From Candidatus Roizmanbacteria bacterium RIFCSPHIGHO2_02_FULL_40_13b (lineage in GTDB: Bacteria; Patescibacteriota; Microgenomatia; UBA1406; HO2-37-13b): a stretch of DNA of 47,942 nucleotides. The position numbers and the translations under genes are program-made. Numbering within the stretch: the first letter of the stretch is position 1; each line of letters starts with the position of its first letter. Below are positions 1 through 47,942 of this stretch, piece after piece. The stretch is from assembly GCA_001789445.1 (NCBI GenBank), contig MFZQ01000029.1, positions 1 to 47,942 on the forward strand. Direction: 5' to 3'. The notes beneath the pieces are model-generated. The model was not told the DNA's origin. It saw nothing but the letters and a program-made list of their open reading frames with translations, and did not search any database.

Positions 1-280
1 AGATAAGCGTGGAATCCCGCTTTTTTGTATCAATGTGGGCAACCATCATCGTATCAGTTAGATATGCGCCTTGGTGGCCAGCCCCGCCGTATCCCATGAT
101 GAGAATGTTATACGCCGTTTTTTCAACGTATGGTTTTTTGATGATTCCGCTGCCATTCTTTTTTGTATAGATGTTATTATAAAAGCTTGCAAGCTTTATA
201 GACAGAAAAATAGCAAGCAAAAGAAATAGCCCCAAAAAGAGGAACCCAATTTTTTTTCGATTATATTTTCTCCGAAGCAT
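1..280 (-). CDS. LytR-CpsA-Psr (LCP) family protein, N-terminal fragment (gene runs off the left edge)
   Basis: Open-ended minus-strand ORF from ATG at 280-278, absent from the ORF track. My translation is MLRRKYNRKKIGFLFLGLFLLLAIFLSIKLAS...NILIMGYGGAGHQGAYLTDTMMVAHIDTKKRDSTLI: an N-terminal TM anchor followed by the LCP-type NILxxG...LTDTxMV block. Confidence 0.7.
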   Translation of the reverse strand, partial: MLRRKYNRKKIGFLFLGLFLLLAIFLSIKLASFYNNIYTKKNGSGIIKKPYVEKTAYNILIMGYGGAGHQGAYLTDTMMVAHIDTKKRDSTLI

Positions 281-358
281 TTTTTTATTGTATATAAAAA
301 TATAACGATTTTGTGGGTTTTATTAGAAGGAAGTGATGATATAATTACCTGTAAGTTT

Positions 359-431
359 GCCAAGATAGCCAAGGTGGTCACGGCGCGTGTCTGAAAAACA
401 TGAGATCTCGGTTCGACTCCGAGTCTTGGCA
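359..431 (+). tRNA. tRNA-Phe (anticodon GAA)
   Basis: Hand-folded 73-nt cloverleaf: acceptor GCCAAGA/TCTTGGC, anticodon stem CGTGT/ACATG with loop CTGAAAA, T arm CTCGG-TTCGACT-CCGAG, discriminator A. Confidence 0.9.
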
Positions 432-437
432 CTGTAT

Positions 438-508
438 GCGGGTGTAGTTGAGTGGTACAATGCGTCCTTGCCAAGGATGAGCCGGGGGTCCGATTCCCCT
501 CACCCGCT
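438..508 (+). tRNA. tRNA-Gly (anticodon GCC); genomically encoded CCA at 509-511
   Basis: 71-nt cloverleaf: acceptor GCGGGTG/CACCCGC, anticodon stem CGTCC/GGATG with loop TTGCCAA, T arm GGGGG-TCCGATT-CCCCT. The A of the CCA is also the A of the next ATG (511). Confidence 0.9.
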
Positions 509-510
509 CC

Positions 511-819
511 ATGAAAAATCAGGAGAAAGTTTTCGAGCTACTCACATTAATACCTCGAGGTAAAGTTACCACATACAAAATTCTTGCCCAGAAAGCAGGA
601 ATTAAAAACCCGCGACTTATTGGAGCAATCATCCACAAAAATCCTGATCCACAGAAATATCCATGTCATCGAGTAATTCGATCTGATGGGACTATTGCAG
701 TTGGATATGCGTTTGGGGGAAAAGAAAAGCAGATCGAGCTGTTGAAGAAAGAAGGTATAGTGGTTGAGAACGGGCGAGTGCGCCAGCTTGGAATCGGACC
801 AAGGACCACTACTTTATAA
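511..819 (+). CDS. MGMT/Ogt-family alkyltransferase-like DNA-binding protein (single-domain)
   Basis: 102-aa ORF with the O6-alkylguanine-DNA alkyltransferase active-site motif PCHRVIRSDG and an upstream helix-turn-helix block (GKVTTYKILAQKAG). The last 41 nt overlap the antisense tRNA at 779-850. Confidence 0.8.
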   Translation: MKNQEKVFELLTLIPRGKVTTYKILAQKAGIKNPRLIGAIIHKNPDPQKYPCHRVIRSDGTIAVGYAFGGKEKQIELLKKEGIVVENGRVRQLGIGPRTTTL

Positions 820-850
820 GAGTAGCGCTCTACCACTGAGCTACTGGCGC
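779..850 (-). tRNA. tRNA-Ile with unmodified-type anticodon TAT (UAU)
   Basis: The reverse complement GCGCCAGTAGCTCAGTGGTAGAGCGCTACTCTTATAAAGTAGTGGTCCTTGGTCCGATTCCAAGCTGGCGCA folds as a cloverleaf. Acceptor GCGCCAG/CTGGCGC, D stem GCTC/GAGC, anticodon stem CTACT/AGTAG with loop CTTATAA, T arm CTTGG-TCCGATT-CCAAG. Confidence 0.8.
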
Positions 851-910
851 TTTTTGATGATCTAATTATACAATAATTTCGCTTGATACCTCTCTCTGGT
901 TTTTTCCTCT

Positions 911-960
911 CCTCATCTCCTCCGCCCCGCCCAATCTCCCTATCTTCTCCTCCTCTCCTC
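911..960. repeat. 50-nt CT-rich dispersed element, copy A (intergenic)
   Basis: CCTCATCTCCTCCGCCCCGCCCAATCTCCCTATCTTCTCCTCCTCTCCTC matches 20716-20765 at 44 of 50 positions in my hand alignment. Confidence 0.7.
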
Positions 961-983
961 TTACTTTATGCTAAAATAGAGGT

Positions 984-1499
984 ATGTTTGGAAATAAAAA
1001 ACTAGAAACGTGGTTTGCGACGCTTCCTGCGGATGTTCGTAAGAACCTTGAAGGTTCTGATCCATCCGAGTGGAATGATATCCTTTCGTCAATCGTTACA
1101 AAAGAGTTAAAATCGCATCAAAGGACTCCCGCCAAAAAAAGTGGAGATAATCTCATTGATAAAGCAATTGATATTGTGAAAAATCTCAGCGTTGCGTCGC
1201 CGGCGATTCTGGAACGAGAGCTGAAAATCGATAATGAAAAAGCAGTGAAAATAATTTCCGAGCTTGAGCAAAAAGGGGTTGTAGGACATGGAGAAACTCA
1301 ATCAATGCGCACAGTATACAATCCCAATACTGAAAAAGAAATTGATGATACGGTAGTTTCGGACGTTGTGGCGCACTTGATGGAATTTCAAACGGTTTCT
1401 GACGAGGTTCTGCAGAATAAATTTGGATTGGATGAGCAAACTGCGCTCATTGTGCTTGATGCACTTGAAGAGAGCGGACTTATTTCTCTCAATGCATAA
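984..1499 (+). CDS. protein with two FtsK-gamma-like winged-helix modules
   Basis: 171 aa. DNLIDKAIDIVKNLSVASPAILERELKIDNEKAVKIISELEQKGVVG resembles the FtsK gamma consensus (AxxxV..xxxASxSxLQRxLxIGYxRAARxxDxLExxGxVG). A second weaker copy lies near the C-terminus (VLQNKFGLDEQTALIVLDALEESGLIS). Confidence 0.55.
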   Translation: MFGNKKLETWFATLPADVRKNLEGSDPSEWNDILSSIVTKELKSHQRTPAKKSGDNLIDKAIDIVKNLSVASPAILERELKIDNEKAVKIISELEQKGVVGHGETQSMRTVYNPNTEKEIDDTVVSDVVAHLMEFQTVSDEVLQNKFGLDEQTALIVLDALEESGLISLNA

Positions 1500-2265
1500 G
1501 TATAAGAGTTGCTCCGAGTACGATCCGATAGATTCCAAAAATCGTCAAAGTGTTTCTCTGTAAGTAGCTGATAAACCATTTGATGACGATGTAAGCGGTG
1601 AGGAATGAGACAGTGAAGCCGATGAGGAGAGCGAGCGCATTGGAGGAATTAGTGAGCAAACTCATATCTGTTTTCAATAGATCAAGTGCACTGGCGGCAA
1701 AAAGCGTGGGAACAGCAAGGAGAAATGAGTAGACAGCTGCTTCCTCCCGTTTATACCCACGAACCATCATTCCCACCATAACCGCCCCAGCTCGGGAAAC
1801 TCCGGGAACGATAGCAAGCGCTTGGAAAAGTCCAAAAATGAGCGCTTCTTGTAGCGAAATATCTTCTACATGCTTAGTAAGGGAAAACTTCTTCATACGC
1901 ACTAAATGTTCAATTATGATAAACAGTATTCCGACAACAATAAGAGAGGAGTAAATGAGAACTGGTGAAGTGAAAAAACTTGTCTTTATCGTATCGTGAA
2001 GAATTAGACCAACTAAAGCTGTTGGAATGAATGATAAAAGGATACTCCTTACGTACTTTTGATGTGCCAAAATATATCGAAAATATAATAAAACGACGGC
2101 GAGAATTGCGCCGCTTTGAATGAAAACCTCAAAAAAGGTCGTAAACCCACTTTGGGTCAGACCGAGAAACTTACTCGTTATGATGAGATGGGCGGTTGAG
2201 GAGATGGGTAGAAACTCGGTGAGGCCCTCCACAATTCCTAAGATGAGTGCATGAATGATGGACAT
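1489..2265 (-). CDS. uppP: undecaprenyl-diphosphate phosphatase (UppP/BacA)
   Basis: 258 aa, polytopic. It has the N-terminal signature ILGIVEGLTEFLPISSTAHL and the later PGVSRAGA motif typical of BacA/UppP. Confidence 0.9.
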   Translation of the reverse strand: MSIIHALILGIVEGLTEFLPISSTAHLIITSKFLGLTQSGFTTFFEVFIQSGAILAVVLLYFRYILAHQKYVRSILLSFIPTALVGLILHDTIKTSFFTSPVLIYSSLIVVGILFIIIEHLVRMKKFSLTKHVEDISLQEALIFGLFQALAIVPGVSRAGAVMVGMMVRGYKREEAAVYSFLLAVPTLFAASALDLLKTDMSLLTNSSNALALLIGFTVSFLTAYIVIKWFISYLQRNTLTIFGIYRIVLGATLILMH

Positions 2266-2280
2266 GATAGAATTATAGTG

Positions 2281-2304
2281 GATTCCCGCCTTCGCGGGAA
2301 TGAC
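2281..2304. repeat. GC-rich hairpin mini-element (GATTCCCGC-CTTC-GCGGGAATGAC)
   Basis: 8-bp stem ATTCCCGC/GCGGGAAT with loop CTTC. The 26 nt GATTCCCGCCTTCGCGGGAATGACAA (2281-2306) are identical to 41704-41729. It differs by one loop base from the reverse complement of 24195-24218. Confidence 0.8.
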
Positions 2305-2309
2305 AAATT

Positions 2310-3431
2310 ATGAAAATAGCCTTAGTCCATGATCAGTTGCAGGAATTCGGTGGTGCAGAACGGGTACTTGTGTCTCTGAAAAAGATTTTTCCAGAGGCGG
2401 ATGTGTATACCTCATTTTACAACCCAGAAAAACTGGGGAAGCATGCCGAACTCTTTAAAGATTGGAAGGTCATCACATCCTGGGCCGACAAAGTATATCC
2501 ATTCAAGCGATTTTTTTCGCCGTTTCGATTTATCACTCCCCTTTTGTGGAAATTTTTCAATTTCTCGAACTATGACTTGGTTATTTCCTCATCTGGTGCT
2601 TACATGTCAAAAGGCGTAAAAACGAGCGGAAAAACAGTGCATTTTTGTTATCTTCATCACCAGCCGAAATATCTCTACGGCTACGAAACACCCTCTAACT
2701 GGCAAAAACATTTGATTATCCGCATTTACGGAAACTTTATAAATCATTTTTTGCGTATGTATGATTTCAAAACATCGCAAACAGTAGATCACTTTATCGT
2801 CAACTCGCAGGAAATGCAAAGGCGATGTGAGAAGTTTTATAAGAGAGAGTCGACGGTTATCTACCCACCAGTCGCAATTCCTCAGGTTCTAGAGGACTCG
2901 AGAGTTAAGGCACTGGAGGGCTCGAGATATTATTTGACAATATCTAGATTAAGTGGGCCTAAGCATATTGATTTATTGGTAAAAGCTGCAAATAAAAAAA
3001 AGTTTTTGCTTAAAATTGGGGGAGTTGGGAGAGACGAAAATTATTTGCGGTCAATTGCAGGGGAAACAATAGAATTCCTTGGCTCAGTTGATGATCGTGA
3101 ATTTGAGAAGTTATTTGCAGGTGCCAAAGCATTTCTGCATGCTGCGGTTGATGACGAATTTGGGATTGCCCCCGTTGAGGCAATGGGATGGGGAGTCCCA
3201 GTGATCGCGCTCGCGTCTGGCGGACTGAAGGAGACAGTAAAAGAGGGAAAGAATGGATTTTTGTTTAATGAACTGCGCGAAGACTCACTTATCGGGGCAA
3301 TCGAAAAGCTCGAGAAGCTCACTGACGCTCAATATCTAGAAATGCGAAAAACAGCTCGAAACGAGGCGGAGAAATATAGTGAAGATGTTTTTAAAGAGAA
3401 AATTTTAGCTTTTGTAAAAACTTATTCTTGA
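2310..3431 (+). CDS. GT4-family (GT-B fold) glycosyltransferase
   Basis: 373 aa. The C-terminal block EFGIAPVEAMGWGVPVIALASGGLKETVKEGKNGFLF is the classic GT4 E-x7-E region. Confidence 0.85.
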   Translation: MKIALVHDQLQEFGGAERVLVSLKKIFPEADVYTSFYNPEKLGKHAELFKDWKVITSWADKVYPFKRFFSPFRFITPLLWKFFNFSNYDLVISSSGAYMSKGVKTSGKTVHFCYLHHQPKYLYGYETPSNWQKHLIIRIYGNFINHFLRMYDFKTSQTVDHFIVNSQEMQRRCEKFYKRESTVIYPPVAIPQVLEDSRVKALEGSRYYLTISRLSGPKHIDLLVKAANKKKFLLKIGGVGRDENYLRSIAGETIEFLGSVDDREFEKLFAGAKAFLHAAVDDEFGIAPVEAMGWGVPVIALASGGLKETVKEGKNGFLFNELREDSLIGAIEKLEKLTDAQYLEMRKTARNEAEKYSEDVFKEKILAFVKTYS

Positions 3432-3475
3432 AGTTCCTATTGACATTCTCAGGTGTAATTGTTTTAATAAATCAA

Positions 3476-4729
3476 ATGGATAGTAAAAAATCGCTACCTT
3501 CAATTTCAACGTTATTTCGGGATTCGTGGCAGATGTTTACGAAATCAATACTTTCTATTTTCCTCTTAAACATTCTCTCAATTTTGCTCTATCTAGCTGT
3601 TGGCGCAATATGTGTATTACTATTCGTTATTTCGGGCGCAGGAGCTACTTTATTTAAGACTGGAGCTTCAGGATTGCTCTCGTCGATTACTCCATCAGTA
3701 TTTTTTGGGTTTGGCGCAGTATTTGTACTGTTTTTTCTTGTAATGCTTGTTATTGGATCAGCGGTCAGTTCTGCCGCAATCCTGCTTTTTGACAGTGAAG
3801 GTAAACTATCGGTACTTGAAGCCTTTAGGAAAGGAATAACACTTATCATCCCACTTACTGCGGTCGGATTAATACACTTATTTCTAGGTATGGGAGGATT
3901 TTTTGTATTTGTTTTCCCCGGTATTATTATTTCATATTTACTTGCATTTTCCTCATTTGAAGTAATCCTTAATGGAAAACGTCCAATGGAGGCAATTAAA
4001 CGATCGGTTTCGATTGTTAGTCATAATTTTGGTGATATTTTTGTACGATGGTTTGTACTAATTCTTGTGTATTTCGGGATTGCGTTTGTACTACCTGGCT
4101 TGCTGGGGGCAATTAGCAAAGAACTCAAAATATATGTGACAGGTTTATCCTTTATTGTTAATATGTTTCTCGGTTGGTATATTCTTGCATTTAACGTAAC
4201 ACTCTATAAGCAATTCAAAGATTTGGCTCATTCAAAGGATGTAAAAAGCATTACTTGGATGTGGATTGTGGCGATTATAGGATGGATTATTGCGCTTCTC
4301 GTTTTTTTTGCAGGATGGAAGCTGATTACTTCACCTGCTTTCTTGGATGCATTTACGAAGAACGTAAAAACAAATAGTGCGCCCTATGCTTTTCCCACAA
4401 CCTCGCATACCCAAGTTCCTCTTCCAACAGCAGGGAGTTATCAGCCGGCGAGTTCAAACTGCACACAATATCCCATTCGAGAGGGAGAATTTACGAGTGA
4501 TAAGTGTTATAGCGCCAAAGATTACAGTGATTTACTCTATTATTTACAACGATATGATAGTGCTGCGTCCGTATACAATGGTGCTATTGCGTCAATGAAT
4601 ATTACCTGTAATGGAAGTGAATTCTTTAAAGATGCATGTGCGCGTGATACAACCGACAAAACAAATGCTGAAAATGATATTAATAACTACAAGGGAATAA
4701 TAACTGCAATTATTTCTCGAGGGAAGTAA
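3476..4729 (+). CDS. polytopic membrane protein with a Cys-containing extracytoplasmic C-terminal domain, function unknown
   Basis: The ORF-track start at 3428 is a TTG. ATG at 3476 is preceded by TTGACA (3440-3445), 17 nt, TTTAAT, then 7 nt. Multiple hydrophobic segments are followed by a soluble tail with 4 Cys. Confidence 0.6.
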   Translation: MDSKKSLPSISTLFRDSWQMFTKSILSIFLLNILSILLYLAVGAICVLLFVISGAGATLFKTGASGLLSSITPSVFFGFGAVFVLFFLVMLVIGSAVSSAAILLFDSEGKLSVLEAFRKGITLIIPLTAVGLIHLFLGMGGFFVFVFPGIIISYLLAFSSFEVILNGKRPMEAIKRSVSIVSHNFGDIFVRWFVLILVYFGIAFVLPGLLGAISKELKIYVTGLSFIVNMFLGWYILAFNVTLYKQFKDLAHSKDVKSITWMWIVAIIGWIIALLVFFAGWKLITSPAFLDAFTKNVKTNSAPYAFPTTSHTQVPLPTAGSYQPASSNCTQYPIREGEFTSDKCYSAKDYSDLLYYLQRYDSAASVYNGAIASMNITCNGSEFFKDACARDTTDKTNAENDINNYKGIITAIISRGK

Positions 4730-4809
4730 TACAGTTTAGACCCTTTTGTATCCTTTCTTTCTACATAATCTCACTTGAAATGACTATAACAATCTTTGTA
4801 CCCTTAATT

Positions 4810-4898
4810 AGTAGTTAGTAGGGAGTAGAAAGTAGTTAGGGGGTAAAACAGATAAGTTTGTATTCCTAGCTACTTCCTACTTTCTACTTTCTACTATT
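4810..4898. repeat. inverted pair of heptamer arrays: (AGTAGNN)x4 at 4810-4841 and (CTACTNN)x4 at 4865-4898
   Basis: Left arm AGTAGTT AGTAGGG AGTAGAA AGTAGTT AGGG. Right arm CCTAGCTACTTCCTACTTTCTACTTTCTACTATT is its imperfect reverse complement. It lies just upstream of the SD (AAGGGGGTG) of the 4918 gene. Confidence 0.7.
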
Positions 4899-4917
4899 CG
4901 AAAGGGGGTGATAATAA

Positions 4918-5259
4918 ATGAATACAAAACAAGTAGCTCTTTCTATTTTTTCAGGAGTAATGATGTTCAGTCCACTATTGGGCTCGGTTCACGCGTCAAC
5001 AGTAAATTGCAGTAGCAATACAACCACCGTTGTTTCATCATCGAGCACAAATGTGTTATTTGCGTCCCAAACAGTTATTTCTGGCAATAGCACTGGTGGA
5101 AATGGAACGTGGGGAAATATTGGTGGCGGCAGTATACGAACAGGCAGGGCTTGGTCAGTTTCAAACCAAAGTATCCGTGCAAACAACAATGACACCTTTA
5201 TCGGAGTAACCGGAGGTGGAACAAGAAACAATTGTGTCGTAGTAAATACGGGTAACTAA
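4918..5259 (+). CDS. small secreted Asn/Ser/Gly/Thr-rich protein, unknown function
   Basis: 113 aa. Signal-peptide-like N-terminus (ALSIFSGVMMFSPLLGSVHA/ST), a good SD GGGGGTG 7 nt upstream, and a hairpin terminator downstream. Confidence 0.6.
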   Translation: MNTKQVALSIFSGVMMFSPLLGSVHASTVNCSSNTTTVVSSSSTNVLFASQTVISGNSTGGNGTWGNIGGGSIRTGRAWSVSNQSIRANNNDTFIGVTGGGTRNNCVVVNTGN

Positions 5260-5281
5260 CAGTATTTTTACGTACTTATAT

Positions 5282-5310
5282 GGGGAGGCATACGTCTCCC
5301 CTTTTCTTTT
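5282..5310 (+). terminator. rho-independent terminator of the 4918 gene
   Basis: GGGGAGGC-ATAC-GTCTCCCC stem-loop (8 bp including one G-U pair) followed by TTTTCTTTT. Confidence 0.65.
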
Positions 5311-5785
5311 ACTGCGAAATACATTCACATACTGCGCCTTGGCACGCTTTCACCGTTCCTGCAGGACATGGAGAATCTTTGGTTTGTTCCATGTTGTAGT
5401 CAAGTTCTACACAATATCCATTTTGACACGGTCGGCCAGAACAATCACCATTTGATGTACAAGCACGTGAAGTTCTCCCTATACATTGGCACAAGCTACC
5501 CTCACATACGCGCACCCATCCGTCGGCGCAGGCGATCGTGGGCTCAACAGAGGGAAAGGGGACTGGTGTGGAAGTAGTCTCGGGTTCTCGAGGACTTGTT
5601 GGTTCAAGAGTTCGCGAGCTTGTGGGTTGTGGTTCAGTTGTTGGGCGAGTTTTATTCGAATTAACTGCGAGTGCAAAACTGATTCCCAAAATTGCCATGA
5701 GTATGAAAAAAAATACAACTATTATCTTTTTCATGAGCGAAGGGGCTTCAGAATTCTCTACAGTCGGTAATGGAGTGTAATTCAT
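5309..5785 (-). CDS. membrane-anchored/secreted Pro/Thr-linker protein with a 12-Cys C-terminal domain
   Basis: 158 aa. Hydrophobic segment IIVVFFFILMAILGISFALA, then a P/T/S/E-rich linker, then a Cys-rich module. The module contains an internal repeat: CADGWVRVCEGSLCQCI and CPAGTVKACQGAVCECI. TACAAT lies 6 nt upstream of the ATG. Confidence 0.65.
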   Translation of the reverse strand: MNYTPLPTVENSEAPSLMKKIIVVFFFILMAILGISFALAVNSNKTRPTTEPQPTSSRTLEPTSPREPETTSTPVPFPSVEPTIACADGWVRVCEGSLCQCIGRTSRACTSNGDCSGRPCQNGYCVELDYNMEQTKDSPCPAGTVKACQGAVCECISQ

Positions 5786-5806
5786 ACTTTTATTGTAGCA
5801 GAAAAA

Positions 5807-7015
5807 TTATTCGTATCGAATAGCATCAATCGGTGATAAATTTGCGGCTTTGCGGGCAGGAAATACTCCAAAAATTATACCAATAAGTGAAGAAACGCCG
5901 AATGCGATGAGGACTGAAGTGAGATCAATGTAGGCAGGGAAGACTTTTTGAATGAGAAGAACAATTAAGAATGAAAGTGCCACTCCACTTGCCCCCCCAA
6001 CAAGCGACAAAAGTACCGATTCTGCCAAAAACTGTGCCAAAATATCTCTGCTTGTTGCACCAATTGCCCGGCGGATTCCAATCTCCCGGGTGCGCTCAAC
6101 AACAGAAACGTACATAATATTCATAATTCCAATTCCACCGACGATGAGGGAGATTGCACCTATGAGAACCAAAATGCTGTTTAAAACGGAAAAAATGGAA
6201 CTGACGGCATTCAAAATTTCCGTTTGCTCAATGACCGAAAAGTCGTCCTCGCCATAACGAGAAAGTAACGAATCACTGATCCGCGCTTTTGCCACATTCA
6301 CTGCTTTTTCATTCGCAACTTTTATATATATCCCAATAAAATTCTTGTCAGGATTGAAACTGTACGCTGATTTATATGGAACGTACGTAAAACTATCAAA
6401 ATCTGGTCCACCAAATCCTCCGCCTCCTTTTGAATCCAAAATTCCAATTACTCGAAACGCCTGGCCTTCAATTTGCACCGTTCGTCCCAGAGCCGTACCC
6501 ACCGAGCCGAAAATTTTCTGTGCAATTTTCGGACCAATTACTGCAACCTTGGTTCTTTTTTCAACATCAGTTTTTTTGAAAAGCCGACCTTTATCGATCG
6601 TTAGGTTTCGAATGGCAAACATATCGGCAGTTGTTGCGAATAAATCAGAAACCTCTGTTTTTTTTCCAGCTGAAAGACTTACTGATTTTGAAAAAATAGG
6701 GACAACATACGTTACCTGGGAAACTTTTTTGAGGCGTGCAACATCGCGTTCATCAAATTTAACGCCTCCCAGCGCACTTGACCCACCTCGAAAATTCCCT
6801 CCCGATAAAATTTTTCCCGGAAGAACGATTACTAAATTTGTTCCCAGACTTTCAAATTGATTTTTTATGTATTGTTTCAATCCGAGTCCGAATGAAATGA
6901 GGAGGACGACGGAGGCCACTCCAATGAGAATTCCCAAAGAAGTTAAAAAAGTGCGAATTTTATTTCGTCTGAAATCTTCAAACGCTGTTTTTAGAATGAA
7001 TGTTAAATATTTCAT
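5807..7015 (-). CDS. ABC transporter permease, MacB/FtsX family (YknZ-like)
   Basis: 402 aa. N-terminal TM, a large extracytoplasmic domain, and a C-terminal FtsX-type 3-TM bundle (GIMNIMYVSVVERTREIGIRRAIGA). Confidence 0.9.
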   Translation of the reverse strand: MKYLTFILKTAFEDFRRNKIRTFLTSLGILIGVASVVLLISFGLGLKQYIKNQFESLGTNLVIVLPGKILSGGNFRGGSSALGGVKFDERDVARLKKVSQVTYVVPIFSKSVSLSAGKKTEVSDLFATTADMFAIRNLTIDKGRLFKKTDVEKRTKVAVIGPKIAQKIFGSVGTALGRTVQIEGQAFRVIGILDSKGGGGFGGPDFDSFTYVPYKSAYSFNPDKNFIGIYIKVANEKAVNVAKARISDSLLSRYGEDDFSVIEQTEILNAVSSIFSVLNSILVLIGAISLIVGGIGIMNIMYVSVVERTREIGIRRAIGATSRDILAQFLAESVLLSLVGGASGVALSFLIVLLIQKVFPAYIDLTSVLIAFGVSSLIGIIFGVFPARKAANLSPIDAIRYE

Positions 7016-7680
7016 TGTGCTATTTCCCCATCCACAACTTTTATTTTTCGATTGGCGCGTCGTGCTACATCGGCTTCATGTGTCACCACAATAATCGTAA
7101 TTTTATCTTTTTTATTCAACTCCTCCAAAAGCTTCAAAATCGTATCCCCCGTTTTTGAATCTAAATTTCCGGTTGGCTCGTCGGCGAGGATTAGCTCCGG
7201 TTTCATAATGAGCGCACGTGCGATTGCTACACGCTGTTGTTGACCCCCTGAAATTTTATTGGGAAATGTGTCAGCTTTTTCACCAATGCCAAATCGGGTG
7301 AGAAGTTCCATCGCGCGCTCTCGCGGTTCAAAATCGAGTATTTTTCGAGTATAAATTGTTGGCAGCATCACATTCTCAATTATTGAAAGCTTATTAATGA
7401 GATTAAATTGCTGAAACACAAATCCCACAAATTCATTACGCATCATCGAAATATCATCGTCTGAAAGAGTAGAAACATCAACATTATTAATCAGTACTGC
7501 TCCGTCAGACGGTTTGTCTAATAGACCGATTATATGCATGAGCGTGGATTTTCCCGATCCAGAAGGTCCTGCGATGGCAACAAATTCACCGCGTTTTATG
7601 GTGAATGTTACGTTTTTCAAAACGGTCAGTTCCTCGCCTTCCAGCTCATACGTTTTAGATACCTTACTGAGTGAAATCAT
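7012..7680 (-). CDS. ABC transporter ATP-binding protein (MacB/LolD/YknY-like)
   Basis: Walker A GPSGSGKST, signature ISGGQQQRVAIARAL, Walker B ILADEPTGNLD, H-loop VTHE. Confidence 0.95.
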   Translation of the reverse strand: MISLSKVSKTYELEGEELTVLKNVTFTIKRGEFVAIAGPSGSGKSTLMHIIGLLDKPSDGAVLINNVDVSTLSDDDISMMRNEFVGFVFQQFNLINKLSIIENVMLPTIYTRKILDFEPRERAMELLTRFGIGEKADTFPNKISGGQQQRVAIARALIMKPELILADEPTGNLDSKTGDTILKLLEELNKKDKITIIVVTHEADVARRANRKIKVVDGEIAQ

Positions 7681-8695
7681 ACACGGTGTCGTTTTGTTGT
7701 AAACCCGAAGTTATCTCAATTTTCTCATCGCTTTCAAGCCCTGTTTTCACGAATCGTTTGTCGGGCTTTCCATTTTTCAACACGTTCACGTATTTTTTGC
7801 CATCACCGTCTTCTTTCACAAACAGTTGGGGAATAGTGAGCGTATTTTGGCGTTCACGGATACTAAATTCCACGTCTCCGGTCATCCCTAGTCGATATTT
7901 ATCTTTCCAGCCGGTTGCAAGGGGAAGTTTTACGGTGTACACCGTTGATGATTCTCCACTTTTTGGAACAAACGAGATTTGGGAAATTGTAGCATTCATA
8001 TGCTCATCAGTAAACGAATCAAGCGTAATTGTTCCTGCTTTTCCTTGTTGAAGCTGTGTTATTTCGCTTTGGTCGGCGGTTGATGAGAAATAAATAGAGT
8101 TTGGATTAATGATCTCAAATTGTGCGCTTGTGGGAACAACATTGACCCCTGCGATTGGCACAGTTATCGAAGTAACAAATCCCTCAATGGGACTGTATAG
8201 GTTCGCATATTTGATTGCAATATCATTAAGCTCCACATCAATCACAGAGTTTTCAAGCGTGTATTGAGAATCCGCAAGCGTGCGACTGATTGCTTCCGTC
8301 AGCGCAACATCTTTATTGTCAGCCTTCGTTTGGTCAAAATTGAGCCGTGTTTGCGCGTATGTATTGAGCTGTTTTTGTAGGCGTTTTTTCAATTCTTGCT
8401 GATTAAGTGAAGCGATATACTGCCCCTTTTTCACGTAGTCTCCTTCTTTTATGGCAACCTGCGCCAGCTGACCGGCTGTTTGAAACTGCAAAACCACGCG
8501 TTCATCAGCAGAAATTGAGCCAGAAAGGGTAAGCGTTTCGCGAATGGATTCTTTTTGAACGATTGCTTTGGGAATAGTAGTGTTTTTTGCAAGATTTGAG
8601 CGTGATTGGATGAAGACGAAAAGTAAAATTACAACAACTCCAGCCACCTGTTTCTTATGTTTTGAAAGCAATTCTTTTACTCTTTCACCATTCAT
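7664..8695 (-). CDS. HlyD/MacA-family membrane fusion (periplasmic adaptor) protein
   Basis: 343 aa. N-terminal TM, lipoyl-like hairpin blocks (GDYVKKGQYIASL ... SPIEGFVTSI), a coiled-coil middle, and a beta-barrel C-terminus. It overlaps the ATPase gene, giving the order MFP-ATPase-permease. Confidence 0.8.
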   Translation of the reverse strand: MNGERVKELLSKHKKQVAGVVVILLFVFIQSRSNLAKNTTIPKAIVQKESIRETLTLSGSISADERVVLQFQTAGQLAQVAIKEGDYVKKGQYIASLNQQELKKRLQKQLNTYAQTRLNFDQTKADNKDVALTEAISRTLADSQYTLENSVIDVELNDIAIKYANLYSPIEGFVTSITVPIAGVNVVPTSAQFEIINPNSIYFSSTADQSEITQLQQGKAGTITLDSFTDEHMNATISQISFVPKSGESSTVYTVKLPLATGWKDKYRLGMTGDVEFSIRERQNTLTIPQLFVKEDGDGKKYVNVLKNGKPDKRFVKTGLESDEKIEITSGLQQNDTVYDFTQ

Positions 8696-8750
8696 GAAAG
8701 GTATTATACAGAACTTCTTGCTATAATAAAGGGGTAAAGATTGTTGGAGT

Positions 8751-8822
8751 GGCCTGATGGTGAAGTGGAAACACGGAAGTCTGCAAAACTTCTATGCACC
8801 GGTTCGATTCCGGTTCAGGCCT
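8751..8822 (+). tRNA. tRNA-Cys (anticodon GCA)
   Basis: 72-nt cloverleaf: acceptor GGCCTGA/TCAGGCC, anticodon stem GAAGT/ACTTC with loop CTGCAAA, T arm ACCGG-TTCGATT-CCGGT, discriminator T as expected for tRNA-Cys. TGCTATAAT lies upstream. Confidence 0.9.
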
Positions 8823-8835
8823 CACAATTCTGCGC

Positions 8836-8863
8836 TTGACAACGAAACTGATTATGTTATAAG
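8836..8863 (+). promoter_or_regulatory. sigma70-like promoter of the 8870 gene (TTGACA-16 nt-TATAAG), ATG 6 nt downstream
   Basis: Read directly: TTGACA at 8836-8841 and TATAAG at 8858-8863. There is no SD before the ATG at 8870. Confidence 0.5.
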
Positions 8864-8869
8864 TCTTGT

Positions 8870-9631
8870 ATGCCAAATCCCAATGGGCCGGAGGGAGAAG
8901 GAAGAAGATTTGCACCTGTTATAGATGTTGTTGAAGATCCCGATATTCTGTGGCGTACAACACTGGGGCGAAGTGTGTGCGATCGAATAGAAGAAGCTAT
9001 GGGCCACCGTCCCCTTCCAATAGATCTCACCAAAGGAACTCTTTCACCAGGCGGAGTTGATGCAGATTTGCATCAATTTAGATGGAACGTGCGAGAAACA
9101 GAAGGCGGTACCGATGGGCGGCCTAAAATAGATAAAAGTCTTGGGTACTCTTTTGGAACGCATTCTCTTGCGGGAAAATCTGTAGTACATATACCTACTG
9201 CAAGTAGACCAGTAGATGTTCGTTGGTTGAAACGAGACGTGTCCCTTGCTCTTTGGGAACGTAAAGGTCAGTGGCATCCACGACCATTAACAACAATAGT
9301 TGCCTCGTGGCGGGGAGAAACAGTAAGTCCGCATTTTCCAAGTGGTAATAACCAAAATACGTTGGTCCTAAATTTCCATGAAAATGGAAGCTATTATCTT
9401 GTTGCAAAGTTTGCAACAGAACCAGGAGAGTTAGATATAACTGCCGCCTTAGATCCCGACTCTGATTATTGGGAAACTCCGGACGGAGTACCCACAGCAG
9501 ATGCAATAAAAGTACAGGAACTTTTTGGGGTAAGTTCTGAACTACTGAAAGGATGGGATGGTTCCAAGTTACCTGCATTAATGCACCACGCGCTTGTAGC
9601 CGCCCAACCTACCACGATAGCTTCTGAATAA
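8870..9631 (+). CDS. hypothetical protein (orphan, soluble)
   Basis: 253-aa ORF with its own promoter and a downstream hairpin. No motif I recognise. Richer in G+C than the flanks. Confidence 0.6.
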   Translation: MPNPNGPEGEGRRFAPVIDVVEDPDILWRTTLGRSVCDRIEEAMGHRPLPIDLTKGTLSPGGVDADLHQFRWNVRETEGGTDGRPKIDKSLGYSFGTHSLAGKSVVHIPTASRPVDVRWLKRDVSLALWERKGQWHPRPLTTIVASWRGETVSPHFPSGNNQNTLVLNFHENGSYYLVAKFATEPGELDITAALDPDSDYWETPDGVPTADAIKVQELFGVSSELLKGWDGSKLPALMHHALVAAQPTTIASE

Positions 9632-9633
9632 TT

Positions 9634-9648
9634 CCACTCCGGGAGTGG
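9634..9648. terminator. conserved island hairpin copy 1 (CCACTCCGGGAGTGG followed by TTTGGG), between convergent genes
   Basis: 6-bp stem CCACTC/GAGTGG. Near-identical copies lie at 11917-11931 and 12674-12688. Confidence 0.5.
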
Positions 9649-9654
9649 TTTGGG

Positions 9655-10281
9655 CTACTCACCCGAAAAATAATATCCCTCGCGCTTCTTGGTTCGTAAC
9701 CGTTGAGGATTTTTCGGATCCTTCTCTATTTTCCGGCGAATAGTAACTATATGAACCCGAAGATCATTTTGTGCCTTTTCATCGCTATTATAAAATACTT
9801 TTTCAGATAATTTTTCAGGTGAAATAGGACTATCGCTTCGCATGATTGTTTCAAGAATAGTTGTCTGCAATTTAGATAATTTTGCAGTTCGAGCACCATC
9901 ACAATACTCTCCTGAATGAAGATCTAGTGTAGAAACCCCAGTCTTGATAACTTCATTTGATGCGGCTATTTCGGGAATTTTTAGCATGAAGCCGCGTTGA
10001 ATATGCATATCAATAAATTGAATTTTGGGGTCACTCTGGGTTATTTTGAGGCGGACATTGAATAAATGTACCCGCAACGCTTCTTGGAAGTGCCTATCAC
10101 CTTTGCCATATATAAATTCAGCAACAGTACTTAAAAGAAAATACACATTTGGATGTCGTAAAAAATGTATGACTATGTTCATTTCAGTTGGAGTGAGACT
10201 AATTGTTGTTTCTCCAACAGTAAAATTTCGTGTACTAATATCTAATCGATATTGTCCAACGGTAATAATGTCACCAGACAT
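9655..10281 (-). CDS. DNA-binding protein with two tandem OmpR/PhoB-type winged-helix domains and no receiver domain
   Basis: 208 aa. Domain 1: YRLDISTRNFTVGETTISLTPTEMNIVIHFL...ALRVHLFNVRLKI...RGFML. Domain 2: TLDLHSGEY...KLSKLQTTILETIM...DLRVHIVTIRRKIEKDPKNPQRLRTKKREGYYF. Both follow the Trans_reg_C pattern. Confidence 0.75.
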   Translation of the reverse strand: MSGDIITVGQYRLDISTRNFTVGETTISLTPTEMNIVIHFLRHPNVYFLLSTVAEFIYGKGDRHFQEALRVHLFNVRLKITQSDPKIQFIDMHIQRGFMLKIPEIAASNEVIKTGVSTLDLHSGEYCDGARTAKLSKLQTTILETIMRSDSPISPEKLSEKVFYNSDEKAQNDLRVHIVTIRRKIEKDPKNPQRLRTKKREGYYFSGE

Positions 10282-10310
10282 ATCTTCTGAAATATCTCTT
10301 TTATCTTTTC

Positions 10311-11102
10311 TTATTTCCCCCCCACTTGTGATTGATCGTAATCGAGAACCTTCTTAGGTAGTTTGAATTGTTGACCTAAAATTTGAAAAAAGATTGATAT
10401 AGTGTGTCTTTCTTGTGGTCTGATCAAAAGCTGGTTTTTACCGAGTATAAAAAAACCATACGGTATAAGTCTGTGAATTCTTTCCATAACGACTTCAGGA
10501 TCCATATAACGAAATAACCCCTCCATTGAAACTGCGATCGGCTGATCATCTGTCGGTTTTCCAGAAGTTGCGACGCGGGCTTTTATTTTCTGTTCCAACC
10601 ATATTAAAAGTGTAATGTCAGTTTTGTCCATAAGAGGAGGATTGATTCCTCGCCACCATTCTGGCTCTAATTTTAAAGCCACATTTTTGTCTTTTTCAAG
10701 AACCGTAGCCAACACAATGGGGGAAACTGCGAGAATAATCGACTGTTCGTCAACTGGAATAATCACCCCTCGTTCTGTCATCTCAACTACTGTTTCATAC
10801 CATAGGTTCGTTCCGTTGGGACGGTCCATTCGTTCTGCAAGAGTATCGATTTGAAGCGTGGGAATGAGTCGTTTTATAACTGCGACATCTGTTAAAGTGA
10901 TAATATCTCCTAAAAACTGCCTTGTTACGGGATCTGCTTTGAAAGTGTTCATACCTTTCCCATCAGCAAAAACAGCAATTTCTCTGGTATTTGAAGAGGG
11001 AATAACATATATTGGTGTTTGAATCAAGGTGACGGGAGTCCAACGATAATACGCACTTAGGTCGTCAGGAGTTGCTACTGGGCCTTCTTTTTCACGATTC
11101 AT
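10311..11102 (-). CDS. hypothetical protein (orphan, soluble)
   Basis: 263-aa ORF and the middle gene of the minus-strand three-gene unit. No recognisable motif. Confidence 0.6.
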   Translation of the reverse strand: MNREKEGPVATPDDLSAYYRWTPVTLIQTPIYVIPSSNTREIAVFADGKGMNTFKADPVTRQFLGDIITLTDVAVIKRLIPTLQIDTLAERMDRPNGTNLWYETVVEMTERGVIIPVDEQSIILAVSPIVLATVLEKDKNVALKLEPEWWRGINPPLMDKTDITLLIWLEQKIKARVATSGKPTDDQPIAVSMEGLFRYMDPEVVMERIHRLIPYGFFILGKNQLLIRPQERHTISIFFQILGQQFKLPKKVLDYDQSQVGGK

Positions 11103-11184
11103 GGCCCTATTCTACCATCTCGTGCCTGGTTTGGGTTGTCAAAAAACTTGCTTTTCACACACAAATTTAACCACCAGTCCCGAC

Positions 11185-11853
11185 TCAACCACGTCGGCGA
11201 CTATATCCAAAGTATTTATCAATAGCTGTATTAGTTACAGGATATTTTTGATAATATCTGGCGTCAGCGAAAAATCGGTCAAACTGAAACTGGACTTGTT
11301 CGAAAGTACTAGGTTCTTGCGGCAAATAAAGATCCAATACTCCAGCTCGATTTGGATCCAAACCTTCTCCTTCTTTCTTCCATTGCCCAAAATATAGACT
11401 TCTATCGTATGGACTTGCTGGACCTATTGCACCACATACTGAGGTGCGATTTGAAACGTAGCTTGCTGTCCCACTTGTAGCAGTAAATCGAACATCCGAA
11501 TATCCAATTGGAGCGGTAAGGTCGAGTTCTGCGTTGACGTGAAGTGGTAATGTAGCTCTTTCTTCTCTATCAAATGCATGAAAATCTAATCCTTCAAAAT
11601 CATATCCATGTCCAGGGGGGGGCACACCAAACAAAACAAATTTTAGTTTTCCAGTAGCTGTTCCATCATCAAAACTTAAAGGAACATCAATAGCACGATA
11701 ACCAGTAGCCGATTTTGAAGTATGAAGTCCTGCTAAATCAGGTATTACAACAAAAGGCTCTCCCCAACGTATAACAAGAGGTTCCCTCACAATAGGTTCA
11801 CCTGCTTTAGTATCAGCTAGAGCAACAACTGGAGGAATACTTTCTACTGTCAT
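11185..11853 (-). CDS. hypothetical protein (orphan, soluble)
   Basis: 222-aa ORF and the first gene of the minus-strand unit. The promoter lies directly upstream. No recognisable motif. Confidence 0.6.
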   Translation of the reverse strand: MTVESIPPVVALADTKAGEPIVREPLVIRWGEPFVVIPDLAGLHTSKSATGYRAIDVPLSFDDGTATGKLKFVLFGVPPPGHGYDFEGLDFHAFDREERATLPLHVNAELDLTAPIGYSDVRFTATSGTASYVSNRTSVCGAIGPASPYDRSLYFGQWKKEGEGLDPNRAGVLDLYLPQEPSTFEQVQFQFDRFFADARYYQKYPVTNTAIDKYFGYSRRRG

Positions 11854-11861
11854 TTGAGGAG

Positions 11862-11890
11862 ATTATGACAGGTCTTTTGACTATTGTCAA
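11862..11890 (-). promoter_or_regulatory. promoter of the 11853-9655 unit (TTGACA-17 nt-CATAAT), ATG 8 nt downstream
   Basis: The minus strand reads GCTTGACAATAGTCAAAAGACCTGTCATAATCTCCTCAAATG. Confidence 0.5.
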
Positions 11891-11916
11891 GCACATGTTC
11901 AGGACCCACACATTTT

Positions 11917-11931
11917 CCACCTCCGGAGTGG
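11917..11931. repeat. conserved island hairpin copy 2 (CCACCTCCGGAGTGG followed by TTTTGG)
   Basis: Same element as 9634 and 12674, with one bulged C. It sits in the divergent intergenic region. Confidence 0.5.
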
Positions 11932-11944
11932 TTTTGGTGACTTT

Positions 11945-11964
11945 TAGCCCTTGTACAAAGGCTA
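11945..11964. promoter_or_regulatory. 20-nt near-perfect palindrome TAGCCCTTGTACAAAGGCTA, candidate antitoxin operator
   Basis: It lies immediately upstream of the TAAAAT -10 box (11972-11977) of the toxin gene. ATG follows 6 nt after the -10. Confidence 0.4.
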
Positions 11965-11983
11965 AACATGGTAAAATACTAAA

Positions 11984-12334
11984 ATGTCTGGGGTTACAGT
12001 AATTTATTACACAACTGCGCGAGGTGAAAATGTAATTGTAAAATTTCTCGACTCACTTTCAGAAACTGCACAAGCTAAAGTACTCCGAATTTTTGCCCAT
12101 TTAGAGGAATACGGACTAACGGCAATTATTCCATATATTAAGAAAGTTATTGGCACGGACCTTTGGGAAATACGAATTCTAGGGAAAGATAGTTTGAGAA
12201 TTTTGTATATTATTCCTACAAAAACCACTATTTTGGTTCTCCATGGTTTTAAAAAGAAAACGCAAAAAACACCCCCAAAAGAAATTTCTATTGCGCTTTC
12301 TCGTTATAGAGAGTGGATTATGAAAAACTCTTGA
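11984..12334 (+). CDS. type II toxin, RelE/HigB superfamily (phage Gp49-like / DUF891 type)
   Basis: 116 aa. LWEIRILGKDSLRILYIIPTKTTILVLHGFKKKTQKTPPKEISIALSRYREW matches the Gp49-like pattern (yElR...yRi.y......lLh.F.KKtqktP..Ei..A). Confidence 0.8.
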   Translation: MSGVTVIYYTTARGENVIVKFLDSLSETAQAKVLRIFAHLEEYGLTAIIPYIKKVIGTDLWEIRILGKDSLRILYIIPTKTTILVLHGFKKKTQKTPPKEISIALSRYREWIMKNS

Positions 12335-12360
12335 CAATCTGACACCATATATGATATCAT
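12331..12360 (+). promoter_or_regulatory. internal promoter for the antitoxin (TTGACA-18 nt-TATCAT), ATG 6 nt downstream
   Basis: TCTTGACAATCT overlaps the toxin stop codon. The same 12-mer occurs at 47284-47295. Confidence 0.4.
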
Positions 12361-12366
12361 CTCAAT

Positions 12367-12654
12367 ATGAGAAACAGACAATCATATACATTTCGAGAGG
12401 ATCTAGCAAAAAGATTAAAAGATCCCACATTTAAAAAAGCTTGGGAGGAGTCAGAAGCCGAATATTTGCTTGCAAAAAGAATGATTGAAGTACGATTAAT
12501 GAAAAAGCTAACTCAACGAGAATTAGCACAAAGGGTAAAAACATCACAAACACAAATTGCCCGCATTGAAACAATGAGTGCAAATCCTTCACTTCATACT
12601 TTAAAAAGAATCGCGAAAGCCCTTGACACAAAACTAATACTCAATTTCAAATAA
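12367..12654 (+). CDS. XRE-family HTH antitoxin (HigA-like)
   Basis: 95 aa. KKLTQRELAQRVKTSQTQIARIETMSANPSLHTLKRIAKAL is a canonical HTH_3 domain. It lies downstream of the toxin, as in higBA. Confidence 0.85.
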   Translation: MRNRQSYTFREDLAKRLKDPTFKKAWEESEAEYLLAKRMIEVRLMKKLTQRELAQRVKTSQTQIARIETMSANPSLHTLKRIAKALDTKLILNFK

Positions 12655-12673
12655 TCAATGTAATCCATTTTTC

Positions 12674-12688
12674 CCACTCCTGGAGTGG
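12674..12688 (+). terminator. conserved island hairpin copy 3 (CCACTCCTGGAGTGG followed by TTTGG)
   Basis: It follows the antitoxin stop codon. The downstream 14-mer AAACTTGCTTTTCA (12701-12714) is repeated exactly at 11144-11157. Confidence 0.55.
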
Positions 12689-12747
12689 TTTGGCTCTTCC
12701 AAACTTGCTTTTCATCCTCATTTATGCTATAATTACCGCCTATCTGT

Positions 12748-13329
12748 ATGATAGGAACCATTAAGCTCGCCCTGGTGGCGAGCATATTTTTGTTCTCCAT
12801 ACCGACCGTACGGGCAGACTTCTCTCCCCCACAAGCACACCGGTGTTCAACGCCGTTTGCGTGCGAACAAACAGTCACAAAGGTCTATTACGGTCCTGCA
12901 AAAGAAGAGGCTACACCGGTCAAAACGGTCTTTGAATCAATTCAAAAAACATATACTCCTCCTGGATTTAATGAATCAGCCAGCCTAAATAGCACGATTA
13001 TTTTCTCAAATATTAATACAATTCGTTCGGGGCGTGGCTTACCTTCATTCGAGCAAAGTGGTGAACTGCGAAGTTTGGCTCTTTCCCGGCTTTCCGAGCT
13101 TGAAGGAGAAATTACCTCTGGACGCTTTCACAGTGGGCTCTATGCTCGAAAACTACCGTATTGGGTGACTGAAAACATGAAATATGGGTCTGATGAGGCT
13201 GGAACTGTGAATTGGTGGATGAATTCATACATTCATAGGTCTGCAATTCTGGGAAATTCAAAGTATTCAAGCGGTGCATGCCTCGGAAATGCCTGTATCC
13301 AACTCTTCTCAAACTTCGTGCCTAAATAA
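12748..13329 (+). CDS. secreted CAP/SCP (YkwD-like) domain protein
   Basis: 193 aa. Signal peptide ending TVRA/DF. CAP pattern: NTIRSGRGLPSF...LALSRLSEL...FHSG...ENMKYG...WMNSYIHRSAILG...SSGAC. Confidence 0.75.
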   Translation: MIGTIKLALVASIFLFSIPTVRADFSPPQAHRCSTPFACEQTVTKVYYGPAKEEATPVKTVFESIQKTYTPPGFNESASLNSTIIFSNINTIRSGRGLPSFEQSGELRSLALSRLSELEGEITSGRFHSGLYARKLPYWVTENMKYGSDEAGTVNWWMNSYIHRSAILGNSKYSSGACLGNACIQLFSNFVPK

Positions 13330-14407
13330 ACGGACTCCAGTCTCCAATCGGAGCTACGTTGTGCCCGATAAAGTTCCAGACAAACAGGTACACCGCGGGT
13401 AGGAGCAATAAGGCTACATACATAAACTTCTTTGATGTCAAGGTTTTCTCATACGCAATAAGCACAAACGGCACTACGGGTAGTATATATCGGGCAATAT
13501 CTCTGTGTTGTACGAACGTTGTAGCTACCAGGAATACGAGGCTAAAATAGAAGAAGCTCCTTTGGCGACTTTCTTTCAACAGTACCACTGCAAAGCCAAA
13601 TAAGGCAAAATAAAAGAGAATATCTTCAAGCCAAATTGTTTGTATCCATTTTGCATCAAAATTGAATGCGGCAAAGGGGTAGAGAAGTGGCACGACTGAT
13701 TGGGTATGAAAGTATGCGAAAAAATCCCCCATTTGGGCTGCATACAAACTAAACACTCCGAGTAATCCAGCAGGGATTAAAAGAATATAGAGTGATTTGC
13801 TATCAAATTTCCTTGTACGCATGAATTGTTCCAGATACACTAAGAAATAAGCTAGAAAAAGGAGTATTCCCGGAGTCTTGCACATGGCGGCCAAGCCTCC
13901 GAGCACGGCTGACCAGAAGAGCTTTTTTTCTTCGAATAAATATAAAGATGCGAAAATAAGAAGCATAAATAGGCTTTCAGGGGCGCCGACTGAACGAGTG
14001 ATCAGGAATCGGGGGATGAAAAGGAAGATTGAGGCTAATAAGAGCGGTTTTTCACTAAGATTTAATTTTTTCACTACGAAATAAAAGAGCCATACGAGAG
14101 TTACTGTTGAGGCGATATTTACAAAAAGCATCGATTTTAGGTAGCCGAGAATTGGCGCAAATACTCGTATAAATAGGGGATACAGAGGGAGATGTGCGGC
14201 AAAGTACTCGGGTGATAGGTTTAGGCCGACACCCAAAACTTCTATCGCTTGTGGATTGTAGAGCGTTTTTGCAGGAATAATGTAAAAAGGACCATCGAAA
14301 TTTGCGTAAATAATCAGAAAATTGTGTAAAAAAGGGAGCCAAACGACTGCGGTACTCACTAAAGTCAAAATAAGTAAGGTAAAATAAGGATGTATGAAAC
14401 GTTTCAT
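13322..14407 (-). CDS. GT-C-like polytopic membrane glycosyltransferase (PIG-V/mannosyltransferase-like)
   Basis: Polytopic protein with an early FDGPFYIIPAKTLY loop (compare the WDxxxY motif of PIG-V-like enzymes). I prefer the start MKRFIHPYF at 14407 (TACAAT 7 nt upstream) over the upstream ATG at 14446 used in the ORF track. Confidence 0.65.
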   Translation of the reverse strand: MKRFIHPYFTLLILTLVSTAVVWLPFLHNFLIIYANFDGPFYIIPAKTLYNPQAIEVLGVGLNLSPEYFAAHLPLYPLFIRVFAPILGYLKSMLFVNIASTVTLVWLFYFVVKKLNLSEKPLLLASIFLFIPRFLITRSVGAPESLFMLLIFASLYLFEEKKLFWSAVLGGLAAMCKTPGILLFLAYFLVYLEQFMRTRKFDSKSLYILLIPAGLLGVFSLYAAQMGDFFAYFHTQSVVPLLYPFAAFNFDAKWIQTIWLEDILFYFALFGFAVVLLKESRQRSFFYFSLVFLVATTFVQHRDIARYILPVVPFVLIAYEKTLTSKKFMYVALLLLPAVYLFVWNFIGHNVAPIGDWSPFI

Positions 14408-15863
14408 CAAAAATATTGTAGCAAAAAATCTGCCATTTACACTCATTTTCGCAATTGCCGCTTTTTTACGATTATTTCGAGTTGAGGAATTTATTACATT
14501 TTTATCTGATCAAGGAAGAGATGCGCTCATTATTAAGGATATTGTTACTTTTAAGCATTTTCCTCTTATTGGAGCGCCCACATCGATTGGGCAGGTTTTT
14601 TTAGGCCCCGCATACTACTATTTTGTGGCCCCGTTCCTTCTAATTTACAACTTTAATCCAGCTGGCCTAGCCTACGGAGTCGCATTTTACATGCTTATTG
14701 GGATCATTGCTTGCTATGTACTAATTAAGCGTGAAGTTGATGTACAGGTTGCACTCCTATTTTCACTCATAACTGCTTTTTCAGCCGTAAATATTACTCT
14801 CTCTCGATTTTCATGGAACCCAAATCTGTTACCCCTTTCCTCATTTTTCGCACTTTTCTCTTTGTATAAATTGATGAAGGATCGATCGGTAATAGCTGGA
14901 GTATTTTTTGGATTTTTTCTTGGGTTATCGTTCCAATTCCACTATCTCGCACTCTTCCTCTTGCCGTCAATAGGTATTGTATATCTATTTTTCCTCTACA
15001 AACATAAGGTATTTAAGAGTTTTCGCACGCTATTCTTCGTCCCGCTACTTTCTTTCATTGTTACTATAAGTCCACTCGTTTTTTTTGATCTGCGCCATGG
15101 ATTTATTAATAGTAAAAATTTTATTACGCTCTTTTCTATTCAAAAAGATGTACCACACGAACTTTTTTCCACCAAGTTTTTGAACGTAAACAGTGCATTT
15201 TACAGCCTTTTTTTTAATATTCCAGTGAGTATAAGCTTAGCTCTTCTCATAAGTCTCCTAGTCTTAATCGTATATCTATTAATCTCAAAAAGAAAAAAGG
15301 TCTCATTGTTAATTCATATAAATTTCCTTACCTTTTTTCTTTTTATAATCTCTTTCTCTCTCGTCCAAACTCCTCGACATATTCATTATTTCACACCGAT
15401 ATATTTTAGCTTCACACTTGTACTGGCATATTTTTTGGCACAAATTGCCTCAATGAAGGGAAAGTGGATTGTAATAGTATCGCTTATTCTCGTACTATTC
15501 ATATATCAAAATGTGTATACACTTCCGTTTTTTTCCCCGGCTGGGAACGGACAAATTAAGCATGCGCAAACGGTGGCGGAGTTTATGCTTCCTAAAATTG
15601 GAGATAAACCATTTAACATAGCGGTGTGGCCAGTATATTTTAGTGAAGACAATTATGTTTACTTTTTAAGTCTTGCGGGTCACACGCCGGCAGACAGAGC
15701 AAAAGTGGAGGTGACGGATCAGATGTTTGTCCTGTGTAATGAGGAGCCGTGTTTAGTACTAAATTCTCCTTCGTGGAACATTTCTATGTTTGGACGTGCG
15801 GAAATTGATAAAATATGGATTGTTGAAGGGATAAAAATTTACAAACTCGTCCATGCAAAATAA
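14394..15863 (+). CDS. GT-C-like polytopic membrane glycosyltransferase (ArnT/GT39-like; paralog of 34653)
   Basis: 489 aa, more than 10 TM segments. The first-loop motif SDQGRDALIIKDIV parallels YDQGRDFLKAEEIV in 34653-36188. Confidence 0.7.
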   Translation: MKRFIKNIVAKNLPFTLIFAIAAFLRLFRVEEFITFLSDQGRDALIIKDIVTFKHFPLIGAPTSIGQVFLGPAYYYFVAPFLLIYNFNPAGLAYGVAFYMLIGIIACYVLIKREVDVQVALLFSLITAFSAVNITLSRFSWNPNLLPLSSFFALFSLYKLMKDRSVIAGVFFGFFLGLSFQFHYLALFLLPSIGIVYLFFLYKHKVFKSFRTLFFVPLLSFIVTISPLVFFDLRHGFINSKNFITLFSIQKDVPHELFSTKFLNVNSAFYSLFFNIPVSISLALLISLLVLIVYLLISKRKKVSLLIHINFLTFFLFIISFSLVQTPRHIHYFTPIYFSFTLVLAYFLAQIASMKGKWIVIVSLILVLFIYQNVYTLPFFSPAGNGQIKHAQTVAEFMLPKIGDKPFNIAVWPVYFSEDNYVYFLSLAGHTPADRAKVEVTDQMFVLCNEEPCLVLNSPSWNISMFGRAEIDKIWIVEGIKIYKLVHAK

Positions 15864-16605
15864 CGTATCACTAATCATTCCTTGTTTCAACGAGGAGGCA
15901 AATATTCAAAAAGGGGTACTTGATAAGATCGGGAATTACACACGACATCACGATGAATATTACGAAGTAATAATTGTTGACGATGGTTCTACAGATGATT
16001 CGGCCGTAATAATAAAAAATGAGTATCTTTCCGATTTTCCAAAATTTCGATTGATTGAGAATAAACATGCGGGGAAAGGGGAAGCGGTGATTGCTGGAAT
16101 TGAGGCGGCAAAAGGAGACGCTGTTCTTTTTGCGGACATTGATTTGGCGACCCCACTTGAGGAAGCGAGTAAACTTCTCGAGGAAACTAGAGACGAGTTC
16201 CCTATCGTTATTGGGTCCCGAAAGAGTGGGCGCATTGGCGCACCAATACTTCGAAAACTGCAATCTGCTGGATTTATTATCATTCGGGATATTTTCTTAG
16301 GTTTGGGTGGAATTAGAGATACCCAATGTGGCTTTAAGCTATTCAGGACAAAGGAAGCAATGGAGATTATCTCGAGGCTACAGGTTTTTGGGAAAAATTA
16401 TAAGGTGGAAGGCTCCTCTGTTTCTGCTGGATTTGACTTAGAATTTTTATTTATTGCACGAAAATTAGGATATGGCATAAAAGAGGTTCCCGTGCGCTGG
16501 AAACATGTAGAGACGAAGAATGTGAAGTTTATAAAAGATACCGTGGAGACACTTAAAGACTTGGCACAAATAAAATATTATTCGATCACGGGACGATATG
16601 ACTAA
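15853..16605 (+). CDS. GT2 polyprenyl-phosphate glycosyltransferase (DPM1/ALG5/ArnC-like)
   Basis: 250 aa: SLIIPCFNEE, VDDGSTDDS, FADIDLATP (DxD) and DTQCGFKLF. Confidence 0.9.
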   Translation: MQNNVSLIIPCFNEEANIQKGVLDKIGNYTRHHDEYYEVIIVDDGSTDDSAVIIKNEYLSDFPKFRLIENKHAGKGEAVIAGIEAAKGDAVLFADIDLATPLEEASKLLEETRDEFPIVIGSRKSGRIGAPILRKLQSAGFIIIRDIFLGLGGIRDTQCGFKLFRTKEAMEIISRLQVFGKNYKVEGSSVSAGFDLEFLFIARKLGYGIKEVPVRWKHVETKNVKFIKDTVETLKDLAQIKYYSITGRYD

Positions 16606-18043
16606 ATATTTACGCATCGTCTTCTTTTTTCTAGTATCTCTCTACCTTCTATCCTCCATTATCAACCTTCAAGGTTCATATTTATACGATTGGGATGAAG
16701 CGATTTATGCACAAGTCGGGAGGGAAATGGTGGCGAATAAGACGATTTTTGGGGTGTGGAATGGGGCACCGTGGCTTGAAAAGCCACCGCTTGTTCCTCT
16801 AATTTCTGGATTATTTATGAAGTTTCCATTAGGATCAACCGAGTTTTTGGCTCGTCTCCCCTCTTTTCTCGCAGGACTTGGAGTGCTATATCTACTCTTT
16901 AAGATTTTGAAAGAGAAGTTCAAGAAAGAGTATCTGAAGTATTTTACCATTACAACCACATTTCTCTTGCTTTCAGCTCCATTTATGAATAGGATGACTT
17001 CGTTAAATACAGACATCTTCCTCGTCTTCGGCTGGCTCGGATTTTATTATTACTACAAAAAGAGTTTCGTCGCCTCAACACTCTTTCTTTTCATAGCTGT
17101 CATGTCGAAATCTTTCCTCGGCTTTTTCCCAATTCTTGTAATTCTGATAGAATCTGTCATTCTTGAGCGAAGCGATAGAATCTCAACCGTCATCCTGAAT
17201 CGCCGGCTGGCAGTGAAGGATCTCGGTGTGGCTGTATTAATCAGTCTTACTTGGTTTTTTCTTGCTTTCCTCCGCTTCGGAAATCTTTTCCTCCAAGAAA
17301 ACCTTTATGACCATCTCGTCGCTCGGGTTGTAAAGCCTGTAGAGCTTCACTACGGCGGCTATCTCTTTTATCCAAAGCTCCTTTTTAGCTATTACAATAT
17401 TTTTCTCATACTGATAATAATCTCAATTGCCTATATTCTCTATTCACTCGTAGAGCGAAAGAGAAAGGAACTACTTTTTATTCCGCTCTTTTTAATGTAT
17501 GGAGCCATCATTTCGCTCGCCAAAACGAAGTTGAACTGGTATATTTTTCCAATTCTCCCATTCCTTGGGCTCTCATTCTCGATATTAATAATGGATTTCT
17601 TGAAGAAGTTTAAAATTAAAGATACTGTACTTTGGCTAGTATTATCAGTAATTTTCTTTGTTGGAGTCTTTGTAAGCGGAGGATTTACGCTTCGTTTGCA
17701 CAAGGAGAAGCCAACGGATCTGGTTTCACTTGCGCTTTACGCAAAAACAAAATGCAGAAGTACAGCGATCGTTGCAAATAATGATGAGCAGAAGTTTTTT
17801 GATGTTATTAACGCGGCAAATGTGCAGATTTCATCAACATTCCGCTATGGGGGATCCCCTTCATTTCGATTTTACGCTGACCAGCTAGTGCTTTATAAAT
17901 ACGATAAAACTCCAAATCGCGACATAGTTGATCACACTGATTGTGTAATTATTCCCCTAGACTCTCATTTCTTATTTAAATCTAAAGATTGGGAAGTAAG
18001 CACCCAAAAAGACGGATTCGTATTGTATAAGCAGATAAATTGA
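16598..18043 (+). CDS. GT39/ArnT-PMT-family GT-C glycosyltransferase
   Basis: 481 aa. First-loop signature YDWDEAIYAQVGREM...PWLEKPPL is typical of ArnT/PMT_2. Polytopic. Confidence 0.85.
   Translation: MTKYLRIVFFFLVSLYLLSSIINLQGSYLYDWDEAIYAQVGREMVANKTIFGVWNGAPWLEKPPLVPLISGLFMKFPLGSTEFLARLPSFLAGLGVLYLLFKILKEKFKKEYLKYFTITTTFLLLSAPFMNRMTSLNTDIFLVFGWLGFYYYYKKSFVASTLFLFIAVMSKSFLGFFPILVILIESVILERSDRISTVILNRRLAVKDLGVAVLISLTWFFLAFLRFGNLFLQENLYDHLVARVVKPVELHYGGYLFYPKLLFSYYNIFLILIIISIAYILYSLVERKRKELLFIPLFLMYGAIISLAKTKLNWYIFPILPFLGLSFSILIMDFLKKFKIKDTVLWLVLSVIFFVGVFVSGGFTLRLHKEKPTDLVSLALYAKTKCRSTAIVANNDEQKFFDVINAANVQISSTFRYGGSPSFRFYADQLVLYKYDKTPNRDIVDHTDCVIIPLDSHFLFKSKDWEVSTQKDGFVLYKQIN
17166..17232. 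repeat. two adjacent GTCAT...GATC hairpin mini-elements inside the CDS
   Basis: GTCATTCTTGAGCGAAGCGATAGAATC and GTCATCCTGAATCGCCGGCTGGCAGTGAAGGATC are translated as VILERSDRISTVILNRRLAVKDL. The trailing ATCTCGGTGTGG is shared with 33631-33642. Confidence 0.7.
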
Positions 18044-18055
18044 TATAATGAAATC

Positions 18056-19555
18056 ATGTTTGACATTTGGGCCGTTGCAAGGAATATAAAGAGTAAGTTT
18101 AATAGGAACGATCTTCTACTCACAATAAGTCTACTGATCGGTTATTTTCTTACTCGTACCATCAATCTTTCAAAGTTTCCGGTATTCTCCGATGAAGCGA
18201 TCTATATTCATTGGGCCAAGGTTGCGTGGCATGACGCTAGTTGGCGATTTATTTCCTTAACTGACGGTAAACAACCACTCCAAACATGGGGAACAATCCC
18301 TTTTTTAAAGCTATTTCAATCTGACGCACTCCTTGCCGGCCGCATGTTTTCTGTATTTACTGGATTGTTTGCACTTGTTGGAGTTTTTTGTCTCATCTAC
18401 TATCTATTTGGTAAGAGAACAGCTTTTATCGGCTCCTTTTTATACGTAATTACCCCATATTTCCTTTTTTACGATCGCATGGCGCTTGTTGATAGTGGGG
18501 TAAACGGCTTTTTTATATGGATTATTCTCCTAAGTCTTATTCTTGTTGATACCGTACGGCTTGATATCGCACTCATTTTGGGATTACTCTCGGGCGTTGG
18601 ACTGCTTGCGAAGTCTTCAGTTCGGCTTTTTTTACTTCTAGGATATGGAGCAGTGATACTTACATTTAAGTCATCAAGAAAAATAATGAACTTCAGCATT
18701 CTCTTCGGTGTTTCAGTTGTCCTCGCACTCATTATCTATAACGTTCAGCGACTTTCTCCTTTTTTCCAGTTCGTTTCACAGAAGAATAATACATTTATCA
18801 TGTCCGTGGGGGAGTTATTGAGTAGTCCTTTTGCATTTTTCTTCACCAATATTGTGCACATCCCCTATTTTGTTTTTTCTGAAATGGGTTATATTGTTGC
18901 GCTTTTCGGAGTTGTTGGCCTTTTCCTTCTTTTTAAGAATAAGAATAAATATGCGATTTATTTCACGATATTGCTTATAATTCCATTGATAATTATTTCA
19001 TGTATCTCGAAGATTCTCTTTCCACGATATATCATTTTCTTCGGAACAACGCTCACTATTCTTGCATCATATTTCCTATCTCAACTTAAAGATAAGAAAA
19101 ATCTCCTAATCTCAATAAGTCTCATTCTAGTCTCTGTTCTGTATTTTGATTACACATTGCTTTTTGATAATGCGAAAGTTCCATTTCCGGGGGTTGATCG
19201 CGGGCAATATTTGGAAGGCTGGCCGGCAGGCTGGGGAGCACGGGATATTGTGGAATATGCGAAGAATCACTCGACGGGCAGAAGAATCACATTTCTTGCA
19301 GAAGGGGATTTTGGGATGACTGGAGATGTATTGGATACATTTATTTTACCGACAGATAATATCGGTATCAAAGGATTTTGGCCCCTGGGTGAAGAGCATT
19401 TGTTTGCCAGTCAAAAACTCTTAGAAAAAGAAGACGTGTATGTTGTGTTTGGACATCGAAGTAAGTTTCCAAAGCACTGGCCGCTTACTTTAATTAAACG
19501 GTATGAGAAACCAGGAAATAAATCTGCTATTTATTTCTTTAAACTTACACCGTGA
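18056..19555 (+). CDS. GT-C glycosyltransferase (ArnT/GT39-like)
   Basis: 499 aa. FPVFSDEAIYIHWA first-loop motif, polytopic. TGATATAAT lies 6 nt upstream of the ATG. Confidence 0.8.
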   Translation: MFDIWAVARNIKSKFNRNDLLLTISLLIGYFLTRTINLSKFPVFSDEAIYIHWAKVAWHDASWRFISLTDGKQPLQTWGTIPFLKLFQSDALLAGRMFSVFTGLFALVGVFCLIYYLFGKRTAFIGSFLYVITPYFLFYDRMALVDSGVNGFFIWIILLSLILVDTVRLDIALILGLLSGVGLLAKSSVRLFLLLGYGAVILTFKSSRKIMNFSILFGVSVVLALIIYNVQRLSPFFQFVSQKNNTFIMSVGELLSSPFAFFFTNIVHIPYFVFSEMGYIVALFGVVGLFLLFKNKNKYAIYFTILLIIPLIIISCISKILFPRYIIFFGTTLTILASYFLSQLKDKKNLLISISLILVSVLYFDYTLLFDNAKVPFPGVDRGQYLEGWPAGWGARDIVEYAKNHSTGRRITFLAEGDFGMTGDVLDTFILPTDNIGIKGFWPLGEEHLFASQKLLEKEDVYVVFGHRSKFPKHWPLTLIKRYEKPGNKSAIYFFKLTP

Positions 19556-21237
19556 TGAAACTGCTTGCAAAATTGCAAAAATGGTGGATGGTTTTCGTTA
19601 TACTTCTAATATTTTTTTATCTGGGGTCCAGTGTAAGTCCAACAAGTAAGTCGATGTTCACGTTTCATGATGAAACACAAGCGGCCCGAGTTGAGCAGTT
19701 TACTCAAAATCTTACAAGTTTCCATATTCCGCCTCGTATGGCTCCGGAATTTTCGTATGGAATGGGGTATCCGGTTTTTAATTTCTATGCACCGTTTGCA
19801 TATTATGTCACGAGTATTTTAAATATACTTGGATTATCTGTCATAGCCGCACTCAAAACATCATTTCTTTTAGCACTTTTGGGAGCATTTCTAGGAATGT
19901 ATTTGTTTCTAAAGGAGCTTTTTGATAAGTCGAGTGCACTTTTTGGAGCAACTCTCTACATAACATCTTCATTTATTCCAGTTGAGATATTTGTTCGGGG
20001 AAATTTGTCTGAAATGTGGTTTATCGCTTTATTTCCAATAACACTTTTTCTTCTAGTCAAGAACAGCAAGGTATTCACTAAAAAGACTTTTTTCTTAACG
20101 ACCGTTTTCATCTCGTTTCTCCTAACTTCTCATAATGTTTTTTCGTTACTTTCGTTTCTTATAGTTCCACTTTTTATAAGTATCTTAGCAAATAAGAAAA
20201 GGAACTATCTTGTTTTTGCACTTGGAGCGCTCATGGCCTCATACTTTATTATCCCAGCAGTTTTGGAATCAGGGCTGACGTATGCGTCTACGATAGCAAC
20301 GCAAACTCATTTCGCTGATAACTTTCTCTGTATTAAGCAATTATGGAGTAGTCCGTGGGGATTTGGCGGAAGTACCCCAGGCTGTGTGTCCGATGGAATG
20401 TCCTTCGCTCTGGGCAAACCGCAGATAATCTTTGGACTATTTGGAGGAGTAATTCTCCTATATAACCTTTTAAAGAGAAAACAATTTAACCCCACTTCGC
20501 CCGAGGCTTCGCGAGGGCGCAGCAATTTAACAATTTTTGTCTCAATTCTTACAGTAGTCTCTCTGTCTCTCAGTCTCCACGAGTCTCAGTTCATCTGGAA
20601 TCTCTTTTCTCCTGTTCTAAGCTTATTCCAGTTTCCATGGAGATTTCTTGTATTTGGAGTTTTCGGTTTAGCATATCTCGGAGCCTTCGGTTTTTTCTCT
20701 GTTTTGTTCTCTACTCCTCTTCGCCTCCGCCCCCCCCAATCACCCTATCCCCTCCTCCTCTCCTCAATTCTTTCAGTAGTCCTCATATTATCAGCATCTT
20801 TTCTTTACAAAGGCCAATCTCTCCCCAATACTATCTATGAAAGTAAGTACTTATCCGAAAATTACGTTCATAATCAGGTCGCATACAAAATTCCAGAGTA
20901 TTTACCCAAAACTGCCGACTATTTGGTTTGGAGAAGTTTTGAAAACAAAAATACTTTACCATATAGTGACGGTCAATTTGTAAAGAGCTCATTAAATATC
21001 CACTACTTCCCATTTTGGCGTATAGAAGTTGATGGAACAGAAGTGATTCCAACTAAGTTTGATAGTTTAGGTCGACCTCTTTTAGATTTAGAAAAAGGGA
21101 GCAAAGTTTTAGTCACCTATCAACAAACAACAATTGAACAATTTAGCAATTTAGCAACGATAATTACTTTTTTTTCATTACTAGGATTAATCTTTTATAA
21201 ACTATTATGGATGAAGATACAAAAAATAAAGAATTAA
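19555..21237 (+). CDS. large polytopic membrane protein, GT-C-like (paralog of 25389-27077)
   Basis: The ORF-track start at 19552 is GTG. ATG at 19555 overlaps the upstream TGA (TGATG). The N-terminal loop FHDETQAARVEQF...PPRMAPEFSYGMGYPVFNFYAPFAYY parallels HMDGRVHITTITQF...GMPVPLVAHQL in 25389-27077. Confidence 0.7.
   Translation: MKLLAKLQKWWMVFVILLIFFYLGSSVSPTSKSMFTFHDETQAARVEQFTQNLTSFHIPPRMAPEFSYGMGYPVFNFYAPFAYYVTSILNILGLSVIAALKTSFLLALLGAFLGMYLFLKELFDKSSALFGATLYITSSFIPVEIFVRGNLSEMWFIALFPITLFLLVKNSKVFTKKTFFLTTVFISFLLTSHNVFSLLSFLIVPLFISILANKKRNYLVFALGALMASYFIIPAVLESGLTYASTIATQTHFADNFLCIKQLWSSPWGFGGSTPGCVSDGMSFALGKPQIIFGLFGGVILLYNLLKRKQFNPTSPEASRGRSNLTIFVSILTVVSLSLSLHESQFIWNLFSPVLSLFQFPWRFLVFGVFGLAYLGAFGFFSVLFSTPLRLRPPQSPYPLLLSSILSVVLILSASFLYKGQSLPNTIYESKYLSENYVHNQVAYKIPEYLPKTADYLVWRSFENKNTLPYSDGQFVKSSLNIHYFPFWRIEVDGTEVIPTKFDSLGRPLLDLEKGSKVLVTYQQTTIEQFSNLATIITFFSLLGLIFYKLLWMKIQKIKN
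20481..20592. repeat. composite repeat patch inside the CDS: CAATTTAAC, GC hairpin, CAATTTAACAATT, then GTCTC-type repeats
   Basis: ACAATTTAAC-CCCACTTCGCCCGAGGCTTCGCGAGGGCGCAG-CAATTTAACAATTT ... GTCTCTCTGTCTCTCAGTCTCCACGAGTCTCAG, translated as QFNPTSPEASRGRSNLTI...VSLSLSLHESQ. Confidence 0.7.
20716..20765. repeat. 50-nt CT-rich dispersed element, copy B (inside the CDS)
   Basis: CCTCTTCGCCTCCGCCCCCCCCAATCACCCTATCCCCTCCTCCTCTCCTC is translated as PLRLRPPQSPYPLLLS. It matches 911-960. Confidence 0.7.
21131..21158. repeat. CAATTKNN octamer-type repeat copy (in CDS)
   Basis: CAATTGAACAATTTAGCAATTTAGCAAC, translated as IEQFSNLAT. Confidence 0.6.
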
Positions 21238-22655
21238 AACAAAAAACCGTTGTTTCCGCATTCAGTCTTTTTTTTCAGAGCGGATTTAGCGCAGTACTCG
21301 GGCTTGTTGCAAATCTTGTTCTAACAATTTTGCTCGCACCCGCCGTTTTTGGAATTTATATAACCGTACTTTCACTTATATCGCTTTTAAATTATTTTTC
21401 CGACATCGGTCTTGCAGCCTCGCTCGTTCAAAAACATGAAGTTTCCTCCGAAGACATTTCAACAACATTTACGGTTCAACAGACACTCATTATTTCAATT
21501 ATTTCCATTGGATTTTTGTTCACCAATTTTGTAACGAATTTTTACAAATTGCCTCCTGCTGGAGTTCATTTATACTGGGCGCTATTGCTTTCATTTTTTA
21601 TTTCTTCACTGAAAACAATCCCATCAATTCTACTTGAGCGCAAAATTCAATTTCAAAAAATTGCGTTTGTGCAAATAACAGAAAATGTGGTTTTTTATAT
21701 TGCAGTTGTTGTGTTTGCAATCCTTAATTATAATCTTGCAAGTTTCACATACGCAGTTATTTTGCGAGCGCTCACTGGTTTAATTCTCATCTATACCATC
21801 TCTTTCTGGAAGCCAACTATTGGAATCTCAAAAGCAAGTTTAAAGAAACTTCTTTCATTTGGAATTCCATTTCAGGCAAGTTCATTTCTTGCGCTATTTA
21901 AAGATGATTTAATTATTCTTTTTTTGAGCAAAGTGCTCGGATTTAGTGTGGTTGGTTACATTGGTTGGGCGAAAAAATGGGCAGAAACGCCAATTCGGGT
22001 AATTATGGATAATTTAAGCCGTGTACTTTTCCCTGTTATTGCCAGAATTCAGAATGATCATGAAAAAGTTTCTCGACTTATAGAAAAAATATTATATTAC
22101 CAAACTATGCTTCTTGCACCCGCGATTTTTGGACTATTTATGACAATGCCAGTACTCGTTGAGCTTATTCCTAAGTATTCAAAATGGGCCCCTGCACTTC
22201 CACTTTTCTACATTTTCTGTGTTGCAGCATTCTTCTCATCATACTCAACACCATTTATGAATTTGTTCAATGCGCTTGGAAAAGTCAAGATTTCTTTCGC
22301 ATTCATGCTTTTTTGGACGGTGACCACATGGATTCTCACTCCATTTTTCACCACCATGTTTGGCATGATTGGATTCCCAATTACACAACTACTTCTTGCC
22401 GTAAGCTCGATTATGGTTATTTGGAGGGCGAAGAAGCTTGTCAAATTCAGATTTATTCATTCTGTTAATAAACCACTTTTTGCAACCGCGGCAATGGTAC
22501 TATTTATTTATACAATTATGAGAATAATGCCGGTAACAAGTATCAGTTTAGGGGTAAGTATCATTGGTGGCGGGGTACTCTATTTGGGAATTTTATTATT
22601 TGTGTTTAGGATTAATCCGGCAACCGAACTTAAATCACTTTTCAATAATGAATAA
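21207..22655 (+). CDS. Wzx-like oligo/polysaccharide flippase (MOP superfamily)
   Basis: 482 aa, about 12-14 TM segments. Overall layout of polysaccharide biosynthesis (Polysacc_synt) proteins. Embedded among GT genes. Confidence 0.75.
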   Translation: MDEDTKNKELKQKTVVSAFSLFFQSGFSAVLGLVANLVLTILLAPAVFGIYITVLSLISLLNYFSDIGLAASLVQKHEVSSEDISTTFTVQQTLIISIISIGFLFTNFVTNFYKLPPAGVHLYWALLLSFFISSLKTIPSILLERKIQFQKIAFVQITENVVFYIAVVVFAILNYNLASFTYAVILRALTGLILIYTISFWKPTIGISKASLKKLLSFGIPFQASSFLALFKDDLIILFLSKVLGFSVVGYIGWAKKWAETPIRVIMDNLSRVLFPVIARIQNDHEKVSRLIEKILYYQTMLLAPAIFGLFMTMPVLVELIPKYSKWAPALPLFYIFCVAAFFSSYSTPFMNLFNALGKVKISFAFMLFWTVTTWILTPFFTTMFGMIGFPITQLLLAVSSIMVIWRAKKLVKFRFIHSVNKPLFATAAMVLFIYTIMRIMPVTSISLGVSIIGGGVLYLGILLFVFRINPATELKSLFNNE

Positions 22656-22681
22656 CAGTTTAACAATTTAGTAATTTAACA
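22656..22681. repeat. CAATTT-type repeat filling the gap between the stop codon and the next ATG
   Basis: CAGTTTAACAATTTAGTAATTTAACA immediately precedes the ATG at 22682. Confidence 0.6.
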
Positions 22682-23590
22682 ATGTCCAACATAACCGCAA
22701 TCATCGTCGTCAAAGGAAATCCAGAACATCTAGGTGAGACGCTTGATTCGATAAAAACTTTCGCGGATGAGATACTAATCGGTGACATAGGAATCGATAA
22801 GAAAGTTCTGGACGAACTTCGTATCACTTCGATTATTCGAATAATCGAAGTAAAGCGGGAAGTTGCGTATGTTGAGCTTGTGCGAGATGAGTTGCAAAAA
22901 CAAGCAACACATGAATATGTTTTAGTTCTTGATCCGGATGAAATTGTTCCTCAAAAGCTCATCTTTGCATTAAGAAAGAGTATGGGCGAGTACGACTATG
23001 TAAAGATTCCTCGGAAAAATATTATTTTTGGAAAATGGATTCAACATTCTCGCTGGTGGCCCGATTATCAGGTGCGGTTTTTCAAAAAAGGCGCTGTTTC
23101 ATGGCCGAAAATTATTCATGCACAACCGGCAACTTCTGGTAAAGAACTGATTCTTGAGGCGAATGAGGAAATGGCGCTCATACATTACAACTACAAAGAC
23201 TTGAATGAGTATCTATCGAAGGCTTCTCGATATGCGGCGGCGGAAGCGGCAGAAGACATTGTGAAAGGGGAGCCGGCGACATTTAAGTTTTATAGCAAAA
23301 AGGCGCTCTCCGAGTTTGTGAGTAGGTATTTTGCCCATGACGGGTATAAGGATGGAATGCATGGATTCACCCTCGCATTTTTACAAATGATGTACTATTT
23401 CTTGGTATATTTTTATGTTTTGGAAGAGCGGAAATTTGAAAAAGTGTCGGATGAGAATATTTTGAAAGGTTTAATACAATTCTTTTCAAGTGCTTTATAT
23501 GAAACAACACATTGGAGTAAACAAAAAGGACTCGTAAAAATTTCATTACTTAAGTCAAAACTACAAAATGCAATTCATAAACTTTCATGA
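22682..23590 (+). CDS. GT2-family glycosyltransferase (paralog of 36173)
   Basis: 302 aa: ITAIIVVKGNPEHL..., LVLDPDE (DxD), WWPDYQVRFF, HYNYKDLNEYLSKASRYA. The same architecture is seen in 36173-36955. Confidence 0.8.
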   Translation: MSNITAIIVVKGNPEHLGETLDSIKTFADEILIGDIGIDKKVLDELRITSIIRIIEVKREVAYVELVRDELQKQATHEYVLVLDPDEIVPQKLIFALRKSMGEYDYVKIPRKNIIFGKWIQHSRWWPDYQVRFFKKGAVSWPKIIHAQPATSGKELILEANEEMALIHYNYKDLNEYLSKASRYAAAEAAEDIVKGEPATFKFYSKKALSEFVSRYFAHDGYKDGMHGFTLAFLQMMYYFLVYFYVLEERKFEKVSDENILKGLIQFFSSALYETTHWSKQKGLVKISLLKSKLQNAIHKLS

Positions 23591-25221
23591 TAAAAAGTAT
23601 CAAAGAATATATTAATTCAAATAAATATCTTTGTGTAGCGGCTGTTATTTTTCTTCTGGTTCGTGTTCTCTTTCTTGATCAACTTTTTTTACTCCATGAT
23701 GAACGTGATATTGTTTTTTCTGGATATTCGATTGCAAAAACGGCACAAGATTTATTTGGAAATTTTCTACCGATAAATTTTTCCGGAATAAGTCCCGATA
23801 ATCCACTTGTTTCAATTTATTATTCTGCCGCTTCATGGATTCTTCTTCCTATTAGATCAGTATTTTTCGCACGAATCCCGTTTGTCCTGATTTCGACACT
23901 ACTCATCTTTTTGGTATATGAAATTATTCTCCAAATCTCGCGCGACAAAAGACTCGCGCTTGTTTCGAGTCTCGTTTTTGTCTTTTCGCCGTGGGTTTTT
24001 CATGTTACACGTCTGGCACTTGACCTTCCACTTGCTGCAGTCACCCTTTTTTCTGGATTACTTTTATTTCTAAAAAATAAGAGATGGCTCGCATATTTCA
24101 TGTTCTTCCTCACCTTTTACAATTACCAAGGATTTAGGGTTTTGATTCCATTCTTAATTATTTATCTCGAAATAATCTGTCATACGATCCCATTGTCATT
24201 CCCGCGGAGGCGGGAATCCAGAATTATAGTAAGTCTTCTCTTCGTCCTCTTCCTTTTCCTCTCAATCACCTTCATCGACAAATCAGTCACAACCAAACGA
24301 TTCTCACAAGTTGCTTTTTTGGCCCCAGAACGTTTCACGCAAGAAGTGAATTTGCGCAGATCTTCCTCAAACGCTCCACTACGTATTCAAGCAATTTTTC
24401 ATAATAAAATTTCAGTTACAGCAGATTATGTAGTGGATAACTTTATCAAGGGTCAAGATATTTCTTACTTATTTAAAACTGGAGATTTTAGCCCAATAAA
24501 TGGAAACGCAGTTGGCGGACAATTCTTTTTCGGATTTCTTCTCTTCTATTATCTGGGAATAATGGCGCTCGGAAAGAGATTACAGAAAGAAGATTTTTAT
24601 ATCCTGGGGTTCATTATTCTTGGTCTGCTTCCGGCAATGGCATCGGTGAATAGTGCAACATATTCAATCAGAGGATTTTTATCAGCACTAGGATATGCAT
24701 ATTTACTGTCCCTCGGAATTCTTTTTGGAATTGATATTTTGAAACGATTTTCATCCAAGCAAAGAACTTTCATACTAGTAAGTCTTCTCTTAGTTTTCAT
24801 TATTAACTCGACCTATTTTATCTACAATTACTATGTAAGAAGACCAGTAACTGTCGGCGAGCTTTTCAATGAAAATGAACGCCGACTGGCCACATATCTC
24901 ATTGATAATCCAGATAAAACATATACGATCTATCACAATAATCCGAAAGAGATTTATCTTTCATACCTATTTTTAAATAACAATTTAGCAATTTCACAAT
25001 TTAACAATTTATCCAGCAATTTAACAATTTATCAATTTAACAATTTCACCTTCATAAAGTGTCCTCGATTAATTGATTACCGTACTCTTCACGGAGTAAT
25101 CGTTTCGGAAACATGTATGGATTTGAAGTCACATGATCAGTTAAACAATTCTGTGCTGATGATCAAAAAGATTCCATACAAAGATATTTCTCTCAAGACC
25201 GCATATTTTATTTTTGAATAA
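23587..25221 (+). CDS. GT-C-like polytopic membrane glycosyltransferase
   Basis: 544 aa. LHDERDIVFSGYSIAKT first-loop motif, polytopic. ATGA start/stop overlap with the upstream GT2. Confidence 0.7.
   Translation: MIKSIKEYINSNKYLCVAAVIFLLVRVLFLDQLFLLHDERDIVFSGYSIAKTAQDLFGNFLPINFSGISPDNPLVSIYYSAASWILLPIRSVFFARIPFVLISTLLIFLVYEIILQISRDKRLALVSSLVFVFSPWVFHVTRLALDLPLAAVTLFSGLLLFLKNKRWLAYFMFFLTFYNYQGFRVLIPFLIIYLEIICHTIPLSFPRRRESRIIVSLLFVLFLFLSITFIDKSVTTKRFSQVAFLAPERFTQEVNLRRSSSNAPLRIQAIFHNKISVTADYVVDNFIKGQDISYLFKTGDFSPINGNAVGGQFFFGFLLFYYLGIMALGKRLQKEDFYILGFIILGLLPAMASVNSATYSIRGFLSALGYAYLLSLGILFGIDILKRFSSKQRTFILVSLLLVFIINSTYFIYNYYVRRPVTVGELFNENERRLATYLIDNPDKTYTIYHNNPKEIYLSYLFLNNNLAISQFNNLSSNLTIYQFNNFTFIKCPRLIDYRTLHGVIVSETCMDLKSHDQLNNSVLMIKKIPYKDISLKTAYFIFE
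24195..24218. repeat. GC-rich hairpin mini-element in CDS
   Basis: GTCATTCCCGCGGAGGCGGGAATC, translated as SFPRRRES. It is the reverse complement of the 2281 and 41704 element with one loop change. Confidence 0.8.
24981..25048. repeat. tandem array of eight 8-nt units CAATTTNN (4 units, CCAG, 4 units) inside the CDS
   Basis: CAATTTAG CAATTTCA CAATTTAA CAATTTAT CCAG CAATTTAA CAATTTAT CAATTTAA CAATTTCA, translated as NNLAISQFNNLSSNLTIYQFNNF. Confidence 0.85.
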
Positions 25222-25300
25222 ACCTCATACGGCGGGTTTCCACTATGAAAAGAAGATATATGTATTCCACTATGGCTCGTGGAAGTATCTATTTCCCGAT

Positions 25301-25373
25301 GATACGCTTATTTCGAGTATCACTGGGATTACACGTACACTGAGGGCCCCTTTGATACGAGAAATAACGTATC
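25301..25373. terminator. long imperfect hairpin in a convergent intergenic region
   Basis: GATACGCTTATTTCGAGTATC (25301-25321) pairs with GATACGAGAAATAACGTATC (25354-25373). That gives about 18 bp with one bulge and a 2-nt mismatch, and a 32-nt loop. Confidence 0.35.
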
Positions 25374-25388
25374 GAGGGAAATGAAAGA

Positions 25389-27077
25389 TCAGTTCAATCT
25401 CGGATACTTTAGTAGTTTCTCCAGCACATGCTTCTTCTTTTCGATATAAAATGCAACAATGAATCCAAGAATTGCTGAAACTGAAATCAGATTTCCCAAA
25501 ACGTGTACTTTTGTGGCTGTAAACTTTACATAAATCTCATGTTTTCCGGCCGGAACGTTGTAGGTAATCACTCCTCTGAAATCTGGATCTTGAAACTGAA
25601 TCTCTGCCGGTTGCCCATCAACCCATACCTTCCATCCCGGAAAATAAAATGTGTAATCAGCCATTCGAACTGGACTCTCATTTTCCACCGTATACTTTCT
25701 CCATGAATTTGAAAGTTCTCGCTTTACAATCTTTCCTTTTCCTTCGACAATCGCTCCTTTTTCGGGGTGTCGCAGATAATCTTCTGTAACCCCGGTCCAT
25801 ACCGTGTTCATGTTCGTTGAATGGAGATTTATCGTGGTGAAAAGATATCTGCTCATACCGTGTTCTGTATTATTCTTACTGTAAAGTTGTGGAAAACGAG
25901 CTACTGCGAAAAAGATAATGAGACACACTGCAACAATCTGAAGTTTTTTTGCATCAAGTTTATCCAAAAGATACGCGACGATTATTGGGGCGATGAAAAT
26001 GAACAGTGAAAGCATTCGCCATGGAAATTGTATGTTGCTCAAAAGATTTATTTTTTGATAGAAGATTAATGAGTAATCGGTCGTGAAAAACAGCGTGATA
26101 ATTCCAACTATCACGGTAAGATCCAAAATATCTGGCTTCCATTTTTTTGCTTTAAGTACTTTTGCTACGATGTAAAAAAGTCCAAGAGCCACAATAATCA
26201 CTTCAAACACTCCTGGAGTTACGAAGTGTCCACGATTCAAAATATCTCGCTCTAAAAAGTAATACCAATGTGGATCAATGAAATTCATGAGATGAAGAGT
26301 TTGACCGGGAGTTAAGTGATTCCCAGCTCCATAATAAAAGTACTTAATCTCATATTGAAGGGGAAGTAAATAATATGCGGCCATGAGAAGTCCCCAGACC
26401 ATGAGGATCCCAGAAAGAAAAAATGGTCGAATTTTATCCTTTTCATCTTTTAGTAGAAAAAGGAAATACGGAACAGTTATAAATGAGGAGACAACAAGCA
26501 TCATGGGGTGACTAAGGGCCAGTCCTGTCATCGCAATTGCCAAGAATGGAATTGCCCATAGCTTCTTTTCCTTGATTAGATAGTAAAGCGCCATGAGAAC
26601 AAGAGGAAAAAATACTGACGCAAAAAATTCAGGAAGTGCTTCGCGAATGAAGAGATTTAAGATACGATAGGGCGCGACATTGTAGAGGAACACTCCTACG
26701 AACGAGGCAAGCGGAATAAAATAAATCCTCAAAAAACGGTAAAAAATTACATTTGAAAGGATTGCCGCAACGAGCGCGACTATTTTCCATGAAGTAATCG
26801 TATTATTGGTGATGAGTGTAATCCATGCGCCTAAGTAGGAAATAAGCTGATGTGCGACCAAGGGCACAGGCATTCCGTAATTTGCAAATCCATCGGCCCA
26901 TGCGGGTTTCCAGTCGCCTGCAAGCATTGCTTTGTAAAACTGGGTAATGGTGGTAATGTGAACTCGGCCATCCATGTGGGCACTGTGGCCTTGGTTGAAA
27001 AAGAGGTCGAAAACAAGAAGCGCAGAAATAAGAACGATCAATCCTATATACAACTTATCAATTTTTTCTTTAAACAT
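25389..27077 (-). CDS. large polytopic membrane protein, GT-C-like (paralog of 19555-21237)
   Basis: 562 aa, many TM segments, with a C-terminal soluble beta-rich domain plus a final TM. The N-terminal loop is similar to that of 19555. Confidence 0.7.
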   Translation of the reverse strand: MFKEKIDKLYIGLIVLISALLVFDLFFNQGHSAHMDGRVHITTITQFYKAMLAGDWKPAWADGFANYGMPVPLVAHQLISYLGAWITLITNNTITSWKIVALVAAILSNVIFYRFLRIYFIPLASFVGVFLYNVAPYRILNLFIREALPEFFASVFFPLVLMALYYLIKEKKLWAIPFLAIAMTGLALSHPMMLVVSSFITVPYFLFLLKDEKDKIRPFFLSGILMVWGLLMAAYYLLPLQYEIKYFYYGAGNHLTPGQTLHLMNFIDPHWYYFLERDILNRGHFVTPGVFEVIIVALGLFYIVAKVLKAKKWKPDILDLTVIVGIITLFFTTDYSLIFYQKINLLSNIQFPWRMLSLFIFIAPIIVAYLLDKLDAKKLQIVAVCLIIFFAVARFPQLYSKNNTEHGMSRYLFTTINLHSTNMNTVWTGVTEDYLRHPEKGAIVEGKGKIVKRELSNSWRKYTVENESPVRMADYTFYFPGWKVWVDGQPAEIQFQDPDFRGVITYNVPAGKHEIYVKFTATKVHVLGNLISVSAILGFIVAFYIEKKKHVLEKLLKYPRLN

Positions 27078-27094
27078 TTAATTTATATTATTAA

Positions 27095-28375
27095 TTATTC
27101 ACCTTTTTCCTTCATCGCTAAAATCTTCTCATTTAGAAATTGTCTGCCTTTTACGACTCCATGTTCAAGAATATATCTATCTAACTCTACCAAAAAACCT
27201 TGTCCAAAGGTATCAGTAATTGCACGCTGAAGTGTATGCCAATGAGGAACGCGCTTTCCCAGTGGTGCTGAAGAATTATAGTCCTCAAGATAGGCATTAT
27301 AAAATAATAAATATGGGTTTTGATCTGGATTACGATCTCTCATTGCTAATGCCAAATCACCTAAGATTTTCCTTTCGTTTATATAAGACAGTGGAAATCC
27401 ACTAAAAAACAAGCTAGTAAGTTCATCTGTTACCGCTTCATTCAACCAATGAAATCGCGGCATTCTTTCTTTTTCTGCATGATTCTTAGTTCGATAAAGC
27501 TCGTCCGGATGATCAAAGCGCAACCCTACACGTTGTAAATCAATATCATGGATTACTTCTTCATTATATTCATTTTCTGCAACATGACCTAATGATGTTA
27601 TTCCAGATAACCCATGAAGCAATTCGTGAGTAAATGCAAAAGTGTAAGGAACGGATTCTTCGGGGGTTATAAACAAAAAGATTGTATTAGTTGATGGATG
27701 ATATCTCCCTCCAACATCGCTCAGGGGTCCCGGAATAATGGTCATTGGATCGGCGGGAACTATGTTGAGACGACCTCTTTCCTTATTAAATCTACTTCCA
27801 ATAATTGGGAGTAATTCTTTGAAAGCAGCTACTGAAAGCGGATCAATATTAAATATTTTAATAGAATCTGGATCTATACTATTTTCGTTGTCAATTACAA
27901 AATTATCAAATCTTTTAATAAAATCAGGGATTCGCTTGTTAAAGTCGATCATGACTTGCTCTATACTTGCAACATGTTTCTCAATGAGAGCGATTAAATC
28001 GTCATCAGCCATTTTTTCTTGAGAAAAACTTTCTGCCGAAACTTCAGCATCCTGATCAACTCCTAAAAATTTTCTAAGCATTGAAATTCTTACTGGAGAA
28101 GTACTAAGTCTTGATAAATGTCTCCTTGCATCAGTCAATTCTCTTTCTCTTCTTGCAATTTCATATTTTTTTGAGGAGGAAGATTCCGACAATTTACCTA
28201 ATGGCTGTCCACCTATTGGATCGAGACCAAAAATGCGCATGTTTTCAAATCCTAATTCTTCGTTATCATCTGAGTCTGGTGCAAGAAACTCTCGAGTATC
28301 AGTACGAGGAATGTGTTTATATCTTATTTTCGAATTTTGATCTCCTTGATTTTCATCCATACTATTTATTACCAT
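27095..28375 (-). CDS. soluble putative zinc metallopeptidase (HEXXH ... WLNEA), otherwise unknown
   Basis: 426 aa with no TM segment. HELLH is encoded at 27614-27628 and WLNEA at 27434-27448, reminiscent of the gluzincin HEXXH...WLNEG arrangement. Confidence 0.55.
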   Translation of the reverse strand: MVINSMDENQGDQNSKIRYKHIPRTDTREFLAPDSDDNEELGFENMRIFGLDPIGGQPLGKLSESSSSKKYEIARRERELTDARRHLSRLSTSPVRISMLRKFLGVDQDAEVSAESFSQEKMADDDLIALIEKHVASIEQVMIDFNKRIPDFIKRFDNFVIDNENSIDPDSIKIFNIDPLSVAAFKELLPIIGSRFNKERGRLNIVPADPMTIIPGPLSDVGGRYHPSTNTIFLFITPEESVPYTFAFTHELLHGLSGITSLGHVAENEYNEEVIHDIDLQRVGLRFDHPDELYRTKNHAEKERMPRFHWLNEAVTDELTSLFFSGFPLSYINERKILGDLALAMRDRNPDQNPYLLFYNAYLEDYNSSAPLGKRVPHWHTLQRAITDTFGQGFLVELDRYILEHGVVKGRQFLNEKILAMKEKGE

Positions 28376-28457
28376 TGAACCAGATAGAATTCAAAAATAA
28401 GTATTTTCACAAAATAACTGCTTTTATTCTCTTTTGAACAATTATATACTACAAACA

Positions 28458-29054
28458 ATGAAACAATTTAACAATGTAACAATTAAGTATCCATTGATTC
28501 TTGGTGCAGTTATTTTACTCTTATTTATCTTCCTTCAGCCCAAACTCTCGGTCCAGCTTTTTCCTTTTAAACGACAAATGATCTGGAATGAGTTTGCAAC
28601 GAGCGTTAAAACAGCTGGTCAAATCGACGGACGCACATTTTGGCAATTTAGAGAGTTTTATTATCCAGGATATTTTACATTTGATCGACTCGGTCTCAGT
28701 AAGCAAAAGGTATCTGTGGCGGAAGTAAAGCTTAATGTTGAGCTTTTGCCTGAAGCAAGTGCAAGTGCATTCTTAATCTACAAATCAGATAAAGTTAACA
28801 GCCTTGAAGCACTGGTAAATACGGATGATCTTTCCGCTACAATTTCAGATAAAGATTTCACAAATGAAAATGTACTTCTTCAAAATACATCGAATCTTAT
28901 CTACCTCTCTTCTAAAAAAGCTCGAATTTCCTTTATTAAGCCAATTGACGAAATGGTAACAGCAAACGGGTATTACGATTACAAAAATCCACAGGATAAA
29001 GCCCTAATTGACGGCAAGTATTGGCTTAGTGTGACAGAAGTCGAGCTTGATTAG
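28458..29054 (+). CDS. hypothetical membrane-anchored protein
   Basis: The ORF-track start at 28434 is TTG; the first ATG is at 28458 (MKQFNNVTIKYPLILGAVILLLFIF). A single N-terminal TM. The N-terminus is encoded by a CAATTT-type repeat. Confidence 0.5.
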   Translation: MKQFNNVTIKYPLILGAVILLLFIFLQPKLSVQLFPFKRQMIWNEFATSVKTAGQIDGRTFWQFREFYYPGYFTFDRLGLSKQKVSVAEVKLNVELLPEASASAFLIYKSDKVNSLEALVNTDDLSATISDKDFTNENVLLQNTSNLIYLSSKKARISFIKPIDEMVTANGYYDYKNPQDKALIDGKYWLSVTEVELD

Positions 29055-30741
29055 CTTTATAAAGTCTCACTTCATTATTCTCATAAATTATTTTCAAATT
29101 TCCTTTACACTTTTCAAGTTTGTTACCAATTGGTCTGGAATATAACTCATATAAGTAATCTACGTCCAAAATGGTATCACAATTCCAATCTAAACTCTTC
29201 TTGGCCCGAGCCTCATAATCTACTCCCGTAAGCTGTAGCTGTACTTCATCGCCGATGTAGAGTTGTTTTCCCGAAAAAGCAGTAATATATGCGTTGTCGG
29301 CCATTGCCGACAGGGGAACTGGTGTAGCTTGCTGTTTGTTGCTTTCATTTGGAAGTGGAGTGAATACTACTCCAGCTGGCTGCTTTTTGAGAAATCTTAG
29401 AGCATAGAGTTCATCATCTGAGACAAATGAGTGGGCAGGGAACTGGGCAAAAGTTCGTAAAATATCAAGTGATGATGGAAGGCTCATAAGTATCACAATG
29501 GCAACAATCACAATTCCTGCTTTCTTAAACTTTTTCATGATCTCGTAAAGTGTAAGTGCAGTAAAAATATTCATCAAGAAAAATGCGTGATAGCTAAATT
29601 GCACTGTATTCCACCATTGGCCTTTTTGGATGAAGAAAATATTGAGAAACATAGCGAAAATAATCGTAGTAGTTAGTAGTTGGTAGTTAGTAGTTAGGGT
29701 TCTTTTGAATACATGTTTACCAATATACAAGATTCCGATAATTCTCGTGCCGAAGTTGAGAAGTATGAAGATGAAAAGAGTTTGTATCTCAATCCAAACC
29801 AACCGTGGACTAAATTTAGGGGATGCTTCCAGAAAGTAGCGAGCGTTTACCATATCTTTCAGATAAAAAAGATTAGGGTCTTCGATAATTTGATGAACCG
29901 TTGCAAATGGTTTAAATGTCATAATTGCTCCACCGGTTGTTGGGGCAAATGGATTATAAAAAAGGAGAACTGCCCCAATAGAAAATATGGAAAGTAAGCT
30001 CAACTGTTTTGTAAATAATACGATATCTCTTTTTTGTAGCAATAAAAACAAAAAGTAAAGACTAACGAGAAAAATACTAATTACTCCTCCATAAAATTTG
30101 AGTGCAATGTTTAGACCAACAAGTAAGGCTAAAAGTGTGCTTGATCGTACATCGGTCCTTTTTTCCTTAATAATAATAAGAATTCCAAGTAAAACGCAGA
30201 GTGAGAATGCAAACTGGACGTTTGTTAAAGAAAGTAATGATTGCATCGCAAGTAATTCTCCAGATCCCCAGATTGTACGATTTTTTATCAAGGTTATGAT
30301 GTATGAGAATGAGCCTGAAAAATACATGAAAAAGAGAAGTAATCCAACAAATAGAGGAGAATCATGAAGTTTTCGGGCAAACTTTACTAGCAATCCAGTA
30401 AATAAGATAAACCAAATGATAGGCAAGATCTTAAAGTAGGTTATGATCGATGGAATACCGACTTTTGTAAGTAAAAAAATGATGATATCGAGAAAAAAAT
30501 TGTATCCAGAAAGCTGGGCTCCCGCAAATGTAGGGGCGATGAATGGAAAGGATTTGAATGCGGTGGAGACAATTGCCAGGTGCCAAATTGCATCGTGTCC
30601 ATGTGCTCCCCAAAAAAATAATCCACAAGGGCCTTTAGTACAATAATGGCTTCCACTCGGAAATATTGTAATCATGTATGCGACAAATGCGACCAAGATG
30701 AGAATCAAAAGCATCGTGTGCTTTTTGATATAATCGATCAT
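29026..30741 (-). CDS. polytopic membrane protein (GT-C-like or O-antigen-polymerase-like; uncertain)
   Basis: The ORF-track start at 30822 is TTG; the first in-frame ATG is at 30741 (MIDYIKKHTMLLILILVAF). It has more than 12 TM segments and an early loop WGAHGHDAIWHLA. Confidence 0.6.
   Translation of the reverse strand: MIDYIKKHTMLLILILVAFVAYMITIFPSGSHYCTKGPCGLFFWGAHGHDAIWHLAIVSTAFKSFPFIAPTFAGAQLSGYNFFLDIIIFLLTKVGIPSIITYFKILPIIWFILFTGLLVKFARKLHDSPLFVGLLLFFMYFSGSFSYIITLIKNRTIWGSGELLAMQSLLSLTNVQFAFSLCVLLGILIIIKEKRTDVRSSTLLALLVGLNIALKFYGGVISIFLVSLYFLFLLLQKRDIVLFTKQLSLLSIFSIGAVLLFYNPFAPTTGGAIMTFKPFATVHQIIEDPNLFYLKDMVNARYFLEASPKFSPRLVWIEIQTLFIFILLNFGTRIIGILYIGKHVFKRTLTTNYQLLTTTIIFAMFLNIFFIQKGQWWNTVQFSYHAFFLMNIFTALTLYEIMKKFKKAGIVIVAIVILMSLPSSLDILRTFAQFPAHSFVSDDELYALRFLKKQPAGVVFTPLPNESNKQQATPVPLSAMADNAYITAFSGKQLYIGDEVQLQLTGVDYEARAKKSLDWNCDTILDVDYLYELYSRPIGNKLEKCKGNLKIIYENNEVRLYKANQARLLSH
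29666..29699. repeat. (AGTAGTT)x4 heptamer array inside the CDS
   Basis: AGTAGTT AGTAGTT GGTAGTT AGTAGTT AGGG matches the left arm at 4810-4841. On the minus strand it is translated as LTTNYQLLTTT. Confidence 0.75.
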
Positions 30742-31593
30742 ATGAAGGATTTGGCAATCATAACGGTTATTTATAAGAATTATACGGTACTTGATGGGTA
30801 TCTGGAAAGCATTGATAAACAAAAAGATACGAACTTCAAACTTTTCATCGTTGATCTAACAGAGGAACCACAAGATCTCGAACAAGTATTAAGCCGTCAT
30901 CCCGAACTCGTTTCGGGATCTCCAGTACTTCTTCATTCTCAAAATAAAGGTTATGCGCACGGCATAAACGTTGGACTTATTCAGGCGCAAAAAGAAGGAT
31001 ATGAACGTTTTTGCGTTATGAATACTGATACGTTTTTCGAGTCAAACTTTGTCTCCTCAATACAAGATTTTATCAATGAGCATCCAGGAGCAATTGGAGG
31101 AGGAAAAATATATTATGCGTCTGGATATGAATACCATAAAGGTCGGTACGAAAAAGATCAACTTGGAAAAGTTATTTGGTTCGCAGGTGGAGAAATTGAC
31201 TGGAAAAATGTGTTTACAAAACATGTAGGCGTTGATGAGATCGACAATGGTCAATTCGATTCTGAAAAAGCGGTAGACTTTTTGACTGGCTGTTGTATGT
31301 TTTTTGACAAATCCGTTTTTGAAAAAGTGGGAATGTTTGACGAGTCATACTTTCTCTATTATGAAGATGCTGATTGGTGTGTGCGAGCAACAAAAGGTGG
31401 AGTTAAACTTATTTACGACCCAAAAGTTGTCTTGTGGCACAAAAATGCACAGTCAACTGATGGCGCAGGCTCCTCTATACATATAAAATATCAAGAAAAA
31501 AATCGGGTCAAATTTGGATTAAAGTATGCACCGCTACGAGCAAAACTGCATTTATTGAAGAATCTTTTTACATCTCCCCATCAGGAACGATAA
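30742..31593 (+). CDS. GT2-family glycosyltransferase (WbbL/rhamnosyltransferase-like)
   Basis: I prefer the start at ATG 30742, with TGATATAAT 7 nt upstream. Motifs: AIITVIYKNY, NKGYAHGINVG, NTDTFF, GCCMFFDKSVFEKVGMFDESYFLYYEDADWC. Confidence 0.85.
   Translation: MKDLAIITVIYKNYTVLDGYLESIDKQKDTNFKLFIVDLTEEPQDLEQVLSRHPELVSGSPVLLHSQNKGYAHGINVGLIQAQKEGYERFCVMNTDTFFESNFVSSIQDFINEHPGAIGGGKIYYASGYEYHKGRYEKDQLGKVIWFAGGEIDWKNVFTKHVGVDEIDNGQFDSEKAVDFLTGCCMFFDKSVFEKVGMFDESYFLYYEDADWCVRATKGGVKLIYDPKVVLWHKNAQSTDGAGSSIHIKYQEKNRVKFGLKYAPLRAKLHLLKNLFTSPHQER
30896..30920. repeat. hairpin mini-element in CDS (GTC-ATCCCGAA-CTCGT-TTCGGGAT-C)
   Basis: 8-bp stem, translated as RHPELVSGS. It is flanked by the imperfect direct repeats CAAGTATT and CCAGTACT, 39 nt apart. 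It is related to 36457-36481 by a compensatory stem change. Confidence 0.8.
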
Positions 31594-32071
31594 TAACGGT
31601 TCCTGGAGTCAGGTCGATTGTTCCCGATTCGTTAGTTATATTAAACGGATAATTTGAAATACTTGCAGGGTCAACCTTGTATTTTTGAGCAATCGAACTG
31701 ATACTATCACCCTGGATTGTCGTATGCATAACACCTGTTACCGGTAAGATTTTGATTGTTGACCCAACAGACAATGTATTGTCTGTCATATTATTTGCCC
31801 ATCGAATTGTGTTTTGAGATATATCAAATTTATTTGCTAAAGATTCAACTGTATCACTATCCTGAACCTGATACTCAATGATAGTAGTTCGAGGTGTGCG
31901 TTGTTGAACGGAAGCTGTAGGAATGTTTTGATTATCTGATTTATTTACTGGAACTGTTGATTTGCTAACATAGTAAACAAAAGCTACAAAGAATAAACCG
32001 ATAAATAAGAGTGGAAATTCTGATCCAACGCCCGGTTCATGAGGAACTGATTTTAAAGGCGTTTTTACCAT
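31568..32071 (-). CDS. membrane-anchored protein with two LysM domains
   Basis: 167 aa. N-terminal TM (LLFIGLFFVAFVYYV). LysM repeats YQVQDSDTVESLANKFDISQNTIRWANN...GSTIKILP and HTTIQGDSISSIAQKYKVDPASISNYP...GTVIIVP. Confidence 0.85.
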   Translation of the reverse strand: MVKTPLKSVPHEPGVGSEFPLLFIGLFFVAFVYYVSKSTVPVNKSDNQNIPTASVQQRTPRTTIIEYQVQDSDTVESLANKFDISQNTIRWANNMTDNTLSVGSTIKILPVTGVMHTTIQGDSISSIAQKYKVDPASISNYPFNITNESGTIDLTPGTVIIVPDGEM

Positions 32072-32091
32072 AAATAAAATAATATACCCTT

Positions 32092-33198
32092 TTAAGTCTT
32101 TTTGACAATCCTTTTAACTCCGGGGGTTCTTAAAGCAAGTATATATAAAATATTAAGAATAAAAAAGACAAGAATTATTTGGTGTTTCATTATAATTGTT
32201 TCTTTTGTCCAATCTCCGAAGCGAACAAATGGGTAATACGAAAGTATCAATCCAGTGAAAAATATAGAAAATTTATATAAATAGCTTGAGAAAAAGGGGA
32301 GGAAGATAAATAAGTTTAGAAAGTACCAGGGCTGAATTTCGCTTGTAATTGATAGGTAAATAATAAGTCCGAGAGTTAAGGAAAAAGAAACCAATGCTGC
32401 CTGTGATTGATTTATTCGTTTGTATACATTTAGAATAAATAAAATAAGTAATGGAGCTGTCATGTATTTTATTCCAGAAGAAATGAGAAGTGCTACACTC
32501 GATTTCTTCAATGATTTATTTAGCAAATAATAAATTCCAATTATTCCAAAAGAAACTGCGATGATATCGTTATGTGAGTTTATAAGTCCTTCTATAATTA
32601 TGAGTGGTTGTGTTGCAAAAAATAAGGCCATCTTCTTATCAATCTTATTAAGATAGTAAACACTCAAGAAATAGAATCCCGCAAACATTACTTTAAAAAA
32701 TAAGACGTTCAAAAAGAACTTTCCAAAAGCGAGAAATGAGGGGACTACCGTTATTGGTAAAAATGTGGGGCCATATGGGTAGGTACGAATGGTCCAATGC
32801 ATGAATCGCAACCACGAATCAGTTGGAAAATCGAGCGCTTTATGTAAATATGGATTTTGATGATAAAAAGTGAGTATTTTTGCATCAAAAAGGTAATTAA
32901 AAAAGTCATGTGATAAAAATGGATAACTAATGATCGAAAGTATTCCGGCAAGCAGTGCAAATTTTATCGCGCTAAATTTCTTGTGATTATTTAGTAAATA
33001 ATAGTTGCATCCAAATAAAATAATAATAAGGACAACGAAAAGGATTGATGAATTTAACCTGTCATAATAACCAAAATGAACCATTTGATTACGAAAGTTA
33101 GTCCATAAATCATTCGAGAAGAGTGTGAGGTTTGGATCAACAAGCGCGTATGAATAAATTGCAAAAGTTACTAAGCTTGTAATAAAGAGTAGTATCAT
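32092..33198 (-). CDS. GT-C-like membrane glycosyltransferase (DUF2029/GT87-like)
   Basis: 368 aa, polytopic. LSHDFFNYLFDAKILTFYHQNPY ... YPYGPTF resembles the DUF2029/MptB-type loop. Confidence 0.6.
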   Translation of the reverse strand: MILLFITSLVTFAIYSYALVDPNLTLFSNDLWTNFRNQMVHFGYYDRLNSSILFVVLIIILFGCNYYLLNNHKKFSAIKFALLAGILSIISYPFLSHDFFNYLFDAKILTFYHQNPYLHKALDFPTDSWLRFMHWTIRTYPYGPTFLPITVVPSFLAFGKFFLNVLFFKVMFAGFYFLSVYYLNKIDKKMALFFATQPLIIIEGLINSHNDIIAVSFGIIGIYYLLNKSLKKSSVALLISSGIKYMTAPLLILFILNVYKRINQSQAALVSFSLTLGLIIYLSITSEIQPWYFLNLFIFLPFFSSYLYKFSIFFTGLILSYYPFVRFGDWTKETIIMKHQIILVFFILNILYILALRTPGVKRIVKKT

Positions 33199-33200
33199 AT

Positions 33201-34673
33201 TTATCTTGTAACAATAACAAAAGAATTATTCTTTGCAACTATTTTAAACGGAATTTTTTCGCTTACTAAATTATTAATCGCCCATACTCTTGTTATTACA
33301 GCGAAATCCTTTTGGTTTGATTTGAAAAAGTCGACCAATGTATGATTGATTCCAAAAATTCCATACAGTTCAAGTTCCCGAATTGTAAAAATTTTCTTGT
33401 CTGCATAATATACTGCCATTGGCAAAAAATCATCATCCAAGAATATTTGTTTATCTACTTTACGAGCATCTATTGAAATCGCCACATCATCCGCAACATA
33501 TTTATTCACGGGAATAACTTCTTTGTAAAAAGATTTTATTTGAAGTGCGGCCACTAAAACAAAACAGATAAGAAATAAACTCATTATTGTCATTGCGAGC
33601 GAAGTCCTGTTTATTGGAATGAAGTCGAGGAATCTCGGTGTGGAAGAAATTAGGCTTTGAAATCCATACGCAATGATTAACGAAATTGGTAAATATACCG
33701 GAATCAAGTGCCAAATTTGTGTTTGATCTGTTGTAAGAAAGGGATATAAGACGAGAAGATTCCAGATAAGCAGAAATGCAACCTCTTTTTTTAAAAAATC
33801 TCGTTTAACAAAAATAATTCCCACTGCGCCGATCCATAAGTAGTACCATTTTCTAATTCCCATATGCAAATAAAAGAGTGGTTGCGTAGCATGTAAGTTG
33901 AAGTAAGAGAGCAATGTTTTATTTCGTGTTCCAATATCTACAAAATGGTGTTGATAAAAATTTTGGTATGTCAAGAAATGCACAAGGTACCAAGGGAAGA
34001 TAATTACTATGGCAAGCACGAATCCATATATCACATACTTCAAATATTTTCTTCCCGACTTTTGCATCAGTATTGGGATATGGTTAGAGTTTGCGAGAAA
34101 TACGAGTAAGAGTGCAGATCCTCCAACAAGTGTTTTAGTTAAGAAGAGGAGTGCGAAACTTGCCATTGTTGGTATAAACCATTTTATATTTTCTCGAGCC
34201 TTGAGAGCAAAATAGATCGTTAAGATGTAAAAAAACACAAATGTTGAATCCAAGTTTCCCGATCTAACTCGCAAAACATACCACACACACGTTCCCATAA
34301 CAAGCGCGGCCACAAATCCAATACTTTTTTTCCCAAAAAGTTTCACTCCGGTAAGATAGACTAAAGCAATTGTTCCAATTCCACACAGAACACTTGGAAG
34401 TCGGGTTGAAAATTCACTAATCCCAAAAAGCTTGTAAGAAATAGCCATGAGCCAAAATCCTGCTGGTGGGTGGTCAAAATAGGGAAGTGAATTAAAATGC
34501 ATTCGCAAATAATCTCCACTACGAACCATTTCCCGAGCAATTACTCCGTACCATGCTTCATCCCAACTGCCAAGCGTGCTATAATCTAAGCGGAAGAGGA
34601 ATAAAATACTAAAAAAGGAGAGTATTCCATAAAATCCCATATTATCTAAAACATGAGTATAAAAAGACTTCAT
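33201..34673 (-). CDS. ArnT/PMT-family (GT39/GT83-like) GT-C glycosyltransferase
   Basis: GSWDEAWYGVIAREMVRSGDYL...YFDHPPAGFW...EFSTRLPS is the classic ArnT first-loop signature. The start is uncertain: the ORF-track start at 34775 is TTG, and ATG candidates lie at 34673 and 34640. Confidence 0.85.
   Translation of the reverse strand: MKSFYTHVLDNMGFYGILSFFSILFLFRLDYSTLGSWDEAWYGVIAREMVRSGDYLRMHFNSLPYFDHPPAGFWLMAISYKLFGISEFSTRLPSVLCGIGTIALVYLTGVKLFGKKSIGFVAALVMGTCVWYVLRVRSGNLDSTFVFFYILTIYFALKARENIKWFIPTMASFALLFLTKTLVGGSALLLVFLANSNHIPILMQKSGRKYLKYVIYGFVLAIVIIFPWYLVHFLTYQNFYQHHFVDIGTRNKTLLSYFNLHATQPLFYLHMGIRKWYYLWIGAVGIIFVKRDFLKKEVAFLLIWNLLVLYPFLTTDQTQIWHLIPVYLPISLIIAYGFQSLISSTPRFLDFIPINRTSLAMTIMSLFLICFVLVAALQIKSFYKEVIPVNKYVADDVAISIDARKVDKQIFLDDDFLPMAVYYADKKIFTIRELELYGIFGINHTLVDFFKSNQKDFAVITRVWAINNLVSEKIPFKIVAKNNSFVIVTR
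33589..33636. repeat. GTCATTGCGAGCGAAG... hairpin-family element in CDS
   Basis: GTCATTGCGAGCGAAGTCCTGTTTATTGGAATGAAGTCGAGGAATCTC. The minus strand is translated as RFLDFIPINRTSLAMT. It shares the tail ATCTCGGTGTGG with 17231-17242. Confidence 0.6.
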
Positions 34674-36188
34674 AATTGGAAAATCCCCGCAATTTTTGCT
34701 TTTGTTTTCATCCTTTTCGTTTATTTTAGAGTAAAGCCAATATATTATCAAACGGTTCCATATACATATGATCAAGGACGGGATTTTTTAAAGGCAGAAG
34801 AAATTGTTCGTTTTCACAATCCTACATTTATAGGTCCAACAACAGGAATTCAAGGAGTTAACCATGGGGTATGGTGGTACTACTTCCTTGCAATGCAATA
34901 TTTCATCTTTAATGGGAATCCGAGTGGATTTTATTACGGAGTACTCGCAATGATGTTTATTTCAACACTTCTTTTCACGATCTTTCTCAAAAAAGAGTTT
35001 GGAAATCACATTGCACTCCTTTTTTTACTCATCGTTACCATTTCTCCCTATTTTATTGGTATCTCATTCTTTGCGGCAAACAATATTCTGGCTCCGCCAT
35101 TTGTATTACTTTTTATCTTTAGCATCTACAAATTTTTACAAATCTCAACAAGTTTCAACAAGTCTCCATTAATCTCAATGAGTCTCTACAAATATCTTTT
35201 TCTCATAGGATTATCTCTTGGATTTATTTTTGAAGCTGAAATGCCACTTGGGCTTTTTATTATTCCTTCTTTCTTCGTAGCCTCGATACTCTTCAAAGAA
35301 GTAAGATCCTCTTTCAGGAAACTCAACAATCTTTTTTTCTTGATTCTTGGACTAGTTTTACCTTTTACCTTCCGAATACTTTTTGAAATAAAACATAACT
35401 TTATCCAAACAAAAAGCATTATTTATTTTTTTAAACATCCATCTGCTACAAATGCACAAGGATTGGATGGTATTTTGCGGGAGCGAGCGTTACTTTTTTT
35501 AAGCTATTTTCAAGAAATATTTTATGACAACAATAAAATTATCGTTTTTGGAGCGATTCTCGTTTTAGGAGGCATATTTATTTGTGGATATAAACGATTT
35601 GAAAAACTGCATAGGAGACTCTTTCTATTTTTCTCTTCAATGATTTTATTTATTTTCCTTTTTTCGCTAAGTTATCGAAATAATTTCTTTTGGGATTATT
35701 ACTTGGAAGGAATTCACTATATCTTCCTTTTTTACATACTGCTTCTTTTCTATATATCGACAATTATTGATACTAAGAAAAGATTACTTACTGTGATACT
35801 TGTTCTGTTTTCAATTCTTGCAATCTTTTATTTAGGAAAAGAACTTACGAAACAAAATAATACTCCATATATTGGATTACGAGCAGATATAAAAACTGTG
35901 GAAACAGTTTATTCACTTGTTGGAAAAAATGACTTTTGTGCGCGTATTTATACCCCACCGGTAGTGCCATATACATATAATTATCTTTTTCACTACAAAT
36001 CCTTACAAGGCTATAAAGTGCCACTCGAAAATCCAATGAATACTATGTGTATCATTATTATCGATTCTGATCAGTATACATTTAGAATTGATGAGTGGAG
36101 GAAGACTAACATTCCAGTAGACTTTATACTTGAGAAAAAAATTGTACTGCCAAATAATGTTAGAGTTGAAGTATGGAAACAAAAATAA
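34653..36188 (+). CDS. GT-C-like polytopic membrane glycosyltransferase (paralog of 14394)
   Basis: 511 aa, with the YDQGRDFLKAEEIV loop. TATTAT lies 7 nt upstream of the ATG. Confidence 0.7.
   Translation: MSIKRLHNWKIPAIFAFVFILFVYFRVKPIYYQTVPYTYDQGRDFLKAEEIVRFHNPTFIGPTTGIQGVNHGVWWYYFLAMQYFIFNGNPSGFYYGVLAMMFISTLLFTIFLKKEFGNHIALLFLLIVTISPYFIGISFFAANNILAPPFVLLFIFSIYKFLQISTSFNKSPLISMSLYKYLFLIGLSLGFIFEAEMPLGLFIIPSFFVASILFKEVRSSFRKLNNLFFLILGLVLPFTFRILFEIKHNFIQTKSIIYFFKHPSATNAQGLDGILRERALLFLSYFQEIFYDNNKIIVFGAILVLGGIFICGYKRFEKLHRRLFLFFSSMILFIFLFSLSYRNNFFWDYYLEGIHYIFLFYILLLFYISTIIDTKKRLLTVILVLFSILAIFYLGKELTKQNNTPYIGLRADIKTVETVYSLVGKNDFCARIYTPPVVPYTYNYLFHYKSLQGYKVPLENPMNTMCIIIIDSDQYTFRIDEWRKTNIPVDFILEKKIVLPNNVRVEVWKQK
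35126..35193. repeat. 52-nt GAGTCTC-family insert bounded by the 8-nt direct repeat CTACAAAT (exactly 60 nt apart)
   Basis: CTACAAAT-TTTTACAAATCTCAACAAGTTTCAACAAGTCTCCATTAATCTCAATGAGTCT-CTACAAAT. AAGTTTCAAC(A/G)AGTCTCCAT is shared with 39961-39980. Confidence 0.7.
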
Positions 36189-36955
36189 CGGTATTAATTC
36201 ATACATATAATGAAGCAAACGAGATTGTTGAATGTATCGAAAGTGCTAAACTTCTTACAGATATAATTGTACTTGTTGACATGGAAAGCACAGATGATAC
36301 AGTTGAAATTGCAAAAAAAGAAGGTGCTGATGTTTACTCTTTTCCATTCAGTCGATATGTTGAACCGGCACGGAATTTTGGGATTGAGAAAATAAAAACA
36401 GAGTGGGTATTTCTACTTGATGCTGATGAACGAATGACTGGGGAATTAGCTGAGGAGATCCTGAAACGAGTTCAGGATGACGAGAGAGCAGAGACTCACT
36501 TCAAACTCCATCGCAAAAACATTTTTGCTGGGAAAAAGTGGTTGAAATATGGTGGCTGGAACTCAACATCAGATTATCAGACGCGACTCATAAAAAAAAG
36601 TGTATTTGTAAACTGGCCAAAAGCTATCCACTCAACCCCGGAAATTAATGGGGAAGCCGGCTTTTTAAAAGAACCACTCCTTCACTATTTTCATAAAGAT
36701 TTAGAGACGATGGTTACAAAAACAACCGTGTATGAAGACATTGAATCTGATTTACTATTTCAAGCTCATAAACCCGTTTCAACAAGTATATTTTTTAGAA
36801 AATTTTTAGGCGAACTCTACCGACGATTATTTAAATGGCAAGGATTTCGGGACGGAACACTTGGAGTTATAGAATCTATTTATCAGGCATATTCAAAAAC
36901 AACCACCTATTTATTTTTATATGAAAAAAATCATGAAAAAACTTCTCATAGTTGA
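36173..36955 (+). CDS. GT2-family glycosyltransferase (paralog of 22682)
   Basis: 260 aa: ITVLIHTYNEANEI, VDMESTDDT, LLDADE, HYFHKDLETMVTKTTVY. Confidence 0.85.
   Translation: METKITVLIHTYNEANEIVECIESAKLLTDIIVLVDMESTDDTVEIAKKEGADVYSFPFSRYVEPARNFGIEKIKTEWVFLLDADERMTGELAEEILKRVQDDERAETHFKLHRKNIFAGKKWLKYGGWNSTSDYQTRLIKKSVFVNWPKAIHSTPEINGEAGFLKEPLLHYFHKDLETMVTKTTVYEDIESDLLFQAHKPVSTSIFFRKFLGELYRRLFKWQGFRDGTLGVIESIYQAYSKTTTYLFLYEKNHEKTSHS
36457..36481. repeat. hairpin mini-element in CDS (reverse orientation)
   Basis: GATCCTGAAACGAGTTCAGGATGAC is the reverse complement of GTCATCCTGAACTCGTTTCAGGATC. It is translated as EILKRVQDD. Confidence 0.8.
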
Positions 36956-38000
36956 TCCATACTTAGATGTTTTGGGGGGTGGGGAAGAACACATTCTTTC
37001 TATTGGAAAAATATTTGAAGAAAAAGGATATCAAGTTAATCTGTTTTGGCATGATGAATCGATTTTGAAAGCACTTCAAGAGAGGTTATCCATTAGAACT
37101 GAAAACTTTAGTATTGAAAAGAATGAAAGAAAAGGAACTGGATACGATATTTTACTTTATATAACTGATGGAAGTTATTTTTTTCCTCAAGCTAAAAAAA
37201 ATTATGTTTTTTGTATGTATCCGCAAAAAACACTATATAAAAGTAATCTTCTCAATAAATTGAAATGGAAGAACTGGAACTTTTTTGCAAACTCAAAATA
37301 TACTTCTTCATATATTTCTGAATGGGTAGGAAAAGAAACAGATGTCATTTATCCATATATTCCAGATGAAATTTTTGAGAGGTACTCCCCTATTAGTTCC
37401 AAGAAAAAAGTGATACTTTCTGTCGGTCGTTTTTTCTCACACCTGCATGCAAAAAATCAGCATTTATTAATCGATGCATTTAATAGACTTCAAAAAAATC
37501 ATTCGATGTTTCAAGACTTTCAACTCGTTTTGATTGGTGGAGTAAAAAAAGAGGATGAAAATTATTTTAATAAAGTCCTCGAGCTTTCAAAAAGTAATCC
37601 ATCTATTTCAGTTATGAAAAATGCGCCATACGAAACTGTGCTTTCATATTATTCAAGAGCAAGTATCTACTGGCATGCGTCCGGCCTAGGTTCTGATTTG
37701 GCTGGACGTCCGGAGGCGACTGAACATTTGGGAATTACTATTCTTGAGGCAATGGCGTGCGGACTTATTACTTTTGCATATAACTCTGGTGGTCCGAAAG
37801 AGACGATTGAAAACGGCAAAACAGGGTTTTTATATAATTCCATTGATGAGTTGGTTGAAAAAACAGCCAAAGTTTTTTCAAATAAACAGGAGCTTGCAGA
37901 GATTTCCAAAAGAGCTTTTGATTCATGTAAAAAAACATTCTTGTACGAAGTTTTTGAAAAAAATGTTGAAAACTATTTTTTTAGCAATTTAACAATTTAA
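36921..38000 (+). CDS. GT4-family glycosyltransferase
   Basis: 359 aa. EHLGITILEAMACGLITFAYNSGGPKETIENGKTGFLY. The last residues SNLTI and the stop codon are supplied by a CAATTT-type repeat. Confidence 0.85.
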   Translation: MKKIMKKLLIVDPYLDVLGGGEEHILSIGKIFEEKGYQVNLFWHDESILKALQERLSIRTENFSIEKNERKGTGYDILLYITDGSYFFPQAKKNYVFCMYPQKTLYKSNLLNKLKWKNWNFFANSKYTSSYISEWVGKETDVIYPYIPDEIFERYSPISSKKKVILSVGRFFSHLHAKNQHLLIDAFNRLQKNHSMFQDFQLVLIGGVKKEDENYFNKVLELSKSNPSISVMKNAPYETVLSYYSRASIYWHASGLGSDLAGRPEATEHLGITILEAMACGLITFAYNSGGPKETIENGKTGFLYNSIDELVEKTAKVFSNKQELAEISKRAFDSCKKTFLYEVFEKNVENYFFSNLTI

Positions 38001-38002
38001 CA
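37983..38002. repeat. CAATTTAA-type repeat spanning a CDS end, the stop codon and the 2-nt gap to the next ATG
   Basis: AGCAATTTAACAATTTAACA is followed directly by the ATG at 38003. Confidence 0.7.
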
Positions 38003-38833
38003 ATGAACATATCAATAATAATTCCAGTCTACAAAAACAAAGAACTTTTGCAGAAGAGTTTTTCTCATAATTATCCATTTATTAAAGATTGCGAGATAAT
38101 TATTGTTAATGATTATCCAGAAGAATCCATCGAAGATATTTTTGAGAAATATTCATCGGTAAAACTCTTTACCAACGAAAAAAACCTCGGTTTTGCAAAA
38201 ACTGTGAATAGGGGAGTGAAAGAAGCATCAGGAGATTTACTATTTCTTCTGAACTCCGATGTATTTCTCCAAGATGATTCATTTAAAAAAGCAGTAAAAC
38301 TTTTCACCGAAAATAAGAAACTTTTTGCAGTTAGTTTTGCACAAATTGAACAAGACAAAAGTATTGTTGGAAAAAATAGAGTTTTTTTCAAAAATGGATT
38401 TACTATGCACGAAAAAGCCGGTGACATATCTTTTGGTCCAACTGGATGGGCGGAGGGTGGAACATGCATCATTCGAAAATCTTTTTTCGATGAATTAAAA
38501 GGATTAAATGAGATTTATTCACCCTTTTATTGGGAAGATATTGATCTCTCATATCGAGCAAAGAAAAAAGGATATGAAGTTTTATTTGATCCATCGATAA
38601 AAGTACTTCATAATCATTCTTCAACAATTGGAAAGTATATGAAGGAGGATTTTCGAGAAATAATTTCATATAGAAATCAATTTATTTTTACTTGGAAGAA
38701 TGCAACAACTTCTCAACTTTTTATCCATCTTCTCTTTTTACCTAAAATCCTGATACAATCTGTTTTCGCGGGAAATAGTAATTTGTTAAAAGGATTTTTT
38801 AGGGCGGCGTTACTTGTTCCGAAAATGGTATGA
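38003..38833 (+). CDS. GT2-family glycosyltransferase
   Basis: 276 aa: ISIIIPVYKN, NLGFAKTVNRG, LNSDVF, YWEDIDLSYRAKKKGY. Confidence 0.85.
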   Translation: MNISIIIPVYKNKELLQKSFSHNYPFIKDCEIIIVNDYPEESIEDIFEKYSSVKLFTNEKNLGFAKTVNRGVKEASGDLLFLLNSDVFLQDDSFKKAVKLFTENKKLFAVSFAQIEQDKSIVGKNRVFFKNGFTMHEKAGDISFGPTGWAEGGTCIIRKSFFDELKGLNEIYSPFYWEDIDLSYRAKKKGYEVLFDPSIKVLHNHSSTIGKYMKEDFREIISYRNQFIFTWKNATTSQLFIHLLFLPKILIQSVFAGNSNLLKGFFRAALLVPKMV

Positions 38834-40437
38834 GAATAAAAGCTATCCTCTTTTCAATAGTTCTCTTAACGGCTGCCGTACATCTCTTCAAAATCAACTC
38901 GCTTCCTATTTGTCTCAATGCTGATGAAGCTACATTTGGATATAACTCCTTCAGTATTCTTAAAACGGGAAAAGATGAATATGGAATGATGTTGCCCCTT
39001 CGACTCAAATCATTTGGAGACTATAAGCTTCCCCTATATTCATATCTTTCAATTCCATTTATAGGTGCCTTTGGACTTTCAGAACTTTCAACCCGAATTC
39101 TTGCGATTCTCATTGGAATTCTTTTTCCTTTGGCAGCTTACTTTCTCACAAAAGAACTTTTTGAAGATGAACGTGTTGCATTACTTTCAGCATTCTTGAG
39201 TGGAGTTTCTCCGTGGATTCAGACGATCGCTCGACAAGCGCATGAGGCCCCATTGGCAGTTTTTCTCTTGACAATAACAGCAACATTACTTCTCAAGTTT
39301 ATTAAAACAAATGATCGACGATATTTATTTGTATTCTCCATTTTTGAGTTTGTAAGCTTGTTCGCATACCATCTAAGTCGTCCAATCGCATTTGGAATGG
39401 TTTTGTATTTGGTGTTTATTCTTTACAAAGGTAGCAAGCAAAAGCTGAATACAAAAGTAGCACTTATTCTTATCGCAGCAGTTCCACTCCTTCTCTTCAC
39501 GTTTACTGATATTCTCTATAATCCAACCCGTTTGAAGAATCTCGCATTTTATAACGATGGGGGATTCAAACTTGAAATAAAACAAAAACTGTTAGAGAAG
39601 AATCTTCCTCTTTTTTATAACCCCGTAACACAAGCCCTCGTAACCCTTCCCAACGAGTATATAAAGTATTTTTCACCGGAATTTCTTGTTGAACATGGAG
39701 ATGTAAATAATCGATTTGGGTATCCGGGAATCTCGCTTCTTACAATTGTTGAGTATCTTTTTATTTTTGTCGGACTCTACTTTTTATTCAAAAAAAAGCC
39801 CAAACATCTTTCATTCTTAGTAACTTTAACATTGCTTGCTCCCCTTGCCGCATCTCTTACGCTTTTCGAGTATTCTGCAACCAGATCTCTCTTTCTTGTC
39901 ATTCCCTTACTTATGATTATTTCCTATGGAGTAGTATCTCTTTTTGATGTAATTCCAAAGAAGTTTCAACGAGTCTCCATGAGTCTCCTAGTCTCTGTAT
40001 TTCTCTTTTTCAATTTCATGTCCTGGGATTTCTACTTTTTTCACTATCCACAACGAGCGGTTGCTGTGAGATCGTGGCAGTGCGGATATAAGGAACTTAC
40101 ACGGTATGTGAGCGATACTTACGATACATTTGATCGATTTAATATTACGACACGAAATGGAGAACCATACATTTTCATGCTTTTTTATTCAAAATACCCG
40201 CCAGAAAAATATCAAAAACAGGCAAAATTAAGTCCACCTGATGAGTATGGATTTGGGCAAGTATGGGAATTTGATAAGTACGATTTCAGACTTAATATGG
40301 ACAAAAAAACTCCACGAACGAGTTATGTAGGCTTCCCCGAGCACTTTGAAACGAGAAAAGATATTGATCAAGCGAAAATTAAAAAAATAACCGTCGGAAC
40401 AGAAGAGATATTTTGGATTTATGAGAATGCGGAATGA
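38830..40437 (+). CDS. GT39/ArnT-like GT-C glycosyltransferase
   Basis: 535 aa. NADEATFGYNSFSILKTGKDEYG first-loop motif, polytopic. ATGA overlap with the upstream GT2. Confidence 0.8.
   Translation: MRIKAILFSIVLLTAAVHLFKINSLPICLNADEATFGYNSFSILKTGKDEYGMMLPLRLKSFGDYKLPLYSYLSIPFIGAFGLSELSTRILAILIGILFPLAAYFLTKELFEDERVALLSAFLSGVSPWIQTIARQAHEAPLAVFLLTITATLLLKFIKTNDRRYLFVFSIFEFVSLFAYHLSRPIAFGMVLYLVFILYKGSKQKLNTKVALILIAAVPLLLFTFTDILYNPTRLKNLAFYNDGGFKLEIKQKLLEKNLPLFYNPVTQALVTLPNEYIKYFSPEFLVEHGDVNNRFGYPGISLLTIVEYLFIFVGLYFLFKKKPKHLSFLVTLTLLAPLAASLTLFEYSATRSLFLVIPLLMIISYGVVSLFDVIPKKFQRVSMSLLVSVFLFFNFMSWDFYFFHYPQRAVAVRSWQCGYKELTRYVSDTYDTFDRFNITTRNGEPYIFMLFYSKYPPEKYQKQAKLSPPDEYGFGQVWEFDKYDFRLNMDKKTPRTSYVGFPEHFETRKDIDQAKIKKITVGTEEIFWIYENAE
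39961..39999. repeat. GAGTCTC-family element in CDS
   Basis: AAGTTTCAACGAGTCTCCATGAGTCTCCTAGTCTCTGTA, translated as KFQRVSMSLLVSV. Confidence 0.65.
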
Positions 40438-40438
40438 G

Positions 40439-40933
40439 TTATGAAGAATTTTTTCCGACAAAGGGTAGGGGGAATTTTGAGGAAAGATATTTCTTATAAA
40501 GTACAAGGTCGTCGCCATGATCAAATGCCATTTCTTCTTTTGGTGGAACTTGATCAAATGCAAACCATTCAAGTTTTCTAACTTCTTCGTTTCCTTCAGT
40601 AAAATCATCTGATGTTTGAACAATAAATACAAACTCAATATTTTGCCTATCCTCATGTGGTCGATCTGGATTATCTTTAATATGAAATAAAGTAAAACTC
40701 GTAGCATCGCATCCTGTCTCCTCTTTTATTTCTCGTTTTAATGCCTCTTCTAAATTTTCATCTCGTTCAACAAATCCACCAATTAAGCCCCACTTTCCAT
40801 ATTCGAGCATTGGATTTCCGTTATAAGTTCCACGTTTTCCAAGAAGCACTTTATTATCTTTTACTAAAATAGCATTTATCGTAACATGGCGTTTCCTTCC
40901 TATTCCTCCATCCTCAAATGTGCATGTAATCAT
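40439..40933 (-). CDS. NUDIX hydrolase
   Basis: The Nudix box GGFVERDENLEEALKREIKEETG is present. Confidence 0.85.
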   Translation of the reverse strand: MITCTFEDGGIGRKRHVTINAILVKDNKVLLGKRGTYNGNPMLEYGKWGLIGGFVERDENLEEALKREIKEETGCDATSFTLFHIKDNPDRPHEDRQNIEFVFIVQTSDDFTEGNEEVRKLEWFAFDQVPPKEEMAFDHGDDLVLYKKYLSSKFPLPFVGKNSS

Positions 40934-40936
40934 GCG

Positions 40937-41599
40937 TTAAATATACAGAATTATCGATAGGTTATACAGTGCATGTATTAGTATTGGGGATACTAGACTT
41001 CTTCGATTCAAAAATATAAAACTGTTAATCATACTCAAAATGAAATCGGTTGCCAAGAACCATATGAGCACATTTCCACTCAATTTAAGATTTGTTAAAA
41101 GAATTGGAATATGCAAAATGAGAAAGAGTACGCTTGCTAGAAATGAAGACGTAAACGCATTTCCAGATTCCTCATAAAGTCGTTTTAAAACAAAACCGCG
41201 AGAAACAACTTCCTCGCAAAACCCTGTAACTAATGCAATTGTGATGGCAACTAGCAATGTTTGTGGGTTTTGAGTCAGGAGTGTTTGGGAGAATGAAAAT
41301 GTACTATATTTAATGTAGTTTGCCATGAGGGCCGAAAGGCTAAAAGTCGCACCGATGAAAAATGCTATATAGATATTCTTGAATATATTTTCTGTGGTAA
41401 GCCATACACTAGCTGCAAACTCTTTTTTCTCATTGTGTTTTATGAAAATATATACGGGGAGTAAGAAGACGAGGGGTTTTGCAACCAATTCATCGATGAT
41501 CTCGGGCAACATGAATTTAGCACGATACACGCTCCAAATAATGAGAATGATCGCCCACACGTTGAGCATTGATTGGGTTTTGGAAACAGGTTTTTTCAT
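40937..41599 (-). CDS. CPBP-family intramembrane glutamic endopeptidase (CAAX protease/Abi)
   Basis: EEVVSRGF (EExxxR) and the later HALYN motif, polytopic. The ORF-track start at 41629 is TTG; the first ATG is at 41599. Confidence 0.8.
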   Translation of the reverse strand: MKKPVSKTQSMLNVWAIILIIWSVYRAKFMLPEIIDELVAKPLVFLLPVYIFIKHNEKKEFAASVWLTTENIFKNIYIAFFIGATFSLSALMANYIKYSTFSFSQTLLTQNPQTLLVAITIALVTGFCEEVVSRGFVLKRLYEESGNAFTSSFLASVLFLILHIPILLTNLKLSGNVLIWFLATDFILSMINSFIFLNRRSLVSPILIHALYNLSIILYI

Positions 41600-41667
41600 C
41601 TCATTCAATAGTAAGCTGGCAGAGCACAAAAATCAAGGGGAACTGTGGGCTCGTTGATGAGTGTCTT

Positions 41668-41727
41668 GTCATCCTCGACCCCGATCGGGGATCCATTTCA
41701 ATAGATTCCCGCCTTCGCGGGAATGAC
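41668..41727. repeat. two adjacent hairpin mini-elements (intergenic)
   Basis: GTCATCCTCGACCCCGATCGGGGATCC contains the 12-nt palindrome CCCCGATCGGGG. GATTCCCGCCTTCGCGGGAATGAC is identical to 2281-2304. Confidence 0.8.
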
Positions 41728-41737
41728 AATTAACTTC

Positions 41738-42844
41738 TCACTTTTTCTTCCATACAACCTTATTGTAAAGAAAATACGAGTAGGGGATGATGACGAGGGC
41801 GATGATGATGACTTTATAAATATACCAATATTCTCTTGGAAAGAAAACAGTTGCACCTTGTAAAAGTATTGCTTGAATAAGGATATTTCCGACAGAAATA
41901 GTATTAAATTGAATGAGAGATTTGAGGAAAGATGAACGTGTATTTTCCACTTTTTTATGTGAGAAACTCCAAAAATTATTAAAGAAAAAATTGGAAATAA
42001 TTGCAATTTCTGCGCTAATTACGGTTGCCATCCAAATTGCAAAGCCTGCTTTTTCAATGAGGAAAAATGACGTTCCAAAGTCAAGTACTGCACCGATAAG
42101 TCCAACAATTCCGAATTTGATAAAGGAGGAATGTTGAAAAATATATCTTACAATGTCAAATATATATCGACCGGAATTTATTTTTGAAACGCCTGAATTT
42201 CGCTCTTGGAAATGTACCGGAACCTCTTCAATTTTTTTATGCAATTTTACTGCCCGATCAAGAAGTGCAATTTGAAAAACATATCCGTTGTATTCATCAA
42301 GATGTGGAATAATTTCTTTTAAGAAATCAGTTTTTATCGCTCGGTATCCATTAGTCCAATCGTGAACTGCCAAATGCATAAATCCCAAACGTACGACCAG
42401 ATTTCCACAATATGAAAAAACTTTTCGATAAAATTCCCAATTTTTTGGTATGGAACCTCCTTTTATGTATCGTGTGCCAATTACAATATCTGCTCCCCCA
42501 TCTATTTTTTGAAGTAGCAGGGGAATTGAAGCGGGATCATGTGAAAGATCAGCATCCATTTCGAAAACTATATCCGATTTTAAATTTGTTAAGACATATT
42601 TGAAGCCTCGAACATATGCTTTCCCAAGTCCTGCTTTTTGTCCAGAAGTTATATACAATTTTTTGTATTTCTTTTGAAGTTCAACAACTTTTTCGGCAGT
42701 TTTATCAGGTGAAGTATCGTCAACAACAACTATTGAAAATTCCCATCCAGGAGTTTTTTCTTCCTGTTCAAAGATTTGTGGAATGATAATTCCAACATTT
42801 TCTCGCTCATTATATGTTGGTAGTATGATCGTTGCACTTTTCAT
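41738..42844 (-). CDS. GT2 polyprenyl-phosphate glycosyltransferase fused to a GtrA-like membrane domain (DPM1/ArnC-like)
   Basis: 368 aa: ILPTYNEREN, VVDDTSPDKT, EMDADLSHDP. The C-terminal 4-TM GtrA-like part reads FIKFGIVGLIGAVLDF...NFFFNNFWSF. Confidence 0.9.
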   Translation of the reverse strand: MKSATIILPTYNERENVGIIIPQIFEQEEKTPGWEFSIVVVDDTSPDKTAEKVVELQKKYKKLYITSGQKAGLGKAYVRGFKYVLTNLKSDIVFEMDADLSHDPASIPLLLQKIDGGADIVIGTRYIKGGSIPKNWEFYRKVFSYCGNLVVRLGFMHLAVHDWTNGYRAIKTDFLKEIIPHLDEYNGYVFQIALLDRAVKLHKKIEEVPVHFQERNSGVSKINSGRYIFDIVRYIFQHSSFIKFGIVGLIGAVLDFGTSFFLIEKAGFAIWMATVISAEIAIISNFFFNNFWSFSHKKVENTRSSFLKSLIQFNTISVGNILIQAILLQGATVFFPREYWYIYKVIIIALVIIPYSYFLYNKVVWKKK

Positions 42845-43809
42845 AGATCAAATCGCGACTTAAAATACTCAACTGTTTTTTGAATTCCTTCTTCAAACGG
42901 AGTAGAAGGAGCAAAATTGAAGAGTTTTTTAGCTTTTGCAATATCGGGACGGCGACGTTGTGGATCGTCTCCCGGAACATCCGAAGGATAGGGAATTGCC
43001 GTTATTTGAGAACTAGAACCTACTATTTTTTTGATGATGTGTGCAACATTAATGATTTTTTGTTCGATACTATTTCCCAAATTTACTACCTCTCCGGCGC
43101 TTTGAGACTGCGAAAGTAGTGAAAGTCCCACAATCATATCATCAACATAACAGAAAGATCTAGTTTGTTCTCCTTTGTTATATACAGTAATATCTTTATT
43201 CTGTAACGCTTGCGTTATGAAATTTGAGACGACTCGTCCATCATCCATTTCCATATTCGGTCCATATGTGTTAAACAGTCGTGCTATATGAATGTTTAGG
43301 TTGTCTTTTCGAAAAAAAGTCATGCACATAGCCTCACCAAACCGTTTAGCTTCATCATAACAAGACCGTTCCCCATTTGGATTCACATTTCCCCAATAGG
43401 TTTCCTTTTGCGGATGCTCAAGCGGATCTCCATACACCTCTGACGTTGAGGTGTACAAAAAACTACCTGAAGAACTTTCTTTGAAAAAGTTCAGAATGTT
43501 ATACGTTCCAAGTGAATTAACCAAAAGCGTTTCTTTTTGATGCGTAAAATATTGTTTTGGTGAAGCGGGGGACGCAAGGTGAAAAATGTAATCAAATGTT
43601 TGACCTGTAAGTTTTGTCATCCATTCAGTTTTGATAAGATCCACATTGATAAATGTAAATAAGTTATTTTTGAGAAAGGGTTCAAGATTTTTTTTTGAAC
43701 CGGTGAGTAAATTATCGATAACAGTTACCGTATCGCTGTTTTTTAAGAAAGATCTAGTCAAGTTGGAACCGATGAAACCCGCTCCTCCCGTAATAAGAAT
43801 ATTTTTCAT
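42841..43809 (-). CDS. UDP-glucuronate decarboxylase-like SDR (UXS/ArnA-C-terminal type)
   Basis: 322 aa: ILITGGAGFIGSNL and catalytic YDEAKR. Length and overall blocks are typical of UDP-xylose synthases. Confidence 0.8.
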   Translation of the reverse strand: MKNILITGGAGFIGSNLTRSFLKNSDTVTVIDNLLTGSKKNLEPFLKNNLFTFINVDLIKTEWMTKLTGQTFDYIFHLASPASPKQYFTHQKETLLVNSLGTYNILNFFKESSSGSFLYTSTSEVYGDPLEHPQKETYWGNVNPNGERSCYDEAKRFGEAMCMTFFRKDNLNIHIARLFNTYGPNMEMDDGRVVSNFITQALQNKDITVYNKGEQTRSFCYVDDMIVGLSLLSQSQSAGEVVNLGNSIEQKIINVAHIIKKIVGSSSQITAIPYPSDVPGDDPQRRRPDIAKAKKLFNFAPSTPFEEGIQKTVEYFKSRFDL

Positions 43810-43813
43810 TTTT

Positions 43814-45100
43814 TTATCTTCCTACAGAGAAATAAGAAAATCCTAATAGCTCCATTTCTTGTGGATTATATATATTTCTTCCATCAAAAATGAGGGGAGT
43901 TTTCATAGATTTTTTAACACGGGCGAGGTTAATCTGTTTAAACTCATTCCATTCGGTAAGAATGACGAGTGCATCAGCGTCTTTTGTCGCGGCATATGGA
44001 TCTTCTGTAAACGTTATTTTTGCACCAAATATTTTTTTTGAATTTATACTCGCTTCTGGATCGTATGCGCAAATTTCATACGCTTCTTTCAATAGTTTCT
44101 TGATAATATATGTTGATGGAGCAAATCGAATATCATCAGTGTTTGGCTTAAATGCCAAACCCCATATTCCAATTTTTTTTCCACTTGTATTCATAATAAT
44201 TTTTTCAACTATATTCTCTTTTGCCTGGTCATTTATTTTTTCAACGGCAGTGAGAAGAGACATATCCACCCCAAGCGCTGATCCAGTACTAATAAGTGCT
44301 TTAACATCTTTGGGAAAACAACTTCCTCCATACCCAACCCCCGGGTCAAGAAAAATTCGTCCAATACGTTTATCAAGACCGATTCCCTCCATCACCTCAT
44401 CAACATTTCCACCTGCCTTCTCGCATATAAAGGATATGAGGTTAGCATATGAAATTTTAGTCGCAAGAATAGAATTTGCTGCATATTTGATGATTTCTGC
44501 TGACTCGATACTCACAAGAACTCGGGCCCCAGGTAAAGGTTTATGAAGTCGAAGTAATGTATCTGTCGCTTTTTGGGCCTCTGATCCGATAACAACGCGG
44601 TCCGGCTCAAACGTATCGGTAAGCGCACTACCTTCCCGCAAAAACTCTGGGCATGAGGCAATATCAAATTCTGTCCCCTTTTTCATTACAGCTTCGATCT
44701 TGTGCGCGATCATTCGATTTGTACCCACCGGTACAGTACTTTTACACGAAACAACCGTATATCTATCTCCTAAATTTTTCCCAATTTCTGTTGCCACTGA
44801 AAGGACTGTTGAAAGGTCTGCTTCACCATTCTCTTTTGGAGGCGTTCCAACAGCAATAAATACAACATCAGATTTAGGGACTGTCTCACTATATGAATTC
44901 GTGAAAACAATTCGTTTGGCGGCTAAATTCTTCTTTAAAAGTTCCGCAAGGCCGGGTTCGAAGATAAGTGGATCGCCTGAAGACAGTCTTTTAAGTTTTT
45001 CTGGCGTATGGCCTACGACATATACCATATTTCCAAGATCAGCAAAGACACACGCAGTTACAAGACCAACGTAGCCATGTCCAACAAAAGTGATTGTCAT
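43814..45100 (-). CDS. ugd: UDP-glucose 6-dehydrogenase
   Basis: 428 aa: ITFVGHGYVGLV Rossmann start and catalytic GYGGSCFPKDV. Confidence 0.95.
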   Translation of the reverse strand: MTITFVGHGYVGLVTACVFADLGNMVYVVGHTPEKLKRLSSGDPLIFEPGLAELLKKNLAAKRIVFTNSYSETVPKSDVVFIAVGTPPKENGEADLSTVLSVATEIGKNLGDRYTVVSCKSTVPVGTNRMIAHKIEAVMKKGTEFDIASCPEFLREGSALTDTFEPDRVVIGSEAQKATDTLLRLHKPLPGARVLVSIESAEIIKYAANSILATKISYANLISFICEKAGGNVDEVMEGIGLDKRIGRIFLDPGVGYGGSCFPKDVKALISTGSALGVDMSLLTAVEKINDQAKENIVEKIIMNTSGKKIGIWGLAFKPNTDDIRFAPSTYIIKKLLKEAYEICAYDPEASINSKKIFGAKITFTEDPYAATKDADALVILTEWNEFKQINLARVKKSMKTPLIFDGRNIYNPQEMELLGFSYFSVGR

Positions 45101-45137
45101 AAGACTACATGATAGAGAAAAAACTGTGAAAAAACAA

Positions 45138-45980
45138 TTAGGAAAGTTGTTTTTTCATTTCGCCCAATCCATCGCGGAGGTTTTTCATGGGGTAAAACGA
45201 ATTTTTTTTGGAAATCATCGTACCATTCCGTGGTCGTTTTGCCTTACTTTCGTAAAACTGATCATATACAATCTTCCCAACGTGTTCTTTAGAAAGTCCA
45301 AAAACCTCTGCTATAGTCATAATACTGTCAAATCCTGATAGACTGTCACCTCCAACAATATGATAGATTTCGCTCGAATAGTTTTGAAATAAATGTTTGA
45401 ACGCATACGCGATATCATCGATAAATGTGAGAGTAAGAATTTGATCAGTGACGCCGTTAAATTGTTCGCTTGAAGAAAGCATTGAAATAATTGTTCGCAC
45501 AAAGTCTTTTTTTTCGTCAAAACGTGCCCGATACGGATAACTTATTCTCATTATCATCCCATCTTTTCCCACGATCTTTTCTCCCTCATATTTTGTTTTT
45601 CCATACGCTGAAATTGGGTTTGGAACACTTTCTTCATCATAATTTCCCGTTGTGCCATCAAATACAAAATCTGTTGAAATATAGATAAACTTTTTACGTT
45701 TATTTGTGACCACTTCAAAAACATTTTTCGTACCTTCAACATTTATTTTTCGTGCTATTTCCTCGTTAACTTCTGCGCCATCGACACTTGTGTATGCTGC
45801 TGCATGAAGAAATATGTCAAAGTCGATCTCATAGAGTTTTTTATTGACTTCATCTGGTTTGCAAATATCCATATCAGTGGAAGTAATAGGGATAAAATCA
45901 AAATCGGTTCCCAAAAGTTCAACAATGCGCGAGCCCACAAGCCCCGTGAGTCCCGTCCCCGCAATCTTCAATTTATCCAT
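45138..45980 (-). CDS. RmlD-like sugar-nucleotide reductase (dTDP-4-dehydrorhamnose reductase family SDR)
   Basis: 280 aa: GTGLTGLVGSRI, HAAAYTSVDGAE, YGKTKYEGE (YxxxK). Confidence 0.7.
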   Translation of the reverse strand: MDKLKIAGTGLTGLVGSRIVELLGTDFDFIPITSTDMDICKPDEVNKKLYEIDFDIFLHAAAYTSVDGAEVNEEIARKINVEGTKNVFEVVTNKRKKFIYISTDFVFDGTTGNYDEESVPNPISAYGKTKYEGEKIVGKDGMIMRISYPYRARFDEKKDFVRTIISMLSSSEQFNGVTDQILTLTFIDDIAYAFKHLFQNYSSEIYHIVGGDSLSGFDSIMTIAEVFGLSKEHVGKIVYDQFYESKAKRPRNGTMISKKNSFYPMKNLRDGLGEMKKQLS

Positions 45981-46025
45981 TGAATCATTATATAAGTTTC
46001 TGACATTAATTTATACTATCTTGGT

Positions 46026-46598
46026 ATGACAGAGAAAGACATTATTAAGCTAATTAGACAAGATGAGTGGATGATGAAGAAACTTCGCGCCGTTCAAAAA
46101 CCTAACCTTCCCGACTGGTACATTGGCGCAGGATTTGTAAGAAGTAAGATCTGGGATACACTTCATGGATATAAAAAAAGAACTCCGATTCCAGATATTG
46201 ACGTAATTTATTTTGATAAGAATGATTTTTCAGAAGAAGAATTGCAAAAAGATTCGACGGCCGAAGAGGTATATTTTCAAAATCTACTGTCAAGTGAGCT
46301 TTCTGGTCTACAATGGTCAGTGACGAATCAGGCACGAATGCATATATTTCATGATGACGTACCGTATACAAATTCAGTTGATGCATTATCAAAATGGGTC
46401 GAAACAGCAACGTGTATTGGTGTTCGAGTAGAGGAAAAAGATACTCTTATTTTAGTCGCACCGCATGGTATTGATGACTTAGTAAATCTCATTATTCGCC
46501 CAACACTTAAAACTAAAAAAAATATGCAAGAGTTTACAAGGAGATTAAATGAGAAAAAATGGCTCCAAAAGTGGCCAAAACTGAAGACGATCTATTGA
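46026..46598 (+). CDS. nucleotidyltransferase-family protein (NTP_transf_6/DUF925-like)
   Basis: 190 aa. YIGAGFVRSKIWDTLHG...IPDIDVIYFD resembles that family's N-terminal signature. Confidence 0.6.
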   Translation: MTEKDIIKLIRQDEWMMKKLRAVQKPNLPDWYIGAGFVRSKIWDTLHGYKKRTPIPDIDVIYFDKNDFSEEELQKDSTAEEVYFQNLLSSELSGLQWSVTNQARMHIFHDDVPYTNSVDALSKWVETATCIGVRVEEKDTLILVAPHGIDDLVNLIIRPTLKTKKNMQEFTRRLNEKKWLQKWPKLKTIY

Positions 46599-46734
46599 TG
46601 GACTTTATAGCGTGAAAAATAGTTACAACTTTAGAACTTCACAGCAGTCCTTTTAACCCCCGGAGTTAAAAATCTTGTTCTGACAGTATTTTCCTCCACT
46701 TGATTTTCATTTCTTTTTTATAGATAATGAAACT

Positions 46735-47007
46735 ATGATAGATACATCCCAGATTCTTATAGTCTCTGCAGTTACGGTTATGACGGTTATCCTTACCATA
46801 GTTGGTATTCAGCTTATTTTCGTACTCAAAGAATTCTCGATGCTTGTTAAGAGAGCAAACAGAATTACTGATGAGCTTGAAAAAATTGGGATGAATGTTG
46901 GGCACGGGGCGGGGGAAATTGTTGGATTTATTTCAGGAATCAAAAACTTCGTTGGAATCGTGGATATTTTAGCCAAACGAAAGGAGAAAAAGAATGACAA
47001 AAAATAG
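46735..47007 (+). CDS. small single-TM protein (DUF948-like)
   Basis: 90 aa with an N-terminal TM followed by a charged helix. TTGATT-17 nt-GATAAT lies 6 nt upstream of the ATG. Confidence 0.5.
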   Translation: MIDTSQILIVSAVTVMTVILTIVGIQLIFVLKEFSMLVKRANRITDELEKIGMNVGHGAGEIVGFISGIKNFVGIVDILAKRKEKKNDKK

Positions 47008-47281
47008 TCCTCATCACCAGTCATTTTGGTCTGGCCTCTCACTAGGCGTCATCGTAGGAGGTTCTGCACTTGCGCTTTTTGGTACAAAAAAGGGAAGGGA
47101 AGTCGTTCACAAACTTCTCGATATCTCCGAAAACTTTGAAGATGTAGCCAGTGACTTTATTGGAAATGTAGAAGATGAACTCAAAGAGCAGGTTGGACCA
47201 GCAATTCAAACCCGTGGTGTCACCGCCATCGAATCCCTCATGGATAAAATCCAATCCGTGCTTCCGGAGAAAGTAAAATAA
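46994..47281 (+). CDS. YtxH-like small protein
   Basis: 95 aa. GLSLGVIVGGSALALFGTKKGREV matches the YtxH N-terminal pattern. It overlaps the previous gene by 14 nt. Confidence 0.55.
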   Translation: MTKNSPHHQSFWSGLSLGVIVGGSALALFGTKKGREVVHKLLDISENFEDVASDFIGNVEDELKEQVGPAIQTRGVTAIESLMDKIQSVLPEKVK

Positions 47282-47285
47282 GTTC

Positions 47286-47315
47286 TTGACAATCTCATAA
47301 AGACAGGCTTATACT
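47286..47315 (+). promoter_or_regulatory. sigma70-like promoter (TTGACA-18 nt-TATACT), ATG 7 nt downstream
   Basis: TCTTGACAATCT is the same 12-mer as at 12329-12340. There is no SD before the ATG at 47323. Confidence 0.5.
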
Positions 47316-47322
47316 AGGCCCC

Positions 47323-47844
47323 ATGACAATAGAATCTAAAGGAATGGCTTCTACCCCCCCCATTCCTGACACAAGCTTAGGAGCTGAACCAGGTGAAAAA
47401 ATAACAGAGGTAGCATTTGCATGGGTTGGATACCAAATACCTCCAGAGAATACTGCAGAATTTGATACATATGCATATCTAATACATAAAGGACTTGGTT
47501 TAATTGAACTTGGTGCTGATGGTCTTGAGGATGCGGCGGGTTATCGAAGACCTGGAGATGCTCTATTTGTAGTAGTCGGTTTTGATGGAAATGAGCATGA
47601 AGTAACACGTATCACCGTTGCGGCATATGAAAGCAAAGCTCATCGTAATGCTGTTGACTTTAAAGATGGTCCTGGAAAAATAGTTCTAGATCATGCTAGT
47701 GCAATGGCAGAGAGATTAGGAGGTTCACTTATTTCAATTAGAGAACCAGTGTTACCCGAAGATGCAGAGCAATTTTTACAAGATACTGATCCTCGAATTG
47801 AGTATCCGGTCGGCCAGCCCGCACAACCAGGACCAGCTATATAG
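47323..47844 (+). CDS. hypothetical protein (orphan, soluble, G+C-richer)
   Basis: 173-aa ORF with no recognisable motif and an island-type promoter. Confidence 0.55.
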   Translation: MTIESKGMASTPPIPDTSLGAEPGEKITEVAFAWVGYQIPPENTAEFDTYAYLIHKGLGLIELGADGLEDAAGYRRPGDALFVVVGFDGNEHEVTRITVAAYESKAHRNAVDFKDGPGKIVLDHASAMAERLGGSLISIREPVLPEDAEQFLQDTDPRIEYPVGQPAQPGPAI

Positions 47845-47942
47845 AAACGCTTTCAATTTAGGGTTCTCCTACCCAGTTGGTACAAGCTCTAATGTGTTTA
47901 GCAAATACTGACGTGGTGAACTGAACATCTCAGGTCTGCAAA

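Follow-up and report, generated by a model that had tools for sequence, protein, structure and literature searches.

Short hairpin repeats tagged with CGTC or TGTC were described as REPs by Di Nocera, De Gregorio, and Rocco in 2013, in a superfamily that takes in the dRS3/NTS repeats of Neisseria and the Rickettsia elements RPE-4 and RPE-6 (PMC3733652). The CGTC-1/2 units have a stem of 8 to 9 bp beginning with AT, a 4- to 5-nt loop, and a short CCA-like tail, and CGTC REPs were reported from five phyla, CPR/Patescibacteria not included (PMC3733652). The present name of these repeats is Ssn-related motifs (SRM; Chenal et al., Nat Commun 2025), Ssn being a single-domain GIY-YIG nuclease (family cd10448) of about 94 to 95 aa (PMC11893778). 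In Neisseria, SsnA binds the hairpin in its single-stranded form and introduces a nick immediately upstream; the NTS-ssnA-NTS layout is IS-like, and NTS, which cluster near surface-protein genes, modulate transformation together with SsnA (PMC11893778). Judged by their sequence, the GTC-tagged hairpins of the Roizmanbacteria genome analyzed here, that of a groundwater bacterium of the candidate phyla radiation (CPR; 858-kb assembly, 90% complete), are CGTC/TGTC-tagged REPs, alias SRM. The family, which a sequence-only reading had singled out in a 47,942-nt stretch of this assembly (the window), is therefore already named, its partner enzyme is already known, and our findings concern a new member of a described kind of repeat, unusual for its high intragenic share. 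Taken as a whole, the data are best explained by this known oriented hairpin-repeat family with an Ssn-type GIY-YIG nuclease as its partner, a reading to which we assign a probability of about three in four.

The unit comprises a 5′ (T/C)GTC tag, a stem starting with AT, a 4- to 6-nt loop or nested insert, and a 3′ C followed by a CYA tail. GTC directly 5′ and C directly 3′ of the palindrome mark an oriented hairpin in all family copies (170/170), and the anatomy of the 47 distinct sequences with an 8-bp stem fits the CGTC-1/2 description (PMC3733652). Shared with CGTC-1 and CGTC-2 are the (C/T)GTC tag, 8-bp stems starting with AT, loops of 4 or 5 nt, the CCA/CTA tail, the predominance of inverted dimers, often heterodimers, and the presence of some copies inside genes, including those of tRNA synthetases; unlike in CGTC-1 and CGTC-2, long-loop variants carrying a nested GC hairpin are frequent here and the intragenic share is higher. 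The A type corresponds letter for letter to the NTS core (GTCATTCCCGCG-NNNG-CGGGAATCC), and the oriented tag (GTC 5′, C 3′), copy numbers in the hundreds, and the association with membrane and surface-related genes are likewise features of SRM/NTS. This system differs from SRM/NTS in its CPR host with a 0.86-Mb genome, in having five or more stem subfamilies alongside three Ssn paralogues, and in an intragenic share of 25%, against 2% of NTS in N. meningitidis (PMC11893778). A scan of the window against Rfam retrieved four tRNAs only, the hairpins matching no known RNA family.

About 170 copies are dispersed through the genome, well over chance, and they include every copy listed at first. The published SRM search pattern, HGTCWYN(0-2)YYVSBRHN(0-5)WNVSBRGN(0-2)RNCYNB, matched 46 times versus 1.2 on average and at most 4 in 30 dinucleotide shuffles (~40-fold enrichment), GTC-AT..AT-C hairpins with stems of at least 7 bp numbered 109 versus 2.3 in shuffles, and a reversed control pattern yielded 0 matches in 41 genomes. 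Compensatory stem changes, first claimed from a single pair of copies, are real and extend across the family: when copies were gathered solely by sequence similarity, 19 cells were double compensated, 0 double broken, and 25 one-sided. Most copies are paired (124/170), as 47 heads-outward, 10 heads-inward, and 12 tandem pairs, so that the commonest arrangement genome-wide is the heads-outward doublet, with a spacer of mostly 10 nt. Flanking direct repeats, the target-site duplication expected of a MITE, showed no family-wide excess. Copies of every subfamily showed no orientation bias when set against local GC skew, which served as a stand-in for the direction of replication; this counts against a strictly lagging-strand single-stranded-DNA mechanism that might predict a bias. 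Palindromic repeats lying in frame within functional genes of a small-genome bacterium, at positions tolerated by the fold, are reminiscent of the Rickettsia palindromic elements (RPE), reportedly described by Ogata et al. in 2000. The units here, of 24 to 60 bp, differ from the classic RPE-1 (100 to 150 bp, of unrelated sequence) and are enriched in glycosyltransferases. The comparison with RPE drawn by the sequence-only reading nonetheless holds for RPE-4 and RPE-6, which are CGTC-tagged REPs of the same superfamily; sequence kinship with RPE is limited to these two and to that classification (PMC3733652).

Three Ssn-type GIY-YIG genes, encoding predicted nucleases, were found in the genome (C21:34265-34552, C10:15834-16121, and C14:101573-101848), and all of them are bracketed in the order hairpin, ssn, inverted hairpin, as in the SRM/NTS cassette. 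Counted from the ATG just past the upstream hairpin, their products are single-domain proteins of 96 to 97 aa that match PF01541 at 59 to 61 bits. A search of NCBIfam, which holds no Ssn model, consequently gave only sub-threshold intron-endonuclease matches, and the sole match in the PDB was a distant UPF0213 GIY-YIG structure, 1zg2. The proteins share 50 to 70% identity with homologues that are themselves bracketed by hairpins, in Acidobacteriota, Planctomycetota, Proteobacteria (including a Rickettsia endosymbiont), and Bacteroidota; the cassette is built like a mobile element, and the homologues nearest to it come from other phyla. Of 10 Ssn loci in relatives, 9 are bracketed by hairpins; in a set of 80 loci spanning many phyla, hairpins lie on both sides of the gene in 40 and on a single side in 23. 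An Ssn-type gene occurs in all 10 relatives with at least 10 hairpins versus 5 of the 31 others (Fisher p = 2.7e-6), and hairpin count correlates with Ssn across the 41 related, phylogenetically non-independent genomes (Spearman rho = 0.71); two relatives have Ssn-type genes and zero pattern matches. The geometry of the gene-less heads-outward doublets is that of an ssn cassette minus the gene. For the C/D/E subfamily (31 copies), no cognate ssn gene was found in the 90%-complete assembly. The recently defined Ssn/SRM system is hereby extended to ultra-small CPR bacteria, and the coexisting Ssn paralogues with their own hairpin subfamilies may offer ready enzyme-site pairs for single-stranded-DNA tools.

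Nine recognizable GTC-hairpin-C copies lie in the window, which shows no enrichment of its own (0.19 copies/kb versus a genome mean of 0.23/kb). The first is an intergenic A-type hairpin on the minus strand, TTTGTCATTCCCGCGAAGGCGGGAATC (GTCATTCCCGCGAAGGCGGGAATC; 2281 to 2307, hairpin 2281 to 2304), located 5 nt upstream of the start of a GT4 gene and downstream of bacA. The copy initially placed at 17166 to 17232 is present, with coordinates off by 10 nt: it consists of an F-type unit with a 5-bp outer stem (GTCATTCTTGAGCGAAGCGATAGAATC; 17156 to 17182, plus strand) and a G-type unit with a nested GC hairpin (GTCATCCTGAATCGCCGGCTGGCAGTGAAGGATC; 17189 to 17222, plus strand), which read in frame as VILERSDRI and VILNRRLAVKDL in the ORF of a 481-aa membrane protein (16598 to 18043). 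An A-type copy (24195 to 24218, plus strand) encodes SFPRRRES in an inter-helix loop of a 544-aa DUF2079-like membrane protein (ORF 23587 to 25221); just upstream of this intact copy, GTCATACGATCCCA (24179 to 24192, plus strand), a head and tail with the stem absent, is probably a collapsed remnant. Two copies of the C/D/E subfamily reside in GT2 genes: the C-type GTCATCCCGAACTCGTTTCGGGATC (30896 to 30920, plus strand; RHPELVSGS, residues 84 to 92) in frame in gene 30646-31593, and the D-type GTCATCCTGAACTCGTTTCAGGATC (36457 to 36481, minus strand; EILKRVQDD) in frame in gene 36173-36955. They differ, as had been noted, by one compensated stem pair (C>T/G>A). A decayed copy with one stem mismatch (33589 to 33636, plus strand; head GTCATTGCGAGCGAAG, tail GAAGTCGAGGAATCTC) encodes PRFLDFIPINRTSLAMT inside a minus-strand PMT_2 gene (33201 to 34775); its head and tail each match at 15 of 16 positions the subfamily that brackets the ssn genes of genomes G015 and G010. 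Finally, a heads-outward heterodimer without overall strand (41668 to 41727) separates an Rce1-like gene from a GT2-GtrA gene and combines a B-type plus-strand unit with one G.T pair (41668 to 41693), a 10-nt spacer (CATTTCAATA), and an A-type minus-strand unit (41704 to 41727). The 2281 and 41704 copies fit the published SRM pattern and have the 26 identical nucleotides ascribed to them, and the 24195 copy differs in the loop only. Folded as DNA, four 8-bp copies in the window stand apart from shuffles, with z scores of about -3.2 to -3.6; scores of -0.2 for the 17156/17189 pair and -1.0 for the 33589 copy are unremarkable.

Comparison of orthologous sites showed lineage-specific insertion, with empty sites in sister species. 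Where congeners G003 and G001 have empty sites, the 2281 copy is accounted for by a clean insertion of 27 nt, and the target is not duplicated. The 30896 copy lengthens a loop of its GT2 host by 8 to 9 residues; distant orthologues lack its peptide and are 7 to 10 residues shorter at this loop, which is predicted by structural modeling to be the beta2-beta3 connection, at the surface; G003 carries the identical element at the same position, inverted and yielding an unrelated peptide. The imperfect direct repeats CAAGTATT and CCAGTACT that had been noted at this copy are a chance occurrence, not a target duplication. At the 17156/17189 site, congeners lack the pair and have a native conserved loop of nearly equal length; at 33589 their sequence is unrelated and about equally long or longer; the 36457 copy brings a net gain of 2 residues over the orthologues, and the corresponding position of G003 holds a longer variant. 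The claim of in-frame insertion thus stands as to frame, whereas at these three of the five intragenic window sites the hairpins replaced native loop sequence, with a net gain of about 0 to 6 residues or less, rather than being simply added. The same loops hold other hairpin subfamilies or orientations in sister species: that of the 24195 copy has four different hairpins in four congeners. A near-identical strain carries another allele there, within a ~180-nt recombination (mosaic) tract centered on the hairpin.

Genome-wide, 43 of the 170 copies (25%) are intragenic and in frame, and our observations support their location within intact, orthologue-supported genes (25 intact ORFs). A streamlined genome can thus accommodate one quarter of its repeats within essential genes and surface-related ones. 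The concentration in glycosylation genes inferred from the window is borne out for GT2 glycosyltransferases (6 of 18 genes are hosts, versus roughly 19 among the other ~850 genes), although housekeeping genes (LeuRS, ArgRS, GatB, and MiaA) are hosts as well. Protein cluster variants of GatB, MiaA, and GT2 showed point changes only and no presence/absence polymorphism of the hairpin. New copies may arise when breaks or nicks initiated by Ssn on single-stranded DNA are repaired by copying another repeat. To our knowledge, Ssn has no transposase chemistry, and a GIY-YIG nuclease alone does not account for integration. Selection would purge intragenic copies that break the frame or the fold, leaving survivors in tolerant loops; the enrichment in glycosyltransferases and membrane proteins would then follow from their variable loops being the most tolerant of repeats. 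It is conceivable, although we consider it doubtful, that in Patescibacteria Ssn and its hairpins serve as a localized diversification device besides being selfish DNA, with the corollary that Ssn itself copies the hairpins. In this scheme, the hairpins within surface-glycosylation and membrane-protein loops would flag nicking sites on single-stranded DNA in the course of replication or natural transformation, and the nicks would provoke short-patch gene conversion that swaps loop cassettes between strains. The mosaic tract at 24195 and the four hairpins found in one loop fit this idea. If it were true, Ssn would be the engine copying the hairpins, i.e., a nuclease-driven transposition route without a transposase. 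The recurrent use of the same loops, together with the strain mosaic, provides a concrete place to ask whether the repeats promote local recombination.

Alternatively, the host might have selected the hairpins as functional elements (terminators, mRNA stabilizers, or sites controlling recombination or transformation), the intragenic copies being incidental. GC-rich stable stems, the many intergenic hairpins, the effect of NTS/SsnA on transformation and their clustering by surface-protein genes in Neisseria (PMC11893778), and the recombination tract around the 24195 hairpin are compatible with such roles. However, copy number ranges from 2 to 87 across congeners, one and the same loop holds differing subfamilies and orientations, intragenic copies are unbiased relative to the strand of the host gene (24 same, 19 opposite), no regulatory role is evident for copies in essential enzymes, and the ssn cassette is laid out like a mobile element with its nearest homologues in other phyla. 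Host selection therefore appears unlikely as the general explanation.

Mobilization by a RAYT-type Y1 (HUH) tyrosine transposase, as in REP/REPIN systems, is improbable. The resemblance lies in short hairpin repeats, inverted REPIN-like doublets, and a repeat-flanked enzyme gene, and the genome does contain four candidate Y1_Tnp-like ORFs (221 to 234 aa), with weak NCBIfam REP_Tyr_transpos scores (44 and 33 bits; cut-off, 80) and a weak correlation between Y1_Tnp copy number and hairpin count (rho = 0.47). Nevertheless, the tag is GTC rather than the GTAG of REP/REPIN-RAYT, the four Y1 genes are free of GTC hairpins out to 400 nt, and Y1 genes are present in 33 of the 41 relatives, many of them with zero hairpins, whereas G039, with 37 hairpins, lacks a Y1 gene (presence/absence, Fisher p = 0.65). 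Di Nocera and coworkers likewise found no dedicated transposase for CGTC REPs (PMC3733652). A RAYT partnership was rejected, as the repeats neither flank Y1 genes nor co-vary with their presence.

A reading of the intragenic matches as conserved protein motifs, or as palindromes that arose by chance, rather than as inserted DNA is scarcely credible: the 33589 segment and the 17156/17189 pair do lengthen their proteins little or not at all compared with congeners and fold no better than shuffles, but the peptides are absent from distant orthologues, identical nucleotide units also occur between genes, and about 2 hairpins would be expected where 109 were observed, and for the 8-bp copies orthologue lengths, the inverted element of G003 with its unrelated peptide, and the empty site at 2281 refute this reading. 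In the A-type repeat, 5 of the 6 reading frames are open, and repeat-derived peptides such as VIPAKAGI, SFPRKRES, EILKRVQDD, and RSRNEFGMT are to be expected in the annotation of CPR proteins.

Scanning of the genome assembly to which the window belongs (857,712 bp in 32 contigs, the window being contig C29) revealed ~170 members of a hairpin family with a common design, i.e., (T/C)GTC, a stem starting with AT, a loop, the complementary stem, and C followed by a CYA tail. Stem type A (ATTCCCGC, loop GRAG) accounts for ~57 copies, type B (ATCCCCGA) for ~33, and types C, D, and E (ATCCCGAA, ATCCTGAA, and ATGCTGAA, loop CTYGT) for ~31 together; types F (ATTCT...AGAAT) and G (ATCCT...AGGAT) have long loops, often with a nested GC hairpin. 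All copies listed by the sequence-only reading were found in the window upon re-reading, and their number in the genome clearly exceeds chance. Hairpins of family form with stems of at least 7 bp amounted to 109 versus 2.3 in dinucleotide shuffles, whereas the degenerate Ssn-related motif (SRM) pattern of Chenal et al. matched 46 times versus 1.2 in shuffles. Hairpin density in the window equals the genome mean. The four 8-bp window copies yielded a DNA fold z of ~-3.3; folding of the 17156/17189 pair and of the copy at 33589 revealed no stand-out stability. Most copies (124/170) are grouped in pairs or clusters, most commonly with the GTC heads outward (47 pairs, spacer usually 10 nt). Such doublets, of which window 41668-41727 is an example, are typically A+B heterodimers of ~60 nt with the geometry of a cassette of ssn, the gene for a small GIY-YIG nuclease (Ssn), lacking the gene.

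The copies in this genome agree on every point with the published description of CGTC-tagged REPs. In these elements, the tag is often TGTC, the 8- to 9-bp stems start with AT, the loops are of 4 to 5 nt, the tail is CCA, and most units form inverted dimers; RPE-4 and RPE-6 of Rickettsia belong to the family, as does dRS3 of Neisseria (Di Nocera et al. 2013, PMC3733652). SsnA, a 94-aa GIY-YIG nuclease, binds NTS (CGTCATTCCCGCGMAVGCGGGAATCYRG), the oriented version of dRS3, as single-stranded DNA and cleaves a few nucleotides upstream of it; the GTC of NTS is important for cutting and its 3′ C for binding, and such motifs flank ssnA homologues across phyla (Chenal et al. 2025, PMC11893778). Type A hairpins of the Roizmanbacteria genome have exactly the NTS core sequence. 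Published work already covers the repeat family, its nuclease, and the presence of copies in frame within genes (Rickettsia RPE; intragenic REPs in Di Nocera 2013). Our literature search found no paper on these repeats in CPR bacteria; new here are the lineage of the host, the proportion of intragenic copies (25%), the enrichment in GT2 genes, the coexisting paralogue-hairpin pairs, and the fact that different subfamilies repeatedly use the same loops.

Across 41 genomes of the order, the hairpins are linked to Ssn and not to the RAYT-like Y1 (HUH) transposases of REP elements. Ssn-type genes occur in all 10 hairpin-rich genomes (at least 10 hairpin-pattern matches) versus 5 of the 31 others (Fisher p = 2.7e-6), and Ssn correlates with hairpin abundance (Spearman rho = 0.71). 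Y1 genes are present in 33 of the 41 genomes irrespective of hairpins (p = 0.65), and no hairpins flank the four RAYT-like Y1 genes of the Roizmanbacteria genome. A RAYT-like gene at C22:6489-7154 abuts a GT2 gene.

Besides UvrC, the genome encodes ten small GIY-YIG ORFs, three of which are of the Ssn type. Two of them, at C21:34265-34552 and C10:15834-16121 (92% identity to each other), have inverted A-type hairpins on both sides and an ATG directly after the upstream hairpin; the third, at C14:101573-101848 (48% identity to the other two), is bracketed by F/G-type hairpins. Ssn-type genes are bracketed likewise in 9 of 10 related genomes, with stem types that differ by genome. C/E-type hairpins, as at window 30896 and 36457, bracket the gene in G040, a genome of the same order, and in Roizmanbacteria RIFCSPLOWO2_01_FULL_37_12. 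Among 80 homologous loci from many phyla, including Acidobacteriota, Planctomycetota, Proteobacteria (a Rickettsia endosymbiont among them), Bacteroidota, Chloroflexota, and several CPR groups, 40 had hairpins on both sides and 23 on a single side. The best Ssn protein matches (62-70% identity) belong to other phyla (Terriglobia, Kapaibacterium, Pirellulales, and Proteobacteria MAGs; loci L096-L175), whereas proteins of same-order relatives share only 46-56% identity, which suggests horizontal transfer of the ssn cassette across phyla. Two or three tandem 19- to 21-nt partial units (head, half stem, and spacer, e.g., GTCATTCCGCGGACAATTT twice) precede the full hairpin beside ssn cassettes (C21:34200-34261 and 34555-34620; retrieved locus L090, 1788-1854) and may have been left by repeated rounds of cutting and repair. 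Each of the two A-type cassettes has a GT2 glycosyltransferase gene within 2 kb (C10:15834-17044, C21:32378-34552).

Forty-three of the 170 copies (25%, compared with 2% of NTS in N. meningitidis; PMC11893778) occupy 25 long ORFs and are flanked on either side by 30 codons or more. The hosts include six GT2 glycosyltransferases, a PMT_2 mannosyltransferase, a 439-aa Wzy_C O-antigen ligase-like ORF with four copies (C3:65388-66707), LeuRS, ArgRS, a class Ib (Trp/Tyr) tRNA synthetase, GatB, MiaA (three copies), a class I/II aminotransferase, an M24 peptidase, and a reverse transcriptase (RVT_1; C3:39424-40518) with two in-frame hairpins within the RT domain. The concentration in glycosylation genes proposed from the window extends to the whole genome, where 6 of 18 GT2 genes are hosts versus ~19 of the other ~850 genes (p ~4e-6, based on an estimated gene total). 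Copies show no orientation bias with respect to their host genes (24 same, 19 opposite). The A unit can be read through in five of its six frames; in the remaining one, ATGAC gives rise to a TGA. The Wzy_C copies are all in opposite orientation and share one frame; three encode (R/G)SRN(E/K)FGMT, and the remaining copy is a separate variant, RFFSLDFARDQND.

Intragenic copies are filtered for reading frame and loop position. At 30896, the segment between VDL(T/S) and NKGYA is shorter by 7-10 residues in orthologues of other genera. Of the congeners G001 to G003, G003 carries the identical 26-nt element inverted (encoding GSRNEFGMT), G002 a decayed copy, and G001 an unrelated hairpin. An AlphaFold model (pLDDT 87) places the corresponding residues, 84-92, in the stretch joining strands 65-70 and 94-97, where confidence drops locally. 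This GT2 ORF (window 30646-31593) is called at 315 aa, its start region being window 30646-30741; the true start is probably Met33 (MKDLAIITV), the first residue of orthologues and of a 283-aa database version, and the first 32 residues were modelled at pLDDT ~50. In the inter-helix loop at 24195, each of the four congeners carries a different hairpin, and three of these have the opposite orientation to the window copy. The unit at 36457 adds only two residues with respect to orthologues, and G003 has a longer variant plus an additional insert there. Congeners lack hairpins at 17156/17189 and show a conserved loop that is shorter by only 3-6 residues; in the window, the repeats have evidently taken the place of native sequence. 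The copy at 33589 is decayed, with zero net length gain. Finally, the copy at 2281 is a clean 27-nt insertion without target duplication when compared with G001 and G003, where the site is empty. Reciprocally, G001 or G003 hairpins occur at sites empty in the window, which indicates that the family has been inserting since the split of these species.

Strain variation was evident at 24195. Contig L095, from the metagenome of a different sample, is a perfect match to the window over ~2.5 kb (~1.3 and 1.1 kb on the two sides) apart from a ~180-nt tract (window 24114-24291), whose flanks show dense synonymous-site differences and whose centre has an AT-rich (CAATTTAA)n repeat replacing the GTC hairpin. 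In this single case, recombination seems to have imported a short tract centred on the repeat. L095 diverges completely past window 25378, just beyond a terminator-like hairpin.

The structural constraint first proposed from two window copies was supported by copies picked by sequence similarity alone (at most 4 substitutions from the subfamily consensus). All 19 two-sided stem changes, representing about seven independent events, were compensated, with no pair-breaking doubles; one-sided breaks numbered 25. In a DNA palindrome, this compensated pattern could also come from hairpin-internal templated repair without selection. As for the mode of spread, Ssn would nick hairpins extruded in single-stranded DNA, and repair would then copy the unit from another locus, or recombination would exchange units. 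Selection would remove all but harmless copies in frame, and tolerance would be greatest in variable loops of glycosyltransferases and membrane proteins. Two points count against this Ssn mechanism: a GIY-YIG nuclease is not known to have joining activity, and hairpin orientation showed no bias with respect to GC skew.

Other elements were also observed. A perfect 32-nt palindrome with GTCAT heads at both ends (GTCATGAAGTGATCTTTGATCTACTTCATGAC; C31:5282-5313) occurs just ahead of a GIY-YIG gene of non-Ssn type. In G001, a small hairpin, TTACGAGC-TCCGGGG-GCTCGTAA, occupies two loops that hold GTC hairpins in other species (L017, a GT2 orthologue, and G001:C8 ~2400-2460), and is possibly a second repeat family. 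Four ordinary tRNA genes (Rfam RF00005) lie at window 359-850 and 8751-8822.

Follow-up and report, generated by a model that had tools for sequence, protein, structure and literature searches.

What is the DNA that directly follows the tRNA-Cys gene in this Candidatus Roizmanbacteria genome (Microgenomates, Candidate Phyla Radiation), and does it constitute a horizontally acquired conflict or defence module, as the initial annotation proposed? In the window analysed here (the whole stretch of 47,942 nucleotides), an insert of 3.9 kb (approximately positions 8824-12699) lies between the tRNA, whose place beside the block was borne out by ARAGORN and Rfam, and a CAP-like gene (Table 1). In L006 and L007, the two most closely related species (about 80% nucleotide identity to each other and about 67% to the window), tRNA-Cys is followed by approximately 65 nt and then by the CAP-like gene. 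Both species are collinear with the window on either side of the insert (MacB amino-acid identity 82% and 80%, respectively); the left-hand homology to L006 extends as far as position 8828, and the right-hand homology to the empty sites picks up again at about 12700, where the promoter of the CAP-like gene is common to all three. Because tRNA-Cys directly precedes the CAP-like gene in these two collinear relatives, the block is accessory, as the initial annotation had supposed. At 99.96-100% identity it recurs in 19-23 contigs from many Rifle samples; it is fixed in the population of the Rifle aquifer and missing from the two nearest species. Its flanks encode an ABC exporter and glycosyltransferases, and neighbouring defence genes are absent. 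Neither the insert nor the roughly 8 kb to each side of it contains an integrase or a transposase, and the 3' end of the tRNA has no second copy (att repeat) at the far border.

Table 1. Features of the insert and its borders, with positions in the window.
Feature	Position	Strand	Basis or remark
tRNA-Cys(GCA)	8751..8823	+	left border of insert; ARAGORN, Rfam 63 bits
Promoter of A: CTTGACAA, 16-nt spacer, TGtTATAAG; ATG 6 nt downstream	8835..8863	+	sequence read, motif search
ORF A, 253 aa, soluble; rich in Gly, Ala, Pro, Asp, Arg	8870..9631	+	GC1/GC2/GC3 = 0.61/0.48/0.29
hp1, palindromic element copy 1, 26-28 nt, TTCCACTCCGGGAGTGGTTTGG	9632..9659	+	between convergent ends of A and D
ORF D, 208 aa; two OmpR/PhoB-type winged-helix (Trans_reg_C) domains, receiver-less; C-terminal half of C|D	9655..10281	-	
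ORF C, 263 aa; N-terminal module of C|D protein; residues about 160-240 probably form a winged helix	10311..11102	-	
G7 run at end of C (CAA GTG GGG GGG AAA TAA)	10317..10323	-	three-frame translation
Own promoter of C: extended -10 TGGTAGAAT, 6 nt 5' of ATG	11109..11117	-	
Diverged copy of the hp3-CAP promoter junction	11116..11160	+	includes exact 14-mer AAACTTGCTTTTCA
ORF B, 222 aa, soluble, predicted beta-rich; C8 run at 11615-11622	11185..11853	-	GC1/GC2/GC3 = 0.59/0.46/0.18
Promoter of B: CTTGACAA, 17-nt spacer, TGtCATAAT; ATG 8 nt downstream	11862..11891	-	11/12 matches, TG present
hp2, palindromic element copy 2	11915..11942	+	between divergent B and higB promoters; no upstream gene to terminate
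24-nt palindrome TTTAGCCCTTGTAC/GTACAAAGGCTAAA over weak -35 of higB	11943..11966	.	candidate HigA operator (putative function)
higB-like toxin, 116 aa (Gp49/PF05973, RelE/ParE superfamily)	11984..12334	+	Pfam 6e-22; PHROG 1.5e-22; NCBIfam RelE/ParE
Antitoxin's own promoter: CTTGACAA, 18-nt spacer, TGaTATCAT; ATG 6 nt downstream	12330..12360	+	11/12 matches, TG present
higA-like antitoxin, 95 aa (Xre-type HTH_3)	12367..12654	+	Pfam 7e-14
hp3, palindromic element copy 3	12672..12699	+	right end of insert
Promoter of CAP-like gene: TTGCTT, 17-nt spacer, TATAAT, 14-nt leader	12700..12747	+	right flank of insert; L006/L007 alignment

The block had also been described as shifted in G+C content. The spot counts given for this (33, 26 and 14 G+C per 60 nt) are exact, but the shift itself disappears in a proper window analysis: G+C is 0.400 in the island, 0.409 in the left flank and 0.377 in the whole window, 23% of same-size windows match or exceed the island value, 60-nt lines of the island average 24.0 G+C as compared to 25.0 on its left and 23.8 on its right, and the tetranucleotide distance of the island is at the median, both properties thus being essentially host-like. 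The sole G+C outlier is ORF A (0.459), with the excess residing in GC1 and GC2; ORFs A and B seem G+C-rich because of their amino-acid content only. The six island genes have a GC3 of 0.26, lower than in the window overall (0.33, p 0.009) and in the adjacent 20 kb (0.37, p 4e-5), and since the rpoB/rpoC, ribosomal-protein and fusA genes show overlapping values (0.25-0.35), the low GC3 could reflect expression rather than origin. The absence of mobility genes from the insert and its host-like G+C and tetranucleotide usage were counted against the reading of an acquired insert.

The extended -35 element CTTGACAA is indeed present at 8835, 11884 (minus strand) and 12330, as first noticed, but it is not special to the island: it also precedes an unrelated gene at 47285, and its five copies in the window do not differ significantly from the 2.1 expected. 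Likewise, the ATG does lie 6-8 nt past the -10 box in all four units, but this layout is usual across the window, where 12 of 25 transcription-unit starts have a -10 box ending 5-9 nt ahead of the start codon, as compared to 4.5% of all ATG triplets. With its ATG 6 nt past the -10 box, the mRNA of A is leaderless, and the leaderless promoter layout is the norm of this organism and no hallmark of the island. The apparent minus-strand operon B-C-D is not a simple one, since C has its own extended -10 and C and D represent one split gene (see below); the distance from this -10 to a TTGACA further upstream (11137-11142) is 22 nt, a non-canonical spacing.

All four ORFs of the initial annotation (A, B, C and D) were recovered at their positions. 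Its statement that none of them has a transmembrane or signal segment can stand, apart from one borderline hydrophobic stretch in C (residues 113-131, Kyte-Doolittle 1.76), and A and B are predicted to be soluble cytoplasmic proteins. Neither A, B nor C matched any model in Pfam, NCBIfam, PADLOC or PHROGs. Among 5.8 billion proteins, A and B each retrieved only their own cluster; nothing matching A was found in the PDB, phages, plasmids or viral contigs, and nothing significant for B in the same collections, the lone plasmid tblastn match having an E of 0.5. It should be noted that both were searched with a word-indexed method only, which for C overlooked a homologue (P0016), so the "orphan" status of A and B is not proven. 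The lack of homologues and the unusable structure models (pLDDT 35 for the AF2 model of B) might suggest that A and B are chance open frames and not genes, a view we find scarcely credible: 253 and 222 codons stay open in DNA of about 40% G+C (for 222 stop-free codons we estimate about 5e-7 per frame start from base composition), both ORFs show the GC1>GC2>GC3 gradient typical of coding DNA, and near-consensus promoters lie 6-8 nt ahead of both ATGs.

Function could not be read from known families for A and B, as the initial annotation had stated; for C this holds only in part. The tandem winged helix noticed in D is confirmed by Pfam (Trans_reg_C in two stretches, 1e-19) and NCBIfam, the best PDB matches being the effector domains of RpaA, PmrA/BasR and MtrA. 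C and D are joined in frame by one extra G, or by a -1 slip, at the G7 run. A fused population variant of 482 aa (P0011) has a linker which is reproduced exactly by the G7 junction plus the -1 frame in three-frame translation, and the G8 allele occurs in a single variant contig of the same population. Runs of at least seven G or C are over-represented in the window, G7 runs being rare. An exhaustive HMMER search with C recovered P0015 and P0016 only, the latter a 709-aa protein with four Trans_reg_C domains, encoded on a further aquifer contig; P0011 and P0016 align end to end (29% identity over 494 aa, E 9e-64), and D aligns twice with P0016. Judged from these alignments, C and D are not separate orphans but the two parts of a single gene, divided at the G7 run, and C|D is a predicted receiver-less DNA-binding protein of several winged helices with one detectable relative. 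Its N-terminal module of about 250 aa has no match in Pfam, NCBIfam or the PDB; the AF2 model of C is poor (pLDDT 40.7, pattern H-E-H-H-E-E), and Foldseek returned no significant match for it, the top-ranked structures being winged-helix transcription factors.

The fused protein would be made from the G8 allele or by -1 slippage, the G7 allele giving separate C and D. Homopolymer-controlled contingency (phase-variable) genes occur in Campylobacter, Neisseria and Haemophilus. The present case resembles them in the position of G7 exactly at the C/D junction and in a population allele turning two proteins into one; it differs in that the putative switch would act by fusing or splitting a regulator and not by switching a surface gene on or off, and it is known from one variant contig, at contig level. 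The same interruption relative to P0016 and P0011 could be taken as a sign of decay, the block then being the remnant of a larger mobile element (prophage or integrative element) which lost its integrase, had C|D broken by a frameshift and retained functionless orphans. The tRNA-adjacent position, the TA pair together with the lack of a mobility gene and the terminator-like hp2 with nothing to terminate would fit such a history. However, all ORFs are intact, each with a near-consensus promoter exactly placed for leaderless translation, D keeps an ATG of its own, the block has reached fixation and hardly varies among the many samples, and A, B and C match no phage family, so we consider a decaying remnant improbable.

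The block ends, as first described, with a HigBA-like gene pair: HigB, a RelE-fold mRNA interferase, and HigA, with an Xre-type HTH, form a putative type II toxin-antitoxin module. As in other HigBA modules, the toxin gene comes first and the HTH_3 antitoxin second, both of typical size, and a palindrome overlaps the promoter. Unlike those modules, the antitoxin here has a near-consensus promoter of its own, whose -35 overlaps the higB stop codon, and both transcripts appear to be leaderless. HigBA probably represses itself via the palindrome over its -35, with the antitoxin additionally driven by its own strong promoter. TA pairs of this type are common in defence islands, and together with the accessory nature of the block, its tRNA, its strongly promoted orphans and PADLOC matches of the toxin to NsnC (5e-8) and of the antitoxin to HTH, capH and RmrA models they could point to an anti-phage or abortive-infection module, with B and/or A as effectors, C|D as sensor or regulator and HigBA as companion. 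We give this little credence: the PADLOC matches are confined to the generic RelE-like and HTH folds of the TA pair, with none for A, B, C or D; Pfam and NCBIfam reveal no enzyme or sensor domain in the block, be it a nuclease, ATPase, NTPase, TIR, SIR2 or protease; the surroundings hold no defence genes; and the gene for P0016, the only C|D homologue, adjoins groES, a Lon-like ATPase and glmS, thus sitting among housekeeping genes outside any island. Of the proposed horizontally acquired defence module, the accessory character stands, whereas the defence label lacks evidence and the compositional argument fails.

How the block was assembled may be read from its repeats. The palindrome TTCCACTCCGGGAGTGGTTTGG has three copies as compared to 0.02 expected, all of them inside the insert (the hairpin of hp1 is weak), and the insert consists of three self-contained modules (A; B with C|D; higBA), each with this 26-nt palindrome at its right end. 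In addition, a 45-nt junction repeat (11116-11160 and 12671-12714) brackets B plus higBA. Repeated module ends and a duplicated junction suggest stepwise accretion, probably in at least two insertion steps at one spot. One empty clade facing one filled lineage does not separate gain from loss, and the block might instead be vertically inherited, lineage-specific DNA, which the ancestor of the three-species group already had and which the shared ancestor of L006 and L007 lost by deletion. The single empty lineage (L006 and L007 form one clade), the host-like composition, the host-type promoters and the missing mobility gene and att repeat agree with this; nevertheless, we regard it as unlikely, given that 80 related 20-kb loci encode no relative of any of the six island proteins and that the word-indexed search of 5.8 billion proteins yielded nothing for A and B beyond their own clusters, that GC3 differs from the adjacent genes, that the module ends and junction resemble stepwise insertion, and that the tRNA-CAP spacer of the siblings is short with an intact promoter. 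Genomic islands have been reported in Patescibacteria, with most individual gene transfers taking place between Patescibacteria (PMC12455944). The block shares with tRNA-linked islets, these islands included, its position directly 3' of a tRNA, its absence from close relatives and its content of a TA pair and orphans, and differs from them by lacking an integrase and an att repeat of the tRNA end, by its host-like G+C and tetranucleotides and by the private palindrome terminating each module. It is an ordinary accessory islet.

With moderate confidence we hold to a joint reading of a 3.9-kb accessory insert of three modules, in which HigBA would stabilise the block against loss and C|D most likely acts as the regulator of its leaderless orphan neighbours A and/or B, both of them under strong promoters. 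A search of the intergenic regions for direct-repeat binding sites of the D type found none. Effector domains of the OmpR family form head-to-tail dimers on tandem direct repeats (PMC3973317, PMC4832192). C|D has the winged-helix effector domain (Trans_reg_C) of the OmpR/PhoB response regulators, but no receiver domain and no kinase, and it chains two such domains (four in P0016); owing to this built-in head-to-tail pair, it may bind DNA without the need of phosphorylation. Receiver-less OmpR-type regulators are also represented by ToxR/CadC, with a transmembrane segment, and by the SARPs, with a BTAD, neither of which is present in C|D. In the predicted regulator, a domain of about 250 aa replaces the receiver and is followed by chained OmpR/PhoB-type winged helices. 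As far as its sequence tells, the fused form, an N-terminal domain without family match plus two or four OmpR-type winged-helix domains, is a mildly novel, rare regulator family.

Comparing the window with its closest relatives, we found that the block between tRNA-Cys and the gene of a CAP-like secreted protein is missing in both of the two nearest species (loci L006 and L007). Both loci are collinear with the window on either side: the MFP, ABC-ATPase and MacB genes on the left share 63-82% identity with it, the six right-hand genes, from the CAP-like one to that of a 499-aa PMT_2 protein, share 44-80%, and the CAP-like gene follows tRNA-Cys after about 65 nt, with no block between. This is the empty site which the initial annotation had proposed looking for, and it is present in both species. 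The alignment places the left border directly 3' of tRNA-Cys (homology to the empty sites extends to window position 8828) and the right border at about 12699/12700, the point from which the CAP promoter region (CAAACTTG...TATAAT) aligns again. Since, in addition, none of the proteins A, B, C, D, HigB and HigA has a tblastn match in 80 related 20-kb loci, the block is accessory on these comparisons. Its flanks are ordinary chromosomal genes, an MFP/ABC-ATPase/MacB exporter on the left and, on the right, the CAP-like gene and then an extended series of glycosyltransferases of the PMT_2 and GT2 types. Both tRNA-Cys and ORFs A to D (see table) were confirmed as originally described.

Features of the insert and of the rest of the window (strand in brackets)
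Feature	Position	Remark
tRNA-Ile, anticodon TAT	778-850	
A	8870-9631 (+)	
hp1 (palindrome copy)	9632-9659	directly after the A stop codon, common to converging D
D	9655-10281 (-)	
C	10311-11102 (-)	
B-C spacer	11116-11160	contains a diverged copy of the hp3/CAP promoter junction
B	11185-11853 (-)	
hp2 (palindrome copy)	11915-11942	between the divergent B and higB promoters
24-nt palindrome	11943-11966	over the weak -35 of the TA module; candidate HigA operator
higB	11984-12334	toxin
higA	12367-12654	antitoxin
hp3/CAP promoter junction	12671-12714	
hp3 (palindrome copy)	12672-12699	after higA, at the right border
CAP-like gene	12748-13329	
ORF-poor stretch	30823-31567	745 nt; no ORF of at least 90 aa in the simple gene table
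ORF-poor stretch	34776-36172	1397 nt; no ORF of at least 90 aa in the simple gene table
Unit with 173-aa protein	47285-47844	gene at 47323
End of window	47860-47942	final ~80 nt, after ...caattta

The MacB permease adjoining the block has its nearest genomes at 82% and 80% amino-acid identity, after which come numerous MAGs of Candidatus Roizmanbacteria, Gottesmanbacteria and Microgenomates at 50-60%; going by these names, the organism is a Microgenomates-type CPR bacterium. The CAP-like gene (L006 copy at 7445-8128) is fast-evolving: it is 44-45% identical to its sibling copies, its neighbours being 60-82% identical, and its product is 34 aa shorter in the window. The window itself matches NCBI GCA_001787945.1 contig MFZH01000023.1 from the Rifle aquifer, and ENA, JGI and Logan assemblies of that site carry it at 99.96-100% identity; an attempt at dN/dS from population polymorphism therefore gave no signal, the five other assemblies being 99.96-100% identical. 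L006 and L007 are mutually closest (about 80% nucleotide identity, vs about 67% of either to the window), so that parsimony alone does not separate gain in the window lineage from loss in L006 and L007; four observations favour gain: the genes lack relatives, their GC3 differs, a TA pair is present and the insert has a repeat structure.

Position at a tRNA 3' end and absence from close relatives, as in integrase-mediated tRNA-linked genomic islands, are both found here. The block differs from such islands in having neither a recombinase nor a repeat of the tRNA end: no tyrosine or serine recombinase gene occurs in the insert or among the precomputed Pfam matches for window positions 311-21102, and a repeat search did not find the tRNA 3' end duplicated directly at the opposite border, its only match with the tRNA being one of 12 nt to the anticodon region, 5.4 kb off. 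An integron cassette array was rejected, as no integrase lies nearby and the 26-nt palindrome is much shorter than attC and lacks, by eye, a GTTRRRY core. A putative att core GGTTTG common to hp3 and the L007 spacer (7/8 nt) is not conserved in L006 and probably is due to chance. Phage or plasmid origin was likewise discarded: A, B and C have no match in viral contigs, and tblastn of A and B against phages and plasmids returned nothing except one plasmid match for B at E 0.5. The block is most likely a small, non-autonomous accessory islet; in CPR genomes both islets of this sort and comparably many unknown proteins are frequent (PMC12455944).

The block had also been described as shifted in G+C. 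The three 60-nt spot counts behind this statement are exact, yet they are not representative: a 60-nt line contains on average 24.0 G or C in the block, vs 25.0 in a left flank of the same length and 23.8 on the right. Overall G+C is 0.400 in the island vs 0.409 in the left flank and 0.377 in the whole window, 23% of same-size windows are at least as G+C-rich, and the tetranucleotide distance of the island from the window average equals the median. ORF A (G+C 0.459) is the only one to stand out; A and B are G+C-rich at codon positions 1 and 2 (GC1/GC2 0.61/0.48 and 0.59/0.46, respectively) owing to their high content of Gly, Ala, Pro, Asp and Arg, and are G+C-poor at position 3 (0.29 and 0.18). 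A difference does exist at third positions, the mean GC3 of the six island genes being 0.26 vs 0.33 for the other 41 genes of the window (Mann-Whitney p 0.009) and vs 0.37 for those within window positions 1-20000 (p 4e-5). However, rpoB, rpoC, rpsL, rpsG and fusA of the same genome have GC3 values of 0.25-0.35, overlapping that of the island, and part of the signal could therefore reflect expression rather than origin.

The three CTTGACAA boxes of the block and the 6-8 nt between -10 and ATG are as claimed, yet this promoter signature is no mark of the island. Counting genes with an upstream gap of at least 25 nt and -10 boxes with at least 5/6 matches, 12/25 genes have a -10 box ending 5-9 nt before the start codon, vs 4.5% of all ATG triplets. 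The same layout is found on the unrelated contig L093, and a fifth CTTGACAA, at 47285 and far from the island, drives the gene at 47323 (18-nt spacer, then TATACT, with the ATG 7 nt beyond it). On these three grounds, leaderless transcription from near-consensus sigma-70-type promoters is the normal start of a transcription unit in this organism. Few Shine-Dalgarno sequences are visible by eye, in the whole window as on L093. Of the initial annotation, the accessory block thus stands by the empty-site test, and the arguments from composition and promoters fail in the form given.

Searches of Pfam, NCBIfam, PADLOC and PHROGs (E up to 1) and of PDB sequences returned nothing for A, B or C, and a word-indexed search of 5.8 billion proteins returned only their own clusters. 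A and B were searched in this indexed way; C was additionally searched exhaustively with HMMER among 1.84 billion representatives, which revealed a single relative, P0015 (E 5.7e-6). The cluster of P0015 includes a full-length protein of 709 aa, P0016, whose N-terminal region is 31% identical to the whole of C and continues into four Trans_reg_C domains, that is, two copies of D, which was confirmed as the tandem Trans_reg_C protein first noted. Furthermore, a variant contig of the window's own population encodes P0011, a 482-aa in-frame fusion of C and D (plus a Pro-to-Thr change), and P0011 aligns end to end with P0016 (29% identity over 494 residues, E 9e-64); C and D therefore are one gene (C|D), split in the window. 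The split site reads CAA GTG GGG GGG AAA TAA; translated onwards from the G run in the -1 frame, it encodes EIRKDKRDISED-MSGD, the exact linker of P0011, so that the fused protein arises when a single G is added or when a -1 slip occurs at G GGG GGG. Of the four separate orphans, A and B remain without detected relatives, and C and D turn out to be one regulator.

The domains of C|D predict a DNA-binding product that belongs to the OmpR/PhoB effector class and has neither receiver nor kinase. C, D and P0016 give no Response_reg match, NCBIfam matches are restricted to the effector part of response-regulator models, and no histidine kinase gene lies within +/-10 kb. It has the C-terminal winged helix (wHTH) of OmpR/PhoB response regulators, but differs from these in lacking the N-terminal receiver with its phospho-acceptor Asp and a nearby kinase, and in carrying its wHTHs on one polypeptide. 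Phosphorylation normally induces OmpR-family effector domains to form head-to-tail dimers, which bind direct repeats (PMC3973317, PMC4832192); in C|D, tandem wHTHs in a single chain may take the place of such dimerisation. Direct-repeat operators of the D type (10-12-nt or 21-22-nt spacing) were sought in the intergenic regions and none was convincing. For the N-terminal module no known relative was found. A weak AF2 model of C (pLDDT 40.7, unusable) has a winged-helix-like H-E-H-H-E-E order at residues 160-240, and Foldseek returned nothing significant, all top matches being winged-helix regulators, which hints at a winged helix within this module. Viral contigs contain four weak single-domain matches to the tandem wHTH. 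P0016 lies in a housekeeping setting, with a Lon-like AAA+ gene beside groES on one side and two small unknown genes, then glmS, on the other, and no homologue of A or B nearby. On L093 (1699-6071), P0016 comes after the Lon-like protein (361 aa, no protease domain) and is followed by two proteins inspected by eye, one of 125 aa that may contain a winged helix and one of 209 aa whose N-terminal segment looks hydrophobic.

An extended -10 belonging to C alone (TGGTAGAAT) lies 6 nt upstream of the C start codon, and B and C|D can thus be transcribed separately as well as together. A and B are strongly promoted soluble orphans, probably controlled by C|D. An AF2 single-sequence model of B was unusable (pLDDT 35.1), and paralogy was dismissed, since comparing A, B, C and the 47323 gene among themselves and with everything else in the window gave no similarity. 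The HigBA-like pair was confirmed as Gp49/HTH_3: the toxin belongs to the RelE/ParE superfamily (PF05973 at 6.3e-22 over 89/90 profile positions; phrog_2523 at 1.5e-22), higB precedes higA by a 32-nt gap, and higA has HTH_3 at 7e-14 and a separate near-consensus promoter, whose -35 overlaps the toxin stop codon. Toxin family and toxin-first order with an Xre HTH antitoxin are those of HigBA-like type II systems, as which the pair is predicted. The defence or conflict module proposed for the block finds no support: PADLOC-DB v2 has no family for A, B, C or D, only the TA proteins match it, through generic models (RelE-like and HTH), and the block lacks enzymatic domains.

A palindromic element of 26-28 nt, TYCCACTCCNGGAGTGGTTTGG, occurs three times in the 48-kb window vs 0.02 expected, always inside the insert, and by the placement of its copies the modules [A], [D-C-B] and [higB-higA] each end on the right in one of them. 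Its stems are short (5-6 bp) and fold weakly (z-scores -0.1 to -1.9), and hp2 has no gene to terminate; a strong terminator was therefore rejected, and a pure terminator role would suit two copies but not hp2. Searches of the 80 related loci, a further 10 kb of the same genome and viral contigs did not find the element. Neither is it a widespread repeat: a metagenome scan gave seven matches on unrelated contigs of 54-69% G+C, by our estimate about the number due to chance. The copy in the B-C spacer shares an exact 14-mer with the hp3/CAP promoter junction, so that B and higBA (1.56 kb) are bracketed by direct repeats; these suggest stepwise accretion at one spot, and no recombinase to account for it is present. 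A joint reading, which we think rather improbable, would make C|D the first seen member of a CPR-specific receiver-less multi-wHTH family, in which the poly-G tract toggles between two proteins and one fusion (phase variation or -1 slippage) and thereby switches A and B, the palindrome marking where an undescribed mechanism of cassette accretion (or of regulator binding) acts at a tRNA-Cys hot spot. In the preferred reading as an accessory islet, the block carries a predicted addiction module, the split C|D regulator, which has several wHTHs but no receiver and belongs to a rare CPR family, and the orphans A and B.

Further observations concern the window at large. Runs of 7-8 G or C are over-represented (8 matches at five loci, 5992, 10317, 11615, 20730 and 47354, vs 1.6 expected) and may be hypermutable; three of the five lie in orphan-style genes, at the C/D junction, in B and in the 47323 gene. 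The latter (GC1/GC2/GC3 0.65/0.45/0.18; C8 run at codons 11-13) encodes a protein with no Pfam match and no sequence relation to A, B or C, and in other assemblies it is located directly upstream of rpoB-rpoC-rpsL-rpsG-fusA. The end of the window is unlike the other assemblies (as in L094), where the rpoB promoter region comes next, and is probably a contig-end artefact. Rfam found only the tRNA beside the block; tRNA-Ile(TAT) is also present in nearly all related Microgenomates loci scanned (L006-L052), usually clustered with tRNA-Phe, -Gly, -Ala and -Arg.

The block reveals no new defence system. Modestly new are the domain architecture of C|D, which is absent from Pfam and NCBIfam, the poly-G split/fusion site and the private palindrome ending each module. 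Orphan operons chosen by eye can hide split genes, as C and D show, and the leaderless norm with near-consensus promoters matters for the annotation of CPR genomes. With its matching empty site in sibling species, the block is a clear and sharply delimited case of a streamlined CPR genome gaining genes, or of their differential loss.
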